This document shows positions 1 to 64,000 of a stretch of DNA of 64,000 bases, piece by piece. This DNA is from Eubacteriales bacterium. Its GTDB lineage: Bacteria; Bacillota; Clostridia; Oscillospirales; UBA644. The translations under genes and the position numbers were made by a program. Positions within the stretch are counted from its first letter, which is position 1. Each line of letters opens with the position of its first letter. The stretch is from positions 17,783 to 81,782 of the forward strand of contig JAZTWH010000026.1 in NCBI GenBank assembly GCA_045635765.1, in the 5' to 3' direction. Under the pieces are notes generated by a model. It was given only the letters and a program-made list of their open reading frames with translations, was not told the origin of the DNA and searched no databases.

Positions 1-23
1 GGGGAAGTCCCGTGGCTTTCTGC

Positions 24-62
24 AAAAGGAACCGGTTCGGGGACTCCGAATCGGTTCCTTTT
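24..62 (-). terminator. Intrinsic terminator downstream of the aldo/keto reductase gene
   Basis: aaaaggaaccg ... cggttcctttt forms a 9-11-bp stem flanked by A and T runs. Confidence 0.5.
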
Positions 63-64
63 CG

Positions 65-1154
65 TTATAGATTCATGGATTGTTTTGCGGCGGACAAAAG
101 GCGGCGGATGGGCAGCTTTTGGGGGCATTGCTTTTCGCATTTTCCGCAACCGATGCAATCGGCCGGGGTGGGGTGGTCCTTGGCTAATGCCGTTCCGTAC
201 TGCCCTTGGTTGTAGGCGTCAAACCACTGGGGGATGGGGATTTGTTTGGGACAGTCGGCGATGCAGTATTCGCAACCGGTGCAGGAAACCGCCACCGATT
301 TGTTGATGATATCCGCACAACGGAACAGAAGGGTGGTTTCGTCTTCGGTGAGGGGCGAAATTTTATTGAAAAACTCCGTATTTTCCTCCAATTGATTGCA
401 ATCCGACATCCCGCTTAACACCATAATGACGCCGGGGAGTGTGGCGGCGAATTGCAAGGCCCATTGGGCGGGGGATTTGTCCGGGTTTGCGGCTCGCAAC
501 AAGGCTTCCGCTTCCGGCGGAATATTGGCCAGGGCCCCACCCTTGACCGGTTCCATAATGATAATATCTTTCCCGTGCTTCCGGGCAACCTCGTAGCACA
601 ACCGGGATTGGACGGTGGGAGATTCCCAGTCCAGATAATTGATCTGCAGCTGCACGAATTCTACCTCGGGATGCTCCGTCAGGATTCGATCTAGGACCTC
701 GGCGGAATCGTGGAAGGAAAAGCCGAATTTCCGCACCTTACCCTCGGCCTTTTTTTTGCATGACGAAGTCAAAGGCCCCCAGTCTCGTTGCGATCTCGTA
801 AAGGGGGGTGCTGAGGCAGTGGAGCAAATAATAATCAAAGTACTCTACGCCGCACTTTTCTCGTTGCTCGTTGAAAATTCGCTCCATATCTTCGGCGGTT
901 TCCAGCTTCATGGTGGGTAATTTGGTGGCCAGAAGATAGAAATCCCGGGGAATCCGGCTGGTCAGAACGGACTTGACCGCCCGTTCGCTTTCGTTGTTAT
1001 GATACATATAAGCCGTATCAAAATAAGTATAGCCCCGGTCCAAAAATCGGTCGGTCATCTCCCGAAACCCGTTCAGATCAATGGATTCCGGGCGTTCGGG
1101 GTCGGTTTTGGGGAGCCGCATCAGGCCGAATCCAAGCTTTTTCATCATATCCAT
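65..1154 (-). pseudogene. Aldo/keto reductase with C-terminal 2x[4Fe-4S]-type cysteine motifs, split by a frameshift
   Basis: Two overlapping minus-strand ORFs. 738..1154 is the N-terminal AKR half (GFGLMRLP, DTAYMYH). 65..838 is the C-terminal half (GFSFHD ... CTGCEYCIADCP ... CIGCGKCEKQCP). The frames meet at an A8 run (T8 on the + strand, 750..757). Removing one A gives a continuous ...DFVMQKKAEGKVRKFGFSFHD... Confidence 0.75.
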
Positions 1155-1160
1155 CTCCGT

Positions 1161-2585
1161 TTATTCTTCCGCAAGAAATATTTTTTCTCCGTATTTTTTG
1201 GTGGTCAGAATGGCGGCCTTGTTGATGTCGCCGCATCCCAAGGTAATGAACAGATCCCCCGGCCGGGCCAATTCCTTGATCCGATCGGCAATGTGCTCGA
1301 AATCCCTCATAAGCTCTGCGTTGTCCAGTCGGGCCACCACGTCTTCGGCGTAAATATTGTAATCGTCGTTGGTCTCCCGGGCGGGATAAATGGGGGGGAT
1401 CAGCACCTTATCGACGGTGGAAAGAACCTCCACAAACTCATCCATCAGCATTTTCGTCCGGGAAAAGGTGTGGGGCTGATGAATTGCGATGATCCGCTGA
1501 AAGCCCAGGTCCCGTGCGGTTTTGAAGGTCACCCGATAGGCATCGGGGTGGTGTCCGTAATCATCGGCAATGACGGCACCGTTGATGGTGCAATGGTATT
1601 CAAAGCGTCGTCCGGCCCCGTTGTAGGTTCCCAGGCCCTGGACGATTTCCTTTTTGGAAAGACCCAAAACGTGCCCCGCCGCGGCGGAGGCCAGGGCGTT
1701 CAGGACGTTATGCCGTCCCGGAACGGACAATTTTACCGAACCGAAAAATTCCTTCTTTTCGTCGTTTTCGGGGTGATAATACAGGTCAAAGGCAGGAAGA
1801 CCTTGGTTCAGGGTAATGTTTTCGGCCCGGAAGTGACCGCTGTTTAAGCCGAACAAAAGGACGTTGCCGGTGTAACCCTCCAGAACCCGTTTCACGTTTT
1901 CGTCTTCTGCGTTGGTGACTAAGGTTCCTCCCGGCTTAAGATTGCTCAGGTAATTTCGGAAGGCAAGGATCACGTTGTCCAGGGTCTTGAAATATTCCAT
2001 GTGGTCTTCGGCTATATTCAAAATAATGGAAACGTTGGAACGGAAGAACCGAAAGGATTCTTTAAATTCACAGCTTTCAAAGACGCACAGATCTTCTTTT
2101 TCGCTGAGACGGTAGGAGGCCCCGATCAGGTTCATGTGCCCTCCGATGATGGCGGCGGGGTCTTTTCCGGCGGAGAGAAGCAGTGCCGTGACCATGGACG
2201 AGGTGGTGGTTTTGCCGTGGGTTCCGGCAATTCCTACGGTGGTGTCGTAGCCGTCTAAGATCTCGCCCAAGAATTCTGCCCGGCGGTAAAGGGGGATGCA
2301 CCGTTGTTCTGCCCGGAGCCGTTCCGGGTTTTCGGGGGAAATGGCGTCGGTCATAATTACGGCGTCGGGAGATTCTTGATCAATGTTTTCGGAGACCTGC
2401 CCAATCCGAACGGAGATCCCCAGGGCTTTCAGCTGCTCCGTTGCCTTGCTTGACTGCATATCCGAACCCGAAACGGTATAACCCCGTCGCAATGCAATCT
2501 GGGCAAGGGAACTCATGGAAGATCCCCCAATGCCCATAAAATGCAGTTTTTTTGCGGTTTGAAGGGTAGTTTTGATGTTGCTCAT
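1161..2585 (-). CDS. murC: UDP-N-acetylmuramate--L-alanine ligase
   Basis: 474 aa. N-terminal GIGGSSMSSLA motif, GTHGKTTT P-loop, and Mur-ligase middle and C-terminal regions. Confidence 0.9.
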   Translation of the reverse strand: MSNIKTTLQTAKKLHFMGIGGSSMSSLAQIALRRGYTVSGSDMQSSKATEQLKALGISVRIGQVSENIDQESPDAVIMTDAISPENPERLRAEQRCIPLYRRAEFLGEILDGYDTTVGIAGTHGKTTTSSMVTALLLSAGKDPAAIIGGHMNLIGASYRLSEKEDLCVFESCEFKESFRFFRSNVSIILNIAEDHMEYFKTLDNVILAFRNYLSNLKPGGTLVTNAEDENVKRVLEGYTGNVLLFGLNSGHFRAENITLNQGLPAFDLYYHPENDEKKEFFGSVKLSVPGRHNVLNALASAAAGHVLGLSKKEIVQGLGTYNGAGRRFEYHCTINGAVIADDYGHHPDAYRVTFKTARDLGFQRIIAIHQPHTFSRTKMLMDEFVEVLSTVDKVLIPPIYPARETNDDYNIYAEDVVARLDNAELMRDFEHIADRIKELARPGDLFITLGCGDINKAAILTTKKYGEKIFLAEE

Positions 2586-2606
2586 TGGTTTAAAACTCCC
2601 ATAAAA

Positions 2607-3233
2607 TTATTTTTTTGCTCCCAAGGGACGCTCCTCCACCGGACCGGTGTATCCGGTGAGCATCGTCTGGCAGTCTTTCATGACGAACCACGCCGCGGCG
2701 ACGGCCAACAGAGACAGGGGATAGCAGATCCAATGCCAGGAGAAGGGGAGAAGAATAAAGGTTGCTCCAATATGGCAAAGTCCCGAAATTCCGCACAGGA
2801 CCATACCGATCTTGCAGACGGTACAATGCAGTTTATGCTGATTTGTTTGCTCCCAATACCCCAACATGGCGAACAAGAGCCATCCCAGAAGGAAAACCGC
2901 AACGAAGAGCACCAGGTCGCCGAAAGAAGCCATCACGTAGGTCAGGCCGTCTAAGACCCAATGGATAAAAACCAGGTCCCCGTCCAAAACGTCCCCGAAG
3001 AAAACCTTGATTTGCCCCAGGAAAAACAAAAAGGAAACCAGAGTCATGACGGAAACGGCCGCGTACAGTCCGTTCATCCGCTTGCTGAACCGGCGTTTTT
3101 CCAGGGTAAACCAAAGGATAAGATACCCGATAAAATCCGGTAAAATATCGACCCAAAGGATGTTGCCGTCGACTTTGTAGGTCATAGGGAAGGAAAGAAC
3201 GGCCAGAATCAGGCCAAATAGCATCAAATTCAT
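2607..3233 (-). CDS. Hypothetical polytopic membrane protein
   Basis: 208-aa ORF with about 6 hydrophobic segments, tightly spaced between rnc and murC. I recognise no family. Confidence 0.5.
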   Translation of the reverse strand: MNLMLFGLILAVLSFPMTYKVDGNILWVDILPDFIGYLILWFTLEKRRFSKRMNGLYAAVSVMTLVSFLFFLGQIKVFFGDVLDGDLVFIHWVLDGLTYVMASFGDLVLFVAVFLLGWLLFAMLGYWEQTNQHKLHCTVCKIGMVLCGISGLCHIGATFILLPFSWHWICYPLSLLAVAAAWFVMKDCQTMLTGYTGPVEERPLGAKK

Positions 3234-3243
3234 AAGTATCTCC

Positions 3244-3924
3244 TTACTGTTCCAGCCCCATGAGCTCCAGGGCCTGTTTTGCGGCCGCCTGCTCCGCCGT
3301 CTTTTTCGACCGTCCCCGGCCCTCGGAAATGCGGTTGCTGTTTAAGTACAGGTGGCAGACGAAGGTTTTTTCGTGCTCCGGGCCGAAATTGTCCGCGATG
3401 ACGTATTTCAATACTTCTCCGGGATTTTTTTGAATTACTTCCTGCAGTACGGTCTTATAATCGTGCTGGCGGAAGTTCTCGCCTCCCCGAATCAGAAAGG
3501 GAAGAATGAAATTCCGAGCATGTTCATAGCCGCCGTCCAAATAGATGGCACCCAAGATCGCCTCTACAGCATCACAGAGGATGGAATTACGGTGTTCCGC
3601 CCCGGCCTGTTTTTCTCCCTTCCCCAACAAAAGGCTTTCCCCCAGGTTCAGTTCCCTGGCATAGGTGGAAAGGGCTTCCTCGCAGACCAGAAGGGCCTTG
3701 GTTTTGGTCAGATCTCCTTCATCCCCGGTCCGGGTATGATAAAGGTGATCGGAGCAGATAAGGGATAACACGGAGTCTCCCAAAAATTCCAGGCGTTCGT
3801 TACATTCCTCCGCATCCCGATGCTCGTTGAGATAGGAGGAATGGGTCAACGCCTTGCGTAACAGAGTCTTATCCTTAAAAACGTAACCGATCTTTTTTTC
3901 GGTTTGGGCAAACAGCTCAGTCAT
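3244..3924 (-). CDS. rnc: Ribonuclease III
   Basis: 226 aa. RNase III signature ERLEFLGDSVL and a C-terminal dsRBD (GRGRSKKTAEQAAAKQALE). Confidence 0.92.
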   Translation of the reverse strand: MTELFAQTEKKIGYVFKDKTLLRKALTHSSYLNEHRDAEECNERLEFLGDSVLSLICSDHLYHTRTGDEGDLTKTKALLVCEEALSTYARELNLGESLLLGKGEKQAGAEHRNSILCDAVEAILGAIYLDGGYEHARNFILPFLIRGGENFRQHDYKTVLQEVIQKNPGEVLKYVIADNFGPEHEKTFVCHLYLNSNRISEGRGRSKKTAEQAAAKQALELMGLEQ

Positions 3925-4156
3925 TGCGGTGTCCCTCGATATATGCGATCAGATCCCCGACGGTCACGATTTTTGCCCCCGCTTCCGGGTCTACAAAGAC
4001 GTCAAATTCCTCTTCCACCGCCATAAAGACCTCCGTCATGTCCAATTCGTCGGCATAAAGATCTTCGTCAAATTTTACGGCGGGAGAAATTTCTTCTTCC
4101 TCTGCGGAAAAAATATCGGCTAAGATGGGCTTCAGAATATTCAGGGTCTGAATCAT
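3917..4156 (-). CDS. Acyl carrier protein homologue lacking the phosphopantetheine-attachment serine
   Basis: 79 aa from ATG 4156, with RBS GAGAGG upstream; an alternative GTG at 4168 overlaps the plsX stop. It aligns by eye with ACP (FDEDLYADELDMTEVFMAVEEEFD versus canonical [24 protein letters not shown]), but DSL is DEL here. It sits in the conserved plsX-acp-rnc position. Confidence 0.7.
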   Translation of the reverse strand: MIQTLNILKPILADIFSAEEEEISPAVKFDEDLYADELDMTEVFMAVEEEFDVFVDPEAGAKIVTVGDLIAYIEGHRND

Positions 4157-4164
4157 AATTCCTC

Positions 4165-5181
4165 TCACTTTCCCTCTTGATTGGCTTCGTATTGTGCTTT
4201 TAATTGCTGGGTAATGGTTTGAACAGCACCGGATTTTGCAAAGTTCGCGGCTTGGCGAATGGCGTTCTTGAAGGCCTTGGCGTTGGAGCTTCCGTGGGCT
4301 TTGACCACCGGCTTGCAGACCCCCAAAAGGACGGCTCCTCCTTCTTCGGTGTAATCCAGCTTCCGCTTCATGACCCGCAATTGGGGCTTCAGAAGGGCGG
4401 CCAGAAGTTTGGAGAAAAAGGTCGCGGTGAGGGCATCCTTCATAATGCTCATCATAAACATGGCGGTTCCTTCCACCGTCTTCAGCAGGATGTTCCCTGC
4501 AAAGCCGTCGGCCACTACCACGTCGCAGTTTCCGTCAAAAATGCCTCGGCCTTCTACATTCCCGATAAATTCAAAGGCGTTGTTTTCCTTCAGCAGAGCA
4601 TGGGCCTTTTGATACAGCTCCGGCCCTTTACATTCCTCCGTGCCGTTGTTCAGCAGTCCCACCTTTGGCTGGTCGCAGAAGCCTGCATTTTTCATATATA
4701 GCGCACCCATGGTGCCGAATTGGTCCAGATATTCGGGGGTGCAAACCTCGTTGGCTCCGCTGTCAATCAGCATGAAATGTCCGGTTTTGGAAGGAAACAC
4801 GGGAGCAAATGCCGCCCGCTTCACGTTAGGGATCCGTTTGACGATCAAGGTTCCTCCCGCAAGAATGGCTCCGGAATTCCCCGCGGAGACGAAGGCGTCC
4901 CCTTCGCCCGCTTTCAAAAGATCGAAGGCCAGGCCCATGGAAGAATTCCGCTTCGCCTTCAAAACACAGCCCGCATCGTCCTCCATGGTGATCACTTCCT
5001 CCGCATTGCGGAATTCCATATTATGATCGTCGATGTCGTGCTCGGTCATGATCTTTTTGAGCATGGCTTCGGGACCTGTGACGATGATTTTCACGCCCAG
5101 CTCTTCCACGGCCATAGCACAGCCTTTCAGAATCTGCAGAGGGGCGTTATCGCCGCCCATGCCGTCTACGATGATGGTCAT
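4165..5181 (-). CDS. plsX: Phosphate acyltransferase PlsX
   Basis: N-terminus MTIIVDGMGGDNAP. RBS GGAAGGAAGG precedes ATG 5181. The longest ORF extends to 5214, but that start lacks an RBS. Confidence 0.9.
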   Translation of the reverse strand: MTIIVDGMGGDNAPLQILKGCAMAVEELGVKIIVTGPEAMLKKIMTEHDIDDHNMEFRNAEEVITMEDDAGCVLKAKRNSSMGLAFDLLKAGEGDAFVSAGNSGAILAGGTLIVKRIPNVKRAAFAPVFPSKTGHFMLIDSGANEVCTPEYLDQFGTMGALYMKNAGFCDQPKVGLLNNGTEECKGPELYQKAHALLKENNAFEFIGNVEGRGIFDGNCDVVVADGFAGNILLKTVEGTAMFMMSIMKDALTATFFSKLLAALLKPQLRVMKRKLDYTEEGGAVLLGVCKPVVKAHGSSNAKAFKNAIRQAANFAKSGAVQTITQQLKAQYEANQEGK

Positions 5182-5204
5182 AGTGTATACCTTCCTTCCC
5201 AAAA

Positions 5205-6545
5205 TTATCCGCAAATCTCAGGGGCTTCCTCTTTTTCTGCGGAGAGGTTTGTGATATTATGTTTCTTGCAAAAGGCGTCAAGGGTCTCCAAGGCCCGTTG
5301 GGACAAAAGGCCCTTGCGGTCTTTCTTTTTGACTTTTCCCTCCAACGGGGGGAGCAGTCCGAAGTTTACATTCATAGGCTGGAATTCCGTGACGGAGGGA
5401 TCCGACACGTAATGGGCTAAGGCACCAATGGCCGTTTCCCGCGGGAATTCCAAAGCGTCCCCCAGAAGGGCGTTCAGCCCTGCAACAAAGCCGGAGGAAG
5501 CGGATTCAATATATCCTTCCACGCCCGTTATCTGTCCTGCAAAGTACAGGTTTTCCCGGTTTCGCACCCGGTAGGTGGGGGTGAGCAGTTGGGGGGAATT
5601 TAAAAAAGTATTTCGGTGCATAACTCCGTATCGGACGAATTCCGCCTGTTCCAAGCCGGGGATCATTCGGAATACCCGGCGTTGCTCCGGCCAGGTCAGA
5701 TGGGTCTGAAATCCTACCATGTTGTACAGAGAGGATGCTCCGTTGTCCTTGCGTAGCTGTACCACGGCCTTGGGGAGTTTCCCCGTATGGGGGTCGATCA
5801 ATCCCACGGGCTTCAGGGGTCCGAATAACAGAGTTTCATACCCCCGGTAGGCCATGACTTCCACGGGCATACAGCCTTCAAAAACCTTGTTGTTTTCAAA
5901 TCCGTGGAGATGGGCGGTCTCAGCGGAGATCAGGGCCCGATAAAAGGCGTCGTATTCTTCCTCGGACATGGGACAGTTGACGTAGTCGGGGGTCCCTTTG
6001 TCATATCGGGAAGCAAGATACGCCTTGGACATATCAATGCTTTCCGCCGTGACGATGGGTGCCGCCGCATCAAAAAAGGAAAGACCCGCTCCGAATTGCC
6101 GGGCGATTTCTTCCGCCAGAGGGTCGGATGCCAAGGGGCCGGCAGCAATGACGGTCGGCTCGTCAAATTCCAGGGTGCAAACCTCTTCTTCCACCACGGT
6201 AATGTTGGGGTGGTTTCGGATTTTTTTGGTAACGTATTCGCAAAAGGCCTCCCGGTCCACGGCCAAAGCACCCCCTGCCGGGACTCTGGTGGCCACGGCG
6301 GCCTCCATTACGATGGACCCCATGCGGAGCAGCTCTTCTTTGAGCAGTCCGATGGCGTTCTGCAACCCCTCTGCCCGCAAAGAGTTGGAGCAGACCAGCT
6401 CACAAAAGGAGTCCGACGTATGGGCCGGGGACTTTTTTAGGGGCTTCATTTCGTATAGGGTTACCTTTGCCCCCCGTTGGGCACATTGCCAGGCCGCCTC
6501 GCAGCCCGCAAGGCCTGCTCCTACAACGGTCACGGAGTGGCTCAT
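5205..6545 (-). CDS. trmFO: Methylenetetrahydrofolate--tRNA-(uracil54-C5)-methyltransferase TrmFO
   Basis: [23 protein letters not shown]-binding N-terminus and full-length Gid/TrmFO-like body. A second in-frame ATG at 6632, created by an 87-bp duplication, carries an identical RBS and would add 29 aa. The track ORF to 6773 runs into topA and is not credible. Confidence 0.88.
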
Positions 6546-6644
6546 TGGGGCTCCTTCATTCTGCGTTGCACGTTGCAGTGCGGCGTCGCAGCCCGCAAGG
6601 CCTGCTCCCACAACGGTCACGGAGTGGCTCATTGGGACTCCTTC
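6471..6644 (-). repeat. 87-bp tandem duplication (2 copies) spanning the topA stop and trmFO start
   Basis: The 59-bp cores 6499..6557 and 6586..6644 differ at 2 positions. The remaining 28 bp per unit are more diverged (about half the positions match). Each unit contains GAAGGAG-N5-ATGAGCCACTCC. Confidence 0.9.
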
Positions 6645-8890
6645 TCCCCGTTGTCGTTTTTCTTGTAAGCCCGTTCGTATCCGCAGCCTTCGGTGACGCA
6701 GTTCAAGGTGCCGAAGTGACGGAAGAGGGTTTTTCCGCATTTGGGGCAGACCTCCGCCGTGGGAATATCCCAAGTGCGGAATCCGCAGGAAGCACCCTTT
6801 TCACAGGAATAGTACGTTTTTCCCTTTTGGGTCTTGCGTACCACCAAGGAGCTTCCGCAGAGGGGGCAGGTGCCGGGGGCTTTGGTGTAGACGGGTCTGG
6901 TGTTTTTACATTCGGGATAGCCGGGGCAGGCAAGGAATCGGCCGAAGCGGCTGACCTTGTAGACCATTTTACGGCCGCACAGCTCGCAGACCTCGTCGCA
7001 TTCTTCCACGGGTGTTTCTACCTTGCGGCGTTCCGTGTTACTTTCTGCCTTTTCTAGGGCGGCGGCAAAATCTCCGTAGAAATTCTGCATGACCTCCACC
7101 AGCGTCTTTTTGCCTTCTTCTACGCTGTCAAGCTGTTTTTCCATCTCTGCGGTGAAGGCGGAGTCCACGATATTGTTGAAGTTCTCGATCATCAGATCGG
7201 TGGTTACGATTCCCAGATTGGTGGGCTTGAGGGATTTTCCTTCCCGTTCCACGTAGTCCCGTTCAATGATGGTTCCCACGATGGGAGCAAAGGTGGAAGG
7301 ACGGCCGATGCCGTTTTCTTCCAAAGTCTTGATCAGGGACGCTTCGGTATAGCGGGAGGGAGGAAGGGTGAATTTCTGCTCCGACACGAGCTCCTTGAAA
7401 TCCAGGGGATCCCCCTCTTTCACGTCGGGGAAGGCCGAAGATTGTTCCGGGTCGTCGGAATAGTGATACAAACGGCTGTAGCCGTCAAAGACTTTTTTGG
7501 TATCAGAAGCCCGGAACAGGTACCCGGCGGCTTCGATCTCAATGCTTCTCACGTGCTGAACCACGGAGGCCATCTGACTGGCGGTGAACCGTTCCCAGAT
7601 CATCTTGTACAACCGATATTGATCGTGAGAAAGGCTTCCTTTTACGACCTCGGGGGTCAGATTGATGTCCGTGGGACGGATGGCTTCGTGGGCATCCTGG
7701 GCACCCTGCCGGGACTTGAAGACCCGGGGCGTTTTGGGATAATACGCCTCTCCGTAGGTGTTCAGAATATATTCCTTGGCGGCGGCCTTCGCTTCATCGG
7801 AAATCCGCAGAGAGTCGGTTCTCATATAGGTAATAAGACCGACGGGGCCATGGCCGACCACGTCAATACCTTCGTACAGGGTCTGGGCCACGGACATGGT
7901 CTTTTGGGGATGCATATTCAGATGAACGGAGGCTTCCTGCTGGAGGGCGGAGGTGGTGAAGGGAGGTGCGGGGTTTTTGTGCTTTTCCTGTTCCTTCAAG
8001 GAACGGACGGTGTAGTCCTTTCCTTCCAATTCTGCCCGAATCGCTTCATTTTCCGCGGCAGACGAAACGGTGATCTTCCCTCCATCGTTTCCAAAGAATC
8101 TGGCGGAATATTCCTTTTTGCCATTTCGGAAATGGGCGTCCAGATTCCAATACTCCTGAGGAACGAAGGCTTCGATCTCCCGTTCCCGGTCCACCACCCA
8201 ACGGGTGGCAACCGATTGGACCCGGCCGGCGGAAAGTCCGTATTTCACCTTGTGCCACAGGAAGGGAGACAGCTTATATCCCACGATCCGGTCCAAAACC
8301 CGGCGGGTCTGCTGGGAGGAAACCAAATTCTGATCAATGGCCCGGGGCTTTTGCATCCCCTCGGTGACTGCCTTTCGGGTGATTTCGTTAAAGGTCACCC
8401 GATTTTCGGCTCCTTCCTCCAATTCCAGCATCTGAGCCAAATGCCACGCAATGGCTTCTCCTTCCCGGTCAGGGTCCGTTGCCAGATAGACGGCCTTGCT
8501 GTTTTTCGCAGCGGCCTTCAGCTCCTTGAGAAGGGCGGCCTTCCCGTCCTTGCGGGGGACGATATACTCGGGCGTAAAGCCGTTTTCAATATCGACGCCC
8601 AAGCGAGAGGCAGGCAGGTCCCGGATGTGCCCCTTGGAGGACAGCACCTCGTACTTGCTTCCCAGATACTTTTTAATGGTTTTCGCCTTGGACGGGGATT
8701 CCACGATCAAAAGATTTTTGGTAGGATGGGGAGCCTTTTTGCTCCCGGCCTTTTTCTTCGCTGCAGGCTTTTTCGCTGCAGGCTTCTTTGCCGCAGGCTT
8801 TTTCGCCGTCGTTTTCTTTGCTGCAGATTTCGTTTCCGCAGACGTCTTCTGTGCGTCCTTTGCGGTGTTGTCGGTGGTTTTCGTTGCCAT
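6629..8890 (-). CDS. topA: DNA topoisomerase I with an N-terminal Lys/Ala/Pro-rich extension
   Basis: 753 aa. Toprim [13 protein letters not shown], active-site region LITYMRTDS, and three C-terminal Cys4 zinc ribbons. RBS AAGGAGA precedes ATG 8890, so the ~55-aa AKKP-repeat leader lies inside the CDS. Confidence 0.93.
8759..8833 (-). repeat. 15-bp coding tandem repeat (about 5 units) encoding (A)AKKP in the topA N-terminus
   Basis: Units cgctgcaggcttttt, cgctgcaggcttctt, tgccgcaggcttttt and so on, read directly on the + strand. Confidence 0.8.
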
Positions 8891-9068
8891 CGTAGTTCTC
8901 CTTTTTTGTTTGGGTAATTTTGCAATTATTTCCGGCGGAACGTGAATCCCAAAAAGGGATGCGGTCTGCCCGGAAAGCTCCGGTGCTTGCAGGAGCGGGA
9001 ATTATCGGGAAATAGATCGTCCCGTCCGCGGAGAAGTTCGTCCGCAAACAAGACACGTTTGGAAAAAC

Positions 9069-10286
9069 TTAACAACCAAATATTTCTTCCGGGGAGCCGG
9101 TCGGAGGAGCCCCCGGGCCCGTCGTTGATTTGGGCTTCGGCCTCAACGGTTCCGCCCCATTGTCCGGCTTAGTCTCGTTGACAGGGGATGTCCCGTTGTT
9201 CGGCCCAGTCCCGTTGCTCGGCTTAGTCCCGTTGTCCGGTTTAGTTCCGTTGCTCGGGTTCGTCCCGTTGACAGGGTGCGTTCCGTTGCTCGGGTTCGAC
9301 CCGTTGCTCGGGTGCGTTCCCCCGGGGGGCTGCCTTTTTCGGGATGAGGGGGATTTTGGGGATTGAGAGGTTTCCCGGTAGACCGGCTCGTACCGCACGG
9401 TGATGGGATTGATCCGGTCTGCGAAGCGGGGGAGAAATTCGTTAAATATATCATCAGGCTCGGTGCAAAAAACCGCACCTTGCTTAATGAGCTGATTGGT
9501 TCCGACATTGATTCGGTCGGTGGGGGCTGCGGGAATGGCAAAAAGCAGTCGGTTTTGTTCTATGGCATGGCGGGCGGTGTTCATGGATCCGCTTTTTTGA
9601 GGACACTCCACCACCAATACGCCTTCGGAGAGCCCGGAAATGATCCGGTTCCGCCGGGGAAAATTGGATCCTAAGGGAGGGGTTGAGGGAAGATATTCCG
9701 AAATCAGGCCCCCGTGTTCCCGCAACAAATTGTAAAGAGTCTGATTGTTCTTTGGATAAAGAATGTCAACTCCGCAGCCCAAAACGGCAAAGGAGGCCTT
9801 CCCTTTGATCAAGGATCCCTTGTGGGCGTAGGTATCAATGCCGTCGGCCATCCCGCTGATGATCTGAAAACCGGAGAGGGCCAAGGAACAAGCGAAGGAT
9901 GCGGCCATGGCGGCGGCGTTGGGACTGCATTTCCGGGTCCCGACCACTCCAATGGCCGGCTTTTCCGGATCGGGGAGATGCCCCAGAACAAATAAGGCGG
10001 GAGGCGGATCGTCGATCTCCCGAAGGAGGGGAGGATAGTCGGGATCGTAATAGCAAATCACGTCGATTCCCTTTTTTCGGCAATCGTCCAGCACCCGTTG
10101 GGCCGGCCGGAGATCTTTGTTCAGGAAGGGCCGAGAATCGGCCTCTCCCAAATGGGGAATCAGCTCCGCCTTCGTGGCGTGATAGGCTTCCTTCCCATTC
10201 ATCACCCGGATGAGTCGGTAGGTCTTTGCCGTTCCCTGTTTCCCTGCAAGGAGAAGCCACAGGGTATACAAAGCTTGGTCGGTCAT
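9069..10286 (-). CDS. dprA: DNA processing protein DprA (Smf) with a repetitive C-terminal tail
   Basis: GMADGIDTYAHKGSL Rossmann-like DprA core. ATG 10286 is preceded by AAAGGAGAG; the track start at 10301 lies inside that RBS. The C-terminal ~85 aa are low-complexity hexapeptide repeats. Confidence 0.85.
   Translation of the reverse strand: MTDQALYTLWLLLAGKQGTAKTYRLIRVMNGKEAYHATKAELIPHLGEADSRPFLNKDLRPAQRVLDDCRKKGIDVICYYDPDYPPLLREIDDPPPALFVLGHLPDPEKPAIGVVGTRKCSPNAAAMAASFACSLALSGFQIISGMADGIDTYAHKGSLIKGKASFAVLGCGVDILYPKNNQTLYNLLREHGGLISEYLPSTPPLGSNFPRRNRIISGLSEGVLVVECPQKSGSMNTARHAIEQNRLLFAIPAAPTDRINVGTNQLIKQGAVFCTEPDDIFNEFLPRFADRINPITVRYEPVYRETSQSPKSPSSRKRQPPGGTHPSNGSNPSNGTHPVNGTNPSNGTKPDNGTKPSNGTGPNNGTSPVNETKPDNGAEPLRPKPKSTTGPGAPPTGSPEEIFGC
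9147..9326 (-). repeat. 18-bp coding tandem repeat (about 10 units) encoding G-T-x-P-x-N in the dprA C-terminal tail
   Basis: Protein reads GTHPSN GSNPSN GTHPVN GTNPSN GTKPDN GTKPSN GTGPNN GTSPVN ETKPDN GAEP. Confidence 0.85.
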
Positions 10287-10322
10287 GGGCTCTCCTTTCA
10301 TAAATTTCTTTGGTCAGGTTGT

Positions 10323-10487
10323 CGTAGGGGTGGTGCCAAAGTTACGTCAGTCAGACCACCGTGGGGTTGGTGTAAAATGGTTACGTTAGCCGAGCCACCG
10401 TGGGGGTTGGTGTAAAATGGTTACGTTAGCCGGGCCGCCGTAGGGGTGGTGCCAAAGTTACATTAGTCGGGCCGCCGTAGGGGTGGC
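10323..10487. repeat. Intergenic 36-40-bp tandem repeat, about 4.3 units in two alternating variants
   Basis: Units start near 10323, 10359, 10398, 10438 and 10475. The A-type (ccgtaggggtggtgccaaagttacRt...) flanks two B-type units (ccgtgggg(g)ttggtgtaaaatggttacgttagcc...). There is no coding potential because the units are stop-rich. Confidence 0.85.
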
Positions 10488-10505
10488 TTTGATCGTTGCT
10501 TCCCG

Positions 10506-11246
10506 TTACTTTAAGAGATAAATCATAATGGAGGCGGCGGAGGCAGCGTTGAGGGAATTGATAGGGTTTTCCATGGGGATGTATACCCGTTGGTGGGCGG
10601 TCTCCAGGAGGGTCGGGGAGATCCCCTTCCCCTCGCTGCCGATGATTACGGCTCGTTTTTTATTGAAAATCCCTTGTTCCGGCGGGACGGCAGACGGATC
10701 TAAGGCCGTTGCGAGAACCGAAAATCCGTCCTTTTTCAGTTGGGATACGGTGGCGGCCAGGTCGGTGGATTGTTCGATATGGCAGGTGCGAAAGGCTCCG
10801 GCGGTGGACATGAGGGTTTTTGCGGACCACGGATTGGCACAGTCGGGGGAAAGAATTACGCCGAAGCCGAAGGCATAGGCCGTCCGAATAATGGTTCCCA
10901 CGTTTCCGGGGTCTTGCACTCCGTCAAGAAGCACCAGCTTCTCCGGCCGTTCCGTATCCTGCCGGGTTACGGTGCAGGCAATGGTTTGATTCGACACGGC
11001 GGTGCAGATCTTTTTCATGGCCTGGGGGGAGAGAAGGTAGACGGGGGTGGATTGGGGGAGCGTAGAAAGAAACCTTTCGTGCTTTTTTGGCTCCGTGGTA
11101 AAGGCCTCTTTGACGCAATGGGGAGGTAATTCCTCCACAAAACGGGTTCCCTCAATAAAAAACCGTTCCCGCAGGGGATGACTGCGGACCTTTGCGATTT
11201 CTTTCAGGTAAGGATTTGCGGCAGAGGTAATTTCCTTCAAAATCAT
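10506..11246 (-). CDS. TrmH/SpoU-family RNA 2'-O-methyltransferase
   Basis: 246 aa. SpoU motifs LDGVQDPGNVGTIIRTA and NSLNAASAASIMIY. Its start overlaps the upstream stop (ATGA). Confidence 0.8.
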   Translation of the reverse strand: MILKEITSAANPYLKEIAKVRSHPLRERFFIEGTRFVEELPPHCVKEAFTTEPKKHERFLSTLPQSTPVYLLSPQAMKKICTAVSNQTIACTVTRQDTERPEKLVLLDGVQDPGNVGTIIRTAYAFGFGVILSPDCANPWSAKTLMSTAGAFRTCHIEQSTDLAATVSQLKKDGFSVLATALDPSAVPPEQGIFNKKRAVIIGSEGKGISPTLLETAHQRVYIPMENPINSLNAASAASIMIYLLK

Positions 11247-11887
11247 TTGGGCATCCTCGCAATATTTTCAGACATCCCGATGACCATGATTGCGTCGTTT
11301 TCGCCGAAGGGACGGTCGGGGTGGAGGTTGGTGTCCAGAAAGTCCGACCCGTTCTTGCGAACGCCGATGACGTTGACGCCGCAATGGACCCGGATGTTCA
11401 GTTCCCGGAGAGATTTTCCCACCCAGGAGGATGGAATATTCACTTCTGCAATGGATTGATCTCCGCCTAAGGGGATGAAGTCCAGCAGGTCTGCGGAAAA
11501 TTTTCGTGCAATTCGGTCTCCCATATCTATTTCGGGGCAAACGACATAGTCGGCACCGATCCGGCGGAGCAGTCGGGAATGTTTTTCATCGTAGGATTGG
11601 CAGATTACGTGCTTGGCCCCCAATTCCTTTACCAGCGTGGTGACCAGAGCACTGGACTGAATGTCCTCGGCGATGGCCACGATGACGTGATCGTAATCAG
11701 GGATGTCCAGGGCCTGCAGGGTTTCCTCGTCCAGACAGTCTCCCTGACGGGCGTCTACCTCCCCGGAAATTCGGTCGACCTTTTCCAGATCGATGTCGAT
11801 GACCAGGACCTCTTCTCCCAATCGGACCAATTCCCGGGCCGTTTCCCGTCCGAATTGGCTCAATCCGATGATTAAAAACGAGTGCAT
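11243..11887 (-). CDS. ktrA: Trk/Ktr-type potassium uptake protein, NAD-binding (RCK) subunit
   Basis: 214 aa. N-terminal Rossmann IIGLSQFGRETARELVRLGEEVLVIDID plus a TrkA_C-like C-terminus. Adjacent to the membrane subunit. Confidence 0.8.
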   Translation of the reverse strand: MHSFLIIGLSQFGRETARELVRLGEEVLVIDIDLEKVDRISGEVDARQGDCLDEETLQALDIPDYDHVIVAIAEDIQSSALVTTLVKELGAKHVICQSYDEKHSRLLRRIGADYVVCPEIDMGDRIARKFSADLLDFIPLGGDQSIAEVNIPSSWVGKSLRELNIRVHCGVNVIGVRKNGSDFLDTNLHPDRPFGENDAIMVIGMSENIARMPK

Positions 11888-11899
11888 AATTTCAACTCC

Positions 11900-13270
11900 T
11901 TATCCGATCAGAATATTGCCCTGAGGATATCGCAGGGTGTTTTTCCGCTTGCGTCGGTCGGTGAGAAGTGCGTAGGAAATGGTCAACATTCCCACCCTTC
12001 CCGAAAACATCAGAAGCATCAAAAGAATTTTGGAAAAAGCCGTCAGGGTGGGGGTTACGGAAAGGGAAAGTCCCACCGTTGCAAAGGCTGAGGTACATTC
12101 GTACAACGCGGGCAAGAATCCCAAGTCCGCCTCCGCCACGTTCAGAGCAAAGGCACAGGCCAAAATGGCGAGGAAGGGAAAAAACACCAAGACAAAGGCC
12201 CGGTAAACCAAATCGGAGGAAAGACGTCGTTTGAGCAACACCGCGTCCTTTTGTCCCCGAAAGACCGAACGGAGAGCCGCCGCCAACACCGCCACGGTCG
12301 TTACCTTGACACCCCCGCCGGTAGAACCCGGGGAGGCTCCGATGAACATCAGCACCATGGTGAGAACCTGGCCCGCCTCCGTCATGGCCCCAAGGTTCAC
12401 GGTGTTCATTCCCGCGGTCCGGGGGGATACCGATTGGAACAGGGAGGCCAAAATCTTTTCTTTCCAGGGCAAGTCCCCGAGGGTTTCCGGGTTGGCGAAT
12501 TCCAGCAAAAAGATCAGCAGGGCCCCGAGGACGGTCAAAGCCCCGGAACCGATCAGGACGGTTTTGGAGAACAAGGTGAGCTGTTTCCAGCGGTGCTTGG
12601 TATATAAGTCTTCCCAAACCAGAAAGCCCATTCCTCCCAGGACGATCAATGTCATGACCGTCAGATTTACCGTCAGATCACCGGTGTAGGCGTTGAGGGA
12701 AGAAAAGGGGCTTTGCTGTCCCATTAAATCAAATCCGGCGTTGCAGAAGGCGGAAACGGAGATGAAAATTCCTCTCCAGATTCCTCCGGCCCATCCGTAT
12801 TCCGGAATCAATCGCAGGGAAAGGATCAATGCACCGGCCCCTTCAAAGGCTGCGGTCCCCGCAAGAACGTGCTTTAAGGTGCGGGCGGCGGTCTTGTAAT
12901 CCTCCGTATTCAGGGATTCGGCCATCTGCTTGCGATTGGAAAGGGAGGAATCCCCCCGAAGAAACAGGATCAACGCCGACCCCAGGGTCATAAATCCCAG
13001 CCCTCCGATCTGAATCATGCAAAGGATGACTCCTTGGCCGAAAAAGGACCAATGGGTCGCGGTGTCGTATACCACCAATCCCGTAATGCAGGTGGCGGAG
13101 GTGGCCGTGAAGAGGGAATTGAGGAAGGGGGTCGCCCTTCCGTCGGCCGAGGATACGGGGAGGGTGAGCAACAACGCCCCCGCAAGGATGATGAGGGAGA
13201 AGCCCAGGATCAAAAGTCGGTACAGGTTTATTTTCTTCCGCTTTTCTTTTACGGCAGGAATCCGTTTCAC
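11900..13270 (-). CDS. ktrB: Trk/Ktr-type potassium transporter membrane subunit
   Basis: Four pore-loop-like motifs (TATCITGL, CNAGFDL, SPRTAGMN, GSTGGGVKV). The likely start is GTG 13270, 9 nt after AAAGGAGGG; the track TTG at 13294 lies upstream of that RBS. Confidence 0.8.
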   Translation of the reverse strand: MKRIPAVKEKRKKINLYRLLILGFSLIILAGALLLTLPVSSADGRATPFLNSLFTATSATCITGLVVYDTATHWSFFGQGVILCMIQIGGLGFMTLGSALILFLRGDSSLSNRKQMAESLNTEDYKTAARTLKHVLAGTAAFEGAGALILSLRLIPEYGWAGGIWRGIFISVSAFCNAGFDLMGQQSPFSSLNAYTGDLTVNLTVMTLIVLGGMGFLVWEDLYTKHRWKQLTLFSKTVLIGSGALTVLGALLIFLLEFANPETLGDLPWKEKILASLFQSVSPRTAGMNTVNLGAMTEAGQVLTMVLMFIGASPGSTGGGVKVTTVAVLAAALRSVFRGQKDAVLLKRRLSSDLVYRAFVLVFFPFLAILACAFALNVAEADLGFLPALYECTSAFATVGLSLSVTPTLTAFSKILLMLLMFSGRVGMLTISYALLTDRRKRKNTLRYPQGNILIG

Positions 13271-13307
13271 GCAGCCCGTCCCTCCTTTGGGCAAAATTAA
13301 CTACTAT

Positions 13308-13336
13308 ATAATAGCACTAAAAATTGTTTCTGTCAA
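13308..13336 (-). promoter_or_regulatory. Sigma-A-type promoter for ktrB-ktrA
   Basis: Minus strand reads TTGACA-17 bp-TATTAT, about 35 nt upstream of the RBS. Confidence 0.6.
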
Positions 13337-13539
13337 GTCCCTTGGGAAGACCAAAAAAAATCTTACGGGAATTTTACCTTTCCGCAACATTCTGTTTGAG
13401 AAAAATTTGCCGTTTTTTTCATTATCCCCCCGAATTCTGTCTCCTGTTCGGAGAAAAGTCACACATTTGCCGAAAAGAGTTGCGGAGTTTATGGTAGAAT
13501 CTTTATGTGTGTGCGTATAGAATCTTTGGAGGGAGCACT

Positions 13540-14721
13540 ATGGTAACGATAAAAGAAGTTAAGACGAAAGGGGATCTTCGTCGTTTCGTGGATTATCCCA
13601 ATCAACTGTATCGAGATGTTCCTCAATTTGTTCCGCCTCTGCGTTCCGACGATTTGTCCGATTGGAACCGGAAGGAAAATCCCGCCTTTGAATATTGCGA
13701 TGCAAAATGCTGGCTGGCCCTTCGAGAGGGAAAAATCGTGGGCCGCATCGGTGCCATTTTAAGTCGGAAAGCCAACGAAAAGTGGAACACCTCCCGGATG
13801 CGGTTTACGCAGGTGGATTTTATCGACGATCCCGAGGTCTCCGAGGCCCTGTTTTCCACCGTGGAGCAATACGCACGGTCGATGGGGTGCTCTCAGGTTC
13901 AGGGGCCCTTGGGCTTTACCGACATGGACCGGGAAGGAATGTTGGTGGAAGGCTTCGACCGCCGGAATATGTTTATTACGTATTATAACCACCCCTATTA
14001 CAACGAGCATCTGACCCGCCTGGGGTACGAAAAGGACGTAGACTGGATCGAGTATCTGATTCAAGTCCCCGAGGAAGATTCTCCCCAGATCGAAAAGATC
14101 CGCAGAGTTGCCAAATACATTACCCGCCACGGACAGTATCGGGTGGTAAAACTGAAAAGCCGTCGGGAGTACGGTCCCTACATCGAAAAGGTATTTCAGT
14201 TGGTCAATCAGGCGTATTCCCATTTGTACGGGACCGTGGATCTGTCCGACTCGCAGATCCGGCGGTACGCCAAAAAATTTATCCCCATGATTTCCCCCGA
14301 TTACATCTGCTTTGTGGAGGACGATAAGGGCGAGCTGGTGGCCTTCGGAATCTCTGCCCCCTCCCTGGCCGACGCGTTCAAAAAGAGCAACGGCAGACTG
14401 TTTCCTTTCGGTTGGGTGGGAGTTCTGAAAGCGTTGAATCAAAACGACGCGGCAGATCTGTTCCTCATCGCCGTCCGGCCCGATCTGCAAGGGAAGGGCG
14501 TAAATGCGGTGATTTTGAACCACATTTACAATCTTTACCGAAAGAACGGAATCCGGTGGGTGGAGACCGGCCCTCAGCTGGAGACCAATTCCAAAATTCT
14601 GGGCCAGTGGGAGATGTTCGACAAGCAGCAGCACAAACGCCGCAGATGTTACGTCAAAACTTTCTCGCCCGAAACCGTATCGGAGAAAACCCCCGAGCCG
14701 TCCCTTGTTTCCCAAGGTTGA
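13540..14721 (+). CDS. Large (~390 aa) GNAT-family acyltransferase-like protein
   Basis: ATG 13540 follows GGAGGGA. The C-terminal region AVRPDLQGKGVNAVILNH resembles the GNAT acetyl-CoA motif (Q/RxxGxG/A). Family assignment is from memory only. Confidence 0.55.
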   Translation: MVTIKEVKTKGDLRRFVDYPNQLYRDVPQFVPPLRSDDLSDWNRKENPAFEYCDAKCWLALREGKIVGRIGAILSRKANEKWNTSRMRFTQVDFIDDPEVSEALFSTVEQYARSMGCSQVQGPLGFTDMDREGMLVEGFDRRNMFITYYNHPYYNEHLTRLGYEKDVDWIEYLIQVPEEDSPQIEKIRRVAKYITRHGQYRVVKLKSRREYGPYIEKVFQLVNQAYSHLYGTVDLSDSQIRRYAKKFIPMISPDYICFVEDDKGELVAFGISAPSLADAFKKSNGRLFPFGWVGVLKALNQNDAADLFLIAVRPDLQGKGVNAVILNHIYNLYRKNGIRWVETGPQLETNSKILGQWEMFDKQQHKRRRCYVKTFSPETVSEKTPEPSLVSQG

Positions 14722-14855
14722 AGCCGTTCCTTGTATCTCAAGAATAAAGCCGGCCCTCGTGCCCCAAGGATAAACTGTCCCTTGCGGCCCAAAGTTGAAC
14801 TCGCCCCTTGATCTCAATGCTGAAATTATTCCTTATATCTCAAGGTTGAACGTCC
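14700..14855 (+). repeat. Six to seven degenerate 23-27-bp tandem units, each a small hairpin, beginning inside the last codons of the GNAT gene
   Basis: Units gtcccttgtttcccaaggttgaagcc, gttccttgtatctcaagaataaagcc, ggccctcgtgccccaaggataaact, gtcccttgcggcccaaagttgaact, cgccccttgatctcaatgctgaaatta, ttccttatatctcaaggttgaac. The first unit contains the TGA stop (14719..14721). Confidence 0.8.
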
Positions 14856-14883
14856 CAAAAACAATTAAAAACAGAACGACCCG

Positions 14884-14919
14884 ATTGCCGACACGAAATT
14901 TTGTGCCGGCAATTTTTTT
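14884..14919 (+). terminator. Intrinsic terminator of the GNAT transcript (after the hairpin-repeat array)
   Basis: attgccgacac gaaatttt gtgccggcaat forms an 11-bp stem with 1 mismatch, followed by TTTTTTT. Confidence 0.75.
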
Positions 14920-14989
14920 GCCCTTTTTGAATTGTCCTGTTTATGGGATATAAATTGTGATATACTGTAATTACAAAAGGAGGATGAAT

Positions 14990-15484
14990 ATGGCCTTTGA
15001 AATTGTTTCGGCTCCGTTGCTGTCCCTGCCTGCGGAAGCGGTGGTCAACCGGGCAAACAGCGGATTGCAGTATGCTTCGGGACTGTGCGGAGAAATTTTT
15101 GACGCGGCGGGGAAACTTCCGCTGCAACGAGCCTGTGTAGCCATCGGTTCCTGTTCCGTGGGAAATGCGGTGGTGACCGCGGGCTTCGGATTAAAAGCAA
15201 AATATATTATCCACGCCGTTCCTCCCCGTTGGTGCGGCGGAAAGCACGGGGAGGACAAGCTTCTTTGGGATTGCTACACGTCAGCCCTCCGGCTGGCCTC
15301 CCGCCTCGGGGTCGGGTCCCTTGCCTTCCCCCTCTTGTCGGAAGGTCTTTGCGGGTACCCCGTCGATCGGGGTCTTGCGGTGGCAAAAAAAGCGATCCTC
15401 AGCTTCCCTGCTTCGGAAGACATGAAGGTGTATCTTTCCCTCCCCGGTCAATCCAAAAAAATGCCTCTGTCTCCAAGATCATAA
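14990..15484 (+). CDS. Macro-domain protein (ADP-ribose / O-acetyl-ADP-ribose hydrolase-like)
   Basis: 164 aa; ATG follows AGGAGGA. Macro-domain-like motifs: AVVNRANSGLQ, GNAVVTAGFGL, IIHAVPP and SLAFPLLSEG. Confidence 0.75.
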   Translation: MAFEIVSAPLLSLPAEAVVNRANSGLQYASGLCGEIFDAAGKLPLQRACVAIGSCSVGNAVVTAGFGLKAKYIIHAVPPRWCGGKHGEDKLLWDCYTSALRLASRLGVGSLAFPLLSEGLCGYPVDRGLAVAKKAILSFPASEDMKVYLSLPGQSKKMPLSPRS

Positions 15485-15590
15485 ATTTTTATCTGTCGCT
15501 TCCGTCGTAGGCCGGCAAATACGTTTCGGCTGACTCGCGGCCGTACTGCAGAAATATTTTTGCTTAAATACTGGAGATTTTACGTTGCAG

Positions 15591-15633
15591 AAAAAAAACT
15601 GCACCCGAAAGGTTCGTAGCCTTTGGGGTGCAG
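15591..15633 (-). terminator. Intrinsic terminator after metA
   Basis: Minus strand reads ctgcaccc...gggtgcag followed by TTTTTTTT. Confidence 0.8.
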
Positions 15634-15657
15634 AGAATGGGTTGCGGCAGTTTTGTG

Positions 15658-16575
15658 TTACTTAATTTCGGAAATATCGTAGGGCGTAGTCTGATAGACG
15701 AAATAGTTCAGCCAGTTGGAATACAGCAGATTTGCATGGGAACGCCAACGGACGATGGGGGTCTTTTGGGGGTCGTCGTCGGGGAAATAATGCTTCGGGA
15801 TGTTAGGATGGATTCCCGCATCCAGATCCCGGAGGTATTCGTTTTTCAGAGTTTCTCCGTCGTATTCCGAGTGACCCGTGATGAAGATCTGCTTTCCGTT
15901 GGGGGTGGTTACGGCGTAGACCCCGGCCTCGGGGGAGGACGCAAGGATCCGTAACGTGTCTACGGCTTCAATATCCTCTCTGCGAACGGTGGTGTTTCGG
16001 GAGTGAGGGACCCAGAATTTGTCGTCGAAGCCCCGCAGTAGAATGGATCGGGGGTAATCCTTGATATGCTCAAAAACCCCGGACATTTTTTCGGGAAGGG
16101 GGACCTTGTCGATGCCGTAATGATAGTACAGTCCGGCCTGGGCTCCCCAGCAGATATGGAAGGTGGAGGTCACGTTGGATTTGGACCACTCCATGATCTG
16201 ACACAGCTCCTCCCAGTAATCCACTTCCTCAAAGGGAAGATTTTCCACGGGTGCCCCGGTAATCACCAGTCCGTCGAATTTTTGATGCTTTACGTCATCA
16301 AAGGTTTTGTAAAATTCGGCCAAATGGCTTGCGGACGTATTTTTGGACTGATGGGACTTGGTGTGGATCAGCTCCAGTTGCACCTGCAGGGGGGAGTTGC
16401 CCAAAAGACGGGAGATCTGGGTCTCGGTGGCGATCTTGGTGGGCATCAGATTCAAAAGCAGGATCTTGAGGGGACGAATATCCTGGGTGATGGCCCTCGT
16501 TTCGGTCATCACGAAAATATTCTCATTTTCCAGCGTTTTTACCGCCGGGAGTTTGTTGGGAATGCGAATGGGCAT
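15658..16575 (-). CDS. metA: Homoserine O-acyltransferase (MetA family)
   Basis: 305 aa from [23 protein letters not shown], with LNLMPTK and GLVITGAP motifs. The track ORF extends upstream into metY and is not credible. Confidence 0.88.
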
Positions 16576-16597
16576 TTTCAACCTCCGAAAGGGTATT

Positions 16598-17887
16598 TTA
16601 GTCGATGGAATCCAGGGCTTGTGCCAGGTCGTCGATGAGATCCCGGGCATCCTCGATTCCGCAGGAATAACGGACCAGGTCGGGGGAGACTCCGGCGGCC
16701 AGCAATTGCTCGTCATTCATTTGACGGTGGGTGGCCGAGGCGGGATGCAGACAGCAGGTCCGGGCATCGGCCACGTGGGTCTCAATGGCGGCAATCTTCA
16801 GTTCTTTCATGAATTTTTCTGCTCCCTTGCGGCCTCCTTTGACTCCGAAGGAGACTACGCCGCAGGATCCGTTGGGAAGATATTGACGGCACAGATCGTA
16901 ATCCTCGTCTCCGGGAAGACCGGGATATTTGACCCAGGATACTTTTTCATGATTCTGCAAAAATTCTGCAACGGCCTGCCCGTTTTCGCAATGGCGTTTC
17001 ATCCGAACGTGGAGGCTTTCCAGTCCCAAATTGAGCAGATAGGCCGATTGAGGGGCGGGTGTGGCTCCCAAGTCCCGCATCATCTGGGCCGTAGCCTTGG
17101 TAATATAAGCTCCTCCTTTGCCGAAGCGTTCGGCATAGGTGATCCCGTGATAGCTTTCGTCGGGAGTGCAAAGACCGGGGAATTTCTCTGCCCGGGCCAT
17201 CCAGTCGAAGTTCCCGCTGTCCACAATACAACCGCCGACGGCAGAGCCGTGGCCGTCCATATATTTGGTGGTGGAATGGGTCACGATGTCTGCACCCCAT
17301 TCAAAGGGTCTGCAGTTGACGGGAGTGGCAAAGGTGTTGTCGATGATCAGAGGGACCCCGTGGGCGTGGGCGGCGTCGGCAAAGCGACGGATGTCCAGAA
17401 CCCGGAGGGAGGGGTTGGAAATGGTTTCTCCGAATACCGCCTTGGTATTGGGACGGAAGGCTCCTTCCAGCTCTTCCGCAGAGCAGTCGGGAGCCACGAA
17501 GGTAAATTCAATGCCCATCTTCGCCATGGTAACGGCAAAGAGGTTGAAGGTTCCTCCGTAGATGGCCGAGGAGGCCACCACGTGATCCCCGGTCTCCGCA
17601 ATGTTAAAGACGGCAAAAAAGTTTGCCGATTGGCCGGAGCAGGTCAGCATGGCGGCGGTTCCGCCTTCCATTTCGCATATTTTTTTTGCAACCGTGTCGC
17701 AGGTGGGATTCTGAAGGCGGGAATAAAAATACCCGCTGGCCTCCAGGTCAAAAAGCTTGCCCATTTCCTCGCTGGTGGCATATTTAAAGGTCGTGCTTTG
17801 AATGATGGGAATCTGCCGGGGTTCTCCGTTTTGGGGAGTATATCCTCCCTGAACGCACTTGGTTCCGATACCGTGTTCTTTCATCAT
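16598..17887 (-). CDS. metY: O-acetylhomoserine aminocarboxypropyltransferase (sulfhydrylase), PLP-dependent
   Basis: 429 aa. Cys/Met-metabolism PLP family with [11 protein letters not shown] (PLP lysine). Immediately upstream of metA. Confidence 0.88.
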
Positions 17888-17904
17888 TGATTCCTCCTAA
17901 GGGA

Positions 17905-18840
17905 TTATTGGAAAATAAAGGGTAAAAACAGTTCAGACATAATAGGAATGGTGACCACGCAAAGCAGGGTGGAGATCAGCACCGTATTGGCCGCCGGCTT
18001 TTGTCCCTGCCCGATCAGCTCGGAAAGGGATTGCAGGATGCTGGCACAGGGGCAACAGGACAGTAAAAAGATAGAGGCCTTGACGTAATGTGCCACCGGG
18101 AGAAGAAGCATCACCGCTAACGTGAACAAGGGGAATAGAATCATTTTGGCCCCGGAGGCCAACAGGGCTCTCCAATCGGTGGCAAGATCCCGCAATTTCA
18201 CGGTGGCAAGTCGCATCCCAAGAATGATCATGCACATGGGTGTAGACATTCTCCCCAGCAGTTGGATCGCTTCCTCTACCATGGGGGGAAACTCCCATCC
18301 AAACAGGAACATGGGGTAGGCGATAACCATGGAAAGGACCAAAGGGATGGTCAGCAGCTTTTGGGGACGGATAAATTTTTTGTCCCTCGAAATGACGAAC
18401 AACCCCAACGTCCAGGATACGATGTTCATAGTCAGGGAAAAAATCTGAGAAAAGACTGCGGCAAAGGGATACTCCGGTAAAAAGTGCTCCAAAAGGGGAA
18501 CCCCGAAATAGCCCACGTTGCCCAAGGCCGTGGCAACGATGAACACCCGCCACCGTACGTTTTCAAGCTTCCGGTGCAGGATCAGCCGGGCAATGAGAAT
18601 CACGGCCAGCATCAAAAACAACGTGGCGGCAAAACAAAGCCAAATCATGCCGTGAAGCTCGGGAGAATACTCCGCCCGGGAAAAAGAATACAAGGAAAGA
18701 CAGGGGGAGCAAACGTACAAAAGAAGCTTTGCGAAGGCCGGAATAGCTTCTTCCTTTACGGCCTTTGTCTTGATAAACAGAAATCCGGGAATGGCGTACG
18801 CCAGCATGGTCACCACCCGGATCAGCGTAGCGATAAACAT
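17905..18840 (-). CDS. AEC (auxin efflux carrier) family permease
   Basis: About 10 TM segments with typical AEC-like N- and C-terminal halves. ATG 18840 follows AAAGGA; the track TTG at 18873 is less likely. Lies 17 bp upstream of metY. Confidence 0.7.
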   Translation of the reverse strand: MFIATLIRVVTMLAYAIPGFLFIKTKAVKEEAIPAFAKLLLYVCSPCLSLYSFSRAEYSPELHGMIWLCFAATLFLMLAVILIARLILHRKLENVRWRVFIVATALGNVGYFGVPLLEHFLPEYPFAAVFSQIFSLTMNIVSWTLGLFVISRDKKFIRPQKLLTIPLVLSMVIAYPMFLFGWEFPPMVEEAIQLLGRMSTPMCMIILGMRLATVKLRDLATDWRALLASGAKMILFPLFTLAVMLLLPVAHYVKASIFLLSCCPCASILQSLSELIGQGQKPAANTVLISTLLCVVTIPIMSELFLPFIFQ

Positions 18841-18888
18841 GATAACAATCCTTTCGGAATTTTCCGTAGTCAAACTCCAACGTTCCGT

Positions 18889-19067
18889 GGACCCCGCAAC
18901 GAAAACTTCAGAAAATACAGACCATATACATATGCAACGAAAGCTTCAGAAGAAGACTTCCGCGTGCATAAATGCAAGGGATCCTGCAACGAAAACTCCA
19001 GAAAATGCAGGCCGTGTGTTGATGCGGCGAAGGGCTTCGGGAGAGATAATAATCAGAGTTTTCGTTC
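18889..19067. repeat. Three direct copies plus one inverted copy of a ~16-nt motif (GCAACGAAAACTYCAG) in the leader of the AEC-metY-metA operon
   Basis: Direct copies on the + strand at 18896..18911, 18934..18949 and 18986..19001. The inverted copy cagagttttcgttc is at 19054..19067, overlapping the HAD gene stop codon (19066..19068). Confidence 0.75.
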
Positions 19068-19710
19068 ACCGTTTCGATAAAAGATCCAGGGGATGATCTA
19101 AAAATATGTCGGGAGTGTGCTTCAGCAGCTCCGCCTTGTCCCGGAAGCCCCAGCCCACCGCTACGGATCGGATCCCGGCGTTTTTGGCGGTTTGCAGATC
19201 CACCTCCGAATCTCCCACGAAAATCGTGTTTGACGGCTGGGCGTCCAGTGTTTTCATGGCTTCGAAGATGCTGTCCGGATAGGGCTTTCTGCGGATTCCC
19301 TCCCGTTCTCCGATGGCCAGGTCGATCTGGGGGAAAAAATGGGCCGTCAGGGGCTTGACCTGTCCGTCTCCCTTGTTGGAGACCACCGCCATGGGTATTC
19401 CCGATTTTTTCAGTTCGTTCAAAAGCTCCGGGATGCCCTCGTAGGGAGCCGTTTTGATCTGGGCGTGGCCGTGGTACCAGGTAAGATACTCTCCGTGGAT
19501 CCGTGCCAAGGCTTCGTCCCCGACGTCCGCCGGAAGGCTGCACCTGATAAGATGCTTGGAACCGTTTCCTAAAAAACGGCGGATTTCTTCCTTTTTGCGG
19601 GGCGGATAGCCGTGGGCTTTCAGGGTGTGATTCACTGCGTCGGTCAGATCCTCTAAGGTGTTCAGCAGCGTTCCGTCCAAATCAAAGAGGACGGTTTGAA
19701 ATGATCCCAT
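19066..19710 (-). CDS. HAD-superfamily hydrolase (phosphoglycolate phosphatase-like)
   Basis: 214 aa. Motif I LFDLDGTLLNT, motif II VVSNK, motif IV FVGDSEVD. Confidence 0.8.
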   Translation of the reverse strand: MGSFQTVLFDLDGTLLNTLEDLTDAVNHTLKAHGYPPRKKEEIRRFLGNGSKHLIRCSLPADVGDEALARIHGEYLTWYHGHAQIKTAPYEGIPELLNELKKSGIPMAVVSNKGDGQVKPLTAHFFPQIDLAIGEREGIRRKPYPDSIFEAMKTLDAQPSNTIFVGDSEVDLQTAKNAGIRSVAVGWGFRDKAELLKHTPDIFLDHPLDLLSKR

Positions 19711-19746
19711 AAATCAATCGCTCTTCCAAATAAAATATACAGAGTA

Positions 19747-19775
19747 AGTATACCACATTTCCCCCTCTTTGTCAA
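19747..19775 (-). promoter_or_regulatory. Sigma-A-type promoter upstream of the HAD hydrolase gene
   Basis: Minus strand reads TTGACA-17 bp-TATACT, with TG 1 nt upstream of the -10 (extended -10). Confidence 0.6.
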
Positions 19776-19929
19776 GCAAGCAATTTTTCTGTTTTGGATA
19801 TTTTCATATATTTTTTCGTTGCATTTTTGTGCAATTCGCTGAAAAATTACAAAAAAAGAGGAAAGGCAGAAAAATCTGCGTATTAGTAAGATGGAAAGGC
19901 TTAAAATGTCGAAGGAAGGAGAAGACGCA

Positions 19930-21726
19930 ATGGCTCAATTTTTTGGAGAAGAATTTTTGCATGAGTTACGCAGTCGGGTGGATATTGTTTCCGTAGTAGA
20001 GCAATACGTAACCCTGAAGCGGTCGTCCTCTTCTTCGATGGTGGGACTTTGTCCCTTTCACAATGAAAAAACCCCTTCCTTTCACGTGGATGGGCAAAAG
20101 CAGTTGTTTTATTGCTTTGGCTGCGGTGCCGGCGGGGACGTTATCACGTTTTTAATGAAAATGCAAAATATGTCTTACCCCGAGGCCGTTACCTTTTTGG
20201 CCGAATCGGTGGGAATGACCGTCCCGACCCGCGACACCTTTGACAGTGAGATCACACAGCTTCGAAAAACCATTTTGGAGATGAATAAAAAGGCCGCCCG
20301 GTTTTTCCATCAGTGCCTTTTCCGGCCGGAAGGAGAAAAGGCGTTAAAGTATATTTTGGGCCGGGGTCTGACGAAAAATACGCTAATTCGATTTGGGATC
20401 GGGTATTCCCCCTCGGGATGGACGGGTCTTTACGACAAGCTCCGGGGATGGGGATATACGGACGAACAGATCAAAGCCTCGGGACTGGTGGTCAATCCCC
20501 AGAAGAATGATGGAAAGACCCGTATTTTTGACCGTTTCCGGGATCGGGTCATGTTCCCTATCATTGACGCCAACGGCAACGTGATCGGCTTTGGGGGGCG
20601 GTCTATGGATCCCAACGATCCCGCAAAGTACCTGAATTCCCCGGAGGTGATCACCTTCCGGAAGGGAAATAATTTGTACGCCTTAAATTACGCAAAATCC
20701 TCCAAAAAGGATTGCTTGATTCTTTGCGAAGGATATATGGACGTCATCGCCATGCACCAGGCAGGGTTTGACAATGCGGTGGCCGGCCTCGGAACGGCCT
20801 TGACCCCCGAGCAAGGTCGCCTTTTAAAGAAATATACGGACCGGGTGGTTCTTTGCTACGACAACGACGAAGCCGGGCGGAAGGCAACCCAGCGGTCCAT
20901 GCAGGTCTTGTCCTCCCTGGATTTGAACGTCCGGGTGCTGACGCTTCGGGGCGGAAAGGATCCCGATGAGATCATCAAAAAAGAAGGGCGGGCCTTTTTC
21001 CAGTCCCTGGTGGACGGTTCGGAAACGGGGGTAGATTTCCGCCTCAACGAGATCTTTCGCAAATACGATCTTTCCGTGGACAGCCAACGGGTCCAATGCT
21101 CCAACGAGGTGTTTGACCTTTTGGCCTCCATTCGAGGGGATGCTCAGCGGGAAATCTATGCCTCCCGAACGGGAAAGAGGCTGGAGTTAAGCGACGAGAC
21201 GGTTCGCCGGGAATTGAACCGCCGGTTGCGAAATTTGGAACGTCTGCGAAAAAAACAGCAGGAAAAGGAAGAAAGCAATAAGCTGCGGGGCGTGGGAGAT
21301 CGGATCAATCCCCAACGGATGACCCATCTGCGGGCGGCCCGGGCCGAGGAGGATCTCATTTCCGTCTTGCTGGCTTTCCCGGAAAAAGCAGAGAAGGTTT
21401 CTTCCCTGGTTTCCCCGGAGGAATTTGTGACCGACTTCAACCGCCGGGTCTACTTGGCCCTGTTGGACCAGATTCGCAAGAATCCCACGGCTTCCGAGCC
21501 GGGCCTATTGCTGACGCAGTATTTCCAGCCCGATGAAATGGGGCGGATCGTCAGCTTTATTTCCTCTTGCGAAGCCATTAACTCAGATGAAAAAGAGATT
21601 CTGAGGGCGGCGGAGGTTTTAAAGACAGAAAAGAGAAAAATCGATCAGCGGGCCGCCGGAGGGGACGAAGCCTTCGCGGCAAACCTGGAACGCCTTCGCA
21701 ACAGACGAAAAGAAACAAAGGAGTAA
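19930..21726 (+). CDS. dnaG: DNA primase
   Basis: Zinc ribbon [24 protein letters not shown] and Toprim [17 protein letters not shown] 19930 follows AAGGAAGGAGA. Confidence 0.92.
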
Positions 21727-21733
21727 ATACGTC

Positions 21734-22864
21734 ATGGAAGAATTACAAAACAACGCCGTTCAGAGCGAATCGGAAGCGAAAATCATTCTCCGGGAATTGC
21801 TGGAGCAGGCAAAGGACCGGGGCTCGGCCCTTTCCGAAAACGAGATCCGGGACGCTATGCGGCCCACGGGAATGACCAAGGATCAGATCAATTCCATCAT
21901 TGACGAGCTTCGCATCGGGGGAATTGAGATCGAAGAAGACATTGACCCGGAGGAATTGGGAGAATTGGAGGACGAGGTTCCTCTGCTTCCCATTGACCCG
22001 GAGGACATGGAAGCCATGCTCCAGTCCGAAGGAATTACCATTGACGACCCCGTGAAGGTCTATCTGCACGATATTGGCCGGGTGCCCTTGTTGACGCCCG
22101 AAGAGGAGTCCGAGCTGGCCCAGAGAATTTCTCAAGGGGATTTGGAGGCAAAGCAGCGGCTCAACGAAGCCAATCTCCGCCTTGTCGTCAGTATTGCCAA
22201 GCGTTACGTCGGCCGGAATTTGCTCTTCTTGGATCTGATCCAGGAAGGGAATCTCGGCTTGATCAAAGCCGTGGACAAGTTCGACTCCACCAAAGGATAT
22301 AAGTTCTCTACTTATGCCACCTGGTGGATTCGTCAGGCCATCACCCGGGCCATTGCCGATCAGGCCCGGACCATCCGTATCCCCGTTCATATGGTAGAAA
22401 CCATCAACCGTTTGGCCAAGGTGGAAAAAACCTTGACCCAGGAATTGGGCCGTCAGCCCCAGGTGGAGGAGATCGCCGCCGAAATGGGAATGCCTCTGGA
22501 ACGGGTTCGGGAGATCATGAAGGTCGCCCAGGATCCCGTCTCCCTGGAATCGCCCGTCGGGGAAGAGGAAGATTCCCATCTGGGAGACTTTATTGCCGAC
22601 GACGACGTTCCTTCTCCCTCGGACGTGGCTGCACAGACCATGCTGAAGGGAGAATTGAACGAGGTCCTCAAAACCCTGTCGGACCGGGAAGCCCGGGTGT
22701 TGCGGCTCCGATTCGGCCTTGACGACGGACGGACCCGTACCTTGGAAGAAGTCGGGAAGGAATTCAACGTTACCCGCGAACGGATTCGCCAGATTGAAGC
22801 CAAGGCCCTCCGCAAGCTCCGCCATCCCAGCCGCATCAAACTGTTGAAAGATTATATGGATTAA
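21734..22864 (+). CDS. rpoD: Primary RNA polymerase sigma factor (sigma-70/SigA)
   Basis: 376 aa. Region 2 [22 protein letters not shown] and region 4 [30 protein letters not shown]. Classic dnaG-rpoD pair. Confidence 0.95.
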
Positions 22865-22874
22865 GAGGTTATTT

Positions 22875-23681
22875 ATGGCACATAAAGTATTTTACGATTT
22901 GGAACGAATCCGCGCCAAAAAAGGGTTCATCTGCGATATGGACGGCGTGATCTATCACGGCAATATGCTGCTCCCCGGGGTGAAGGAATTTGTGGAGTGG
23001 CTGGCCAACGAGAACAAACGTTTTTTGTTTTTGACCAACTCCAGCGAACGGTCTCCCCGGGAATTGTCCCAAAAGCTTTCCCGCCTGGGCCTGACCGTCT
23101 CTGAGGACCATTTTTATACGTCCGCCATGGCTACCGCCGCCTTCCTGAAATCCCAAAAGCCGGAAAACGGTTCCGCCTACGTGATCGGGGAGCCGGGGCT
23201 GATCAACGCCCTGTACGATGCGGGATTTTCCATGAACGACATTAACCCCGACTACGTGGTTGTGGGAGAAACCTCTTCCTATAACTGGGAAAAAATTGAA
23301 AAGGCTACCCTCTTGGTCAACAACGGGGCCAAGCTCATCGGGGCGAATCCCGACGTTTCCGCCCCCTCGGAACGGGGCATTATTCCCGCCACCGGCTCCA
23401 TGGTTGCACCCATCGCCCAGGCTTCCGGAAAACGGGCCTATTTCGTGGGGAAACCCAACCCGTTGATGATGCGTCACGCCATCCGCCTTCTACAGGTGGA
23501 CGTGGAGGATGCCATGATCGTGGGAGACCGAATGGACACCGACATCATCGCCGGAATCGAAAGTGAAATCGACACCACCCTCGTCCTCAGCGGTGTTTCC
23601 ACCCTGGAAACCATCAAAGAATTCCCCTACCGCCCCACCTACGTTATGAACGGCGTGTGCGATTTTATTAACAAAGATTAA
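22875..23681 (+). CDS. HAD-IIA family phosphatase (NagD-like)
   Basis: 268 aa. FICDMDGVIYHG, LTNSS, GKP and VGDRMDTDI motifs. Confidence 0.8.
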   Translation: MAHKVFYDLERIRAKKGFICDMDGVIYHGNMLLPGVKEFVEWLANENKRFLFLTNSSERSPRELSQKLSRLGLTVSEDHFYTSAMATAAFLKSQKPENGSAYVIGEPGLINALYDAGFSMNDINPDYVVVGETSSYNWEKIEKATLLVNNGAKLIGANPDVSAPSERGIIPATGSMVAPIAQASGKRAYFVGKPNPLMMRHAIRLLQVDVEDAMIVGDRMDTDIIAGIESEIDTTLVLSGVSTLETIKEFPYRPTYVMNGVCDFINKD

Positions 23682-23684
23682 TGT

Positions 23685-23717
23685 AAAAAATCTCCGTCAT
23701 GAGACGGAGATTTTTTT
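23685..23717. terminator. Bidirectional intrinsic terminator after the HAD-IIA gene
   Basis: aaaaaa tctccgtc atga gacggaga ttttttt. Confidence 0.85.
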
Positions 23718-23993
23718 GCATTAAAGCGGTTTTTCTTCAAGAAGAGTTCGCTTGGCACAAAAAGAGGTCCTTCAGAGCCTATTATTGTTCGTACTCTGGA
23801 ATGATGTTAAAGACATTGAACATTACTCGAAAGATTCTAAAGGACGAAGCAGGGGAGAGGACACAACTCTTCTCTGCTTTATATTACAGCAAATTTTGGA
23901 AAAAATGTCAAGGCTTACTTTCTGAAAAATAAATAAGAAAAGTATCGTGCGGTGAGATGCTGGAGGATGGGGGGCGTAGCCCGGGCTTCGTTG

Positions 23994-25268
23994 TTATTTT
24001 ATTTTTCCGATGCACCGTAATTCCTTTCGGTAACCCAGTAGGCCCGTCAGGTTGAGAATCATCATTCCACCGTTAATGATTTCGGCACTCTCCCACAGCT
24101 TTCCCTCGGGGGCGAGAATGGCAAGAAGAGGAGACAGAGCAAAAATGATGCGAAAAACGGGGGCACTTTTCTTTCCGCAAAGCCAAACGAAGCAGGTCTC
24201 TCCGTAGCAACTCCAGCTCAATACGGACAAAAAGGCAAACAGAATCAGGCAGAGGGCCATCAATCCCTTTCCCCAAGGGCCGAGGGTGACGTTGGCTGAC
24301 TGCAAAATGCCGCCGGAATCTCCGGAAACTCCGGTGGTCAAAATCATCAGTGCCGATACCGTGGAAATGACGATGGTATCCGCAAAGACCTCAAACATCC
24401 CCCACAGTCCTTGCTTTTCCGGGTCCGCACCGCAGGCTCCGTGGGCCAATCCGGCACTTCCCAATCCCGCTTCGTGGGAGAACAGACCATTTCCTACGCC
24501 GTAACGGAAGGCAAGAACCATTCCGGAACCAAAGAACCCTCCGGCGGCGGAGGACAGGGAGAAGGCCTCCCGAAAAATGCTTTGAAATGCAGGTAAGATT
24601 CGGTCATACTGCAGGCAAATTATTAAAATCCCCGAAAAAAGAAAAATTCCTCCCAAAACAGGCACGGCCTTTTCCATGGCATTGGCGATTCGCTTAATGC
24701 CTCCCGTCAAAAAAATTCCGGCTCCCGCCGTAAACAGGATTCCCACCGCCCAGGGAGAGCTTGCAAAGGCTTGGTTTGCCGCATTTGCGGCGGCGTTGGT
24801 CTGAATCATGCTCCCCATGGCAAGGGAAGAGAAGAGACCAAAAAGGGAAAAGAGTGCCGCAAATCCTTTGCTTTCCGTGGCTTTTTTCAGATATTCCATG
24901 GGAGCAAAGCCGTACTGGACCTCCTGCTCCGGCTGATGCTTCATGGCCAGCCACACCTCAAAGTATTTGACGGTCATACACAACAATGCGGAGACCCACA
25001 TCCAAAAAACCGCCCCCGGGCCCCCCATGGCAATGGCCAGGGACACCCCCGTCAGATTCCCTACGCCGATGGTTCCTGCCAGGGAGGTGGCAAAGGCTCG
25101 AAAGGGAGAGACCGCCCGGCCCGTTTGTTGGGGTTCTCGCAGCTGCCGCAGCATGGCGGGAAAGGCTCGGATGGGAAGAAACCGGGTCTTGACGGTGGCG
25201 TAGAGTCCGTAGCTCATTAATGCCCCGGCCGTTACGGTGCCGAATGCGGCCGCAAGATACGTTAACAT
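23994..25268 (-). CDS. Alanine/glycine:cation symporter (AGCS) family transporter
   Basis: 424 aa, polytopic. N-terminal region SPFRAFATSLAGTIGVGNLTGVSLAIAMGGPGAVFWMW is typical of AGCS. Confidence 0.85.
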   Translation of the reverse strand: MLTYLAAAFGTVTAGALMSYGLYATVKTRFLPIRAFPAMLRQLREPQQTGRAVSPFRAFATSLAGTIGVGNLTGVSLAIAMGGPGAVFWMWVSALLCMTVKYFEVWLAMKHQPEQEVQYGFAPMEYLKKATESKGFAALFSLFGLFSSLAMGSMIQTNAAANAANQAFASSPWAVGILFTAGAGIFLTGGIKRIANAMEKAVPVLGGIFLFSGILIICLQYDRILPAFQSIFREAFSLSSAAGGFFGSGMVLAFRYGVGNGLFSHEAGLGSAGLAHGACGADPEKQGLWGMFEVFADTIVISTVSALMILTTGVSGDSGGILQSANVTLGPWGKGLMALCLILFAFLSVLSWSCYGETCFVWLCGKKSAPVFRIIFALSPLLAILAPEGKLWESAEIINGGMMILNLTGLLGYRKELRCIGKIK

Positions 25269-25365
25269 GATTTTATCACCCTGTCCATTCTATGAGGGAC
25301 AGGAAAATTTTATGTGTTGACTTGGGGACCGCAGATATGGTATGATAAATACAGAGGTGAGAAAC

Positions 25366-25617
25366 ATGATGAAATTTGTTGATAAGATTTTTGGTTCTCC
25401 CCATTTTCTTGGGGAGTTGCTATTTGCCGGAAAATATGCGGCGTTACTACAGTTCTTTGTGGCCCTTTTCTTTTGCGGACTTTCCCGTTTCGGGGGACCC
25501 TTGGGAAGCCTGGAGTGTGCACAAGTCCTTTCGGAGGCCGGTCTGGTTACGTTGACTTTGACCCTGGCGACGGAAATTATCGGTGGTTTTTTATGCCGCA
25601 TGGGAACAGAGCTTTGA
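25366..25617 (+). CDS. Possible small hydrophobic protein (83 aa), unsupported by homology
   Basis: ATG ATG follows GAGGTGAG. The ORF sits in an otherwise unassigned 485-bp gap and has no recognisable family. It may instead be non-coding leader of the AGCS gene on the opposite strand. Confidence 0.3.
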   Translation: MMKFVDKIFGSPHFLGELLFAGKYAALLQFFVALFFCGLSRFGGPLGSLECAQVLSEAGLVTLTLTLATEIIGGFLCRMGTEL

Positions 25618-25704
25618 TGCTATTCTCAAAACCATTTTGGTATATGTTAAAAAACAGAAAACATTAAAAAATACGTAAAACGATAAAATTTAAAACCAAA
25701 ACGG

Positions 25705-25744
25705 TATAAAAATAACCCCGTAAGAAAAAATGCCTTACGGGGTT
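25705..25744 (-). terminator. Intrinsic terminator after proA
   Basis: aaccccgtaag ... cttacggggtt forms an 11-bp stem. A T-rich tract follows on the minus strand and also on the plus strand. Confidence 0.75.
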
Positions 25745-25754
25745 GCTTTTTATC

Positions 25755-27011
25755 TCATCGGGTCTGCCCAGTTCCGTGAATAACGTATTTGTAGCAGGTC
25801 ATTTCCTCCAGTCCCATGGGACCTCTGGCATGGAGCTTTTGGGTGGAGATTCCCATCTCGCATCCTAAGCCAAACTCTCCGCCGTCGGTGAACCGGGTGG
25901 ACGCATTGACGTAAACCGCGGCACTGTCCACGTCCCGGGTAAAGGCGTCGGCGTTTTCTCGGGTGTTGGTAAGGATGGCTTCGCTGTGCCCCGTGGAGTG
26001 GGCTGCAATATGAGCAATGGCGGCGGCAGTGTCATCGACTACTGCGACGGCTAAAATATAATCGAGAAATTCCGTATCAAAATCTTCATCTTTTGCGGGA
26101 GTTCCGTCAATAATTTGGGCGGCCTTTGGACAGAGCCGCAATTCCACCGGCGGTTTTCCGGCGGCAATTTGTCCGTCGGTCAGCCGTGCCTTCAGCCGGG
26201 GGAGGAATTCCGTGGCAATTTTTTTGTGTACCAGCAATACCTCTTCCGCATTGCAGACCGAAGGACGGGAGGTCTTTGCGTTTTCGATAATATTCAGTGC
26301 CTGTTCCAGGTCCGCGGAGGCATCCACGTAAACGTGGCAGATGCCCGTCCCGGTCTGAATACAGGGAACCAACGCATTTTCCACGCACGCCCGGATCAAG
26401 CCTGCTCCGCCCCGGGGGATGAGCAGATCCACGTAACCCACGGCTTGCATCAATTCCTTGGCGCTTTGCCGGGTGGTATCCTGAACCAATTGAATCAGAT
26501 CCGGATCGGTTCCGGCTCTTCGCAACCCTTCCCGAAGAGCGTTGGTCACGGCGTTTGAGGTGCGGAAGGCTTCCTTCCCGCCCCGCAATACGCAGGCGTT
26601 TCCCGATTTCAGGGTGAGGGCGGCCGCATCGGAGGTAACGTTGGGCCGGCTTTCGTAAATAATAGCCACTACGCCCAAGGGGGCAGAAACCTTTTCAATG
26701 ACCAGTCCGTTGGGTCGTACCTCTGTAGTCAAGGTCCGCCCCACGGGATCGGGAAGGTCTGCCACCTGACGAATCCCCTCCGCCATGGCGACAATGCGGT
26801 CTTTGGTCAGCTTGAGACGGTCGATCATTACCTCGGATACCGTACCTCGGGCGGCGGTTACGTCTTCATCGTTGGCGGCAAGAATGGCGTCCGTCTCTTC
26901 CAACAGACACGCCGCCATTGCGTATAGATATTGGTTCTTTTCCGATGCTTCGGCAGATCGGAGCCGAGGAGCCGCGGCTTTGGCCCGAAGGAGAATTTTC
27001 TGTGTGGTCAT
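25755..27011 (-). CDS. proA: Glutamate-5-semialdehyde dehydrogenase
   Basis: 418 aa aldehyde-dehydrogenase-type ProA. Overlaps the proB stop by 4 nt. Confidence 0.92.
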
Positions 27012-27784
27012 GCTTTTTTTCCTTTCCCCAAAAAACGGGTCCCCACGGGTTTTCCGTCAAAAAGATCGTAAAGAATTTGAGGATCGCTTCCGTTCAGGAT
27101 TACCGTATCAGTTCCCTGTTTCGTGGTGATCTGGGCCGCGTGAAGCTTCGTGGCCATGCCTCCCGTTCCCAACTCCGAACCCTTTCCGCCGGCCAGGGCA
27201 ATGATTTCCGGCGTAATTTCCGCTACCACCGGAATGAGGCGGGCGTCGGAATTTTTATGGGGGTCCGCGGTGCAAAGGCCGTCAATGTCTGACAAAATGA
27301 CCAACACGTCGGCCTTGCAGGAAACTGCGGCAATGGCCCCTAAGGTATCGTTATCTCCGATGACGATCTCTTGGGTGGCAATGGTATCGTTTTCATTGAT
27401 AATAGGAATGGCGTCCAATTCCAACAGGCGGGACAGCGTATTTTCAAAATTCTGTTTCCGGTCCTCGTGATTCAGGTCGTCTCCCGTCAGAAGAATCTGG
27501 GCCACCGTATGGCGGTATTCGGAGAACAGCTTATCATATGTATACATCAATTCGCACTGACCCACGGCGGCGGCGGCCTGCTTTGTGGGAATGTCGGAAG
27601 GCCGGGTCTTTAGGGACAGTTTTCCGACGCCCATGCCAATGGCCCCGGAGGAGACCAAAATGATCTCGTTTCCGGCGTTTTTCAAATCGCTTATGACCTT
27701 GCACAGCGTTTCAATGCGGCGAATGTTGAGATGTCCCCCTGCATGGGCCAGGGTAGAGGTTCCGACTTTTATTACAATTCTCAT
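27008..27784 (-). CDS. proB: Glutamate 5-kinase (short form, no PUA domain)
   Basis: 258 aa. [11 protein letters not shown]-terminus and amino-acid-kinase fold motifs ([15 protein letters not shown]). Confidence 0.9.
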
Positions 27785-27802
27785 AGTTATGCTCCAGCTT
27801 TT

Positions 27803-28933
27803 TTACTTCCCGTTATAAATTCTTGGAATACGCTTTCCGATGCTGCACAGAATTTCGTAGTGGATGGTTTCTGCATAGGCTGCTAAATCTGCGGCGGAAA
27901 TAGTCTCATCTCCGCTTGTTCCGATGAGGGTGACCTCGTCCCCGAGACGGACGGGGATTCCGGTGACGTCGATCACGCATTGATCCATACAGACTCTCCC
28001 CAGGATCCTGGTTCGCCTCCCGTTGATCAGCACCGGTCCATTTCCCAAAGCCCGGTGGAGCCCGTCGCCGTATCCGATGCAGACGGTTGCCACGTCTAAG
28101 GGAACCTCCGTGCGGAAGGTACGGTTATAACTGACCGCGTCCCCCGGTTGAAGATGATGAATCTGGGCTATGTGGGCCTTCAGTTCTAAGGCCGGCTTCA
28201 GACCGAAATTCCCGGCAGAGGGATCGGGTGGGTAGCCGTAAAGAACAATCCCCGGCCGCACCATGTCTAAGTGCATTTTCGGATAGGAAAGGGTGGCTCC
28301 GCTATTGGCACAATGGCGTAACGGGAAGGTGACTGACCGATGTTGCAATTCTTCGATCACCTGCATGAACCGGGCAAATTGTTCGTCCGTGTGCGGAAGA
28401 TCCGGTTCGTCGGAGGAGGTAAAATGGGTGAAAATCCCCTCGTATTCCAGGGAGGGGGTTCGTTTCATGACGGAGGCAATGACCTTCGCCGTTTCTGCGG
28501 CGGAAGTTTCGTCGTGGGCATAAAATCCCAACCGGCTCATTCCCGTGTCGATTTTCAAATGAACCTTCAGCCGTTCTCCCGGAGCCAACTCCTTTTGAAG
28601 GGCCATAAGGTAATCCTCCTCAAAGGCGCACTGGGTCAGCCTCCAGCGGGCCAGCAGCCGTGCTTCCAGGGGAGAGGTGTACCCTAAGATCAGAATGGGA
28701 GTCTCGATTCCTTGTTCCCGCAGTTGAATTCCTTCGTCGGTGCAGGCAACTCCGAAATAGTCGCTGTCCCATAAGGTTCTTGCAACCTCCACAGCCCCGT
28801 GGCCGTATCCGTCTGCCTTTACTACGGACATCACTTTGCACCCCGGCCGAAGCAGGGATTTTACCGTATGAAAATTGTGGCGGATCGCAGACAGATCCAC
28901 GGAAGCAAAGGTACGGCAGCGTGATTGTTCCAT
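27803..28933 (-). CDS. alr: Alanine racemase
   Basis: 376 aa. PLP-lysine motif SVVKADGYGHG and C-terminal beta-domain. Confidence 0.92.
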   Translation of the reverse strand: MEQSRCRTFASVDLSAIRHNFHTVKSLLRPGCKVMSVVKADGYGHGAVEVARTLWDSDYFGVACTDEGIQLREQGIETPILILGYTSPLEARLLARWRLTQCAFEEDYLMALQKELAPGERLKVHLKIDTGMSRLGFYAHDETSAAETAKVIASVMKRTPSLEYEGIFTHFTSSDEPDLPHTDEQFARFMQVIEELQHRSVTFPLRHCANSGATLSYPKMHLDMVRPGIVLYGYPPDPSAGNFGLKPALELKAHIAQIHHLQPGDAVSYNRTFRTEVPLDVATVCIGYGDGLHRALGNGPVLINGRRTRILGRVCMDQCVIDVTGIPVRLGDEVTLIGTSGDETISAADLAAYAETIHYEILCSIGKRIPRIYNGK

Positions 28934-28945
28934 AAAATGAACTCC

Positions 28946-30415
28946 TTAGGCGATGGTTTCAAACTCTTTGAGAAGTTTTGCTACGGTCAGGGGAAGATCC
29001 GAAGGGAGAATCCCGTGTTCCGAAAGGTCTTGTTTCAGGCGGTCGGCGGCGGCTCCGTGGAGATAGACTCCGCAGATTGCCGCATCCCGGGCGGAATAGC
29101 CCTGGGCCAAAAAGGATGCGATCATCCCGGCCAGAACGTCTCCGCTTCCTCCCTTGGAAAGACCGGTGTTTCCGTTGAGGTTGATAAAGGCCCGGTCCCG
29201 GTCCGCAATAATGGTGTGATGCCCCTTCAAAACGACGGTGACGGGCCATTTGTCCAGGCATTTCTTGATGGATCCCAGGCGGTCGGATTCTACCCGGCCC
29301 ACCGAGGTTTGCAACAGTCGGGCAAATTCCGCCGGATGTGGAGTCAAAATAACCTCCGCCCCGGGGTTCTCCCGTAAAAAAGTATCCAATAATCCGGGAT
29401 TGTCCGCAATTAAATTGATGGCGTCTGCATCCAACAGAATAGATTTCCTTTGATTGAAGGCAAACTGTAAGGCCTTTTTATCCTTTCCCATTCCGCATCC
29501 GGCTAAGACGGCGGTGGCCTTTACGGTGCCCTTTCGTTCTACGAAGACCGGCTCGGCCAGCTTTGATTGCAGTACGGGGATAACCTGCCGGGGCAGAGCC
29601 AGGGTAAGCAGTCCCACGCCGCACCGCAGTGCTCCCAGGGCGGAAAGATAGGCGGCCCCGGTCATATTCTTCGATCCGCAGACCGAAAGCAAGGTCCCGA
29701 AGGTTCCCTTATGGGAATTCTCGGGCCGGGGATGGATCAAGCGTTTGACCGATTCCCCGTCGATCAATTCGATTCCGGGAGATTGGGCCAAGGCTTCTTT
29801 GGGAATTCCAATATCGCAAAGAACGACCTTTCCGCAAAAGTTTTTCCCGGGGTAAAGGAAAAAACATGGTTTATATGCGGCCAAAGTGACGGTGACCTTT
29901 GCCCGAAGTGCACCGTCGCAGACTTTGCCGTCGTCACAGCTGACTCCCGAGGGAACGTCGCAGGCCACGGTGGCTTTGTTCCCGATTCCGTCAAAGATTT
30001 CTTTGACGTGGGTGGGCAATTCCCCTTTAAATCCCGTGCCGTAGACGCAGTCGACGATCAAGTCCGAGTCCCGGGCGGAAGAAAGGATTTCTTCCTTCTG
30101 CTCTATTACAAGAGATGGGGGGACGGTTCGGAACATGACTGCGGCGTCGGGGGAAAATTCCCTTCCGCACAGGAGGGCTACCGTGACCGAGTACCCCATT
30201 TCCTTCAGGATTCGTGCCGCCGCAAAGCCGTCTCCGCCGTTGTTTCCCTTCCCACAGAGGAACAAGACCTCTGCCGGGGGAGCGGCCAGCTTCGTGCAGT
30301 GCTTGGTCAGGGCCAAGGCAGCTTTGCTCATCAGCGTCAGGGTGGGAATATTCAGTTTTTGTTCGCAGTATCCGTCGGCGTTTCGCATCTGACGGGAGGT
30401 ATAAACCAATCTCAT
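28946..30415 (-). CDS. nnr: Bifunctional NAD(P)H-hydrate repair enzyme (epimerase + ADP-dependent dehydratase)
   Basis: 489 aa. N-terminal YjeF_N motif GKGNNGGDG and C-terminal carbohydrate-kinase motif GGSGDVLAG. Confidence 0.88.
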   Translation of the reverse strand: MRLVYTSRQMRNADGYCEQKLNIPTLTLMSKAALALTKHCTKLAAPPAEVLFLCGKGNNGGDGFAAARILKEMGYSVTVALLCGREFSPDAAVMFRTVPPSLVIEQKEEILSSARDSDLIVDCVYGTGFKGELPTHVKEIFDGIGNKATVACDVPSGVSCDDGKVCDGALRAKVTVTLAAYKPCFFLYPGKNFCGKVVLCDIGIPKEALAQSPGIELIDGESVKRLIHPRPENSHKGTFGTLLSVCGSKNMTGAAYLSALGALRCGVGLLTLALPRQVIPVLQSKLAEPVFVERKGTVKATAVLAGCGMGKDKKALQFAFNQRKSILLDADAINLIADNPGLLDTFLRENPGAEVILTPHPAEFARLLQTSVGRVESDRLGSIKKCLDKWPVTVVLKGHHTIIADRDRAFINLNGNTGLSKGGSGDVLAGMIASFLAQGYSARDAAICGVYLHGAAADRLKQDLSEHGILPSDLPLTVAKLLKEFETIA

Positions 30416-30439
30416 CTGCTTTGACGTCCTTTCGACCGA

Positions 30440-30967
30440 TCAGCCTTCAAAGGGAACCTGAACTCTTCGCTTCATGTCGTCCAGGATTTCTTTTTTTGGC
30501 TCCCAGATCAGTAGAACGTTCCCCATTTGCCGGTGACGGAGGGTAAGGTAGCACAAGGTATGCTCCGTGGCGTAGCCGGAGGTCACATCGATGACCTTAT
30601 CAAAGGGGACGTTGGATTTTATGGACTCCCGATAGACCCCAAACCGGGTCACGTCGGCGGCCTTGATGGAAATGATCCGCTTGCGGGAGGATTTCGCCGT
30701 GATGCAGTCAAAATCAATATCTCCGTTGAAGTAGAGATATTCGTACTCCTTATCAAACTGCTGAAACCATTGATATTTAAAGGAAAAATAGGCGAGGATC
30801 ACCACGATCATCGTTCCGGTCATCAGTCCGAAGCGATCGGACAAGGCGGAGAAAATCAAGATGATGGCCACGGAACCTGCCACGCAACCGACAAAGACCA
30901 GGATCTGCAGCAGTCGCTCCAAGGGCGATTTGCGTTTGCGGTAAAGTTGTTCGGTATAAAGATCCAT
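30440..30967 (-). CDS. Hypothetical membrane protein (2 TM plus soluble C-terminal domain)
   Basis: 175-aa ORF with good spacing from its neighbours. No family recognised. Confidence 0.5.
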   Translation of the reverse strand: MDLYTEQLYRKRKSPLERLLQILVFVGCVAGSVAIILIFSALSDRFGLMTGTMIVVILAYFSFKYQWFQQFDKEYEYLYFNGDIDFDCITAKSSRKRIISIKAADVTRFGVYRESIKSNVPFDKVIDVTSGYATEHTLCYLTLRHRQMGNVLLIWEPKKEILDDMKRRVQVPFEG

Positions 30968-30978
30968 AACTTCTCCTT

Positions 30979-31230
30979 TTAACGCAAGCCCAGATAGGCC
31001 TTGACCAATTGATGCAGCATTTCGTCTCGGTCAAATTTGCGAATCAGGGAACGGGCACCGTTGTGACTGGTGATATAGGTGGGATCTTCGGAGAGAAGGT
31101 ACCCCACGATTTGGTTCAAAGGATCATATCCCTTTTCCACCAACGCATCGTAGACGGCGGTGAGGGTCCGCTTCATTTCATCGTCCTTTTGATTCTTCAG
31201 GGAAAAGGTAATCGTATTGTGATCTGCCAT
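30979..31230 (-). CDS. ireB: IreB-family (UPF0297) regulatory phosphoprotein
   Basis: 83 aa from MADHNTITF. Conserved [38 protein letters not shown]. Confidence 0.75.
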
Positions 31231-31268
31231 GGCAGTAAAGCTCCTTTCAGGCAAATGGTATCATGAAT

Positions 31269-33653
31269 TTATTTTCTCAGGGTAATGCCGTCCTTCTCCA
31301 GGGTTTCCAAAATGGTATTGACGACGGGATCAATGTCTCCGTCGGTGAGAGTCTTTTGGGGATCCCGCAGGGTCAGGGAGTAGGCAATGCTCTTTTTTCC
31401 TTCGCCCAGGGTGGCACTGCGGTAAACGTCGAAGGCACAGACGTCCTCAAGGATTTCTCCGGCAACAGCCCGGATCTTGCGTTCAATTTCTCCGGAAAGG
31501 ACGGTCTCGTCGCAGACCAATGCCAGGTCTCGGGTAACGGCCGGGAATTTGGGCAGGGGCTTATACCCCTTCTTCCCGTCAGCCCGGGCAAACAGGTCCT
31601 TCAGGGACAGTTCTGCGGCGTAGACCTCCCCGGCCAGTTCAAAATTCTTCACGGTTGCCGGATGCAATTGACCGAATACGCCCAAATCCGTATCTCCGGC
31701 TTTGATCTTGGCGGTGCGGCCGGGATGATAGGAGGGATTGGTCTTGCAGGGCAGGAAGGAAACGTCTCCCACGCCCATAGTCCCAAGAACCTCCTCCAGG
31801 CGGCCCTTCATTTCGTAGAAATCCATGCCGTCTCCGTAGGCACCCAGGGTAACGATCTTCGGTTCCTCGGGGAGTTTGCTTTCTTCGGCGTTTTTCCGAT
31901 AAACGGTGGCCACCTCGTACAAATGGGCGGCAGGAATTCGGTTGTTGTAGTTGTTTGCCAGCACTTCCAGCATCGAGGGGAGAGCCGTGGTCCGCATGAC
32001 GGAGGTGTCTTCTCCCAGGGGATTTTTGATTCGCAGACAGTTGCGTTTTTCGTCCTCTTGGGAAAGAAGGATCTTATCCAATCCTTTGGGAGAGACGAAG
32101 GAGTAGGTTTCGATTTCGCTGAATCCCACGGAGCGAAGGGCAATGCGGAGATTCCGTTCAAATTTCTGCTCCTCGGTCAGGCCGCCGGATTTGATGTCGG
32201 CGGAAAAGGAGAAGGAGGGAATGTTATCATAGCCGTAAAACCGAGCCACTTCCTCCGAAAGATCGTATTTGTTCTCCACGTCGGACCGGAAGGAGGGTAC
32301 GGTTACCGTTCCCGTAGAAAGATCCACGGAAAATCCCACCCGTTCCAGCAATTCCTTGATCATTTCGTCGGTGGCGTTGACGTTGACGTAGTTGCGGATC
32401 CAGTCCCCTTCCAGGGGAATACGCCGGGGCTCCTTGTTGCTGAAATCTTCGTCAATTACGTTGGGGGAGACCTTTCCGGCCCCCAGCAGTTCTACCAGTT
32501 CGCAGGCCCGATTGAGGGCAGATACGGTCATTTGAGGGTCAATGTTTTTTTCAAAGTGGGCCGAGGCCTCGGTACGCATGCCCAGCTTTTTTGCGGTACG
32601 GCGGACGGAGGGCCCGAAGAAATTGGCAGATTCAAAGACCACGGTGACGGTGTCTTCCGTAATCTCGCTGTTGGCTCCTCCCATAACTCCGGCCACGGCC
32701 ACGGGCTTTCTGTCGTCGGCAATGACCAGCATCTCGGGATCCAGCGTCCGCCCCTGGTCGTCTAGGGTTCGGATAACTTCCCCGTCCTTGGCTCTGCGGA
32801 CGGTGATGTGTCCGCCGTCGAGACAGGCGTAGTTAAAGGCGTGCATGGGTTGTCCGTATTCCATCATCACGTAGTTGGTGATGTCAACGATGTTGTTGAT
32901 AGAACGGATTCCGCAGGCCCGAAGGCGTTCGACCATCCACATGGGGGAAGGTCCGATCTTTACGTCGGTGACGATCCGGGCGGAATACCGGGGGCACAGG
33001 TCTTTATCTGCAACGGTGACCTTCAGGTATTTTGTCGCATCTTCCCCTTCGCCTTTTACCGTCGGTTCCTTTACCGTCAGGGGAAGGCGGAAGGTTCCGG
33101 CCGCTTCTCTGGCAACGCCGATCATGGAGAGACAGTCGGGGCGGTTGGTCATAATGTCCGCTTCAAATACGGTATCGTCCAGCCCCAGCTGTTCCCGGAT
33201 GTCCCGTCCTACGGTCCCTTCCTTGAGGATCAACAGTCCGTCGGAAATGGCGTCGGGATAGTCGTTGACCGTTAATCCCAATTCTTCCACCCCGCAGAAC
33301 ATTCCGTTGGAGACCACGCCCCGGAGCTTGCCCCGTTCGATCTTGGTCCCGTCGGGAAGGGTGGATTTGTGCTTTGCTAAGGGGACCAGGTCCCCCACCT
33401 TCATATTCTTAGCTCCCGTGACGATTTGAAGGGGCTCTTCTTCTCCTGCGTCTACCATGCAGACCACCAGTTTGTCCGCATTTGGGTGCTGTTCGATGGA
33501 CAGAATTTTGCAGACCACCACGTTGGAGATCCCTTCGTCCATCCGGCGGAAGCCCTTGATCTCGGTTCCCGTCATATTTAATTCGTGGGCAACGGTCTTG
33601 TCCGGTGCATCCACGGGGGTGTATTCTTTCAGCCAGCGATAGGATACGTTCAT
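31269..33653 (-). CDS. pheT: Phenylalanine--tRNA ligase beta subunit
   Basis: 794 aa. N-terminal tRNA-binding domain (HPNADKL), B3/4, B5 and C-terminal FDX-ACB regions. Follows pheS. Confidence 0.93.
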   Translation of the reverse strand: MNVSYRWLKEYTPVDAPDKTVAHELNMTGTEIKGFRRMDEGISNVVVCKILSIEQHPNADKLVVCMVDAGEEEPLQIVTGAKNMKVGDLVPLAKHKSTLPDGTKIERGKLRGVVSNGMFCGVEELGLTVNDYPDAISDGLLILKEGTVGRDIREQLGLDDTVFEADIMTNRPDCLSMIGVAREAAGTFRLPLTVKEPTVKGEGEDATKYLKVTVADKDLCPRYSARIVTDVKIGPSPMWMVERLRACGIRSINNIVDITNYVMMEYGQPMHAFNYACLDGGHITVRRAKDGEVIRTLDDQGRTLDPEMLVIADDRKPVAVAGVMGGANSEITEDTVTVVFESANFFGPSVRRTAKKLGMRTEASAHFEKNIDPQMTVSALNRACELVELLGAGKVSPNVIDEDFSNKEPRRIPLEGDWIRNYVNVNATDEMIKELLERVGFSVDLSTGTVTVPSFRSDVENKYDLSEEVARFYGYDNIPSFSFSADIKSGGLTEEQKFERNLRIALRSVGFSEIETYSFVSPKGLDKILLSQEDEKRNCLRIKNPLGEDTSVMRTTALPSMLEVLANNYNNRIPAAHLYEVATVYRKNAEESKLPEEPKIVTLGAYGDGMDFYEMKGRLEEVLGTMGVGDVSFLPCKTNPSYHPGRTAKIKAGDTDLGVFGQLHPATVKNFELAGEVYAAELSLKDLFARADGKKGYKPLPKFPAVTRDLALVCDETVLSGEIERKIRAVAGEILEDVCAFDVYRSATLGEGKKSIAYSLTLRDPQKTLTDGDIDPVVNTILETLEKDGITLRK

Positions 33654-33677
33654 GTTAAATTCCCTTCTTTCGTCCCA

Positions 33678-34697
33678 TTAAAACATATTCAGGAAGCGGA
33701 CGTCGTTGTCGTAGAACATCCGAATATCGTCCACGCCGTAACGGCCCATAACCAGCCGTTCCAGCCCCATGCCGAAGGCAAAGCCGGAATAGACGTCGGG
33801 ATCGATTCCGCAATGGGCCAGAACCTTGGGGTTGACCATGCCGGCACCGCCGATTTCGATCCATCCTTCGTTTTTGCAGAATTTACAACCCTCTCCGCCG
33901 CACTTGAAGCAGGAGATGGAGATTTCCGCAGAGGGCTCCGTAAAGGGAAAGAAGTCGGGCCGGATCCGGGTCTTGGTTTCGGGCCCGAAGAGTTTCTTGG
34001 AGATCAATTCCAGGGATCCCTTCAGATGAGCCATGGTAATACCCTTGTCCACCACAAGTCCTTCAATCTGATGGAAAATGGGAGAGTGGGTGGCGTCTAC
34101 CTCGTCAATCCGAAATACCCGGCCGGGGGAAATAACCCGGATGGGGGGCTGGGTCTGCTCCATGACCCGGACCTGTACCGAGGAGGTTTGGGTCCGCAGC
34201 AGCATCTCGGGAGAGAAATAGAAGGTATCCTGGGTGTCTCTCGCCGGATGGTCCTGAGGAATGTTCAGGGCTTCAAAGTTATAGTAATCGTACTCCACTT
34301 CCGGGCCGGAAGCAATGGAAAAGCCCATGCTGATAAAGGCATCTTTGATCTCGTCCAATACCAGATTTAGGGGATGCTGCTTGCCGACGGTCCGCTTTTT
34401 CCCGGGGAGGGTTACGTCCAAGGCTTCTTGTTCCAGCCGGCGGTTCAGTTCTTCTTGCTCCAAAATCGCCTTTTTGGTGCGGATTCCCGCATCAATGAAG
34501 GTTCTCACCTCGTTTGCGATCTGTCCGATGACGGGGCGTTCCTCGGGGGTAAGCTTCCCCATCTGGGATAAGAGGGCCGTAAGCTCCCCCTTCTTTCCGG
34601 CAAAGCGAACCCGAACCGCTTCCAGTTCTTCCGAAGTTCCGGCCGCTTTCAGGGCTTCCTCGGCCCTTTTTTTCACTGCGTAGAGTTGTTCTTTCAT
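33678..34697 (-). CDS. pheS: Phenylalanine--tRNA ligase alpha subunit
   Basis: 339 aa. Class II motif 2 (FRIDEVDATHSPIFHQIEG) and motif 3 (GFAFGMGLERL). Confidence 0.93.
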   Translation of the reverse strand: MKEQLYAVKKRAEEALKAAGTSEELEAVRVRFAGKKGELTALLSQMGKLTPEERPVIGQIANEVRTFIDAGIRTKKAILEQEELNRRLEQEALDVTLPGKKRTVGKQHPLNLVLDEIKDAFISMGFSIASGPEVEYDYYNFEALNIPQDHPARDTQDTFYFSPEMLLRTQTSSVQVRVMEQTQPPIRVISPGRVFRIDEVDATHSPIFHQIEGLVVDKGITMAHLKGSLELISKKLFGPETKTRIRPDFFPFTEPSAEISISCFKCGGEGCKFCKNEGWIEIGGAGMVNPKVLAHCGIDPDVYSGFAFGMGLERLVMGRYGVDDIRMFYDNDVRFLNMF

Positions 34698-34754
34698 GTT
34701 ATGTCACCTTTTATTTTCGCACTCGCGTGCGGCGATTTATTTAATTTATTTTAT

Positions 34755-34783
34755 ATTATAACATAACCCGAAGAAAAAAGCAA
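34755..34783 (-). promoter_or_regulatory. Sigma-A-type promoter for pheS-pheT
   Basis: Minus strand reads TTGCTT-17 bp-TATAAT. The leader is only ~55 nt. Confidence 0.6.
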
Positions 34784-34822
34784 GGTGCAAGCCGTACTTT
34801 TTTATGACAATTCATCGGATTT

Positions 34823-34924
34823 TTCTCACATCAACGCTGCACACATGGTCAAAAGCCCTCGGAGCGTAAGATGATTCTCACGTCAACGCCGCACACATGG
34901 TCAAAAGGTCCCGGAGCTTGAGAT
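34823..34924 (-). repeat. 52-bp tandem duplication of the 3' end (including the stop) of the M14-like gene
   Basis: 34875..34924 (CDS end, ...LLTMCAALT*) versus 34823..34872 (would read ...LLTMCAALM*). About 43 of 50 positions are identical. Confidence 0.85.
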
Positions 34925-35654
34925 AATTCTTTTGATCTTCCTCGGGAAGACGCAGCTCTACGGTCTTAATCCCCCGGTCGGTCAGCCATTGCAGAGCCGT
35001 TCCGTCGGTGTCTTGGGCGGGGGAGACGGGAAGGGAGGCGTATTGACCCAAGAAAACAGCTTCCCGAAGCTCCTTGGGCGTGGCCTTTTCGGGATAATGC
35101 AACGCCCTTTCTCCCCATCGAAGAAGGACGGCTCCGGCGGGAGGATTTTGCCGGATCCGGGCGGTCAAAGCTCTGACCTCCGGCTCGCTTTCGGGGAAGG
35201 GGCCCAAATCCGTTCTTTGAGGGTCTGCAGTTCTCATTTTGATCCAGTTTGCATTAAAGTTTCGGTTTAAATCTATGCCTCTTGCATTGGTGTGCATAAG
35301 AGAATGTTTTGTTGAGTTTTTCAGTAAATTTTGGTTTTCTATTAAACCGTTTTGGTTTATATTAAAAGCGTCTGGATTTAAGACGGGAATCAGTCGGATT
35401 TTGCATTTGTTTTTTAAAATTTTAAGGTCAAAATCTCCCAAAATTCCCCCGTAATATTCTCCTTCCGCCAAATGGTGCCGGAAGCGGAAAAGCATCTCGG
35501 ACAGGGGACGGTCTTGGGGGGTAAATCCCGAGAGAAACAGAATCGATTTGTCCCGGTCTCCCCAGGGATACTCTTCCAGTGCCTTTCCCGAGAGGGTGCG
35601 ACCGAAAACGATAGGCGGTTCCGTCGGATATATTTCCTGAAAATTCATTTCCAT
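34878..35654 (-). CDS. M14 (zinc carboxypeptidase)-like protein apparently lacking the zinc ligands
   Basis: 258 aa. M14-type NPD..N and NARGIDLNRNF motifs are present. The HxxE region reads SGFTPQD, and the third-ligand His position reads LLRWGE. Confidence 0.55.
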   Translation of the reverse strand: MEMNFQEIYPTEPPIVFGRTLSGKALEEYPWGDRDKSILFLSGFTPQDRPLSEMLFRFRHHLAEGEYYGGILGDFDLKILKNKCKIRLIPVLNPDAFNINQNGLIENQNLLKNSTKHSLMHTNARGIDLNRNFNANWIKMRTADPQRTDLGPFPESEPEVRALTARIRQNPPAGAVLLRWGERALHYPEKATPKELREAVFLGQYASLPVSPAQDTDGTALQWLTDRGIKTVELRLPEEDQKNYLKLRDLLTMCAALT

Positions 35655-35710
35655 GACAGTTCCTCCAAAAGGTTTTTAGAATAAATTTTCGAAAAAATTG
35701 CGAACACGTA

Positions 35711-35739
35711 TTTACAAACCGAAAAAGTTGTGATATAAT
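35711..35739 (+). promoter_or_regulatory. Sigma-A-type promoter for the NUDIX gene (and possibly lexA)
   Basis: TTTACA-17 bp-TATAAT. Confidence 0.55.
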
Positions 35740-35758
35740 TGAAGCAGAATCAGACGGA

Positions 35759-36313
35759 ATGGGGTGTGGTCCCGCAATGGCCCAGAGGAAGGTTTGGGAG
35801 TCTTTTCGGAAATACGAAGGAAAAATCCTTTCGGTCCGACTGGACGTGGTGGAGATGGAGGACGGGTCCCGTGCTCCCCGAGAGGTGGTGGAGCATAAGC
35901 CCGCCGTCAGCGTCCTTCCCATGGACGGGGAGGGGAACGTTTATTTGGTCCGTCAGTACCGTCATGCCGTGGGCAGAGACATGGTCGAGGCTCCCGCCGG
36001 CTTGATGGAATCGGGGGAAACTCCCGAGCAGGCGGCTCTGCGGGAGCTGAGAGAAGAGACCGGGATCCTCGGTTCGGTTACCGCCGTCGGAGAGTATCTT
36101 CCTACTCCGGGCTACTGTGAAGAGGTGATTCACCTTTTCCTTGCAAAAACCGAATCTTTTGGCAAAACTGACCCCGATGAGGATGAATTTGTCCAGACGG
36201 TAAAACTCCCCTTTGACGAATTTTACCGGCAGGTCTGTCAGGGGCGGATCCAAGACGGAAAAACCGTTGCCCTGGCATTGCACGCAAAGGAAGCGTACGC
36301 AAAGCCCATGTAA
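35759..36313 (+). CDS. NUDIX hydrolase (ADP-ribose pyrophosphatase-like)
   Basis: Nudix box GLMESGETPEQAALRELREETG. An alternative start is ATG 35777. Confidence 0.8.
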   Translation: MGCGPAMAQRKVWESFRKYEGKILSVRLDVVEMEDGSRAPREVVEHKPAVSVLPMDGEGNVYLVRQYRHAVGRDMVEAPAGLMESGETPEQAALRELREETGILGSVTAVGEYLPTPGYCEEVIHLFLAKTESFGKTDPDEDEFVQTVKLPFDEFYRQVCQGRIQDGKTVALALHAKEAYAKPM

Positions 36314-36375
36314 AACCCACGGGAACGAGGGGGAAGCGTAGTCGAAACGTACAACGAAACGTAAGGAGAACAGGT

Positions 36376-36981
36376 ATGTCAAAACGAGACGAAAAACGGG
36401 CGGAGATCCTGGAATTTGTTACGAACAAGGTGACGGAAGAGGGATATGTTCCTTCGGTCCGGGAGATCTGCAAGGCCGTAGGCCTTTCTTCTCCGGCGAC
36501 GGTTCATTACCATTTGAACCAGTTGTGTGAGGAGGGGTTGATCTCAAAGGAGCCCAACAAGAAACGAGTGATTCGTCTGACAAACCAACAGACGGGAGGT
36601 TCTTTCGTGAAAATTCCCGTGGTGGGACGGGTGACCGCCGGGCTCCCCATCCTTGCCCAGGAGGATATCGAGGATTATATTCAGGTCCCCGCGGAGCAGA
36701 TTCGGGGCCGGGAAACCTTTGCCCTTACAGTTCGGGGGGACAGTATGATCAAGGCCGGCATTTTGGACGGAGATATCATTATTGTCCTTCGTACCCCGGT
36801 GGCGGAGGACGGTCAGATCGTCGTCGCGTTGCTGGGAGATGAGGCCACCGTCAAGCGGTTTTACCGGGACGGACGCCGGATCCGCCTCCAGCCGGAGAAC
36901 GACGCCTACGCACCCATCTATGCCGATGAGGTTCAGATCTTGGGAAAGGTCATTGCCCTCCACCGATACGAAATTTCATAA
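36376..36981 (+). CDS. lexA: LexA repressor
   Basis: 201 aa. N-terminal wHTH (PSVREICKAVGLSSPATVHYHL) and S24 peptidase motifs VRGDSM and ATVKRF. Confidence 0.92.
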   Translation: MSKRDEKRAEILEFVTNKVTEEGYVPSVREICKAVGLSSPATVHYHLNQLCEEGLISKEPNKKRVIRLTNQQTGGSFVKIPVVGRVTAGLPILAQEDIEDYIQVPAEQIRGRETFALTVRGDSMIKAGILDGDIIIVLRTPVAEDGQIVVALLGDEATVKRFYRDGRRIRLQPENDAYAPIYADEVQILGKVIALHRYEIS

Positions 36982-36988
36982 ATTCAGC

Positions 36989-37028
36989 ATTTCCTCCGAA
37001 CAACCTATGTTTCGGAGGAAATTTTTAT
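36989..37028 (+). terminator. Intrinsic terminator after lexA
   Basis: atttcctccgaa caacctatgt ttcggaggaaat forms a 12-bp stem, followed by TTTTAT. A second weak hairpin plus T6 lies at 37047..37069. Confidence 0.8.
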
Positions 37029-37087
37029 GCGAAATTCTTCCGTTCTGCATGCGAGTGCGTGCGTTTTTTGATTATAATATAAGGGAA

Positions 37088-37105
37088 TTCGTAATTATTT
37101 TACAA
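37088..37105 (+). promoter_or_regulatory. Candidate Rex-type operator upstream of the hydrogenase promoter
   Basis: TTCGTAATTATTTTACAA versus the remembered clostridial Rex consensus TTGTTAA-N4-TTAACAA gives 11 of 14 specified positions, with a GTAA...TTAC inverted core. Confidence 0.25.
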
Positions 37106-37113
37106 AATACCCC

Positions 37114-37142
37114 TTTACTTCCCTCGAAAACTATGCTATAAT
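37114..37142 (+). promoter_or_regulatory. Sigma-A-type extended -10 promoter of the hydrogenase operon
   Basis: TTTACT-17 bp-TATAAT with TGc immediately upstream of the -10. Confidence 0.6.
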
Positions 37143-37212
37143 AAATCGTAGTATTCTGTCCTTGGAGACAGTCTGCTATCAGCAAAAACAAACCAAGAGA
37201 GGAAGTAACATT

Positions 37213-37713
37213 ATGGGTAAGTCCAAAATCTCGAAGGCACCCTTCAAGGGAACGCCCGAACAGGAACGGGAATTGCGTGATATTATCGCATCCCTGAAAG
37301 ATCAGCCCGGTGCCTTGATGCCTGTTATGCAAAAGGCCCAGGACATTTACGGCTATCTCCCCATCGAAGTCCAGACCATTATTGCGGAAGGGTTGAACAT
37401 CCCCGTAGAGGAAGTTTACGGCGTTGCCACCTTCTACGCGCAGTTCGCCCTCAATCCCAAAGGAAAATACGTGATCGGCGTTTGCCTCGGCACCGCCTGC
37501 TACGTTAAGGATTCTCAGGCCATCTTCGATAAATGTTGCGAAGTCCTGAAAATTAAGAGTGGAGAAATTACCGACGACGGTCTGTTTTCCCTGGAAGCCA
37601 CCCGTTGCATCGGTTGCTGCGGTCTTGCTCCCGTTATGACCGTCGGTGACGACGTTTACGGAAAGATTACCGCCGCCGACGTCCCCGGCATTTTGGCAAA
37701 ATATACGAACTGA
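37213..37713 (+). CDS. hydC: NuoE-like [2Fe-2S] subunit of NAD(H)-linked [FeFe] hydrogenase
   Basis: 166 aa. Thioredoxin-like 2Fe-2S motif CLGTAC...CIGCCGLAP. First gene behind promoter 37114..37142. Confidence 0.85.
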   Translation: MGKSKISKAPFKGTPEQERELRDIIASLKDQPGALMPVMQKAQDIYGYLPIEVQTIIAEGLNIPVEEVYGVATFYAQFALNPKGKYVIGVCLGTACYVKDSQAIFDKCCEVLKIKSGEITDDGLFSLEATRCIGCCGLAPVMTVGDDVYGKITAADVPGILAKYTN

Positions 37714-37717
37714 TTCA

Positions 37718-37744
37718 CCGGATTCGGTCGTGGACCGAACCCGG
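37718..37744 (+). other. Intercistronic stem-loop between hydC and the first DRTGG gene
   Basis: ccggattcggtc gtg gaccgaacccgg forms a 12-bp stem with one mismatch and a 3-nt loop. No U-tract follows. Confidence 0.5.
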
Positions 37745-37761
37745 AGTGGAGGAATCAACCC

Positions 37762-38118
37762 ATGAAAATCAGCACCATTGCCGATCTTCTTGAAGCAGAG
37801 GTCCTTTGCGGGGAAGATCTTTTGGAAAATGAAGTCCACTCGGCTTGCGGGTCGGATATGATGAGCGACGTTCTTGCCTTCGTCAAGGATCAGGCCGTTC
37901 TTCTGACCGGGCTTGTGAATCTCCAGGTCGTCCGTACCGCCGAAATGATGGATATGCGTTGCATCGTCTTTGTCCGTGGCAAAAAGCCGCCTCAGGAAGT
38001 GATCGAAGCCGCCGTGGAAGCAGGAATCGTCATTCTTGCTACGACCGAACGGATGTATCCTGCCTGCGGCAAGCTGTATGCCACCGGCCTTGTAGGCGGG
38101 AGCGTGTCTGCATCATGA
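37762..38118 (+). CDS. DRTGG-domain-like small protein
   Basis: 118 aa. The pattern SDMMSDVL..AVLLTGLVNLQVVRTA..IVFVRGKKP..AGIVILATT resembles the DRTGG fold (from memory). Its stop overlaps the next start (ATGA). Confidence 0.5.
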   Translation: MKISTIADLLEAEVLCGEDLLENEVHSACGSDMMSDVLAFVKDQAVLLTGLVNLQVVRTAEMMDMRCIVFVRGKKPPQEVIEAAVEAGIVILATTERMYPACGKLYATGLVGGSVSAS

Positions 38119-38552
38119 GTGAGCCTGTGAAATTTCATTTCAACGTGGAGGGAGATAATTTTTCATCCGCCGGAGAAGCTTCCGTAAAGGTGAAAAAGAT
38201 GCTCCGTCAACTGTCTATGGACCCCGAAACCATCCGCCGTGTTTCCATCGCCATGTACGAAGGCGAGATCAACATGGTCATTCATGCCAATGGCGGAACC
38301 GCCGACGTGATTCTGTATCCCGACCGGATTCGGATCGTTCTGGCGGACACCGGCCCCGGAATCAAGGATGTCTCCCTGGCCATGCAGGAGGGATATTCTA
38401 CGGCGAAGGATAACGTCCGCGCCTTGGGATTCGGTGCCGGAATGGGGTTGCCGAACATGAAGCGTTATACCGACCGGATGGAGATTGAATCTGAGGTCGG
38501 AAAGGGAACCACCGTGACGATGGAAGTTTTTCTTCCCGGGGCAACTGCCTGA
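38115..38552 (+). CDS. Stand-alone GHKL (HATPase_c) protein, SpoIIAB-like serine-kinase type
   Basis: 145 aa. N-box EGEINMVIHA, G1 DTGPGI, G2 GFGAGMGLPNM. No DHp/His box. Confidence 0.7.
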   Translation: MSEPVKFHFNVEGDNFSSAGEASVKVKKMLRQLSMDPETIRRVSIAMYEGEINMVIHANGGTADVILYPDRIRIVLADTGPGIKDVSLAMQEGYSTAKDNVRALGFGAGMGLPNMKRYTDRMEIESEVGKGTTVTMEVFLPGATA

Positions 38553-38586
38553 CGGTCCGGCCCTTTGCTGAAAGGAGGTTTTCCGT

Positions 38587-39891
38587 ATGTCGAATTTACA
38601 TTCCGTCTCCCTTCTGAGAGACCGTTGTAAAGGATGTACCGCTTGTCTGAAGCGGTGCCCCACGGAAGCGATCCGGATTCGGGACGGCCATGCCGTGATT
38701 CGCTCCGAGCGCTGCATCGACTGCGGCGAATGTATCCGAGTTTGCCCTCATAAGGCAAAAAAGGCTACTTACGACGACTTTTCTGTCCTCGACCGCTTCC
38801 GTTGGAAGATCGCCCTGCCTGCCCCCGCCCTGTACGGACAGTTTGAAAACCTCGAAGACGTGGATTTCGTTCTGACCGGCCTTTTGGGGTGCGGCTTCGA
38901 CGATGTTTACGAGGTGGCCCGGGCTGCAGAACTGATCTCCGAGTATACTCGTTGTTATCTGCGGCGGACCGATATTCCCAAGCCGGTGATCTCTTCCGCC
39001 TGTCCCGCCATCGTGCGGATGATCTCTGCCCGCTTTCCGTCCCTGTGTAAGCACGTGTTGCCGATGCTCCCCCCGGTGGAGATGGCGGCCCGCCTTGCCC
39101 GGGAAGAGGCGAAAAAGAACCACCCAGAGCTATCTGACGGCGACATCGGCGTATTCTTCATTTCTCCCTGTCCCGCAAAGGTCAGCTACATGAAGAATCC
39201 TATCGGAATTGAGAAAAGTGCCATCGACGGGACCCTGTCCATGAGCGACGTCTACTTTCGCCTTGTCCCGGTGATGAACAAGATCACCACGCCCATTTCC
39301 TTGTCCAAGACCGGGCTGATCGGGATCAGCTGGGCCGGGTCCGGAGGAGAAGCCTCCGCCCTGTTTAACGACAAGTATCTTGCGGCGGACGGCATGGAAA
39401 ACGTCATCAAGGTTTTGGACGAGATCGACAACGGCAATATTTCCGGGTTGGAATTCGTGGAGCTGAACGCCTGCAGCGGAGGCTGTGTCGGCGGTGCTCT
39501 CACGGTTGTGAACCCTTATATCTCAAAGGCACGGCTTCAGTCCCTTCGTCGGTACTTGCCCGTGTCTCAGAATCGGATCGGGTCGGCGTTGAAGCCGGAT
39601 TCTACGGAAATCCCCTCCGATTATCTTTGGAACGTACCATTAAAATATACGCCTATTTTGCAGTTGGATGAGGATATTTCCGCCGCCATGCGGAAAATGT
39701 CGGAAATTCAGCGGCTTCGGGGCCAGTTCCCGGACCTGGACTGCGGTGCTTGTGGCGCTCCCACCTGTCTTGCCCTTGCGGAGGACGTGGCGTGCGGCGA
39801 GGCCCACGAAAACGACTGCATTATGAAGTGGAAGGACGTGCTTTTGGGGAAACATTCTCCGGAAGACCCGTCGGGAGAGGAGCCGAAATGA
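38587..39891 (+). CDS. [FeFe]-hydrogenase-like H-cluster protein of the putative sensory type (HydS-like, M2e/group D architecture)
   Basis: 434 aa. N-terminal 2x CxxCxxCxxxCP. H-domain motifs SSACP, SPCPAKVSY and ELNACSGGCVGG, compared with the catalytic TSCCP, MPCxxKxxE and ExMxCxxGCxxG. C-terminal extra motif is C-x2-C-x4-C-x16-C (DCGACGAPTCLALAEDVACGEAHENDC). Confidence 0.8.
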   Translation: MSNLHSVSLLRDRCKGCTACLKRCPTEAIRIRDGHAVIRSERCIDCGECIRVCPHKAKKATYDDFSVLDRFRWKIALPAPALYGQFENLEDVDFVLTGLLGCGFDDVYEVARAAELISEYTRCYLRRTDIPKPVISSACPAIVRMISARFPSLCKHVLPMLPPVEMAARLAREEAKKNHPELSDGDIGVFFISPCPAKVSYMKNPIGIEKSAIDGTLSMSDVYFRLVPVMNKITTPISLSKTGLIGISWAGSGGEASALFNDKYLAADGMENVIKVLDEIDNGNISGLEFVELNACSGGCVGGALTVVNPYISKARLQSLRRYLPVSQNRIGSALKPDSTEIPSDYLWNVPLKYTPILQLDEDISAAMRKMSEIQRLRGQFPDLDCGACGAPTCLALAEDVACGEAHENDCIMKWKDVLLGKHSPEDPSGEEPK

Positions 39892-40220
39892 CCGCAAAGG
39901 AATTGAGGACGTCCCTGAATCTCCAAGTCCTGTCGGAGCCCGAGCCGGACCGGCCGGTCACCGGCGGTTATGCAGGAGACCTTCTCAGTTGGGTCATGGG
40001 ACGAGCCCGGTGCGGAGATGCCTGGGTCACCATAATGACCAACTCCAACGTCATCGCCGTAGCGGCTTTGGCGGATGTTTCCTGCGTGATCGTGGCGGAG
40101 GATTCCGCCGTGGATTCCAATTTCGTGGAACTGGCGGCAGAGAAGGGGATCAACCTTTATCACAGTCTCACCAATACCTTCGACCTGTGCCGCGGCATCG
40201 GTTCTCTGTTGGGCGTATGA
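39888..40220 (+). CDS. DRTGG-domain-like small protein (second copy)
   Basis: 110 aa. GDLLSWVM..AWVTIMTNSNVIAVAAL..VIVAED resembles the 37762 protein. ATGA overlaps at both ends. Confidence 0.5.
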   Translation: MTAKELRTSLNLQVLSEPEPDRPVTGGYAGDLLSWVMGRARCGDAWVTIMTNSNVIAVAALADVSCVIVAEDSAVDSNFVELAAEKGINLYHSLTNTFDLCRGIGSLLGV

Positions 40221-40942
40221 GCCGGTACTATTACGATCTGCATATTCACTCCTGCCTTTCTCCCTGTGCGGAGGATGACATGACCCCTGCCAACATCGCC
40301 GGCATGGCCTCCCTGAAAGGGTTGACCCTTTTGGCCTTGACCGACCACAATTCCTGCCGGAACTGTCCTGCCTTTTTCGAGGCCTGCAACGCCTTTGGAA
40401 TCGTGCCGGTCCCCGGGATGGAACTGACAACGGCGGAGGATATTCATCTGGTGGTTTTATTCCCTACCCTGGAGCAGGCCATGGCCTTTGATGCACAGAT
40501 CCATCCTCGGATCGTCCCCGTCAAAAACCGGCCTGAGATTTTCGGAAATCAATGGGTGGTGGACCGGAACGACAATCTGCTTGAAACGGAGGAGACGTTG
40601 TTGATCAACGCCACCGACCTGGACGTGGATTCTGCCATACGGCTGGTCGATTCCTTCGGGGGAGCCCTGTATCCCGCCCACATTGACCGACCGTCCAACG
40701 GCATGATTTCCGTCTTGGGCTCCGTTCCCAAGGAGTACGGATTTTCCTGTGTGGAGTTTAACGACGTGACACAGCGAGAACGGATCCTTGCAGAGCAGGG
40801 ATTGAATTGCATTACCCTGTGCTCCTCCGATGCCCACGATCTGGGCAGTATCCATGAGGCGGAGCATTTTATCGATCTGGAGGATGAGCCCTATTCTTCC
40901 GACCTGGTTCGCCAGCGGTTGATAGAGTCCTTGAAACGATGA
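40217..40942 (+). CDS. PHP-domain phosphoesterase
   Basis: 241 aa. YYYDLHIHSCLSPC..LTDHNS..GMELTT..SSDAH metal-ligand pattern of the PHP family. Confidence 0.75.
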   Translation: MSRYYYDLHIHSCLSPCAEDDMTPANIAGMASLKGLTLLALTDHNSCRNCPAFFEACNAFGIVPVPGMELTTAEDIHLVVLFPTLEQAMAFDAQIHPRIVPVKNRPEIFGNQWVVDRNDNLLETEETLLINATDLDVDSAIRLVDSFGGALYPAHIDRPSNGMISVLGSVPKEYGFSCVEFNDVTQRERILAEQGLNCITLCSSDAHDLGSIHEAEHFIDLEDEPYSSDLVRQRLIESLKR

Positions 40943-41502
40943 AGGAATTATCCCTGAACATTCTTGACATAGCCCAAAACTCGGTTTCTGCCGGTGCGAA
41001 AAACATTCTCATCTCCCTGGAAGAGGATGATGCCGGGATTCTGACCCTGATCGTCACCGATGACGGCAAGGGGATGGAGCCTGAATTGGTCCGCACCGTC
41101 ACGGATCCCTTCTGTACCACCCGGACCACCCGGAACGTGGGCATGGGGATTCCCTTGCTCAAGCTTGCCAGTGAACAGACGGGAGGCACTCTGTCCGTCC
41201 GTTCGGTTCCCAGAACGGCGGATCCCGTTCATTGCGGGACGACCCTTCAAGCCACCTTTGACACTGCCAGCATCGACTTCACCCCCCTGGGGAACGTGGT
41301 GGATACCATGGTGGTGCTGATTCAAGGTCATCCGGAGATCGATTACTGCTTTACACATTCTTCCCCCTACGGTTCGGTCCGCCTGGATACCAAGGAGATC
41401 CGAAGCGTATTGGGCGATGAAATATCCCTCGGGGAGTTCGAGGTCCTGGAATGGATCCGAGGCTCTTTGGAGGAACAATACCAAGCGTTTAATAAAAAAT
41501 GA
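40939..41502 (+). CDS. Stand-alone GHKL (HATPase_c) ATPase
   Basis: 187 aa. N-box LNILDIAQNSVSA, G1 DDGKGM, G2 GMGIPLL. No sensor, DHp or receiver domain. ATGA overlap with the PHP gene. Confidence 0.7.
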   Translation: MKELSLNILDIAQNSVSAGAKNILISLEEDDAGILTLIVTDDGKGMEPELVRTVTDPFCTTRTTRNVGMGIPLLKLASEQTGGTLSVRSVPRTADPVHCGTTLQATFDTASIDFTPLGNVVDTMVVLIQGHPEIDYCFTHSSPYGSVRLDTKEIRSVLGDEISLGEFEVLEWIRGSLEEQYQAFNKK

Positions 41503-41528
41503 ATCATAAAAATGGAGGCGTAACATTC

Positions 41529-41903
41529 ATGAAAACTCTCGCGGAACTTGAAGCCATCAGAGAACGGATGAGAGGAAAAGTCGCGGTTCGCGAAGCCAGC
41601 GACAATGCCACCCGTATCGTTGTCGGTATGGCCACCTGCGGCATTGCTGCCGGTGCCCGTCCTGTCCTCAACACCATCGCTGAGGAAGTTTCAAAACAGG
41701 GCTTGTCCGAAACTGTCACCGTCACTCAGACCGGCTGCATCGGCCTTTGCCAGTATGAGCCCATCGTCGAAGTGTACCAGCAGGGCAAGGACAAGGTCAC
41801 TTATGTCAAGATGGATTCCGATAAGGCCAAAAAGGTTATCGAACAGCACATCAAGGGCGGTAATGTCGTGGCCGATTATACCATTGCAAACAATGCGAAA
41901 TAA
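41529..41903 (+). CDS. Thioredoxin-like [2Fe-2S] ferredoxin (small hydrogenase-associated subunit)
   Basis: 124 aa from MKTLAEL (RBS GGAGG). Cys pattern ATCGIAAG ... GCIGLCQYEP. Confidence 0.75.
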   Translation: MKTLAELEAIRERMRGKVAVREASDNATRIVVGMATCGIAAGARPVLNTIAEEVSKQGLSETVTVTQTGCIGLCQYEPIVEVYQQGKDKVTYVKMDSDKAKKVIEQHIKGGNVVADYTIANNAK

Positions 41904-41918
41904 GGAGGAAGGAAATCA

Positions 41919-43742
41919 ATGATTCGCTCTCACGTTTTGATTTGCGGCGGCACCGGTTGTACATCCTCCGGCAGTGCGAAGCTGCACACCAAACTCGAAG
42001 AAGAAATTAAGGCAAAGGGCTTGGAAGACGAAGTAAAAGTCGTTCAGACCGGTTGTTTCGGTCTTTGTGCTCTTGGTCCCATTATGATCGTCTATCCCGA
42101 CGGTACCTTCTACAGCATGGTGAAGGAAGAGGATCTCCCCGAGATCGTAGAGGAACACCTGCTGAAGGGGCGTCCCGTAGACCGCTTGGTTTATAAGGAT
42201 AAGGCCGAAGAAACCTCGCAAAATGAAGAGGAAACCTATTCTCTGAACGATACCGCTTTCTACAAGAAGCAGATGCGTGTAGCACTGCGTAACTGCGGTG
42301 TCATTGACCCCGAAATTATTGACGAATACATCGCCATGGACGGTTACAAGGCTCTGGGGAAGGTTTTGACCGAAATGACCCCCGAGGACGTCATTCAGAC
42401 CATGTTGGATTCCGGCCTTCGGGGCCGCGGCGGCGCCGGCTTCCCCACCGGGATGAAGTGGAAATTTGCCCGCGCTTCCCAGTCCGATAAAAAATACGTC
42501 TGCTGTAACGCCGACGAAGGGGACCCCGGTGCATTCATGGACCGTTCCGTTCTGGAAGGTGACCCCCATTCCGTCATCGAGGCTATGGCCATTGCCGCTT
42601 ATGCCATCGGTGCAGATCAGGGTTACGTGTACATCCGTGCGGAATACCCCATTGCCGTAAAGCGTCTTTCCATTGCCATTCAGCAGGCTCGCGAATACGG
42701 TCTGTTGGGCGAAGATATTTTCGGTACGGGCTTTAACTTCAACCTGGACATCCGTCTGGGTGCAGGTGCCTTCGTCTGCGGTGAAGAAACCGCGTTGATG
42801 ACCTCCATCGAAGGCCGTCGCGGAGAACCCCGTCCCCGTCCTCCCTTCCCCGCCGTCAAGGGTCTGTTTGCCCAGCCCACCGTGCTGAATAACGTAGAAA
42901 CCTACGCCAACATTCCTCAGATCATTCTGAAGGGCGTGGATTGGTTCCGTTCCATCGGTACCGAAAAGAGCAAGGGTACGAAGGTATTCGCTCTGGGAGG
43001 TAAGATTACCAACACCGGTCTGGTTGAAGTTCCCATGGGTACTCCCCTGCGGACCATCATTGAAGAGATCGGCGGCGGTATCCCCAACGGCAAGAAGTTC
43101 AAGGCGGCCCAGACCGGCGGTCCTTCCGGCGGCTGTATCCCCGCAGAACATCTGGACGTTCCCATCGATTACGATAACCTGCTCGCCATCGGCTCCATGA
43201 TGGGCTCCGGCGGACTTATCGTTATGGACGAAGATAACTGTATGGTCGACATCGCCAAATTCTTCCTGGAATTTACCGTAGATGAATCCTGCGGGAAATG
43301 TACTCCCTGCCGTATCGGTACCCGTCGTCTGCTGGAAATGCTGACCAAGATCACCGACGGCAAGGCTACTCTGGAAGATCTGGACAAGATGGAAGAGCTG
43401 TGCCATTACATTAAAGAAAACTCCCTGTGCGGTCTGGGTCAGACGGCTCCCAACCCCGTTCTGTCTACCCTGAAGTTCTTCCGGGATGAATACGTGGCTC
43501 ACATCGTGGATAAGACCTGTCCTGCGGGCGTTTGCAAGAACCTTCTCAAGTACAGCGTCATCTCCGATAAGTGCTTCGGCTGCGGTATGTGTATGCGTGC
43601 TTGCCCTGCCAACGCCATCTACGTCACCGATTACACGGCTCCCGGCAAGAAGAAGCCTGCCGTTGCCATCGATACCGACAAGTGTGTTAAGTGCGGTGCT
43701 TGTATCGGTACTTGTAAGTTCAGCGCCATCATTAAGAAATAA
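41919..43742 (+). CDS. hydB: NuoF-like flavoprotein subunit of bifurcating-type [FeFe] hydrogenase
   Basis: 607 aa. N-terminal 2Fe-2S domain, FMN/NADH site GRGGAGFPTGMKW, ESCGKCTPCR cluster, and C-terminal 2x[4Fe-4S] (CFGCGMCMRACP, CVKCGACIGTC). Confidence 0.9.
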   Translation: MIRSHVLICGGTGCTSSGSAKLHTKLEEEIKAKGLEDEVKVVQTGCFGLCALGPIMIVYPDGTFYSMVKEEDLPEIVEEHLLKGRPVDRLVYKDKAEETSQNEEETYSLNDTAFYKKQMRVALRNCGVIDPEIIDEYIAMDGYKALGKVLTEMTPEDVIQTMLDSGLRGRGGAGFPTGMKWKFARASQSDKKYVCCNADEGDPGAFMDRSVLEGDPHSVIEAMAIAAYAIGADQGYVYIRAEYPIAVKRLSIAIQQAREYGLLGEDIFGTGFNFNLDIRLGAGAFVCGEETALMTSIEGRRGEPRPRPPFPAVKGLFAQPTVLNNVETYANIPQIILKGVDWFRSIGTEKSKGTKVFALGGKITNTGLVEVPMGTPLRTIIEEIGGGIPNGKKFKAAQTGGPSGGCIPAEHLDVPIDYDNLLAIGSMMGSGGLIVMDEDNCMVDIAKFFLEFTVDESCGKCTPCRIGTRRLLEMLTKITDGKATLEDLDKMEELCHYIKENSLCGLGQTAPNPVLSTLKFFRDEYVAHIVDKTCPAGVCKNLLKYSVISDKCFGCGMCMRACPANAIYVTDYTAPGKKKPAVAIDTDKCVKCGACIGTCKFSAIIKK

Positions 43743-43756
43743 GGAGGATTGTGGAA

Positions 43757-45496
43757 ATGGCTGATGTAAATCTGAAAATTAACGGCATCCCCGTAACGGT
43801 TCCTGCCGGAACGACCATTCTCGATGCCGCCAATAAAGCCGGTGTCCGTATTCCGACCCTGTGCTTTTTGAAAGATATCAATGCGATCGGTGCTTGCCGT
43901 ATCTGTATCTGCGAAGTCAAGGGTGCCCGTGCTCTTGCCGCCGCTTGCGTATATCCCGTAACCGAAGGAATGGAAGTTTTCACCGACACTCCCAAGGTCA
44001 TCGAATCCCGCAAGACCACCCTCGAACTGATCCTTTCCAATCACGATATGAAGTGCCTTTCCTGCCCCCGCAGCCAAAACTGTGAGCTGCAGAAGCTGGC
44101 CCTTGAATACGGTGTGGATTGCGACCGCTTCCAGGGTGCCAAGACTCCCTGCGAATTGGAAAACACCAATCCCTACCTGATTCGCGATAACGGAAAATGT
44201 ATCCTCTGCCGCCGTTGCTCCGCCGTCTGCCGTGCCAATCAGGGCGTAGGCGTCATCGGTGCCAACGAACGGGGATTCAATACCCACATTGGCTGTGCCT
44301 TTGATCTGGATCTGAAGGACGTTGCTTGTATCGGTTGCGGTCAGTGCACCGTCGTTTGCCCCACCGCCGCTCTCACCGAAAAGGATGATACTGCTGAGGT
44401 GTTCCGGGCAATTGCCGATCCCTCCAAGCACGTGGTCGTTGCTCCTGCTCCTTCGGTCCGCGTTCAGATCGCCGAAGAATTCGGAGAACCCATCGGCACC
44501 AACGCTGAGGGTAAGCTGGTTGCTTCTCTCCGCCGTTTGGGCTTCGATTCCGTGGTTGACGTTGACGTTGCCGCCGACGTTACCATCATCGAAGAAGGTA
44601 CGGAGTTTATCAATCGGGTTCAGAAGGGCGGAGCTCTGCCCTTGATTACTTCCTGCTCTCCCGGTTGGGTCAAGTACTGCGAACATTACTATCCCGAATT
44701 TATTCCCAATCTCTCTTCCTGCAAATCCCCCCAGGGAATGTACGGTGCTTTGATGAAGTCCTACTATGCGGAGAAGATGGGCTGGGATCCCAAGGACGTT
44801 TTCGTCGTCAGCATTATGCCCTGTACTGCCAAGAAGTTTGAACGGACGCGGGAAGGCTACAAGGTGGACGGACTCAATGATATTGACGCCGCTCTGACCA
44901 CCCGCGAATTGGCTAAGATGATCCGCAAGGTCGGTATTATCTGGGAAAAACTCCCCGATGAACAGTTTGATCCCCTCTTCGGCATTGCCACCGGTGCCGG
45001 CCACATCTTCGGTGCCTCCGGCGGTGTTATGGAAGCGGCTCTGCGTACGGTCGTCGAAACCCTGGAAGGCAAGGAATTGGCTTCCGTCGACTTCACCGAC
45101 GTTCGCGGAATGGAAGGCGTGAAGGAAGCCATCTACAACGTTGCCGGGATGGAAGTGAAGGTTGCCGTTGTCAGCGGTACTGCCAACGCAGGCAGATTGC
45201 TCGATAAGATCAAGGCCGGCGAAGCCAACTATCACTTCATCGAAGTCATGGCTTGCCCCGGCGGCTGTGTCAACGGCGGCGGCCAGCCTATTCACGACGC
45301 CTACACCCGTGCCAACGTGGATATTCGCGGGCTGCGTGCCAAGGCTCTGTACAATCAGGATGCCGCTTGTGCCGTCCGTAAGTCTCATGAGTCCCCCATC
45401 GTCAAGGAATTGTACGCCAATTACCTGGGCGAAGCCGGCGGCCATAAGGCTCACCACCTGTTGCACACTTCCTACGAACCCCGTAAGAAGTATTGA
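43757..45496 (+). CDS. hydA: [FeFe] hydrogenase catalytic subunit (multimeric NAD(H)/ferredoxin-linked type)
   Basis: 579 aa. N-terminal 2Fe-2S, His-ligated cluster and two 4Fe-4S motifs. H-cluster motifs TSCSPGW, MPCTAKKFE and EVMACPGGCVNGGGQP. ATG 43757 lies 8 nt after AAGGAGGA. Confidence 0.9.
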   Translation: MADVNLKINGIPVTVPAGTTILDAANKAGVRIPTLCFLKDINAIGACRICICEVKGARALAAACVYPVTEGMEVFTDTPKVIESRKTTLELILSNHDMKCLSCPRSQNCELQKLALEYGVDCDRFQGAKTPCELENTNPYLIRDNGKCILCRRCSAVCRANQGVGVIGANERGFNTHIGCAFDLDLKDVACIGCGQCTVVCPTAALTEKDDTAEVFRAIADPSKHVVVAPAPSVRVQIAEEFGEPIGTNAEGKLVASLRRLGFDSVVDVDVAADVTIIEEGTEFINRVQKGGALPLITSCSPGWVKYCEHYYPEFIPNLSSCKSPQGMYGALMKSYYAEKMGWDPKDVFVVSIMPCTAKKFERTREGYKVDGLNDIDAALTTRELAKMIRKVGIIWEKLPDEQFDPLFGIATGAGHIFGASGGVMEAALRTVVETLEGKELASVDFTDVRGMEGVKEAIYNVAGMEVKVAVVSGTANAGRLLDKIKAGEANYHFIEVMACPGGCVNGGGQPIHDAYTRANVDIRGLRAKALYNQDAACAVRKSHESPIVKELYANYLGEAGGHKAHHLLHTSYEPRKKY

Positions 45497-45511
45497 TTTT
45501 TCTGAAATGAT

Positions 45512-45547
45512 AAAAACGGTCCCTCCCAAATGGGGGACCGTTTTTTG
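45512..45547 (+). terminator. Intrinsic terminator after hydA
   Basis: acggtccctc ccaaat gggggaccgt forms a ~10-bp stem, followed by TTTTT. Confidence 0.85.
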
Positions 45548-45608
45548 GGAGAAAAAGAGCCTTTTTTGTTTCTTCGGGGGCTTTTTCGGGACAGTTTGGA
45601 AAAAGGAC

Positions 45609-45637
45609 TTGATTTTTTTTTCATTTTGTACTATAAT
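45609..45637 (+). promoter_or_regulatory. Sigma-A-type promoter for the DtxR-family gene
   Basis: TTGATT-17 bp-TATAAT. Confidence 0.55.
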
Positions 45638-45665
45638 AGAGGAAAGAACTTTTTTGAGGTGTGTT

Positions 45666-46031
45666 ATGCGATTGCAAGAATCGGGGGAAATGTACCTGGA
45701 AACCATCCTGCAACTGTCCCGGCAGCAAAGCCGCGTCCGTTCCATCGATGTGGTGGACTCCATGGGCTTCAGTAAGCCCAGCGTCAGCCGTGCCGTGGGA
45801 TTGCTGAAGCAGGGGGGATACCTGAACGTATTGGAAGACGGATCCTTGATCCTGACCGATGCGGGACGGATGGTGGCCGAAAAAACCTTTGAACGCCACA
45901 AGGTCCTCACGGCGTTCTTCGTTGCCCTTGGGGTGGACGAAGAGACGGCCGCCTCCGATGCGTGCAAGATCGAGCACGATGTCAGCGACACGACCTTTGA
46001 GGCTATCAAACGCCATACCGAAGGCCTGTAA
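45666..46031 (+). CDS. DtxR/MntR-family metal-dependent transcriptional regulator
   Basis: 121 aa. MYLETILQL, HTH SKPSVSRAVGLLKQGGYL and metal-site region FERHKVLTAFF..ACKIEHDVS. Confidence 0.8.
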   Translation: MRLQESGEMYLETILQLSRQQSRVRSIDVVDSMGFSKPSVSRAVGLLKQGGYLNVLEDGSLILTDAGRMVAEKTFERHKVLTAFFVALGVDEETAASDACKIEHDVSDTTFEAIKRHTEGL

Positions 46032-46042
46032 TGTATATCATG

Positions 46043-46069
46043 AAAAGCACCTAAATTTTAGGTGCTTTT
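46043..46069 (+). terminator. Intrinsic terminator after the DtxR-family gene
   Basis: aaaagcaccta aattt taggtgctttt. Confidence 0.75.
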
Positions 46070-46074
46070 GCATC

Positions 46075-46103
46075 TTGCATTTTTGTTTTAAATATGATAT
46101 AAT
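46075..46103 (+). promoter_or_regulatory. Sigma-A-type promoter for the SPFH gene
   Basis: TTGCAT-17 bp-TATAAT. Confidence 0.6.
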
Positions 46104-46187
46104 AATACTATACGGGTAATAACGTATGGAGACCCCGATTCCTTTCGGAAAAGGATTTCCGCTAAAAAACTCTGAGGAGAAATAGTT

Positions 46188-47141
46188 ATGGAAGGATTTG
46201 TTCTTTTTCTCATCGTCGCGGCGGTTCTGATGGTTGTGTTCAGTTGCCTTCGCATCGTTCCCCAAGCCCATGAATTCGTAATCGAATTTTTGGGAAAATA
46301 CCGCACCACTTGGTCTGCCGGCTTGCATTTGAAGATTCCTTTTTTGGAGAGAATTTCCAAGAAGGTCACGCTTAAAGAGCAGGTTCTAGACTCTCCGCCC
46401 CAGCCGGTAATCACCAAGGACAACGTAACCATGCAGATCGATACGGTGGTTTTTTACCGTATTTTTGATGCGAAAATGTACACCTACGGCGTGGTCAATC
46501 CCGTCAACGCCCTGTCCAATCTGACGGCAACCACCCTGCGTAACATCATCGGGGAAATGGATCTGGACGGAACGTTGACCTCCCGGGATGTAATTAACGG
46601 GAAACTGACCAGTATTCTCGATGACGCCACCGACCAATGGGGCATCAAGATCACCCGTGTGGAACTGAAAAACATCATTCCCCCTGCCGCAATTCAGGCC
46701 GCCATGGAAAAACAAATGAAAGCGGAACGGGACCGTCGGGAAACTCTGTTGCAGGCGGAAGGTCACAAAGAAGCTTCCATCACCCGTGCGGAAGGTGATA
46801 AGCGCGCTATGGTTCTCGCCGCAGAAGGGGAGAGAGACGCACGTATCGCCCGTGCCGAAGGGGAAGCTCAAGCCATTTACCTTGCCAAAAAAGCAGAAGC
46901 CGACGGTCTTCGTGCCTTGATGGAAGCCGGAATCGACGCCACCGTTTTGGAATTAAAGAAGTATGAGGCGCTGACCAACGTTGCCAACGGCCGTGCCGCG
47001 AAATTGATTATTCCAACCGATGTGGTTGATACTGTCAAAAAGAACGTAATTTTCAGCGAAACCTCCGGCATCGGCAGCCAAACGGAATCGGATTCGGACC
47101 CGCAGCCCGAGAAAAAAAGCGATCCTTGTTGCGATAGGTAA
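46188..47141 (+). CDS. SPFH/band-7 (stomatin-prohibitin) family protein
   Basis: 317 aa. N-terminal TM, SPFH core (RIVPQAHEFVIEFLGKY...) and a coiled-coil EA-rich region. Confidence 0.85.
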   Translation: MEGFVLFLIVAAVLMVVFSCLRIVPQAHEFVIEFLGKYRTTWSAGLHLKIPFLERISKKVTLKEQVLDSPPQPVITKDNVTMQIDTVVFYRIFDAKMYTYGVVNPVNALSNLTATTLRNIIGEMDLDGTLTSRDVINGKLTSILDDATDQWGIKITRVELKNIIPPAAIQAAMEKQMKAERDRRETLLQAEGHKEASITRAEGDKRAMVLAAEGERDARIARAEGEAQAIYLAKKAEADGLRALMEAGIDATVLELKKYEALTNVANGRAAKLIIPTDVVDTVKKNVIFSETSGIGSQTESDSDPQPEKKSDPCCDR

Positions 47142-47152
47142 ATAGTAAGTAA

Positions 47153-47190
47153 GAAAAAACACCTGCAGAGATTCGTTTTCTGCAGGTGTT
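47153..47190. terminator. Shared terminator between the convergent SPFH (+) and DUF1294 (-) genes
   Basis: aaaaaacacctgcaga gattcgttt tctgcaggtgtt forms a 12-bp stem. The A6 flank supplies the U-tract on the minus strand. Confidence 0.75.
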
Positions 47191-47195
47191 TCCAA

Positions 47196-47462
47196 TTATA
47201 GAAATCGGTACGCCAAAAAAAAGAGGATTCCGTTCAGCAGAATACAAAGGGGAATCCCGATGCGGAATTTCAGATGCTTTGTTTTGTGCCGAAACAGCTT
47301 CATGCCCAACAGAGCCCCCGGGCCTCCTCCCAAAACTGCGACCCCCAAAAGGACTCTCTCGGGAATCCGCCATTGCCCCTGAATCGCTCTCCGTTTGTCT
47401 ATTCCAAATAAGAGAAATGCCACGATGTTTGCGGTAATAATCCAGAAAAAAATCAGTCTCAT
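47196..47462 (-). CDS. DUF1294-family small membrane protein
   Basis: 88 aa from MRLIFF. Conserved FGIDKRRA..WRIPE..LLGVAVLGGGPGALLGMKLFRHKTKH. Confidence 0.7.
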   Translation of the reverse strand: MRLIFFWIITANIVAFLLFGIDKRRAIQGQWRIPERVLLGVAVLGGGPGALLGMKLFRHKTKHLKFRIGIPLCILLNGILFFLAYRFL

Positions 47463-47634
47463 AAGTACCCTCCTTCTATAGAATACCATGGTTTCCCCTT
47501 CCTGTCAAGGTGGTCTTTGGAAAAATATCCAAAATAAACCGTTTTGGTTTACAAAAGGTTCAAGGATTGGAAATATTTTTCCCTTGATGGGAGGGGAAAT
47601 CTATGGTAAAATGTTTGAGAAAGGAGAGACCAAT

Positions 47635-48597
47635 ATGAGAAAACTATTGATTTCCTGTCTGTTTGCTCTTGCGCTGGTCTTCATTTCTCCCGGACTTGTC
47701 CAACGGGCTCAGGCTTCGGAAACTGCCAAAGCAGGGACCGTAACCACCGCTCAGACCCGTTTGAACGTCCGTTCTTCCCCCTCCCTGTCGGGGACGATTT
47801 TGACAGGGCTGAACAAGGGCAGCACCGTGGCCCTCGTCTCCAAATCCGGCGACTGGTGGAAGGTGGAATACGCTTCCGGCCGTTACGGGTATTGCAGTGA
47901 CGACTACATCACTCCCCTCGCTACCAAAACCGCTACGGTTTCGGCAGATGGGTACCGATTGAACATTCGTACCGGCCCCTCCACCTCTTATGGGGTTGCA
48001 TCGCAGTTTTCGGACCGGTCTTCCGTAACGGTGCTGTCCTCTGGGGGAGGATGGGCCAAAGTGTTATACGGCGGGACGAAAATCGGCTATGTTTCGGAGG
48101 AATTTCTGATCTATCCCTCCTCCGGCTACTCCGCCGTCAAGCTGTCGGTTCCCCGGTATTCACAAACCGATTCCCGGTGGGCTAACGTCCGTTTGGGCAA
48201 CAGTTGGTATACCATCGGCACCGCCGGATGCACCACCACCGCCATGGCCATGGTGGAAACCACCGTCCGGGGGTATACCGTGACCCCTGCCACCCTTGCC
48301 AAGGAGATGAGTTATTCTTCTTCCGGCAATCTGTATTGGCCGTCCTATTATTCGGCTTATACGGGCAGTGACTATCTGTCCGTGGTCTACCGTGAACTGA
48401 AAGCAGGCCGCCCGGTCATGATCGGCGGCTTTACCCCTTCGGGTGCACAGCATTGGGCCGTAATCACCGGCTTTAACGGTGGTGCCTTGACTGCTTCCAA
48501 TTTTACGATTCATGACCCCGGCTCCGCAAGCCGTACCATCCTGGCAGATTTCCAGGCCAAGTACAGCGTATTTTACAAGATTATGATCCGAGGATAA
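47635..48597 (+). CDS. Secreted protein with 2x SH3b domains and a C-terminal C39-like cysteine peptidase domain
   Basis: Signal peptide MRKLLISCLFALALVFISPGLVQRAQA. Two SH3b-like repeats (LNVRSSPS..., LNIRTGPS...). Peptidase-like YSQTDSRW..GCTTTAMAM..HWAVITG. Confidence 0.65.
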   Translation: MRKLLISCLFALALVFISPGLVQRAQASETAKAGTVTTAQTRLNVRSSPSLSGTILTGLNKGSTVALVSKSGDWWKVEYASGRYGYCSDDYITPLATKTATVSADGYRLNIRTGPSTSYGVASQFSDRSSVTVLSSGGGWAKVLYGGTKIGYVSEEFLIYPSSGYSAVKLSVPRYSQTDSRWANVRLGNSWYTIGTAGCTTTAMAMVETTVRGYTVTPATLAKEMSYSSSGNLYWPSYYSAYTGSDYLSVVYRELKAGRPVMIGGFTPSGAQHWAVITGFNGGALTASNFTIHDPGSASRTILADFQAKYSVFYKIMIRG

Positions 48598-48628
48598 GGA
48601 CCAAATTTCAAAAGAGCAAACAGGAAAA

Positions 48629-48664
48629 GGAGAGACTCGCTTTTGCGGGTCTCTCCGTCTATTA
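48629..48664 (+). terminator. Probable intrinsic terminator after the SH3/peptidase gene
   Basis: ggagagactcgc tttt gcgggtctctcc forms a 12-bp stem. The U-tract is weak. Confidence 0.5.
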
Positions 48665-48685
48665 TAAAATGTAACACTTTTTTCC

Positions 48686-48714
48686 TTGCATTCTGTCGGA
48701 TTTCCTGCTATAAT
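48686..48714 (+). promoter_or_regulatory. Sigma-A-type promoter for dut
   Basis: TTGCAT-17 bp-TATAAT with TGc upstream of the -10. Confidence 0.6.
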
Positions 48715-48743
48715 GGATTTATCAATTGTTGGGAGGGATCGCC

Positions 48744-49181
48744 ATGTCAGTGGATGTGCGTTTTAAGAAATTGGATTCCAAGGCCCGGGTGCCTTCTTAC
48801 GGGTCCGCTTCCGCCGCGGGAGCCGATCTGTACGCTCTGGGGGGAGCCGTACTGGAGCCGGGACAGACTCTGTTGATCCATACCGGGATCGCTTTGGAGA
48901 TTCCCGAGGGGTACGCCGGACTGATTTATGCCCGAAGCGGTCTTGCCACCAAACGGGGCCTTGCACCGGCCAACAAGGTTGGGGTGATCGATGCGGATTA
49001 TCGGGGCGAAATCATGGTTTCTCTGCATAACCATTCTTCCGAACTTCAGACGGTGGAAGAGGGGGAACGGATCGCTCAGCTGGTCGTAACGCCCTTTCTG
49101 CGGGTGGAATTCAACGAGGTTTCGGACCTTTCCGATACCGATCGGGGAGCCGGAGGATTTGGCTCCACCGGGACGAAATGA
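48744..49181 (+). CDS. dut: dUTP diphosphatase
   Basis: 145 aa. GSASAAGADLYA, ARSGLA, IDADYRGE and the C-terminal DRGAGGFGSTG motif. ATG follows GGGAGGGA. Confidence 0.9.
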   Translation: MSVDVRFKKLDSKARVPSYGSASAAGADLYALGGAVLEPGQTLLIHTGIALEIPEGYAGLIYARSGLATKRGLAPANKVGVIDADYRGEIMVSLHNHSSELQTVEEGERIAQLVVTPFLRVEFNEVSDLSDTDRGAGGFGSTGTK

Positions 49182-49207
49182 CCCACAGCGGATTTTGAAA
49201 TTGGACG

Positions 49208-49246
49208 CACCCCAGGGGGAAAGGCCCCTTCGGGGTGTATTTTTTG
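49208..49246 (+). terminator. Intrinsic terminator after dut
   Basis: cacccc...ggggtg outer stem with an inner gggg/cccc stem, followed by TATTTTTT. Confidence 0.75.
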
Positions 49247-49297
49247 TAGTTTTTAGTTTTTTCTCCGGTTCTTCGTGCTTTTTCCAAAGAACGCCCC

Positions 49298-49326
49298 TTG
49301 CTTTTTTCGGGAATTTATGGTATAAT
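49298..49326 (+). promoter_or_regulatory. Sigma-A-type promoter for the CpXC / methyltransferase / alaX / ABC-F run
   Basis: TTGCTT-17 bp-TATAAT with TGg upstream of the -10. Confidence 0.6.
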
Positions 49327-49358
49327 AATTAAATATGACAAGAAAAGGGGTTTGATCC

Positions 49359-49988
49359 ATGCGTTCAGAACGGAGAACTCTGGTTTGCTCTTCCTGCGGG
49401 AAAGAATTTTCTGCCCGGGTGATCACGCAGGTGGACCGCAGCCGCCCGGAGGATCAGGAGGCAAATCTGGCAGACGGAAGCCTGTTCTCCTTCCGTTGCA
49501 CCCATTGCGGTGCCGAAATGCGGTATAATCATTATCTTCTGTGGGTGGACGAGGGGCACACCGTTGCCCTTTGCAATATTACGGGGGACGGAGAGCTGGA
49601 GGCGATGAACGAAGCCCTGTCGGCCTTGTCTGCCTTTGGGAAAATGTCCCACATCCGCCGCCGTTACGTCAATTCCCCTTCCCGGCTCTGTGAAAAGGCC
49701 GAGATCTTCGGGGCGGGGCTGGATGACCGGGCGGTGGAGATCGTCAAATTGTATTTGGCGGAGGAGGTTCGCCGCACCCACCCGAAAAAGATTTTTAACG
49801 ACGTTTTGTTTTTCCCCGACGGCGAAGAATACGGCTTTGTGTTTCTCTGCAACGACGGGGATTTGACGGTGAAGATTCCCAAGCAAACCTTTGCTCAGGC
49901 TGCGGAAAAATTTCAATTTTCCGAGCCGTCTCCCCAAGTGGTAGATGCAAACTGGGCCATTGAGTTTTTGACCGGGGGGAGAACGTAA
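49359..49988 (+). CDS. CpXC-like zinc-ribbon domain protein, function unknown
   Basis: 209 aa with two CxxC pairs (CSSCG, CTHCG) in the N-terminal ~60 aa. Family call from memory. Its stop overlaps the next start (TAATG). Confidence 0.4.
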   Translation: MRSERRTLVCSSCGKEFSARVITQVDRSRPEDQEANLADGSLFSFRCTHCGAEMRYNHYLLWVDEGHTVALCNITGDGELEAMNEALSALSAFGKMSHIRRRYVNSPSRLCEKAEIFGAGLDDRAVEIVKLYLAEEVRRTHPKKIFNDVLFFPDGEEYGFVFLCNDGDLTVKIPKQTFAQAAEKFQFSEPSPQVVDANWAIEFLTGGRT

Positions 49989-50542
49989 TGCTCAATCTTC
50001 GAGAAACCGAGAAGGAATTTCTTTCGCCCCACGTTCTTCCCGGAGGCGTTGCGGTGGATTTTACCATGGGCAACGGGAACGACACCCTTTGGCTGTCCCG
50101 GAAGGTGGGGGAGCAGGGCAGAGTCTATGCCTTCGATATTCAGCCTGAGGCGGTGGCCCGGACGGAAGCCCGCATGAAGGCCGAGGGGGCCTTTGAGAAT
50201 TATACGTTGATCTGCGATTCCCACCATCGGGCGGCGGAATACGTTCAATCGCCCATCTGTGCTGGGATTTTTAATTTGGGCTTTTTACCCGGAGGGGATA
50301 AGTCGGTAACGACCCTGGGGGAAACCACCCTGCCCGCCGTGGAGACGGCTCTGTCTCTGCTGGCCCCCAAGGGGGCCCTTCTCGTGGCGGTCTATCCGGG
50401 ACACGAGGAAGGCCGGCTGGAGGGGGAACTGTTGGAAAAGACCTTTTCCCGGCTGCCCCAAAAGCAGTATAGCGTTTCTTGTCTGCGGATCGTCAACGCT
50501 TCCGACTGTCCCTTCTTTTATTTGATCGAAAAAAATAAGTGA
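49988..50542 (+). CDS. YtqB/MnmM-like class I SAM-dependent (tRNA/rRNA) methyltransferase
   Basis: 184 aa. AVDFTMGNGNDTLWL, VYAFDIQ and IFNLGFLPGGDKSVTT resemble the YtqB family. Confidence 0.65.
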   Translation: MLNLRETEKEFLSPHVLPGGVAVDFTMGNGNDTLWLSRKVGEQGRVYAFDIQPEAVARTEARMKAEGAFENYTLICDSHHRAAEYVQSPICAGIFNLGFLPGGDKSVTTLGETTLPAVETALSLLAPKGALLVAVYPGHEEGRLEGELLEKTFSRLPQKQYSVSCLRIVNASDCPFFYLIEKNK

Positions 50543-50549
50543 GGCTGAA

Positions 50550-51707
50550 ATGACCGAAAGATTATACGATACCGATTCTCATCGGAAAACCTTTACCGCC
50601 ACGGTGCTGGAGTGCCGGGAACGGGAGGGAGGGTATGACGTGGTTTTGGACCGTACCGCCTTTTTCCCCGAGGGGCGAGGGCAGTACGGGGACCGGGGCA
50701 CCCTTCAGGGGATCGCCGTTTCCGATACCCAAATCAGAGACGGAATCATTTTTCATCGGACCGAAAAGCCCCTTTCGGTGGGGTCCTCCGTAGAAGGGGT
50801 CCTGGATTGGGAGGAACGCTTCCGCCGGATGCAAAATCACTCGGGGGAGCATGTGGTATCGGGGCTTATTCACACTCTGTTCGGGTATGAAAACGTGGGA
50901 TTTCATCTGTCTGACGGGGAAATGACCATGGACTACAGCGGAGAATTGTCTGCCCAAGACTTGGACCGGGTGGAGAAGGCCGCCAATCAGGTCGTATGGC
51001 AGAACCTTCCCGTCCGTTGCCGGTATCCCTCCCCGGAAGAATTGAAAACTCTCAGCTACCGCAGTAAAAAGGAACTCTCCGAAGCGATTCGCATCGTCAC
51101 GGTGGAGGGGATCGATACCTGTGCGTGCTGTGCTCCCCACGTAAATCGGACGGGGGAGATCGGTAGCGTTTACCTTGTTTCTTCCATGCGTTGGAAGGGC
51201 GGCACCCGGCTGACTGCCCGTTGCGGTTCCGATGCCTTGAGGGAGTACGCTGCCCTTCGGGAGGATGAAAAGTCCCTTTCGGCCCTGTTTTCGGTTCCCC
51301 GAGGGCAAATTTTCCCCGCGGCAGAAAGGCTTCAGGCGGAGGACGGGGACCTTCGCCGTCAATACGGTGCCCTACAAAAGGAAAACGCCCTTTTGCGGCT
51401 GGTACAGCTTCCCCCTTCGGAAGGAAACCTTTGTTTTCTGTCCCCCTGCTCTGAGGCGGACGTGATGCGGGCCGCCGCCAATGTAGGAGTCCAAAAATGT
51501 ACCGGGGTTTTTGTCTGCCTTTTTGGCAATGACTCCGAGGGCTACCGATACGTTATCTCCTCTTCCGCCGGAGGATTGAGGCAAAAGGCAGGGGAAATCA
51601 ACGGTGCCCTATCGGGGCGAGGCGGCGGAAGCGATGGAATGATCCAGGGTTCTTTTTCTGCCACGGAAGAAAAAATACGGGAATTTTTTAAGGAGTTTCA
51701 GATATGA
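50550..51707 (+). CDS. AlaX-L-type alanyl-tRNA editing protein
   Basis: 385 aa. AlaRS second-additional-domain motifs HSGEH and CCAPH, plus a C-terminal DHHA1-like region. Confidence 0.75.
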   Translation: MTERLYDTDSHRKTFTATVLECREREGGYDVVLDRTAFFPEGRGQYGDRGTLQGIAVSDTQIRDGIIFHRTEKPLSVGSSVEGVLDWEERFRRMQNHSGEHVVSGLIHTLFGYENVGFHLSDGEMTMDYSGELSAQDLDRVEKAANQVVWQNLPVRCRYPSPEELKTLSYRSKKELSEAIRIVTVEGIDTCACCAPHVNRTGEIGSVYLVSSMRWKGGTRLTARCGSDALREYAALREDEKSLSALFSVPRGQIFPAAERLQAEDGDLRRQYGALQKENALLRLVQLPPSEGNLCFLSPCSEADVMRAAANVGVQKCTGVFVCLFGNDSEGYRYVISSSAGGLRQKAGEINGALSGRGGGSDGMIQGSFSATEEKIREFFKEFQI

Positions 51708-53305
51708 TCAACGTCAACGATTTGAGTTTTAATTTCGGAGGCCAGCTGTTATTCAAGCACGTGGATCTCCAATTTACCCCCGGCAACTGTTATGGGGTGA
51801 TCGGTGCAAACGGGGCTGGGAAATCCACCTTTTTGCGGATCTTGTGCGGAGAATTGGAGCCTTCCTCCGGCTCGGTTTCCATTGCTCCCGATACCCGCAT
51901 GTCGGTGTTGAAGCAGGACCACTTTGCCTACGATGCCTATACGGTTCTGGATACGGTTATTATGGGAAACCCCAAGCTGTACGAGGTCATGAAGGAGAAG
52001 GACGCCCTTTACATGAAGGAAGATTTCTCCGACGAGGATGGGGTCCGGGCCTCGGAGCTGGAGGGGATTTTTGCTGAAATGAACGGCTGGGAGGCCGAAT
52101 CCGACGTTTCCCGGCTGATCCAGGGATTGGGACTGAGCGAGGACCTTCTCTACGTTCAGATGGCAAATCTCAATGAAAATGAAAAAATCAAGATCTTGCT
52201 TGCCCAGGCCCTCTTCGGGAACCCCGATATTATTCTGTTGGACGAGCCGACCAACGGTCTTGATATTGATGCCGTTCTGTGGCTGGAGGACTTTTTGAGC
52301 GACTATTTCGGGACGGTTCTGGTGGTATCCCACGACCGCCACTTTTTAAACGACGTATGCACCAATATCGTCGATATTGACTATTCGGGCATCAAAATGT
52401 ACGTAGGGAACTACGAATTTTGGTATGAATCCTCTCAGTTGATGCAACGGCTGATCAAACAGCAGAATAAGAAAAACGAAGAAAAAATCCGGGAATTACA
52501 GGAATTTATCTCCCGCTTCTCCGCCAATAAATCCAAATCCCGGCAGGCTACCTCCCGCCGAAAACTGTTGGATAAGCTGACCGTCGAGGAGATCCCCGCC
52601 TCCTCCCGCAGGTACCCCTTTATCGGCTTCGAGGCCGATCGGGAAGCAGGTAAGGATATTTTGGAGGTGACCGGGCTTTCCAAATCCCTCAACGGCCAGC
52701 CTCTCTTTGAAAACGTAACCTTTACCCTGAACCGCAACGAAAAGGTGGCCCTTCTGGGTAATGAATTGGCCGTCACGGCTCTGTTCCGTATCCTGATGGA
52801 GGAAGAGGCTCCCGACGGGGGAGAATTCAAATGGGGACAATCCATCACCACATCCTATTTCCCCCACGACAATACCAAATATTTTGAAGATTGCAACGAC
52901 AGCATCATTGACTGGATGCGGCAATATTCCAAGGACCAGACCGAGAGCTATTTGCGTGGATTTTTGGGCCGGATGCTCTTTTCCGGGGATGCGGTCTACA
53001 AGCCGGTTCACGTGCTTTCCGGGGGAGAAAAGGTGCGGTGTATGTTCTCCCGGATGATGATGTTCGGCAGTAAGTTCCTCATCCTCGACCAGCCCACCGA
53101 CCATCTTGACCTGGAATCCATCACCGCCGTCAACGACGGGCTAAAGGCCTTCAAGGGCGGCCTCATGTTTACCACCCACGACTACGAAATGATCTCCACC
53201 GTCGCCGATCGGATCATTGAGATCCTGCCCGATCGGGTCCTGGATTACGCCGGCAATTACGAAGATTTCCTGCAATGGAAAAAGGAAAAGGGCTTTGCCC
53301 AGTAA
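51704..53305 (+). CDS. ABC-F family ATPase (YbiT-like) with a degenerate second nucleotide site
   Basis: 533 aa. NBD1 Walker A GANGAGKST and Walker B LLLDEPT. Inter-domain linker RFSANKSKSRQATSR. NBD2 signature LSGGEK, but NBD2 Walker A reads GNELAVTA and Walker B reads LILDQPT. Confidence 0.85.
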   Translation: MINVNDLSFNFGGQLLFKHVDLQFTPGNCYGVIGANGAGKSTFLRILCGELEPSSGSVSIAPDTRMSVLKQDHFAYDAYTVLDTVIMGNPKLYEVMKEKDALYMKEDFSDEDGVRASELEGIFAEMNGWEAESDVSRLIQGLGLSEDLLYVQMANLNENEKIKILLAQALFGNPDIILLDEPTNGLDIDAVLWLEDFLSDYFGTVLVVSHDRHFLNDVCTNIVDIDYSGIKMYVGNYEFWYESSQLMQRLIKQQNKKNEEKIRELQEFISRFSANKSKSRQATSRRKLLDKLTVEEIPASSRRYPFIGFEADREAGKDILEVTGLSKSLNGQPLFENVTFTLNRNEKVALLGNELAVTALFRILMEEEAPDGGEFKWGQSITTSYFPHDNTKYFEDCNDSIIDWMRQYSKDQTESYLRGFLGRMLFSGDAVYKPVHVLSGGEKVRCMFSRMMMFGSKFLILDQPTDHLDLESITAVNDGLKAFKGGLMFTTHDYEMISTVADRIIEILPDRVLDYAGNYEDFLQWKKEKGFAQ

Positions 53306-53332
53306 TGTTATACGGTCAGCCCAAATAGATAC

Positions 53333-53383
53333 GGACGGCCCTTGCAGATGCAAGGGCCGTCCCGCTGTTATTTGATTTTTTTT
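53333..53383 (+). terminator. Intrinsic terminator after the ABC-F gene (T-tract lies inside the araC 3' end)
   Basis: ggacggcccttgc agat gcaagggccgtcc forms a 13-bp stem. The T8 run is ~12 nt downstream. Confidence 0.6.
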
Positions 53384-54183
53384 CGGTATTCCGAGGGAGA
53401 ACACCCCATGCGTTTCCGGAAGAAGACCGTAAAATAGTTTTGGGAGGAGAAATTCATGGCCTCCGCAATCTCCGCTACGGGCATTTGCTTTTCCAGTAGC
53501 TTGACGGCGTGATGGATCCGCAGTTGATTGTAGTAGGTTTTGGGGCTGATTCCGGCGTATTCCTGGAATAATAATTTCAGATAGCTGACGCTGATGTTCT
53601 GATTTTTCGCAAAATCCGATAGCGTCAGATTGTCGCAGACTCCCTCGGTCATGTCGGAAATGATGCGGCGATAGGATTCGGCACTGTCGGAGGTGACCAG
53701 CTCCCGGTCCGCGGATTTTTTGCTCAGGCGAATGAGAAAGGAAGAAAGACGGTCCGCCGCCAACTGGGGGGCGTAAGGGTCGGCCTTGTTTTGAAAGGCG
53801 GTGCTTACGTTTTCGCAGATGGAAAGGTATTCTACCTTCTCTTCGTTCCGCAGCTGGAATACGCCTTTTCTTAGTTCTCCCGGCAAGTTTCCTTCGGTTT
53901 TGAAGGACATAATAAAGCCCTTCGGGGAGCTTCCCGGGGTGGAACGGATGCGGTGAAATTCCATGGGAGCGTGAAGTAGCATACAGTTGTCCTTGAGCAA
54001 ATAGACCTTTTCGTCCTCCACACACTCCACCGTCCCCTGTTCAAAAAAGACGATTTCCCACAGGTCGTGGCTTTCCCCGTTAAAGACAAAGGTGTCGTCC
54101 CAGCGGACCGGGAAGGCCGAGTAAAATCCCCGGATGGAGAATTGCCGGTTCACCACGTTCATTTTAAAAGACAATCTAATCAC
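53368..54183 (-). CDS. AraC-family transcriptional regulator (cupin-like N-terminus + HTH)
   Basis: 271 aa. C-terminal dual HTH (LSDFAKNQNISVSYLKLLFQ..., IAEAMNFSSQNYFTVFFRKRMGCSPSEYR). Divergent from malQ. Confidence 0.85.
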   Translation of the reverse strand: MIRLSFKMNVVNRQFSIRGFYSAFPVRWDDTFVFNGESHDLWEIVFFEQGTVECVEDEKVYLLKDNCMLLHAPMEFHRIRSTPGSSPKGFIMSFKTEGNLPGELRKGVFQLRNEEKVEYLSICENVSTAFQNKADPYAPQLAADRLSSFLIRLSKKSADRELVTSDSAESYRRIISDMTEGVCDNLTLSDFAKNQNISVSYLKLLFQEYAGISPKTYYNQLRIHHAVKLLEKQMPVAEIAEAMNFSSQNYFTVFFRKRMGCSPSEYRKKIK

Positions 54184-54391
54184 CTACTGTTTAAAAACAT
54201 AAATTTTGCTCTTATACCGCGTCAGTTTCTCTTTTTGGCTTATAATGATTATAGCATAAGCGTTCCGATTTGTCAATAGAAACCGATGATTTTTCCGGAA
54301 GGGGGAACGGGAATGAATCCGGATGGTGCGGTCCAAGAGAAAGGATACGGCTTTTTGAGGAGAAGTGTCACGGTTTTTTGCGAATTTCCTC

Positions 54392-54420
54392 TTGCAATCT
54401 CTCTCGGGAATTGGTATAAT
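54392..54420 (+). promoter_or_regulatory. Sigma-A-type promoter for malQ
   Basis: TTGCAA-17 bp-TATAAT with TGg upstream of the -10. Confidence 0.6.
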
Positions 54421-54448
54421 AAAAGCAGTATTTTCTTGAGGTGATCTT

Positions 54449-55882
54449 ATGAAGCGGGCTTCCGGCGTTTTGTTACACGTTTCTTCCCTTTGGGGGGATT
54501 ATTCCGAGGGATCCTTTGGGGATGCGGCCAAAGAATGGATCGATTTTTTGGCGGATTGCGGATTTTCCTATTGGCAGACTCTGCCCTTTTGTCTGCCCGA
54601 TGAGTATAATTCTCCCTATTGCTCTCTGTCCACCTTTTCGGTCAATCCTTATTTTATTGACCTCCCTTCCTTACAGGAGGAAGGACTTCTTACGGCAGAG
54701 GAACTGGCCCAAGCAAAACAGAATACCCCCTACGCCTGTGAATTTTCCCGGCTGTCCCGGGAACGGATGACCCTTCTTGGCAAGGCCGCTCGGCGGTTTG
54801 ACGATCTGCAGGGACTGGAGGCCTTCTTGCAGGCCCATCCCCGCACCGCCGATTTCTGCCGCTTTATGGCCATCCGGGCTTCCAACGAAAATGCCCCTTG
54901 GACTCAATGGAAAGAGGATCGGGTGGAGGAAGAGACCTTGAGACTGTGGCAGTTTAGTCAGTACACCTTCTTTCGGCAGTGGAAGAAGATCAAGGAATAT
55001 GCAAACGGGAAGGGGATCTCCGTCATCGGGGATATACCCATCTACGTTGCGTTGAATTCCTCGGACGTTTGGGCGGCCCCGGAGCAATTTTTGCTGGATC
55101 GGGAGAATCGACCCTTGGGCGTGGCCGGAGTTCCCCCGGACTATTTTTCCAAGGACGGCCAGCGGTGGGGAAATCCTCTTTACGACTGGAAGAAAATGAA
55201 GACCGACGGGTATGCCTGGTGGAAGGACCGGATCGGCTTCATGTGTGAGTTGTTTGACGGCGTCCGTATCGACCATTTCCGGGGATTGGAATCCTATTAT
55301 TTCATTCCTTTCGAAGAGACCACCGCCCGCAACGGAACGTGGGTCAAGGGGCCGGGAATGTCCCTTGTCCGTGCAATCAAGGAGGCTTCGGGAGATAAAC
55401 TATTGATCGCAGAGGACCTGGGAGTCATTACTCCTGCCGTCCGGAAGCTGGTCAAGGACAGCGAATTTCCCGGGATGCGGGTCTTTCAGTTCGGATTTCT
55501 CGGAGACGAGAATTCTCCTCACCTGCCCCATAATTACGACAACCATTCCATCGTCTATACGGGGACCCATGATAATAACACGCTGTTGGGATACATCTGG
55601 GAGTTGGATGATGCCACCCGCCGAAAGGTTTTGGATTATTGCGGATACGACGGGGAGGACTGGAACAACGGATACGATTGTATTCTTCGCACCCTCTTCC
55701 AATCCCACGGCGGAATCCTTATTCTTCCCGTGCAGGACCTTCTGCTGTACGGACGGGATACTCGTCTCAATCAACCGGGGACCCGGGAGGATAACTGGTC
55801 TTACCGCTTGACCAAGGAGCAATTCCAACAAATCGACCGGGAAAAATTCCGTACCTGGAACCGCCTCTACGGGCGAATATAA
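54449..55882 (+). CDS. malQ: 4-alpha-glucanotransferase (amylomaltase, GH77)
   Basis: 477 aa. GH77 motifs YWQTLPF, VIGDIPIYV, RIDHFRG, AEDLG and VYTGTHDNNT. Confidence 0.9.
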   Translation: MKRASGVLLHVSSLWGDYSEGSFGDAAKEWIDFLADCGFSYWQTLPFCLPDEYNSPYCSLSTFSVNPYFIDLPSLQEEGLLTAEELAQAKQNTPYACEFSRLSRERMTLLGKAARRFDDLQGLEAFLQAHPRTADFCRFMAIRASNENAPWTQWKEDRVEEETLRLWQFSQYTFFRQWKKIKEYANGKGISVIGDIPIYVALNSSDVWAAPEQFLLDRENRPLGVAGVPPDYFSKDGQRWGNPLYDWKKMKTDGYAWWKDRIGFMCELFDGVRIDHFRGLESYYFIPFEETTARNGTWVKGPGMSLVRAIKEASGDKLLIAEDLGVITPAVRKLVKDSEFPGMRVFQFGFLGDENSPHLPHNYDNHSIVYTGTHDNNTLLGYIWELDDATRRKVLDYCGYDGEDWNNGYDCILRTLFQSHGGILILPVQDLLLYGRDTRLNQPGTREDNWSYRLTKEQFQQIDREKFRTWNRLYGRI

Positions 55883-55927
55883 AGCCTTGATAAACAGATT
55901 CCTGTTACAAAGCACAGAATCAATGAA

Positions 55928-55977
55928 AATAGCCATGACCGCAGGCCGTGCCGGTGGGTCATGGCTATTGATGTTTT
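55928..55977. terminator. Shared terminator between the convergent malQ (+) and trkH (-) genes
   Basis: aatagccatgac ... gtcatggctatt forms a 12-bp stem, followed by gatgtttt. Confidence 0.7.
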
Positions 55978-55980
55978 CCA

Positions 55981-57423
55981 TTATTTTCTCAGCCAAGAGG
56001 TGGGGGAGAAGAAGATGATCAGGGGGAAGATCTCCAATCTGCCCAAAAGCATGGCAATGGAAAGGACGATCTTGGAAAGGTCTGAATATTCCGAAAAGCC
56101 GGCGGCGGGACCGACGGCACCGAACCCCGGCCCAATGTTGTTAAAGCAGGCGGTGACGGCGGAAAAATTACTCTCCAGCCCAAAGGGCTCCAGGGAGATA
56201 ATGAGAAAGATGGCTGCGAAGCAGATCAGATAAATCCCAAGATAGGTGTTCACTCCCGTCAGGGTCTGTTCTTCCACGGGCCGCCCCTCGAAGCGAAGGG
56301 ATTTAAAGGAGCGGGGGTGGAGCATTTTTTGAATTTCCCGTCTAATTTGCTTGATCATCAATACGACCCGGGATACCTTGATTCCTCCGGCGGTGGAGCC
56401 GGCACATCCGCCTACGAACATCAGGACCAGCAAAATTCCTTTTGCAAAGGCCGGCCAGAGGTTAAAGTCCGCGGTGGCGAAGCCGGTGGTGGTAATGATC
56501 GACGAAACCTGAAAGACCGAATGGCGGAGGGTGTCGGAGAGGTTTTTGTACTGAGGAAAAATGGCAAAGGCAATTCCCAGCACCGAGGCCGCCACGATTC
56601 CCAAGTAGGTCCACAGTTCTTCGCTCTTGACGGCGGCCTTGAACCGCCGGATCAAGATCAGGTAGTAAACGTTGAAATTGATTCCGAACAGGAGCATAAA
56701 AACGGCGATGACCCATTGCAGATAAGGGGAATAGGACCCCAAACTGTCAGCCTTGATTCCGAATCCGCCGGTTCCTGCCGTTCCGAAGGCATAAAGAATA
56801 CTGTCAAAGGCAGACATTCCTCCCAAAAGGAGAAGGACGATCTGGACCATGGTCATGACGATATAGATCAAATAAAGAATTTTTGCCGTGTCCTTGATCC
56901 GTGGGACCAGCTTTCCCACGGTGGGGCCGGGGACCTCTGCCCGGAGGATATGGATAGACCGTTCCGAAATGTTGGGAATGACCGCCATAACGAATACCAG
57001 GATCCCCATTCCTCCGATCCAGTGAGTAAAACTTCTCCAGAACAGTAACCCCTTGCTCAGGGCCTCCACGTTGGTCAGAATCGATGCTCCCGTGGTGGTA
57101 AATCCGCTGACCGTCTCGAATACTGCGTCAATATAAGAGGGAATCTCTCCGCTGATTTTGAAGGGCAACGCCCCCAGCAGGGAAAAGAGAATCCAAGAGG
57201 CGGAAACGATAAAAAAGCCTTCTTTTGCGTAAATAACCGGGGTGCGGGGCTTGGAAAGTCCTATCATCAGCCCTCCCAGTCCCAGGGCAATCACGGCCGT
57301 CAACGCAAAGGCAAAGAGGCAGGATTCCCGGTAGATCAGAGAGACCACGGTAGGAAGAATCAAAAAGAATCCCTCCGCAAGGATCATCTTTCCTACGGTG
57401 TTTACGATCATTCTCCGATTCAT
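55981..57423 (-). CDS. trkH: TrkH-family potassium uptake membrane protein
   Basis: 480 aa, polytopic, with pore-loop motifs (SGFTTTGAS, GTAGTGGF, TTTGFAT, GSTAGGIKV). Overlaps the trkA stop. Confidence 0.88.
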   Translation of the reverse strand: MNRRMIVNTVGKMILAEGFFLILPTVVSLIYRESCLFAFALTAVIALGLGGLMIGLSKPRTPVIYAKEGFFIVSASWILFSLLGALPFKISGEIPSYIDAVFETVSGFTTTGASILTNVEALSKGLLFWRSFTHWIGGMGILVFVMAVIPNISERSIHILRAEVPGPTVGKLVPRIKDTAKILYLIYIVMTMVQIVLLLLGGMSAFDSILYAFGTAGTGGFGIKADSLGSYSPYLQWVIAVFMLLFGINFNVYYLILIRRFKAAVKSEELWTYLGIVAASVLGIAFAIFPQYKNLSDTLRHSVFQVSSIITTTGFATADFNLWPAFAKGILLVLMFVGGCAGSTAGGIKVSRVVLMIKQIRREIQKMLHPRSFKSLRFEGRPVEEQTLTGVNTYLGIYLICFAAIFLIISLEPFGLESNFSAVTACFNNIGPGFGAVGPAAGFSEYSDLSKIVLSIAMLLGRLEIFPLIIFFSPTSWLRK

Positions 57424-58787
57424 TGCTTGTTCCTCAAAATATCCGAAAGATTCCGAATTCGGTTCCCGGAGGTCAGGATCAGAACCTTATCTTCCCCCCG
57501 GATTTCGTCGTTTCCTGCGGGGATGATGCTCTTGCGTCCCCGGGTAATTCCAGCAATAAGAGTATTGGGCTTCAACGGAAGGTCTTTTAAGGGGATGTTG
57601 CAGACGGGAGCGTCGGTATGTACGGTAAATTCCAGAGCCTCGGCCTTCCCGTCCGCCAACTTATACAGGGTTTCCACACTACTGTCCAGGGAATTGCCCA
57701 GAGCTCTGGCATAGCGGACCAAAATGTTGGCAACGGTCTGTTTGGGGGAGACCACCGAGTCCAGGCCCAGGGATTCGGCCATGGGAATAAACTCATCCCG
57801 ATTCACCTTGGAAATAACCTTGGGAACCTGGTTGGATTCTGCAAAATAGGAAACGAGAATGTTTTGTTCGTCCAATCCCGTAAGGGCGACGAAGGCGTCA
57901 ACGTTGGACAGTCCTTCCTCTAGTAACAGCTCCTGCTGTGCCCCGTCTCCGTGAATCATGACCGCCTCCGGCAATTCTTCGGAAAAGCCCTTGCAGCGGG
58001 CTTCGTTTTTATCTACGATCTTTACGGAGTTTCCGCCGGCCAAAAGCATCCTTGCCAGATAATAGGCCGTATTGCTTGCTCCCAAAATCATAACGTCCCG
58101 GGCTTGCTTTTTCAGAATTCCCAGGCTTCTCAGCAGTTTGGTTACCTCTACGGGAGTGGCAATCAGACCGATTTTGTCCCCACTGTTTAACTGAAACGTT
58201 CCGTCGGGGATATAGACTTGATTTTTCCGCTGAACCATGCAGATGAGGAATTTATAGGGATACTTTTTCCGCAGATCCATCAGCTTCATCCCGTCTAAAG
58301 GAGAGTCTGATTTCAACTTCAGCTCCACCATTTCAAGGCCCCGGCCCGAAAAGGTCTCCACCCGTGCGGCGGAGGGAAGCTTCAGCATATTATATAACTC
58401 CCTTGCAACCATCCGTTCCGGGTTGATGACCAGGGAGATCTCCAGCTGCTTGCGGAGAAAATCCAAGCTCCCGTCGTTATGCTCCGGATTGCGGATCCGG
58501 GCAACCGTGTGCTTTGCACCCATACGCTTCGCCAAAAAGCAGCTGAGCATATTCAGCTCGTCGGAGCCGGTCACCGCAACAAACAGGTCCGCGTTTTGGG
58601 TCCCAACCTCCAGCAAAAGGTCCCAGTCGGTCCCGTTTCCGCAGGCACTGATTACGTCGTAAAGATTGGTAATATCCTTCAGGACTTGGGGAGAATTGTC
58701 AATGGCTACCACGTCGTGTCCTTCACTGACCAGACTTTCAATCAGAGCCGTACCGATCTTTCCGCACCCGGTAACAATGATTTTCAT
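57420..58787 (-). CDS. trkA: Trk system NAD-binding protein TrkA (double RCK)
   Basis: 455 aa. Two Rossmann N-termini (MKIIVTGCGKIGTAL and VMILGASNTAYYLA), each followed by a TrkA_C domain. Confidence 0.9.
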   Translation of the reverse strand: MKIIVTGCGKIGTALIESLVSEGHDVVAIDNSPQVLKDITNLYDVISACGNGTDWDLLLEVGTQNADLFVAVTGSDELNMLSCFLAKRMGAKHTVARIRNPEHNDGSLDFLRKQLEISLVINPERMVARELYNMLKLPSAARVETFSGRGLEMVELKLKSDSPLDGMKLMDLRKKYPYKFLICMVQRKNQVYIPDGTFQLNSGDKIGLIATPVEVTKLLRSLGILKKQARDVMILGASNTAYYLARMLLAGGNSVKIVDKNEARCKGFSEELPEAVMIHGDGAQQELLLEEGLSNVDAFVALTGLDEQNILVSYFAESNQVPKVISKVNRDEFIPMAESLGLDSVVSPKQTVANILVRYARALGNSLDSSVETLYKLADGKAEALEFTVHTDAPVCNIPLKDLPLKPNTLIAGITRGRKSIIPAGNDEIRGEDKVLILTSGNRIRNLSDILRNKQ

Positions 58788-58820
58788 AAGGGAAGCCTTC
58801 CTTTCCTTGTCGTTCTGTTT

Positions 58821-58849
58821 ATTATAACATAGTTTTTTTCGATTTTCAA
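58821..58849 (-). promoter_or_regulatory. Sigma-A-type promoter for trkA-trkH
   Basis: Minus strand reads TTGAAA-17 bp-TATAAT. Confidence 0.6.
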
Positions 58850-58930
58850 CCGTCTTAACAAAAAAGACAAGGTTTTCGGAGGAATTCCCTGGCTTTTTTC
58901 GGCTTTTTTCCGACTTTTGTGTGGGAGATA

Positions 58931-58959
58931 TTGACGGAAGCGGCGTTTCGTGCTATAAT
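58931..58959 (+). promoter_or_regulatory. Sigma-A-type promoter for the methyltransferase gene
   Basis: TTGACG-17 bp-TATAAT with TGc upstream of the -10. Confidence 0.6.
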
Positions 58960-59001
58960 AAATGATGACTTTATTAAGATTTTAAGACGGAGACAGAAAT
59001 C

Positions 59002-59856
59002 ATGTGGATAGCAGACGGCTGGAAGGATTTTCAGGTTCTGGATGCCTCGGGCGGGGAAAAATTGGAGCGATGGGGAAAATATACCTTTGTCCGCCCCGAC
59101 CCTCAGGTGATTTGGAACACCCCCCGGGAACGTTCGGAATGGAAGAGACCCAGTGCCAGTTATTCCCGTTCCTCCTCCGGCGGAGGCCATTGGAACGGTG
59201 CGGAGATTCCCATGTTCCGCATCGGATATCAGGATCTGATTTTTCAGATCAAGCCCATGTCCTTTAAGCATACCGGCCTTTTCCCCGAGCAGGCCGTAAA
59301 CTGGGATTGGGCTCGGGAGCAGATCCGCAAGTCCGGAAGGGAAGCCCCCCAGGTCCTGAACCTCTTTGCCTACACGGGAGGGGCTTCGGTGGCTTGTGCG
59401 AAGGAAGGAGCCAAGGTCTGCCACGTGGACGCTTCCAAGGGAATGGTTGCGTGGGCGAAGGAAAACGCCCAGGCCTGCGGCTTGGACAATATCCGCTATA
59501 TCGTGGACGATTGTGTAAAATTTGTCCAGCGGGAGATCCGGCGGGGAAGACGGTACGACGGACTGATCCTCGACCCTCCCTCCTACGGCAGAGGCCCTGA
59601 CGGAGAAATTTGGAAGCTGGAAACGGAGCTGTACGGTCTTTTGGATCTTTGCGTTCAGGTTCTTAATGACGATCCTCTGTTTTTAATCCTGAATTCTTAC
59701 ACTACCGGCCTTTCCGCCGGATGTATGGAATATATGCTGGGCTGTACCGTTGCCCGTCGGTTCGGGGGAAAGGTTACGGCTTCCGAGATCGGGCTCCCGG
59801 TGGGGGACACCGGGTATTGCCTGCCCTGCGGTGCCACAGCCCGCTGGACGAAGTAA
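59002..59856 (+). CDS. Class I SAM-dependent (RlmI/RlmK-like) RNA methyltransferase
   Basis: 284 aa. SAM motif VLNLFAYTGGASVA, HVDASK and LILDPPSYGRG. Confidence 0.7.
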   Translation: MWIADGWKDFQVLDASGGEKLERWGKYTFVRPDPQVIWNTPRERSEWKRPSASYSRSSSGGGHWNGAEIPMFRIGYQDLIFQIKPMSFKHTGLFPEQAVNWDWAREQIRKSGREAPQVLNLFAYTGGASVACAKEGAKVCHVDASKGMVAWAKENAQACGLDNIRYIVDDCVKFVQREIRRGRRYDGLILDPPSYGRGPDGEIWKLETELYGLLDLCVQVLNDDPLFLILNSYTTGLSAGCMEYMLGCTVARRFGGKVTASEIGLPVGDTGYCLPCGATARWTK

Positions 59857-60000
59857 CGAACCACCTAACGAAGCAATCAAACCACAAGGCCGCAACGCGA
59901 CGACGCAACCAGCAACGAAGATGTGTCGTAACCACGCGATGACGCGACGGTGCGATAAGCAAAAGCAAGGAAGCAATGAAACAACGAAGAAACCAAGCGA
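59846..60000 (+). repeat. T-depleted A/C-rich spacer built from degenerate ACGAAG-containing units, starting at the methyltransferase stop codon
   Basis: acgaagtaacgaaccac (contains the stop codon TAA) is followed by acgaagcaatcaaaccac. Later units include agcaacgaagatg and aacaacgaagaaacc. T is very rare over ~150 nt. Confidence 0.6.
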
Positions 60001-60052
60001 CAGAGTGCCGGGTTTCGGATCCCGGATTGATTCCCCGAAAGGAGGGAGATTT

Positions 60053-60904
60053 GTGTCTGTAATTGAAGCTAAAAATTTGACCTTTCGATATTCCGCCGAC
60101 GCTGAGCCGGTGTTAAAGGACCTTTCCCTGTCGGTGGAACCGGGGGAATTCGTGGCTGTTTTAGGACACAACGGAAGTGGAAAATCCACCCTCGCAAAGC
60201 ACCTCAATGGGATCTGTATTCCCGACGGGGGTGCTTTGACCGTTTGCGGTCTGGACGTGACCGACCCGGGAAATTTGCCGGCCGTCCGACGGAAGGTAGG
60301 CATGGTTTTTCAGAATCCGGACAATCAGATCATCGCCTCCGTCGTGGAGGAGGACGTGGCCTTCGCCCTGGAAAATCTGGGCGTGCCCCACGATGAAATG
60401 CACAAACGGGTCCAAGAGGCCCTCGAGGCGGTGGATATGGCCCATTATGCCACCCACGCCACCTATAAGCTTTCCGGCGGACAGAAGCAACGGGTTGCCA
60501 TCGCCGGCATCCTTGCCATGCGTCCCGATATTTTGGTCTTGGACGAACCTACGGCCATGCTTGACCCGGAGGGCCGGGCAGAAGTCATGGGCGTGTTACA
60601 CAAATTCCATCAAGAAGGCATGACCGTGGTCTTGATTACGCACTTTATGGACGAAGCTGCCCAGGCGGATCGGATCGTGGTGATGAATGAAGGGGAGATT
60701 TTGCTGGACGGTGCTCCCGGATACGTATTTCAGAACGCTGGGCTTTTGTGGAGCGTGGGACTGAACGTTCCCCAAAGCACCGAATTGATGTTTTTGCTCC
60801 GGGAAGAGGGATATCGGGTTCCGCTGGCCGTTTTGACGGAAGAGGAATGTATCACCGTTTTGGATGACCTCTTGGCGGGACGCATCGGAAGGGAGGACGT
60901 ATGA
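60053..60904 (+). CDS. ecfA1: Energy-coupling factor transporter ATPase
   Basis: GTG 60053 lies 7 nt after GGAGGGA. VSVIEAKNLTFRY, Walker A GHNGSGKST, LSGGQKQRVAIAG and VLDEPT. The track ORF from 59750 is an unsupported upstream extension. Confidence 0.88.
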   Translation: MSVIEAKNLTFRYSADAEPVLKDLSLSVEPGEFVAVLGHNGSGKSTLAKHLNGICIPDGGALTVCGLDVTDPGNLPAVRRKVGMVFQNPDNQIIASVVEEDVAFALENLGVPHDEMHKRVQEALEAVDMAHYATHATYKLSGGQKQRVAIAGILAMRPDILVLDEPTAMLDPEGRAEVMGVLHKFHQEGMTVVLITHFMDEAAQADRIVVMNEGEILLDGAPGYVFQNAGLLWSVGLNVPQSTELMFLLREEGYRVPLAVLTEEECITVLDDLLAGRIGREDV

Positions 60905-61764
60905 GCAATCCGATTCTTCGGGTGCAGGACCTGACCCAGGTGTACGGGGAAGGGACTCCCTTTGAAAAAACGGCGGTCAACGGCGTCTCCTTTGAACTAT
61001 ATGAAGGAGAATTTATCGGGATTATCGGCCATACGGGCTCCGGGAAATCTACCCTGATCCAAATGCTCAACGGGTTGATGAAGCCCACTTCCGGCTCCAT
61101 TTTCTTCCGCGGAGAGGATATTTGGGGAAAGAAATATGACCGCCGTGCCCTGCGTGCCAACGTGGGTCTGGTCTTTCAGTATCCCGAATATCAGTTGTTT
61201 GAAGAGACGGTGGAAAAGGATATTGCCTTCGGGCCTCGGAATATGGAACTGTCCGAGGAGGAAATTGCTCTTCGCATCCGGGAGGGAATGTACTTTACGG
61301 GCCTTTCGGATAAATTGAGAAAAAAATCTCCCTTCGAGCTTTCCGGCGGACAGAAACGCCGGGTGGCCATCGCGGGCATCCTTGCCATGCGTCCGAAGGT
61401 CCTGATTCTGGACGAACCCACGGCGGGGCTGGATCCCAAGGGATGCAGCGAAATTCTCAGCAATATCCGAGCCTATCAAAAGGAAGAGGGGGCCACGGTG
61501 CTTCTCGTCTCCCACAGCATGGAGGATATTGCCGCCCATGCGGAAAGAGTCATGGTTTTGGAACAGGGCAACCTGCGGATGTTTGACGAAACCCGAAGGG
61601 TATTTTCCCAGGGAGAAGAGCTTCTTTCCATGGGATTGAACGTCCCCCAGATCACCCGGATCTTCCTGACCCTCAAGCAACGGGGACACGGAACCCTGCC
61701 TTCGGTCTTGTCTCCCCGGGAGGCGATTGCCTGCCTTGACGCTGTGACGGGAGGTGTCAAATGA
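60901..61764 (+). CDS. ecfA2: Energy-coupling factor transporter ATPase
   Basis: 287 aa. GHTGSGKST, LSGGQKRRVAIAG and ILDEPT. ATGA overlaps at both ends. Confidence 0.9.
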   Translation: MSNPILRVQDLTQVYGEGTPFEKTAVNGVSFELYEGEFIGIIGHTGSGKSTLIQMLNGLMKPTSGSIFFRGEDIWGKKYDRRALRANVGLVFQYPEYQLFEETVEKDIAFGPRNMELSEEEIALRIREGMYFTGLSDKLRKKSPFELSGGQKRRVAIAGILAMRPKVLILDEPTAGLDPKGCSEILSNIRAYQKEEGATVLLVSHSMEDIAAHAERVMVLEQGNLRMFDETRRVFSQGEELLSMGLNVPQITRIFLTLKQRGHGTLPSVLSPREAIACLDAVTGGVK

Positions 61765-62585
61765 TTCGTGATATTACCCTGGGACAATATTTCCCCGGCA
61801 CTTCCTTCCTTCATCGGATGGATCCCCGGGCGAAGATCCTGTTGATGATCGTTTCCGTGGTCACGCTTTTTACGGCGGATACGGTTTTGGCTTATCTCTT
61901 TTTGCTCGTTTCCACTGCCGTAATAATTGCAATGACCCGCATTTCGCTGAAATTTTATCTCCGGGGCTTGAAGCCGCTGTTGTTTATTATGGCCTTTACG
62001 GCGGTGCTGAATATGCTCTATTCCGACGGAGAGCCCCTGGTTACCTTTTGGGTCTTTTCCATTTCCTGGGAAGGGATTTTGAAGGCAGTCTTTATGGTGG
62101 TTCGCATCATTATGATGGTCCTTACCATGTCGGTGCTGACCTATACCACCTCCCCCTTGCTTTTGACCGGGGGACTGGAACGGTTGCTGTCCCCGCTCTC
62201 TTGTTTGAAGGTCCCCGTCCATGATTTTGCCATGATGATGACCATCGCTCTGCGGTTTATTCCCACTCTGTTGGAGGAGACCGAAAAAATTATGAACGCC
62301 CAAAAGGCCCGGGGTGCGGACTTTGAAAGCGGAAGCCTGGTCCGTCGGGCCAAGGCCATGATTCCCATTCTCATTCCCCTTTTCGTTTCGGCCTTCCGCC
62401 GGGCAGAAGAGTTGGCCGTGGCCATGGAATGTCGTTGCTACGAAGGGGACAACAAAAACCGCACCCGATTTGTGGAATACCGCTTTTCCTGGCGGGATTT
62501 GGTTGCACTGATCTTTTGCGTTGTCGTTCTCCTCGGGGTTTTGGTGTTGAACCGAATCATATTGCTGGAGGGGGTAGGCCTGTGA
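61761..62585 (+). CDS. ecfT: Energy-coupling factor transporter transmembrane (T) component
   Basis: 274 aa, polytopic. Coupling-helix motifs NAQKARGADF and FRRAEELAVAMECRCY. Confidence 0.88.
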   Translation: MIRDITLGQYFPGTSFLHRMDPRAKILLMIVSVVTLFTADTVLAYLFLLVSTAVIIAMTRISLKFYLRGLKPLLFIMAFTAVLNMLYSDGEPLVTFWVFSISWEGILKAVFMVVRIIMMVLTMSVLTYTTSPLLLTGGLERLLSPLSCLKVPVHDFAMMMTIALRFIPTLLEETEKIMNAQKARGADFESGSLVRRAKAMIPILIPLFVSAFRRAEELAVAMECRCYEGDNKNRTRFVEYRFSWRDLVALIFCVVVLLGVLVLNRIILLEGVGL

Positions 62586-63310
62586 AATACCTGATCCGCC
62601 TGTCCTTTGTGGGAACGGCCTACTGCGGATGGCAGACCCAGAAAAACGGACCTTCCGTCCAGGCCTGCGTGATGGATGCCCTGCGGAGGATCTTCGGCAC
62701 CGTCTCGGAATTTTCCGGGTGTAGCCGCACCGATTCGGGGGTCCATGCACTGGATTTCTGCGTATCCTTTACCGTCCCCGGGCAGATGCCTTGTGAAAAG
62801 CTCGTTGCGGCCATGAATGCAACCCTCCCCAGAGATATTTCCGTCCATTCCGCCCGCTGTGTTCCCGAGGATTTTCACGCCCGATACAGCGTAACCAAAA
62901 AAGAGTATTTGTATCGCATCCATACGGCACCCGTTCGCTCTCCCTTTTGGGAAGAACGGGCGTGGCACCGGCCGGGGGAATATGATATTTCCCTCTTGAA
63001 TGAGGCCGCCGCACCCCTCCGGGGAACCCATGACTTTTGTTCCTTTATGGCTTCGGGCAGTAAAATCAAGGATTGCACCCGCACCGTTTTTGACGCCCAT
63101 TTTGAGCAAGGAGACGAGACCTTGAATTTTTACGTCTCCGCCGACGGATTTCTCTACAATATGGTTCGGATTATGGTGGGAACGCTGATGGACGTCCCCC
63201 GCCGTTATTCTCCCCGAGACCTGCAGGAAATCCTGGAAGCCGCAGACCGTGCCCGGGCCGGAATGACGGCTCCCCCCCACGGCTTGTACCTGCACCGTGT
63301 GGAATATTGA
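62582..63310 (+). CDS. truA: tRNA pseudouridine(38-40) synthase
   Basis: GTG 62582 overlaps the ecfT stop (GTGA). LSFVGTAYCGWQTQ and the catalytic-Asp motif RTDSGVHA. Conserved ecfAAT-truA synteny. Confidence 0.9.
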   Translation: MKYLIRLSFVGTAYCGWQTQKNGPSVQACVMDALRRIFGTVSEFSGCSRTDSGVHALDFCVSFTVPGQMPCEKLVAAMNATLPRDISVHSARCVPEDFHARYSVTKKEYLYRIHTAPVRSPFWEERAWHRPGEYDISLLNEAAAPLRGTHDFCSFMASGSKIKDCTRTVFDAHFEQGDETLNFYVSADGFLYNMVRIMVGTLMDVPRRYSPRDLQEILEAADRARAGMTAPPHGLYLHRVEY

Positions 63311-63374
63311 TAAATTGTATCTGAATCGCGTGGAATATTGATAAATTGTATCTGAATTGCGTGGAATATTGATA
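63299..63374 (+). repeat. 31-bp tandem repeat (about 2.5 copies) starting in the last codons of truA
   Basis: gtggaatattgataaattgtatctgaatcgc (63299..63329, contains the stop TGA), a copy at 63330..63360 with one mismatch, and a partial copy at 63361..63374. Confidence 0.9.
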
Positions 63375-63427
63375 CGGATTGAACTTGTCCCGTGCAGAAT
63401 ATTGATTTTGAAAAGGAGTGACGGTCA

Positions 63428-64000
63428 ATGGATTCTCAAACCAAAAAAACGGTTCGCCGCCTGGATCTGACCAGGGGTGCGTTGGTTCTGACGCTGATCC
63501 TGTATATTGCCGTTGCCCTGGTGATCAATTCCTCCTATCTTACCGTCGATCGGTTGATGCGGTTGCGTTTCAACGTCATCCATGCGTTGGGCGGCGGGGA
63601 AAATACGGTGCAGTATTATGAAGAAGAGACCGTGGACCTGCAGTTGTTTCAGGATGGCTACGTTCTTTTGACCCGCAACGGAGTGACGGTCTGCGGCGGA
63701 GATGGGAACGTTTATTCTTCCCACACCCTGCAGTACAAGCAACCGGCCATGAAGGTCAGCGAGAAATACATTCTCTGCTTTGACCGGGGCGGTACGTCTT
63801 GGAGCTTGTTGAACAGTTTTCGCATCCTTTGTTCGGGAACGGAAAGTGCCGATATTATCAACGGTGCCGTATCCGACGACGGGTATTTTGCCATTGCGGC
63901 AGAACGGACCGAATACAAGGGTAGTGTTACCGTGTATAATAGGGACGGGACGGACCTTTCCCGGTGGAATTCGGACAGTTATCTTATCGACTCCTTTTTC
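63428..64000 (+). CDS. Hypothetical membrane-anchored protein, 5' partial (runs off the window)
   Basis: ATG 63428 follows AAAGGAG. The frame stays open for 191 codons to the window end. One N-terminal TM segment (GALVLTLILYIAVALVI). It is not in the ORF track because no stop is reached. Confidence 0.5.
   Translation, partial: MDSQTKKTVRRLDLTRGALVLTLILYIAVALVINSSYLTVDRLMRLRFNVIHALGGGENTVQYYEEETVDLQLFQDGYVLLTRNGVTVCGGDGNVYSSHTLQYKQPAMKVSEKYILCFDRGGTSWSLLNSFRILCSGTESADIINGAVSDDGYFAIAAERTEYKGSVTVYNRDGTDLSRWNSDSYLIDSFF

Follow-up and report, generated by a model that had tools for sequence, protein, structure and literature searches.

Tandem duplications at stop codons, in spacers and in coding tails of a gut Clostridia genome: probable recurrent slippage with placement shaped by selection

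Described systems and the present locus

Copies of gene ends and tandem units between genes are found in several types of bacterial sequence. The attL and attR sites, located at the ends of tRNA, tmRNA or protein genes, bracket an integrated element that is kilobases long and carries an integrase. MIRUs are tandem units of 40-100 bp placed between operon genes, oriented with these genes, close to stop and start codons and variable in copy number; they constitute one dispersed family, with a consensus common to many loci. These MIRU-type intercistronic minisatellites of Mycobacterium tuberculosis were reportedly described by Supply et al. in 1997.

In bacteria, microhomology-mediated duplications are the main route to tandem duplication and seed arrays (10.64898/2026.02.28.708716), and selection removes those that break the reading frame (PMC8639346). 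Prokaryotic tandem repeats are enriched just outside coding sequences, next to CDS ends (PMC12418385), and Cho and Wright (NAR 2025, PMC12418385) read such border repeats as permissiveness or regulation.

The window considered here is the whole 64-kb stretch of DNA that was analysed; its host belongs to an uncultured gut Clostridia lineage with a genome that is ~93% coding. As with attL/attR, the gene is intact and its final bases recur downstream, but the copies here abut directly and are often more than two. As with MIRUs, tandem units occur between genes, next to stop and start codons, whereas each array here comes from its own neighbouring gene and has nothing in common with the others. 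Several traits agree with microhomology-mediated tandem duplications (PMC8639346; 10.64898/2026.02.28.708716): the copies of 8-87 nt are head-to-tail, locus-specific and single in relatives, the youngest event has an arm-core-arm-core-arm layout, some duplications later expanded, and frame-breaking events appear to be filtered out. The density, in contrast, is high for one lineage, and most non-coding arrays here include a stop codon, a feature not singled out in those papers. The gathering of repeats at CDS borders and their rarity inside CDS recall the survey of Cho and Wright (PMC12418385), which covers both flanks, whereas here the 3' flank dominates and the unit itself holds the CDS tail and the stop.

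Duplications that include a stop codon

The repeats are very probably real. For 60 CDS, the 3'-terminal 45-60 nt were compared with the next 200-500 nt in a symmetric scan that also covered 5' ends. Four of the 60 gene ends stand out, those of topA/trmFO, GNAT, M14 and truA (z = 6 to 25, a level reached by 0 of 200 shuffles), with the CDS tail and stop codon copied directly downstream, and none of the 5' ends of the same 60 CDS does so. The first-pass annotation had proposed stop-anchored repeats at five or more loci, of which these four stand, whereas the methyltransferase unit had been mis-described and the weaker hint downstream of a NUDIX gene proves to be at chance level (z = 1.8-2.6).

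Across the arrays, copies abut head-to-tail with zero spacer between them. A stop codon is present in 5 of the 7 non-coding arrays and a start codon alone in 0 of 7, and the right-hand boundaries of three arrays lie 0-9 nt from the stop. Periods divisible by three are restricted to translatable repeats (15/30, 18/36 and 87), those found after stops being 8, 26, 31 and 52. Identity between copies extends from ~97% down to nearly decayed (range 60-97%), so the events differ in age, as expected from the earlier proposal of a process recurring over time. That proposal also held that the units lack a common sequence and point to a process rather than a mobile element, which is borne out by all pairwise unit comparisons between loci (z < 3). 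The same result led to the rejection of a dispersed repeat or mobile element (REP, MITE or MIRU-like). A CRISPR or neo-CRISPR array was discarded as the units abut without unique spacers, and a structured RNA or riboswitch as the arrays have no Rfam match at gathering score and RNA folding energies give no signal against shuffled controls (z = +1.5, -1.0 and +0.4).

The junction between the topA stop and the trmFO start is duplicated at 6472..6653 on the minus strand, as two copies of 87 nt (copy 1, 6645-6559; copy 2, 6558-6472) that agree at 71/87 positions, with 57/59 in the core and 90% identity over a stretch of 77 nt. In copy 1, the topA stop TGA at 6631-6629 is overlapped by an ATG at 6632-6630, and a second ATG lies in copy 2 at 6545-6543. 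The unit contains ~17 nt of the topA tail, the remainder being the ribosome-binding site, start codon and first 23 codons of trmFO, and its length of 29 codons is in frame with trmFO. The two 87-bp copies and the 57/59 core reported at first are therefore correct, but they form a junction duplication and not a pure 3' end duplication. An 8-nt microhomology, CAACGGGG, stands directly before copy 1 (6653-6646) and again at the end of copy 2 (6479-6472), the spacing of both arms being exactly 174 nt (2 x 87), and a degraded central copy of the arm is found as CAACGCAG. This event, with its arm-core-arm-core-arm layout, is the youngest of the window. In sister genome L001 the junction is present once, and stop and start overlap there in the same ATGA.

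The 3' duplication of the M14-like carboxypeptidase gene (34818..34930, minus strand) comprises 2.17 copies of 52 nt that are 83-85% identical, in agreement with the 52 bp in two copies at about 86% identity noted previously. Copy 1 encodes the conserved C-terminus ...MCAALT* with its stop at 34880-34878, and copy 2 adjoins the conserved upstream region of pheS. An imperfect 9-nt arm is present, the 2.17 copies corresponding to an arm-core-arm form. The non-coding copy carries 8 differences, only 3 of them synonymous-type, a pattern that fits neutral decay. A single copy is found in relative L010 and in 11 protein homologues.

Downstream of the GNAT acetyltransferase gene, an array at 14696..14856 (plus strand) consists of six units of 25-26 nt spanning 14696-14849, followed by a 7-nt partial unit, which matches the six copies of about 25 bp recognised in the first pass. 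Unit 1 is made of the last codons and the TGA at 14719-14721, and a TGA or TAA ends each of the six units at an unchanged position. The array, also of arm-core-arm form with its six units and 7 nt, lies upstream of the hairpin of an intrinsic terminator and is absent in sister L001.

The truA array (63284..63411, plus strand) holds four copies of 31-33 nt, of which copy 1 is the coding end ...LYLHRVEY* with TGA at 63308-63310; the near-identical copies 2 and 3 follow, and a degenerate copy 4 closes the array. Thus, the 31-nt tandem repeat at the stop is as first seen, but with three copies and a degenerate fourth instead of 2.5. Shortly after the array comes the ribosome-binding site of a DUF5711 gene, in preserved form. 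A 26-mer from truA has no match in JGI metagenomes. For both M14 and TruA, the coding copy agrees with the conserved protein C-terminus.

A decayed array 3' of a SAM methyltransferase gene (59848..60008, plus strand) is a T-poor insertion of ~160 nt with an 8-nt periodicity (autocorrelation z = 5.9), that is ~20 units resembling ACGAAGYA. Its first unit, ACGAAGTA, covers the two final codons and the TA of the stop, the TAA being at 59854-59856. The former description as two copies of about 19 bp followed by decayed copies keeps its decayed array touching the stop but not its unit, since a 19-bp duplication scores z = -0.2 in the scan. Microhomology arms are not recoverable at truA or at the methyltransferase, where the sequence has decayed.

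Arrays away from stop codons

Besides these loci, four repeats absent from the first-pass annotation were identified. An intergenic array of 4.3 units of 37-40 nt lies in the spacer separating the SpoU methylase gene from dprA (10323..10486, minus strand); it excludes the CDS end, and its unit occurs nowhere else in the window outside the array. Two others are in frame within coding sequences on the minus strand: an (AKKPA)n array of 15/30-nt repeats in the Lys/Ala-rich N-terminal tail of TopA (8739..8843), and an array of ~9 PSNGT-like units of 18 nt in the DprA linker (9147..9320). The last one, downstream of a HAD hydrolase gene (18889..19031, minus strand), is a borderline degenerate repeat of three ~34-nt copies, 38 and 52 nt apart, with an autocorrelation (z = 3.4) at the shuffle threshold. 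An 11-nt complement between the end of the HAD gene and its downstream repeats was dropped, as folding gave no signal (z = -1.2).

Single-copy state in sister genomes

Sister genomes, at ~80% nucleotide identity, have single copies at the stop-spanning junctions. The comparison used L001 for topA/trmFO, GNAT and SpoU-dprA, L003, L004 and L006 for truA and the methyltransferase, and L010 for M14. The sister spacers are short, with -4 bp for topA/trmFO, 21 bp for truA (in three sister species, each with one copy), 22 bp for SpoU/dprA (genes at 9250-9990 and 10013-11176 of L001) and 36-38 bp for the methyltransferase; the gene table of L008 lists equally tight truA and methyltransferase spacers. 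At the methyltransferase, the spacer reaches 196 bp here vs 36-38 bp in relatives, and the array makes up most of the widening. Because sister genomes have single copies and short spacers, the arrays arose in this lineage, and the sister comparison proposed as a check in the first pass hence shows the duplications to be derived here. Other weak 3' matches in sister genomes are chance matches of low complexity.

Origin and placement of the arrays

The favoured explanation, to which we give a probability of about 70%, is that these are ordinary microhomology-mediated tandem duplications (slippage), recurrent in this lineage, with a placement mostly set by selection. Both the mutational step, slippage, and the cause of the placement, selection instead of mutational targeting, are inferred. 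Slipped-strand mispairing at microhomology during replication would give a tandem duplication, and some duplications would later expand into arrays. In so densely coding a genome, a duplication of 20-90 bp would be expected to persist in no more than three cases: within a disordered protein tail if its period is divisible by three, in a purely intergenic position, or with the new junction within the few neutral bases between a stop and the next signal. With a junction after the stop, the gene would stay intact and gain an inert copy of its CDS tail and stop, thereby mimicking stop anchoring. With sister spacers of 0-36 bp at these junctions, there is no room for a duplication of 26-87 bp that leaves both genes unharmed without taking in a gene end. 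The lack of start-only arrays is argued to reflect a greater cost of duplicating a ribosome-binding site, start codon or promoter than of duplicating a CDS tail. The earlier statement that no mechanism is known does not hold, microhomology-mediated tandem duplication being well described in bacteria (PMC8639346; bioRxiv 10.64898/2026.02.28.708716). Clear microhomology is seen at one event only, topA/trmFO, and the asymmetry between stops and starts, nominally significant (P = 0.036), counts against the favoured explanation, as does the large number of arrays in this one lineage.

The first pass proposed comparing the overlap of repeats and stops with a permuted expectation, and took the process to target gene termini. 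The excess is found against uniform placement in the 64-kb window (P = 0.014), but it is marginal once gene-disrupting positions are excluded: a null without CDS-internal placements gives P = 0.059 to 0.134, and P = 0.036 when the methyltransferase array is counted as well, in a small sample from one 64-kb stretch with loci picked after the fact. Targeting of stop codons is not supported, given this marginal excess and the arrays that are intergenic or in frame in CDS. An unlikely reading is nevertheless that duplications arise preferentially at gene 3' ends, where forks stalled by terminating transcription complexes, R-loops or terminator hairpins would undergo template switching. It would account for the stop found in five of seven non-coding arrays with no array holding a start alone, for boundaries 0-9 nt past the stop, for another stop-containing duplicate in a sister species (mntP) and for P = 0.036 under a lenient survivorship null, but it has to accommodate arrays in CDS tails and spacers away from stops, and its few loci were chosen post hoc. 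Moreover, no terminator is present at the tight operon junctions that follow truA and the methyltransferase gene, and the GNAT array precedes its hairpin. Arrays are found on both strands, GC skew is positive throughout the window, and the comparison of gene orientation with GC skew over these 64 kb reveals no head-on or co-directional bias. We also regard as rather unlikely a duplication process biased to the bases after stops, for instance by template switching at sites where replication runs into terminating transcription or translation complexes, possibly with a lineage-specific repair defect, which would make 3' ends hotspots spawning spacers.

A selected function, such as longer spacers uncoupling translation, back-up stops in all frames, or protein- or RNA-binding sites, could be put forward from the three operon-junction spacers that widen from 21-38 bp in sisters to 117-204 bp here, from the TGA or TAA kept at one position in all six GNAT units and from the in-frame trmFO duplication. 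It seems improbable, as the units have no common motif, excess RNA structure and Rfam matches are both absent, non-coding copies decay as if neutral until older arrays are almost unrecognisable, and relatives work without arrays. An assembly or polishing artefact deserves attention in a metagenome-assembled genome, all the more so as an aldo/keto reductase gene bears a 1-nt frameshift at an A8 homopolymer, typical of long-read errors, and a repeat in one sister scaffold is interrupted by a run of N. This is very improbable: artefactual duplicates would be identical, whereas the copies here differ by 3-40%, in up to six units with graded decay, coding arrays translate into plausible low-complexity linkers, and comparison with sister proteins shows almost every other gene intact in one frame. 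The copies appear too diverged, and some arrays too many-copied, to be assembly duplicates. Just as hard to credit is a recombination scar, in which the gene tail was exchanged for that of an incoming allele or of a small integrating element and the resident one stayed behind downstream, much like the attL/attR duplicates of elements inserted at gene 3' ends. The sister mntP locus offers such a picture, with two 27-nt copies of a CDS end 98 nt apart and, between them, unrelated sequence with its own terminator hairpin, but within the window the copies are directly adjacent, up to four to six per array, no integrase is present nearby and, apart from neutral decay, nothing in the M14 non-coding copy points to a foreign allele that was once functional.

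Density and significance

The density of arrays is an unusual feature of this lineage, several-fold above that of relatives: with TRF (period at least 15, score at least 79), 6 arrays are found in 64 kb, against none scoring 60 or more in 98.7 kb from relatives. This several-fold excess could come from a repair defect or from weak selection, the pseudogenes present in the window being a possible sign of the latter. If the ordinary reading of slippage under selection holds, the window would be a compact natural case of selection shaping the survival of slippage duplications, namely behind stops, within disordered protein tails and between genes. It would also show how intercistronic DNA can arise at tight operon junctions, and that the apparent anchoring of repeats to a feature can be a survivorship effect, which calls for caution. 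As for the mntP locus of the sister genomes, its 98-nt insert was considered as a dispersed element and rejected, being present at that locus only, and the comparison of L004 with L005 and L006 hints at a polymorphism there.

Tandem copies of CDS ends in the window

Pfam searches bore out the names first given to the TopA, TrmFO, GNAT acetyltransferase, M14-like peptidase, SAM methyltransferase, TruA and NUDIX genes, and additionally identified a SpoU methylase, DprA and a HAD hydrolase. The window has a G+C content of 52-56% and a positive GC skew along its full length. On a map of 62 genes built from codon usage, the last 45-60 nt of 60 CDS were aligned to the next 200-500 nt; the start of each CDS was likewise aligned to the sequence ahead of it, and both alignments had shuffled controls. 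Only the 3' ends of topA (z = 6-11), GNAT (6.1-6.6), M14 (23-25) and truA (10-12) stood above the shuffles, and no 5' end did. At the same loci, TRF and a repeat finder detected arrays of 26-nt (GNAT), 52-nt (M14, 85%) and 31-nt (truA, 91%) units, and a spaced pair at the topA/trmFO junction (minus strand, copy 1 at 6645-6559 and copy 2 at 6558-6472) with 87-nt spacing and 77 nt at 90% identity.

The first-pass annotation, which had reported repeated CDS tails with their stop codons at five loci, is therefore largely correct (4/5). The fifth repeat, after the methyltransferase gene, is absent from the CDS-end scan (z = -0.2) but real in another form. Indeed, the spacer measures 196 bp in the window vs 36-38 bp in relatives, and the extra sequence, T-poor and with an 8-nt periodicity (autocorrelation z = 5.9; harmonics at 16 and 24), starts with ACGAAGTA, the last two codons and the TA of the stop. 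A weaker hint after the NUDIX gene fails the scan (z = 1.8-2.6).

Comparison with related genomes

The closest relatives belong to uncultured Clostridia sampled in the ruminant gut and are syntenic with the window at a DNA identity of ~78-84%. L001 served as comparison for positions 81-18524, L010 for the M14 region, and L003, L004-L007 and L008 for the methyltransferase-to-truA region. This sister-genome comparison, proposed in the first-pass annotation, identifies the copies in the window as derived. The truA gene ends in a single tail in three sister species, with the ribosome-binding site of the next gene within a 21-bp spacer. All 11 M14 homologues end in ...CAALT, and L010 has a single copy ahead of a pheS upstream region that is highly conserved. 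In L001, the topA/trmFO junction is present once, with the identical ATGA stop/start overlap, and the GNAT array is lacking: in alignments read directly, the sister CDS end AGCAGTTCCCGTATAA resembles the unit and occupies the position of unit 1, and the sequence beyond the array is homologous to the L001 post-stop sequence. The SpoU-dprA spacer of the window, with a 37-40-nt unit repeated 4.3 times (10323-10486), is 204 bp long vs 22 bp in L001.

Ages differ between arrays, as had been argued from the differing divergence of copies in favour of recurrence over time. A single mismatch separates truA copies 2 and 3, whereas the methyltransferase array is almost decayed; identities are 93% for the inner SpoU-dprA copies, 82-90% for topA/trmFO, 83-85% for M14 and about 60-77% for the GNAT units. 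The last third of topA/trmFO copy 1 is far more diverged (14/28 identical) than its first 59 nt (57/59).

The pheS upstream spacer (34698-34830, minus strand, vs L010 10800-10930) is ~90% identical, whereas the adjoining M14 proteins share only 63%. A promoter-like TTGCAC...TATAAT pair and a small hairpin lie within it, and it matches no Rfam family at gathering score. Gene content differs beside the macro-domain gene, where ~380 bp of the window (15265-15645) correspond to ~2.5 kb in L001 (2885-5398), in which a 703-residue ORF is located.

A duplication process not confined to gene ends

The arrays had been attributed to a process rather than an element, and rightly so: units of different loci share no sequence, so there is no mobile family. 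At topA/trmFO, the youngest event, CAACGGGG directly precedes copy 1 and recurs as the final 8 nt of copy 2 (spacing 174 = 2 x 87 nt), and a degraded CAACGCAG stands at the end of copy 1. This is the textbook layout of microhomology-mediated tandem duplication, from which most bacterial tandem duplications reportedly arise and arrays are seeded (bioRxiv 10.64898/2026.02.28.708716). The partial units ending the M14 (2.17 copies) and GNAT (six units plus 7 nt) arrays are a prediction of the same model.

The process also operates within coding sequences. The TopA N-terminal tail, (AKKPA)n, is encoded by 15-nt repeats (8739-8843) and the DprA linker by about nine 18-nt repeats (9147-9320), both absent or shorter in L001. 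The TruA of a relative (P0010; L008 10001-10861) and that of L009 carry, inside the catalytic domain region, an in-frame insertion of ~44 residues built from DAPISAQ-like repeats with a 15-nt tandem DNA period. Translatable repeats all have periods that are multiples of three (15/30, 18/36, 87), whereas those after stop codons are 8, 26, 31 and 52, which points to selection on a general duplication process.

The 87-nt junction duplication (6543-6632, minus strand) is in frame; with translation starting at its first ATG (overlapping the topA stop), TrmFO would gain 29 residues at the N-terminus, among them a second GAGLAG dinucleotide-binding motif.

Selection or targeting of stop codons

The arrays are probably explained (about 0.7) by slippage and a selection filter, in which a general slippage process would duplicate sequence and selection would decide where copies survive. 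The undescribed mechanism aimed at stop codons that had been envisaged is not needed. Sister spacers of -4 to 38 bp imply that a 26-87 bp duplication sparing both genes must hold a gene end, and a CDS-tail copy is inert, whereas a start-region copy is not. In haploid yeast, surviving duplications in essential genes are in frame or near the 3' end (PMC8639346), and prokaryotic tandem repeats are enriched directly outside CDS on both flanks (PMC12418385); a literature search found no paper treating stop-spanning units as a separate category.

A genuine bias of mutation towards the ends of genes is unlikely. Against uniform placement, stop overlap is in excess (4/8 arrays, P = 0.014). For a gene-sparing null, the map before duplication was reconstructed by collapsing the arrays (93% coding; many spacers < 25 bp); per unit length, the fraction of non-CDS-internal placements including a stop is 26-53% for 26-87 nt units and was estimated, rather than counted, at ~9% for the 8-nt unit. 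At least four of five or six arrays with a stop then give P = 0.059-0.134, and 5/7 with the methyltransferase array P = 0.036, under a null that is generous in tolerating any extra copy of a promoter, ribosome-binding site or start codon; the loci, moreover, had been chosen for showing the pattern. Arrays on both strands and a skew constant in sign lend no support to a collision-based bias. A selected function is less likely still; an Rfam search of the arrays gave no match and RNA folding no structure greater than expected. Recombination scars and assembly artefacts are both very improbable. One further locus bears on assembly quality: in L001, one ORF encodes an aldo/keto reductase that includes a 4Fe-4S domain, whereas in the window (65-1154, minus strand) an extra nucleotide at an A8 homopolymer breaks it into two ORFs (near 737-757), which reflects either a real pseudogene or a homopolymer sequencing error.

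Array density and local decay

The density of arrays in the window is the unusual feature. TRF (period at least 15, score at least 79) detects six in 64 kb, leaving out the 87-nt pair, whereas 98.7 kb of sequence from four related species contain none that reach a score of 60; under equal rates, all six would fall in the window with a probability of about 0.004, calculated from these counts. The 3' part of dprA appears to be decaying directly downstream of its 18-nt repeat expansion. Its winged-helix C-terminal domain, intact in L001, carries several frameshifts, with remnants at 8891-9068 (minus strand) that are spread over three frames and include a premature stop, 3' of the annotated stop (9069-9071). 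Decay of dprA and of the reductase could reflect weak selection or, for the latter, sequencing error.

A 3'/5' scan of 84 gene ends in relatives found one case, mntP (L004 4257-4700, L005 2457-2735, L006 1-220), in which the last 27 nt of the CDS with the stop recur 125 nt downstream; the 98 nt between the two copies include a terminator-like hairpin of their own. In L004, an additional 125-nt copy, broken by a run of N, may be a copy-number polymorphism or a scaffolding artefact.

What the first reader, a model, noticed from the sequence alone, without database searches (positions are those of the whole stretch)
38587..39891. Second H-cluster protein with catalytic-tuning residues replaced and an extra C-terminal C-x2-C-x4-C-x16-C cluster motif
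The three H-cluster motifs are recognisable but altered.
- L1 reads SSACP instead of TSCCP, so the Cys equivalent to the CpI proton-relay Cys299 is Ala while the cluster-ligand Cys is kept.
- L2 reads SPCPAKVSY instead of MPCxxKxxE, so Met becomes Ser and the pathway Glu becomes Tyr.
- L3 reads ELNACSGGCVGG instead of ExMxCxxGCxxG, so Met becomes Asn.
- Two N-terminal ferredoxin-type motifs and a C-terminal DCGACGAPTC...C(16) motif complete the protein, and there is no PAS domain.
This matches my recollection of the M2e/group D putative sensory class (the Thermoanaerobacter mathranii HydS type), whose physiological role is unknown.
Basis: partly seen in the sequence, partly recalled or inferred. 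Interest (0 to 1): 0.6.

Follow-up and report, generated by a model that had tools for sequence, protein, structure and literature searches.

The report
Putative hydrogen-sensing [FeFe] hydrogenase, group D
This gene encodes an ordinary member of an already described but functionally unsolved class of slow, probably hydrogen-sensing [FeFe] hydrogenases. It sits with kinase-, phosphatase- and DRTGG-type neighbours inside the operon of the cell's main NADH/ferredoxin-linked hydrogenase.

Summary

- **The gene.** ORF 38587-39891 (+) encodes a 434-aa protein with two ferredoxin-type 4-Cys motifs, an H-domain and a C-terminal C-x2-C-x4-C-x16-C motif (Pfam PF04060). It has no PAS domain.
- **H-cluster motifs.** All four H-cluster cysteines are kept. 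The proton-relay Cys is Ala (SSACP), Met353 is Ser and Met497 is Asn.
- **Group D membership.** It is 49% identical over 417 residues to a Thermoanaerobacter HydS. That protein carries all 23 residues published for TamHydS at the published numbers. The query is 23% identical to the HydA in the same operon.
- **Group D signatures.** It carries the group-D-specific alternative proton path (S252/E255/D268/E292). It fails NCBI's score cut-offs for the group A and B models.
- **Synteny.** The block DRTGG, SpoIIAB-like ATPase, HydS, DRTGG, PHP phosphoesterase is conserved in about 97% of 72-73 related loci and in Thermoanaerobacter. It always lies next to hydABC.
- **Fusions.** Natural fusions of HydS with the DRTGG or ATPase neighbour recur in independent assemblies.

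This is a new member of a known kind. Only the signalling-module evidence adds anything to what is published. The H2-sensor role remains an inference.

The parts
38587..39891 (+). hydS: group D (M2e) putative sensory [FeFe] hydrogenase, 434 aa
   Evidence: ORF and translation. Pfam Fer4 x2 + Fe_hyd_lg_C + PF04060. 49% identical to Thermoanaerobacter HydS. AF2 model pLDDT 94.0 with [FeFe]-hydrogenase fold.
38626..38748 (+). Two ferredoxin-type CxxCxxCxxxCP motifs (C14/17/20/24 and C43/46/49/53) for the two N-terminal [4Fe-4S] clusters
   Evidence: Cysteines conserved in 107-123 of 123 family representatives.
38992..39006 (+). L1 motif SSACP: Ala138 at the CpI Cys299 (proton relay) position, Cys139 is the cluster ligand
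   Evidence: Aligned to TSCCP of DdH. Position 138 is A/S/F/T in the family and C139 is kept in 122/123. TamHydS has A137 here.
39163..39189 (+). L2 motif SPCPAKVSY: Ser193 at the Met353 position, Cys195 ligand, Lys198, Tyr201
   Evidence: Position 193 is T (56) or S (50) of 123, the group D trait described in PMC8163306.
39340..39462 (+). Group D alternative proton-transfer residues S252, E255, D268, E292 (= TamHydS S249, E252, D265, E289)
   Evidence: Same spacing as published. E255 is conserved in 94/123, D268 in 84/123 and E292 in 113/123.
39460..39495 (+). L3 motif ELNACSGGCVGG: Asn294 at the Met497 position, Cys296 and Cys300 ligands
   Evidence: Position 294 is variable (R/N/L/S/Q/M), and C296 and C300 are each kept in 121/123.
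39730..39822 (+). C-terminal [4Fe-4S] domain, C386-x2-C389-x4-C394-x16-C411 with flanking D385 and D410 and E399-D400 (Pfam PF04060)
   Evidence: The Cys and Asp residues are conserved in the family. They correspond to TamHydS D378/C379...D403/C404 and E392/D393.
37762..38118 (+). DRTGG-domain protein 1 (118 aa), first gene of the five-gene module
   Evidence: Pfam DRTGG E 8e-8. Profile hit to the DRTGG structures 2ioj and 3l2b. Found upstream of HydS, together with the ATPase gene, in 71/72 loci.
38115..38552 (+). SpoIIAB/RsbW-like GHKL ATPase, a probable Ser kinase (145 aa)
   Evidence: Pfam HATPase_c_2. TIGR01925 spIIAB 63.6 bits, below cut-off. Best solved relative is anti-sigma F factor 1til, E 1.4e-7. 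The ATP-binding motifs are >=95% conserved. Its start overlaps the DRTGG1 stop by 4 nt.
39888..40220 (+). DRTGG-domain protein 2 (110 aa); its start overlaps the hydS stop (ATGA)
   Evidence: This domain is fused to the C-terminus of HydS in several lineages.
40217..40942 (+). PHP-domain phosphoesterase (241 aa), probable phosphatase
   Evidence: Pfam PHP E 2e-9. The HxH, DHN, E..H, AH and DAH metal-ligand motifs are conserved in 73 orthologs. Follows DRTGG2 in 71/73 loci.
40939..41502 (+). Second GHKL ATPase (187 aa) lying between the module and hydD
   Evidence: Pfam HATPase_c E 1e-12. Present in Thermoanaerobacter at the same place.
37213..37713 (+). hydC (NuoE-like 2Fe-2S subunit), first gene of the operon. 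The probable start is ATG 37213; the mechanical ORF start is TTG 37162.
   Evidence: Pfam 2Fe-2S_thioredx E 1.5e-50. RBS before 37213. Promoter-like site at 37114-37142.
41499..45496 (+). hydD-like small 2Fe-2S protein (41499-41903), hydB (41919-43742) and hydA (43751-45496): the NADH-dependent, bifurcating-type group A hydrogenase
   Evidence: Pfam. HydA passes NCBIfam NF040763 'NADH-dependent [FeFe] hydrogenase, group A6' at 859 vs 765 bits. Terminator-like site at 45520-45536.

Best explanation
The gene encodes a HydS-type group D (M2e) [FeFe] hydrogenase.

**Shown from sequence.**
- It keeps all ligands for an H-cluster, two N-terminal [4Fe-4S] clusters and one C-terminal [4Fe-4S] cluster.
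- It lacks the group A proton relay (Cys299 is Ala).
- It has the group D Glu/Glu/Ser/Asp proton path.

**Taken from work on the homologue TamHydS.** Such an enzyme binds a normal H-cluster, turns over H2 about a thousand times more slowly than group A enzymes, has a lower Km for H2, tolerates CO, and changes secondary structure when exposed to H2.

**Inferred for this locus.**
- HydS acts as the H2-binding input of a five-protein signalling module: DRTGG1, SpoIIAB-like Ser kinase/ATPase, HydS, DRTGG2 and PHP phosphatase.
- The module is co-translated with the bifurcating hydrogenase HydABC(D).
- H2-dependent reduction of the H-cluster changes HydS conformation.
- The change is passed by direct contact to the bound DRTGG and kinase proteins.
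- A phosphorylation/dephosphorylation or partner-switching step then sets the amount or activity of HydABC according to H2 pressure.

Membership of group D is near certain (about 0.93). The sensor mechanism is the likeliest reading but is untested (about 0.5).
For: **Identity.**
- Motifs and domain layout.
- 49% identity, E 5e-144, to Thermoanaerobacter HydS, which matches all 23 published TamHydS residue numbers, against 23% to the operon's own HydA.
- Group D proton-path residues present and conserved in 123 family representatives.
- Below the group A and B model cut-offs.
- Confident hydrogenase fold, pLDDT 94.

**Module.**
- DRTGG1 + ATPase lie upstream in 71/72 related loci, DRTGG2 + PHP downstream in 71/73, and HydB + HydA in 38/40.
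- The block stays intact when hydC moves.
- It is the same in Thermoanaerobacter at 49% identity.
- 4-nt ATGA overlaps link DRTGG1/ATPase, HydS/DRTGG2, DRTGG2/PHP, PHP/ATPase2 and ATPase2/HydD.
- Nine of the ten longer family representatives examined are fusions of HydS with a DRTGG domain (N- or C-terminal) or with the ATPase. They are seen repeatedly in independent assemblies, including an isolate genome.
- The ATPase is closest to anti-sigma F kinase SpoIIAB and keeps its ATP-binding motifs. PHP keeps its metal ligands.

**Biochemistry of the class.** PMC8163306, PMC10407848, PMC11803613 and PMC13104023.
Against: - No experiment on this protein or on any group D enzyme in vivo shows sensing. 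Cell 2024 still lists group D as functionally undefined.
- The cassette holds no DNA-binding protein, sigma factor, STAS domain or receiver domain, so the output is unknown.
- No phospho-acceptor is identified.
- TamHydS is a real, if slow, bidirectional catalyst.
- I could not obtain a usable structural model of the DRTGG proteins.
- I could not obtain neighbourhoods of the most distant family members.
Confidence: 0.62

Rival explanations
1. It is a working, low-rate hydrogenase (a redox valve or H2-uptake enzyme) that exchanges electrons with ferredoxin through its N-terminal clusters. The kinase and phosphatase neighbours regulate something else.
For: - TamHydS evolves and oxidises H2 in both directions, and its alternative proton path matters for activity.
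- The two N-terminal clusters are the usual electron relay, and one is reduced by H2.
- All catalytic cysteines are conserved.
Against: - Its H2 evolution rate is about a thousand times lower than in group A enzymes, and it needs an overpotential.
- A highly active HydA is encoded in the same operon.
- Tight synteny, overlapping genes and repeated fusions with DRTGG and ATPase domains are hard to explain for a plain metabolic enzyme.
Confidence: 0.15
2. It is a regulatory or accessory subunit that senses cellular redox state (ferredoxin or NAD(H)) rather than H2. Alternatively it docks on HydABC to gate it, with the H-cluster serving mainly a structural or redox-buffer role.
For: - The gene lies between hydC and hydD and is co-transcribed and translationally coupled down to hydD.
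- The low-potential C-terminal cluster does not respond to H2 but responds to strong reductants.
- DRTGG domains occur in the adenine-nucleotide-sensing regulatory insert of CBS-pyrophosphatase (PDB 3l2b/3l31).
Against: - Purified HydABC complexes solved by cryo-EM contain only HydA, B and C.
- TamHydS has a lower Km for H2 than group A and C enzymes, and H2 induces a structural change.
- The H-cluster pocket and a dedicated proton path are conserved across the family.
Confidence: 0.15
3. It is a degenerate relic that no longer receives the [2Fe] subcluster and acts only as an iron-sulfur protein, as its public annotation ('4Fe-4S binding protein') implies.
For: - The proton-relay Cys and both pocket Met residues are lost.
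- Public records name cluster mates only '4Fe-4S binding protein'.
- No hydE/F/G genes are among the large ORFs of this window.
Against: - All four H-cluster Cys, Lys198 and the Glu pair of the alternative proton path are under strong conservation across hundreds of 50%-identity clusters.
- TamHydS, with the same substitutions, incorporates the cofactor and is active.
- The operon's HydA needs the maturases anyway, so they must be encoded elsewhere.
Confidence: 0.04

Closest known systems
TamHydS, Thermoanaerobacter mathranii group D (M2e) [FeFe] hydrogenase (Land et al. 2020, PMC8163306)
   Same: - Same domain order and length (434 vs 435 aa).
- Ala at the Cys299 position and Ser at the Met353 position.
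- The same S/E/D/E alternative proton path.
- The same Cx2Cx4Cx16C motif with flanking Asp residues and the E-D pair.
- R30/R32 are conserved.
- The same ten-gene neighbourhood in the congeneric ortholog.
   Different: - Only 49% identical.
- The Met497 position is Asn rather than Leu.
- TamHydS E122/K126 correspond to Cys123/Arg127, and S384 to Ala391.
- There is an extra Cys403 inside the C-terminal motif, seen in 7/123 representatives.
- hydC lies before the module rather than after it.
- The source is a mesophilic gut-type Clostridia MAG rather than a thermophile.
TmHydS / R. albus HydS / T. saccharolyticum HfsB, group C (M2f) putative sensory [FeFe] hydrogenases
   Same: Two N-terminal clusters, an H-domain without the proton-relay Cys, the C-terminal four-Cys cluster, low activity, and linkage to hydrogenase operons and to Ser/Thr kinases or phosphatases.
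   Different: - Group C carries a C-terminal PAS domain, and this protein has none.
- TmHydS has Gly at the Met353 position.
- Group C lacks the E252-type proton path.
- Signal hand-over here must go through separate (or, in some lineages, fused) DRTGG and ATPase proteins.
Regulatory [NiFe] hydrogenase HoxBC with histidine kinase HoxJ (Ralstonia eutropha H2 sensor)
   Same: The logic is the same. A slow, inhibitor-tolerant hydrogenase with high H2 affinity is physically coupled to a kinase that controls expression of the metabolic hydrogenases.
   Different: - It is an unrelated metal centre and protein family.
- HoxJ is a PAS-containing histidine kinase with a response regulator, HoxA.
- Here the kinase is SpoIIAB-like, there is no receiver or DNA-binding partner in the cassette, and no experiment exists.
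SpoIIAB-SpoIIAA-SpoIIE / RsbW-RsbV-RsbU partner-switching modules
   Same: A small GHKL Ser kinase of the SpoIIAB type (best PDB hit 1til; TIGR01925 hit) is encoded with a dedicated phosphatase and small single-domain partner proteins.
   Different: - There is no STAS-domain antagonist and no sigma factor.
- The partners are DRTGG domains.
- The phosphatase is PHP-type rather than PP2C.
- The kinase scores below the SpoIIAB model cut-off (63.6 vs 135 bits).
- Whether any phosphorylation occurs is unknown.

Membership tests
[FeFe] hydrogenase group D (M2e subclass) | H-domain with the four H-cluster cysteine ligands | tested here: met
   C139, C195, C296 and C300 align to the DdH ligands. Pfam Fe_hyd_lg_C E 1.1e-26. 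Conserved in 121-122 of 123 representatives.
[FeFe] hydrogenase group D (M2e subclass) | [quoted passage not shown] | tested here: met
   CxxCxxCxxxCP at aa 14-25 and 43-54. Fer4 family hits.
[FeFe] hydrogenase group D (M2e subclass) | C-terminal Cx2Cx4Cx16C cluster motif | tested here: met
   C386/C389/C394/C411. PF04060 E 1.5e-10. Definition in PMC8163306.
[FeFe] hydrogenase group D (M2e subclass) | No PAS domain (distinguishes D from C) | tested here: met
   No PAS hit at E <= 0.01. Only 23 residues follow C411.
[FeFe] hydrogenase group D (M2e subclass) | Cys299 (CpI) not conserved; Met353 replaced by Ser/Thr | tested here: met
   Ala138 and Ser193. In the family, position 193 is T/S in 106/123. 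Stated as an M2e trait.
[FeFe] hydrogenase group D (M2e subclass) | Group-D-exclusive proton pathway E252-E289-S249-D265 (TamHydS numbering) | tested here: met
   E255, E292, S252 and D268 with identical spacing. Pathway definition in PMC10407848.
[FeFe] hydrogenase group D (M2e subclass) | Closer in sequence to TamHydS than to catalytic groups; clusters with it in a phylogeny | tested here: inconclusive
   - 49% identity to a Thermoanaerobacter ortholog that carries all 23 published TamHydS residues, against 23% to HydA.
- About 20% identity to solved group A/B structures.
[FeFe] hydrogenase group D (M2e subclass) | Encoded next to a trimeric/tetrameric bifurcating group A hydrogenase | tested here: met
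   Same operon as hydC, hydD-like, hydB and hydA. HydB + HydA follow in 38/40 related loci and in Thermoanaerobacter.
[FeFe] hydrogenase group D (M2e subclass) | Binds an H-cluster, with slow turnover, low Km for H2 and CO tolerance | not testable with these tools
   Known only for TamHydS. Testing it here needs expression, maturation, FTIR/EPR and assays.
[FeFe] hydrogenase group C (M2f, PAS-linked sensory) | C-terminal PAS domain after the four-Cys cluster | tested here: not met
   No PAS domain. None of the ten longest family representatives has one either; nine of them carry DRTGG or HATPase fusions instead.
[FeFe] hydrogenase group A (prototypical/bifurcating catalytic) | TSCCP / MPCxxKxxE / ExMxCxxGC motifs and a score above curated family cut-offs | tested here: not met
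   The motifs read SSACP / SPCPAKVSY / ELNACSGGC. TIGR02512 scores 71.7 vs 405.95 bits and NF040763 scores 68 vs 765 bits.
[FeFe] hydrogenase group B (TSCCCP type) | Score above the TIGR04105 cut-off; three adjacent Cys in L1 | tested here: not met
   120.4 vs 450 bits. L1 has a single Cys. The TSCCCP definition is from abstracts listed.

The most novel reading that the evidence does not exclude
Group D hydrogenases may signal without a PAS domain because they form a fixed complex with two DRTGG-domain proteins, a SpoIIAB-like Ser kinase and a PHP phosphatase. This would be a previously undescribed kind of partner-switching module in which DRTGG domains take the place of STAS antagonists. The invariant Asp32/Ser35/Thr49 shared by both paralogs are candidate acceptor or contact residues. 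The module would tune the bifurcating hydrogenase to H2 pressure, possibly post-translationally, since the cassette has no DNA-binding protein.

Probability: 0.35. Interest if true: 0.6.

Novelty: new member of a known kind. Interest (0 to 1): 0.27.

Why it matters
The protein itself adds nothing new. Group D enzymes have been classified since 2010 and studied biochemically since 2019-2020. This family has at least 419 clusters at 50% identity (E <= 1e-30) and matches in at least 587 species genomes.

- **Annotation.** Public records call this protein and its close relatives only '4Fe-4S binding protein', so H2-sensing capacity in gut Clostridia is systematically under-annotated.
- **Mechanism lead.** The physiological role and the signalling route of group D are still open. 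The strictly conserved and sometimes fused DRTGG/kinase/PHP partners give testable candidates for that route. These hydrogenases help set H2 and redox balance in gut and fermentative communities.

Tried and rejected
- **Exact TamHydS sequence.** I found the accession (WP_013150113) in a supplement but could not fetch the sequence. No 50%-cluster representative matched its numbering. A second homology search seeded with P0125 found Thermoanaerobacter WP_012269443.1, which matches all 23 published positions, and I used it as a proxy.
- **Neighbourhoods of the most distant family members.**
  - An alignment of distant representatives had no stretch conserved enough to scan.
  - A metagenome scan with P0258 returned only ferredoxin-domain matches.
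  - Generality beyond Oscillospirales-like genomes and Thermoanaerobacter therefore rests on the fusions only.
- **Fold of the DRTGG proteins (to test a STAS-like role).** The two-row alignment gave pLDDT 49, which is unusable, so I ran no fold search.
- **afdb50 fold library.** Unavailable.
- **Rex operator upstream of the operon.** No match near 37000-37200; only two 3-mismatch hits elsewhere, which is fewer than chance.
- **DtxR-type regulator downstream (45666-46031).** Considered as the module's output and rejected. It has its own promoter-like site, lies after a terminator-like site, and is absent from all 80 related loci.
- **LexA upstream.** Also not syntenic; present in 1 of 80 loci.
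- **Literature linking DRTGG, PHP or anti-sigma-type kinases to [FeFe] hydrogenases.** I found nothing specific. The only mentions are generic remarks that kinases, phosphatases and PAS sensors lie upstream of bifurcating hydrogenases.
- **TSCSPGW in HydA as a possible error or novelty.** Rejected. It is conserved in orthologs and is the Ser ligand already described in A. woodii HydA.
Full report
**1. The observation**

The ORF at 38587-39891 on the + strand is real. It starts with ATG seven bases after an AGGAGG site and encodes 434 residues.
- The two ferredoxin-type motifs at aa 14-25 and 43-54.
- SSACP at aa 136-140.
- SPCPAKVSY at aa 193-201.
- ELNACSGGCVGG at aa 292-303.
- C386-x2-C389-x4-C394-x16-C411.

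Pfam finds an [FeFe]-hydrogenase H-domain (E 1.1e-26), two Fer4 units and the PF04060 'putative Fe-S cluster' domain over aa 382-412. It finds no PAS domain.

The register of the motif assignment is confirmed. phmmer against the solved D. desulfuricans enzyme places SSACP on TSCCP, SPCPAK on MPCIAK and ELNACSGGC on EYMACPGGC. One PDB entry with TSACP at this motif, apparently a C178A-type variant, shows that the first Cys of TSCCP is the proton-relay residue.

One label is off. The Glu of MPCxxKxxE is not among the group A proton-path residues named in the papers I read, which list C299, E279, E282 and R286. Tyr201 is a real substitution but is not a lost 'pathway Glu'.

**2. What it is**

The published definition of the M2e subclass, or group D, has these parts (PMC8163306):
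- Two N-terminal [4Fe-4S] motifs.
- An H-domain lacking Cys299.
- A C-terminal Cx2Cx4Cx16C motif.
- No PAS domain.
- Ser or Thr at the Met353 position.
- A poorly conserved Met497 position.
- Location next to a group A hydrogenase.

The protein meets each point.

A later paper defined a proton path exclusive to group D: E252, E289, S249 and D265 in TamHydS (PMC10407848). The query has S252, E255, D268 and E292 with exactly the same spacing.

The 2026 paper on the C-terminal cluster lists conserved D378/C379, D403/C404, E392/D393 and R30/R32. The query has D385/C386, D410/C411, E399/D400 and R30/R32.

In an alignment with 123 representatives of 50%-identity clusters, conservation was as follows:

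| Position (query) | Role | Residues in 123 representatives |
|---|---|---|
| C139, C195, C296, C300 | H-cluster ligands | kept in 121-122 |
| 138 | CpI Cys299 equivalent | A/S/F/T |
| 193 | CpI Met353 equivalent | T or S in 106 |
| 294 | CpI Met497 equivalent | variable |
| E255 | alternative proton path | present in 94 |

I could not fetch TamHydS itself (WP_013150113). A search seeded with a representative found Thermoanaerobacter WP_012269443.1. This protein carries all 23 residues cited for TamHydS at exactly the published numbers.

The identity comparisons are:
- 49% to that protein over 417 residues, E 5e-144.
- 23% to the HydA of its own operon.
- About 20% to the closest solved structures, all of which are catalytic [FeFe] hydrogenases such as DdH, CbA5H and CpI.

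It scores far below NCBI's cut-offs for the group A, A6 and B1 models, whereas the operon's HydA passes the A6 model. An AlphaFold2 model built on 59 family sequences is confident (pLDDT 94.0, pTM 0.91). The fold search returned only catalytic [FeFe] hydrogenases, with no group C or D structure among the hits listed.

**3. Surroundings**

The gene is the fourth of ten co-oriented genes between a promoter-like site (37114-37142, with an extended -10) and a terminator-like hairpin (45520-45536). In order, the genes are:
1. hydC (NuoE-like).
2. DRTGG protein 1.
3. A SpoIIAB/RsbW-like GHKL ATPase.
4. hydS.
5. DRTGG protein 2.
6. A PHP phosphoesterase.
7. A second GHKL ATPase.
8. A small 2Fe-2S hydD-like protein.
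9. hydB (NuoF-like).
10. hydA.

Five junctions are 4-nt ATGA overlaps, including hydS/DRTGG2.

A genome-collection scan found at least 587 species with a relative. In the 80 closest loci (54-68% identity, mostly Oscillospiraceae, Acutalibacteraceae and Ruminococcaceae MAGs from animal guts):
- 31 show the identical ten-gene order.
- 10 have hydC moved behind PHP while the block DRTGG1-ATPase-HydS-DRTGG2-PHP stays intact.
- Where enough flank exists, the upstream pair is present in 71/72 loci, the downstream pair in 71/73, and HydB + HydA in 38/40.
- Genes outside the cassette (LexA, the DtxR-type regulator) are not syntenic.

The Thermoanaerobacter locus has the same cassette in the 'hydC after PHP' version. 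The module is therefore conserved across orders. [quoted passage not shown]

**4. Fusions**

I examined ten family representatives of 516-607 aa, and none has a PAS domain. Nine are HydS fused to its neighbours:

| Fusion | Representatives |
|---|---|
| DRTGG at the C-terminus | P0137, P0139, P0244, P0250, and by motif P0166 and P0253 |
| DRTGG at the N-terminus | P0140, P0219 |
| The ATPase at the N-terminus | P0155 |

They are not assembly artefacts, because they recur:
- The 607-aa ATPase-HydS form recurs at essentially full length (607-609 aa) in six members of its cluster, from several sources, on contigs up to 347 kb.
- The 534-aa DRTGG-HydS form includes a protein from an isolate genome.
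- The 533-aa HydS-DRTGG form has 80 cluster members.

Such fusions, together with the overlapping genes, argue for a physical complex.

The two DRTGG paralogs share invariant D32, S35, V37, T49, A60 and A84. The small ATPase keeps its N-box, G1 and G2 motifs, and PHP keeps its metal ligands, across about 70 orthologs. I found no paper that connects DRTGG domains with hydrogenases. Older papers only note that kinases, phosphatases or PAS sensors lie upstream of bifurcating hydrogenases.

**5. How it most likely works**

*Shown.* The ligand set for an H-cluster and three [4Fe-4S] clusters is present, along with a group D proton path and membership of a conserved module in the hydABC operon.

*Transferred from TamHydS.* These properties are reported for the homologue:
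- H-cluster incorporation.
- About thousand-fold lower H2 evolution than group A.
- Km for H2 near 0.1 mM.
- CO and O2 tolerance.
- An H2-induced secondary-structure change.

*Inferred.* HydS reports H2 pressure by a conformational change to the bound DRTGG and kinase proteins. PHP reverses the kinase's action. The output sets HydABC level or activity. Because the cassette lacks any DNA-binding, sigma, STAS or receiver component, the output step is unknown and may be post-translational.

Rivals are a slow metabolic hydrogenase, a redox rather than H2 sensor or HydABC accessory subunit, and a cofactor-less relic. Each is weighed in the Rival explanations section.

**6. Comparison and novelty**

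The protein works like, and is a member of, group D (TamHydS type). It is not group C because it has no PAS domain. It is not group A or B because the motifs and model scores fail.

Differences from TamHydS are minor:
- Asn rather than Leu at the Met497 position.
- Cys123/Arg127 where TamHydS has E122/K126.
- Ala391 for S384.
- An extra Cys403.
- hydC placed first in the operon.

The exact protein is already in NCBI on an 84-kb contig. Its cluster mates are named only '4Fe-4S binding protein'.

This is a new member of a known kind. Interest is low to moderate, and it comes from the module and fusion evidence, which bears on the open question of group D signalling.

**7. Limits**

- No tree with curated references was built.
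- No group C sequence was available.
- Neighbourhoods of the most distant relatives could not be retrieved.
- No usable DRTGG structure model was obtained.
- There is no experimental evidence for sensing in any group D enzyme.

Noticed in passing
window 44648-44668 (HydA aa 300-306): The catalytic HydA of the operon reads TSCSPGW rather than TSCCPGW, so a Ser sits at the [4Fe-4S]H ligand position. The same motif occurs in 42 of 43 orthologs in related loci and in A. woodii HydA1 (PDB 7q4v). Katsyv et al. 2023 describe this Ser301 ligand and found no effect on the H-cluster spectra. It is a known natural variant, not an error.
   Followed up: yes
proteins P0155, P0140, P0219, P0137, P0139, P0244, P0250, P0166, P0253 (other genomes): Natural fusions of group D HydS with the neighbouring DRTGG domain (at either end) or with the SpoIIAB-like ATPase. 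They recur in independent assemblies and in one isolate genome (MCB6993385.1). None of the long forms has a PAS domain.
   Followed up: partly
window 37762-38118 and 39888-40220: The two DRTGG proteins are only 21% identical to each other. They nevertheless share invariant D32, S35, V37, T49, A60 and A84 (DRTGG1 numbering) across 27 DRTGG1-type sequences, the two DRTGG2 sequences (this window and Thermoanaerobacter) and the Thermoanaerobacter DRTGG1. Ser35 and Thr49 are candidate phospho-acceptor or contact residues.
   Followed up: partly
window 38115-38118, 39888-39891, 40217-40220, 40939-40942, 41499-41502: Five consecutive gene junctions in the operon are 4-nt ATGA start/stop overlaps. This suggests translational coupling from the signalling genes into hydD.
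   Followed up: yes
window 45666-46031: A DtxR/iron-dependent-repressor family regulator (121 aa) lies directly after hydA. It follows a terminator-like hairpin and has its own promoter-like site (45609-45637). It is absent from all 80 related loci, so it is probably unrelated to the hydrogenase cassette.
   Followed up: yes
window 37162-37713: The mechanical ORF for hydC starts at TTG 37162, but an ATG at 37213 has a proper ribosome-binding site (GAGAGGAAG) and is the likelier start. The promoter-like site at 37114-37142 would leave a leader of about 70 nt.
   Followed up: partly
window 38587-39891 (public records): The exact protein is in NCBI on an 84,190-bp contig. Members of its 90% cluster are annotated only as '4Fe-4S binding protein [Clostridia bacterium]'. 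The hydrogenase nature of this family is therefore missed by routine annotation.
   Followed up: yes
window 40939-41502: The second GHKL ATPase (187 aa) has a conserved C-terminal half of about 80 residues with no family match. A gene with the same domain content lies between hydC and hydD in Thermoanaerobacter. Its role is unknown.
   Followed up: no
window 39793-39795 (HydS Cys403): An extra cysteine sits inside the x16 spacer of the C-terminal cluster motif. Only 7 of 123 family representatives have it, and most have Arg, Lys or Leu there.
   Followed up: partly
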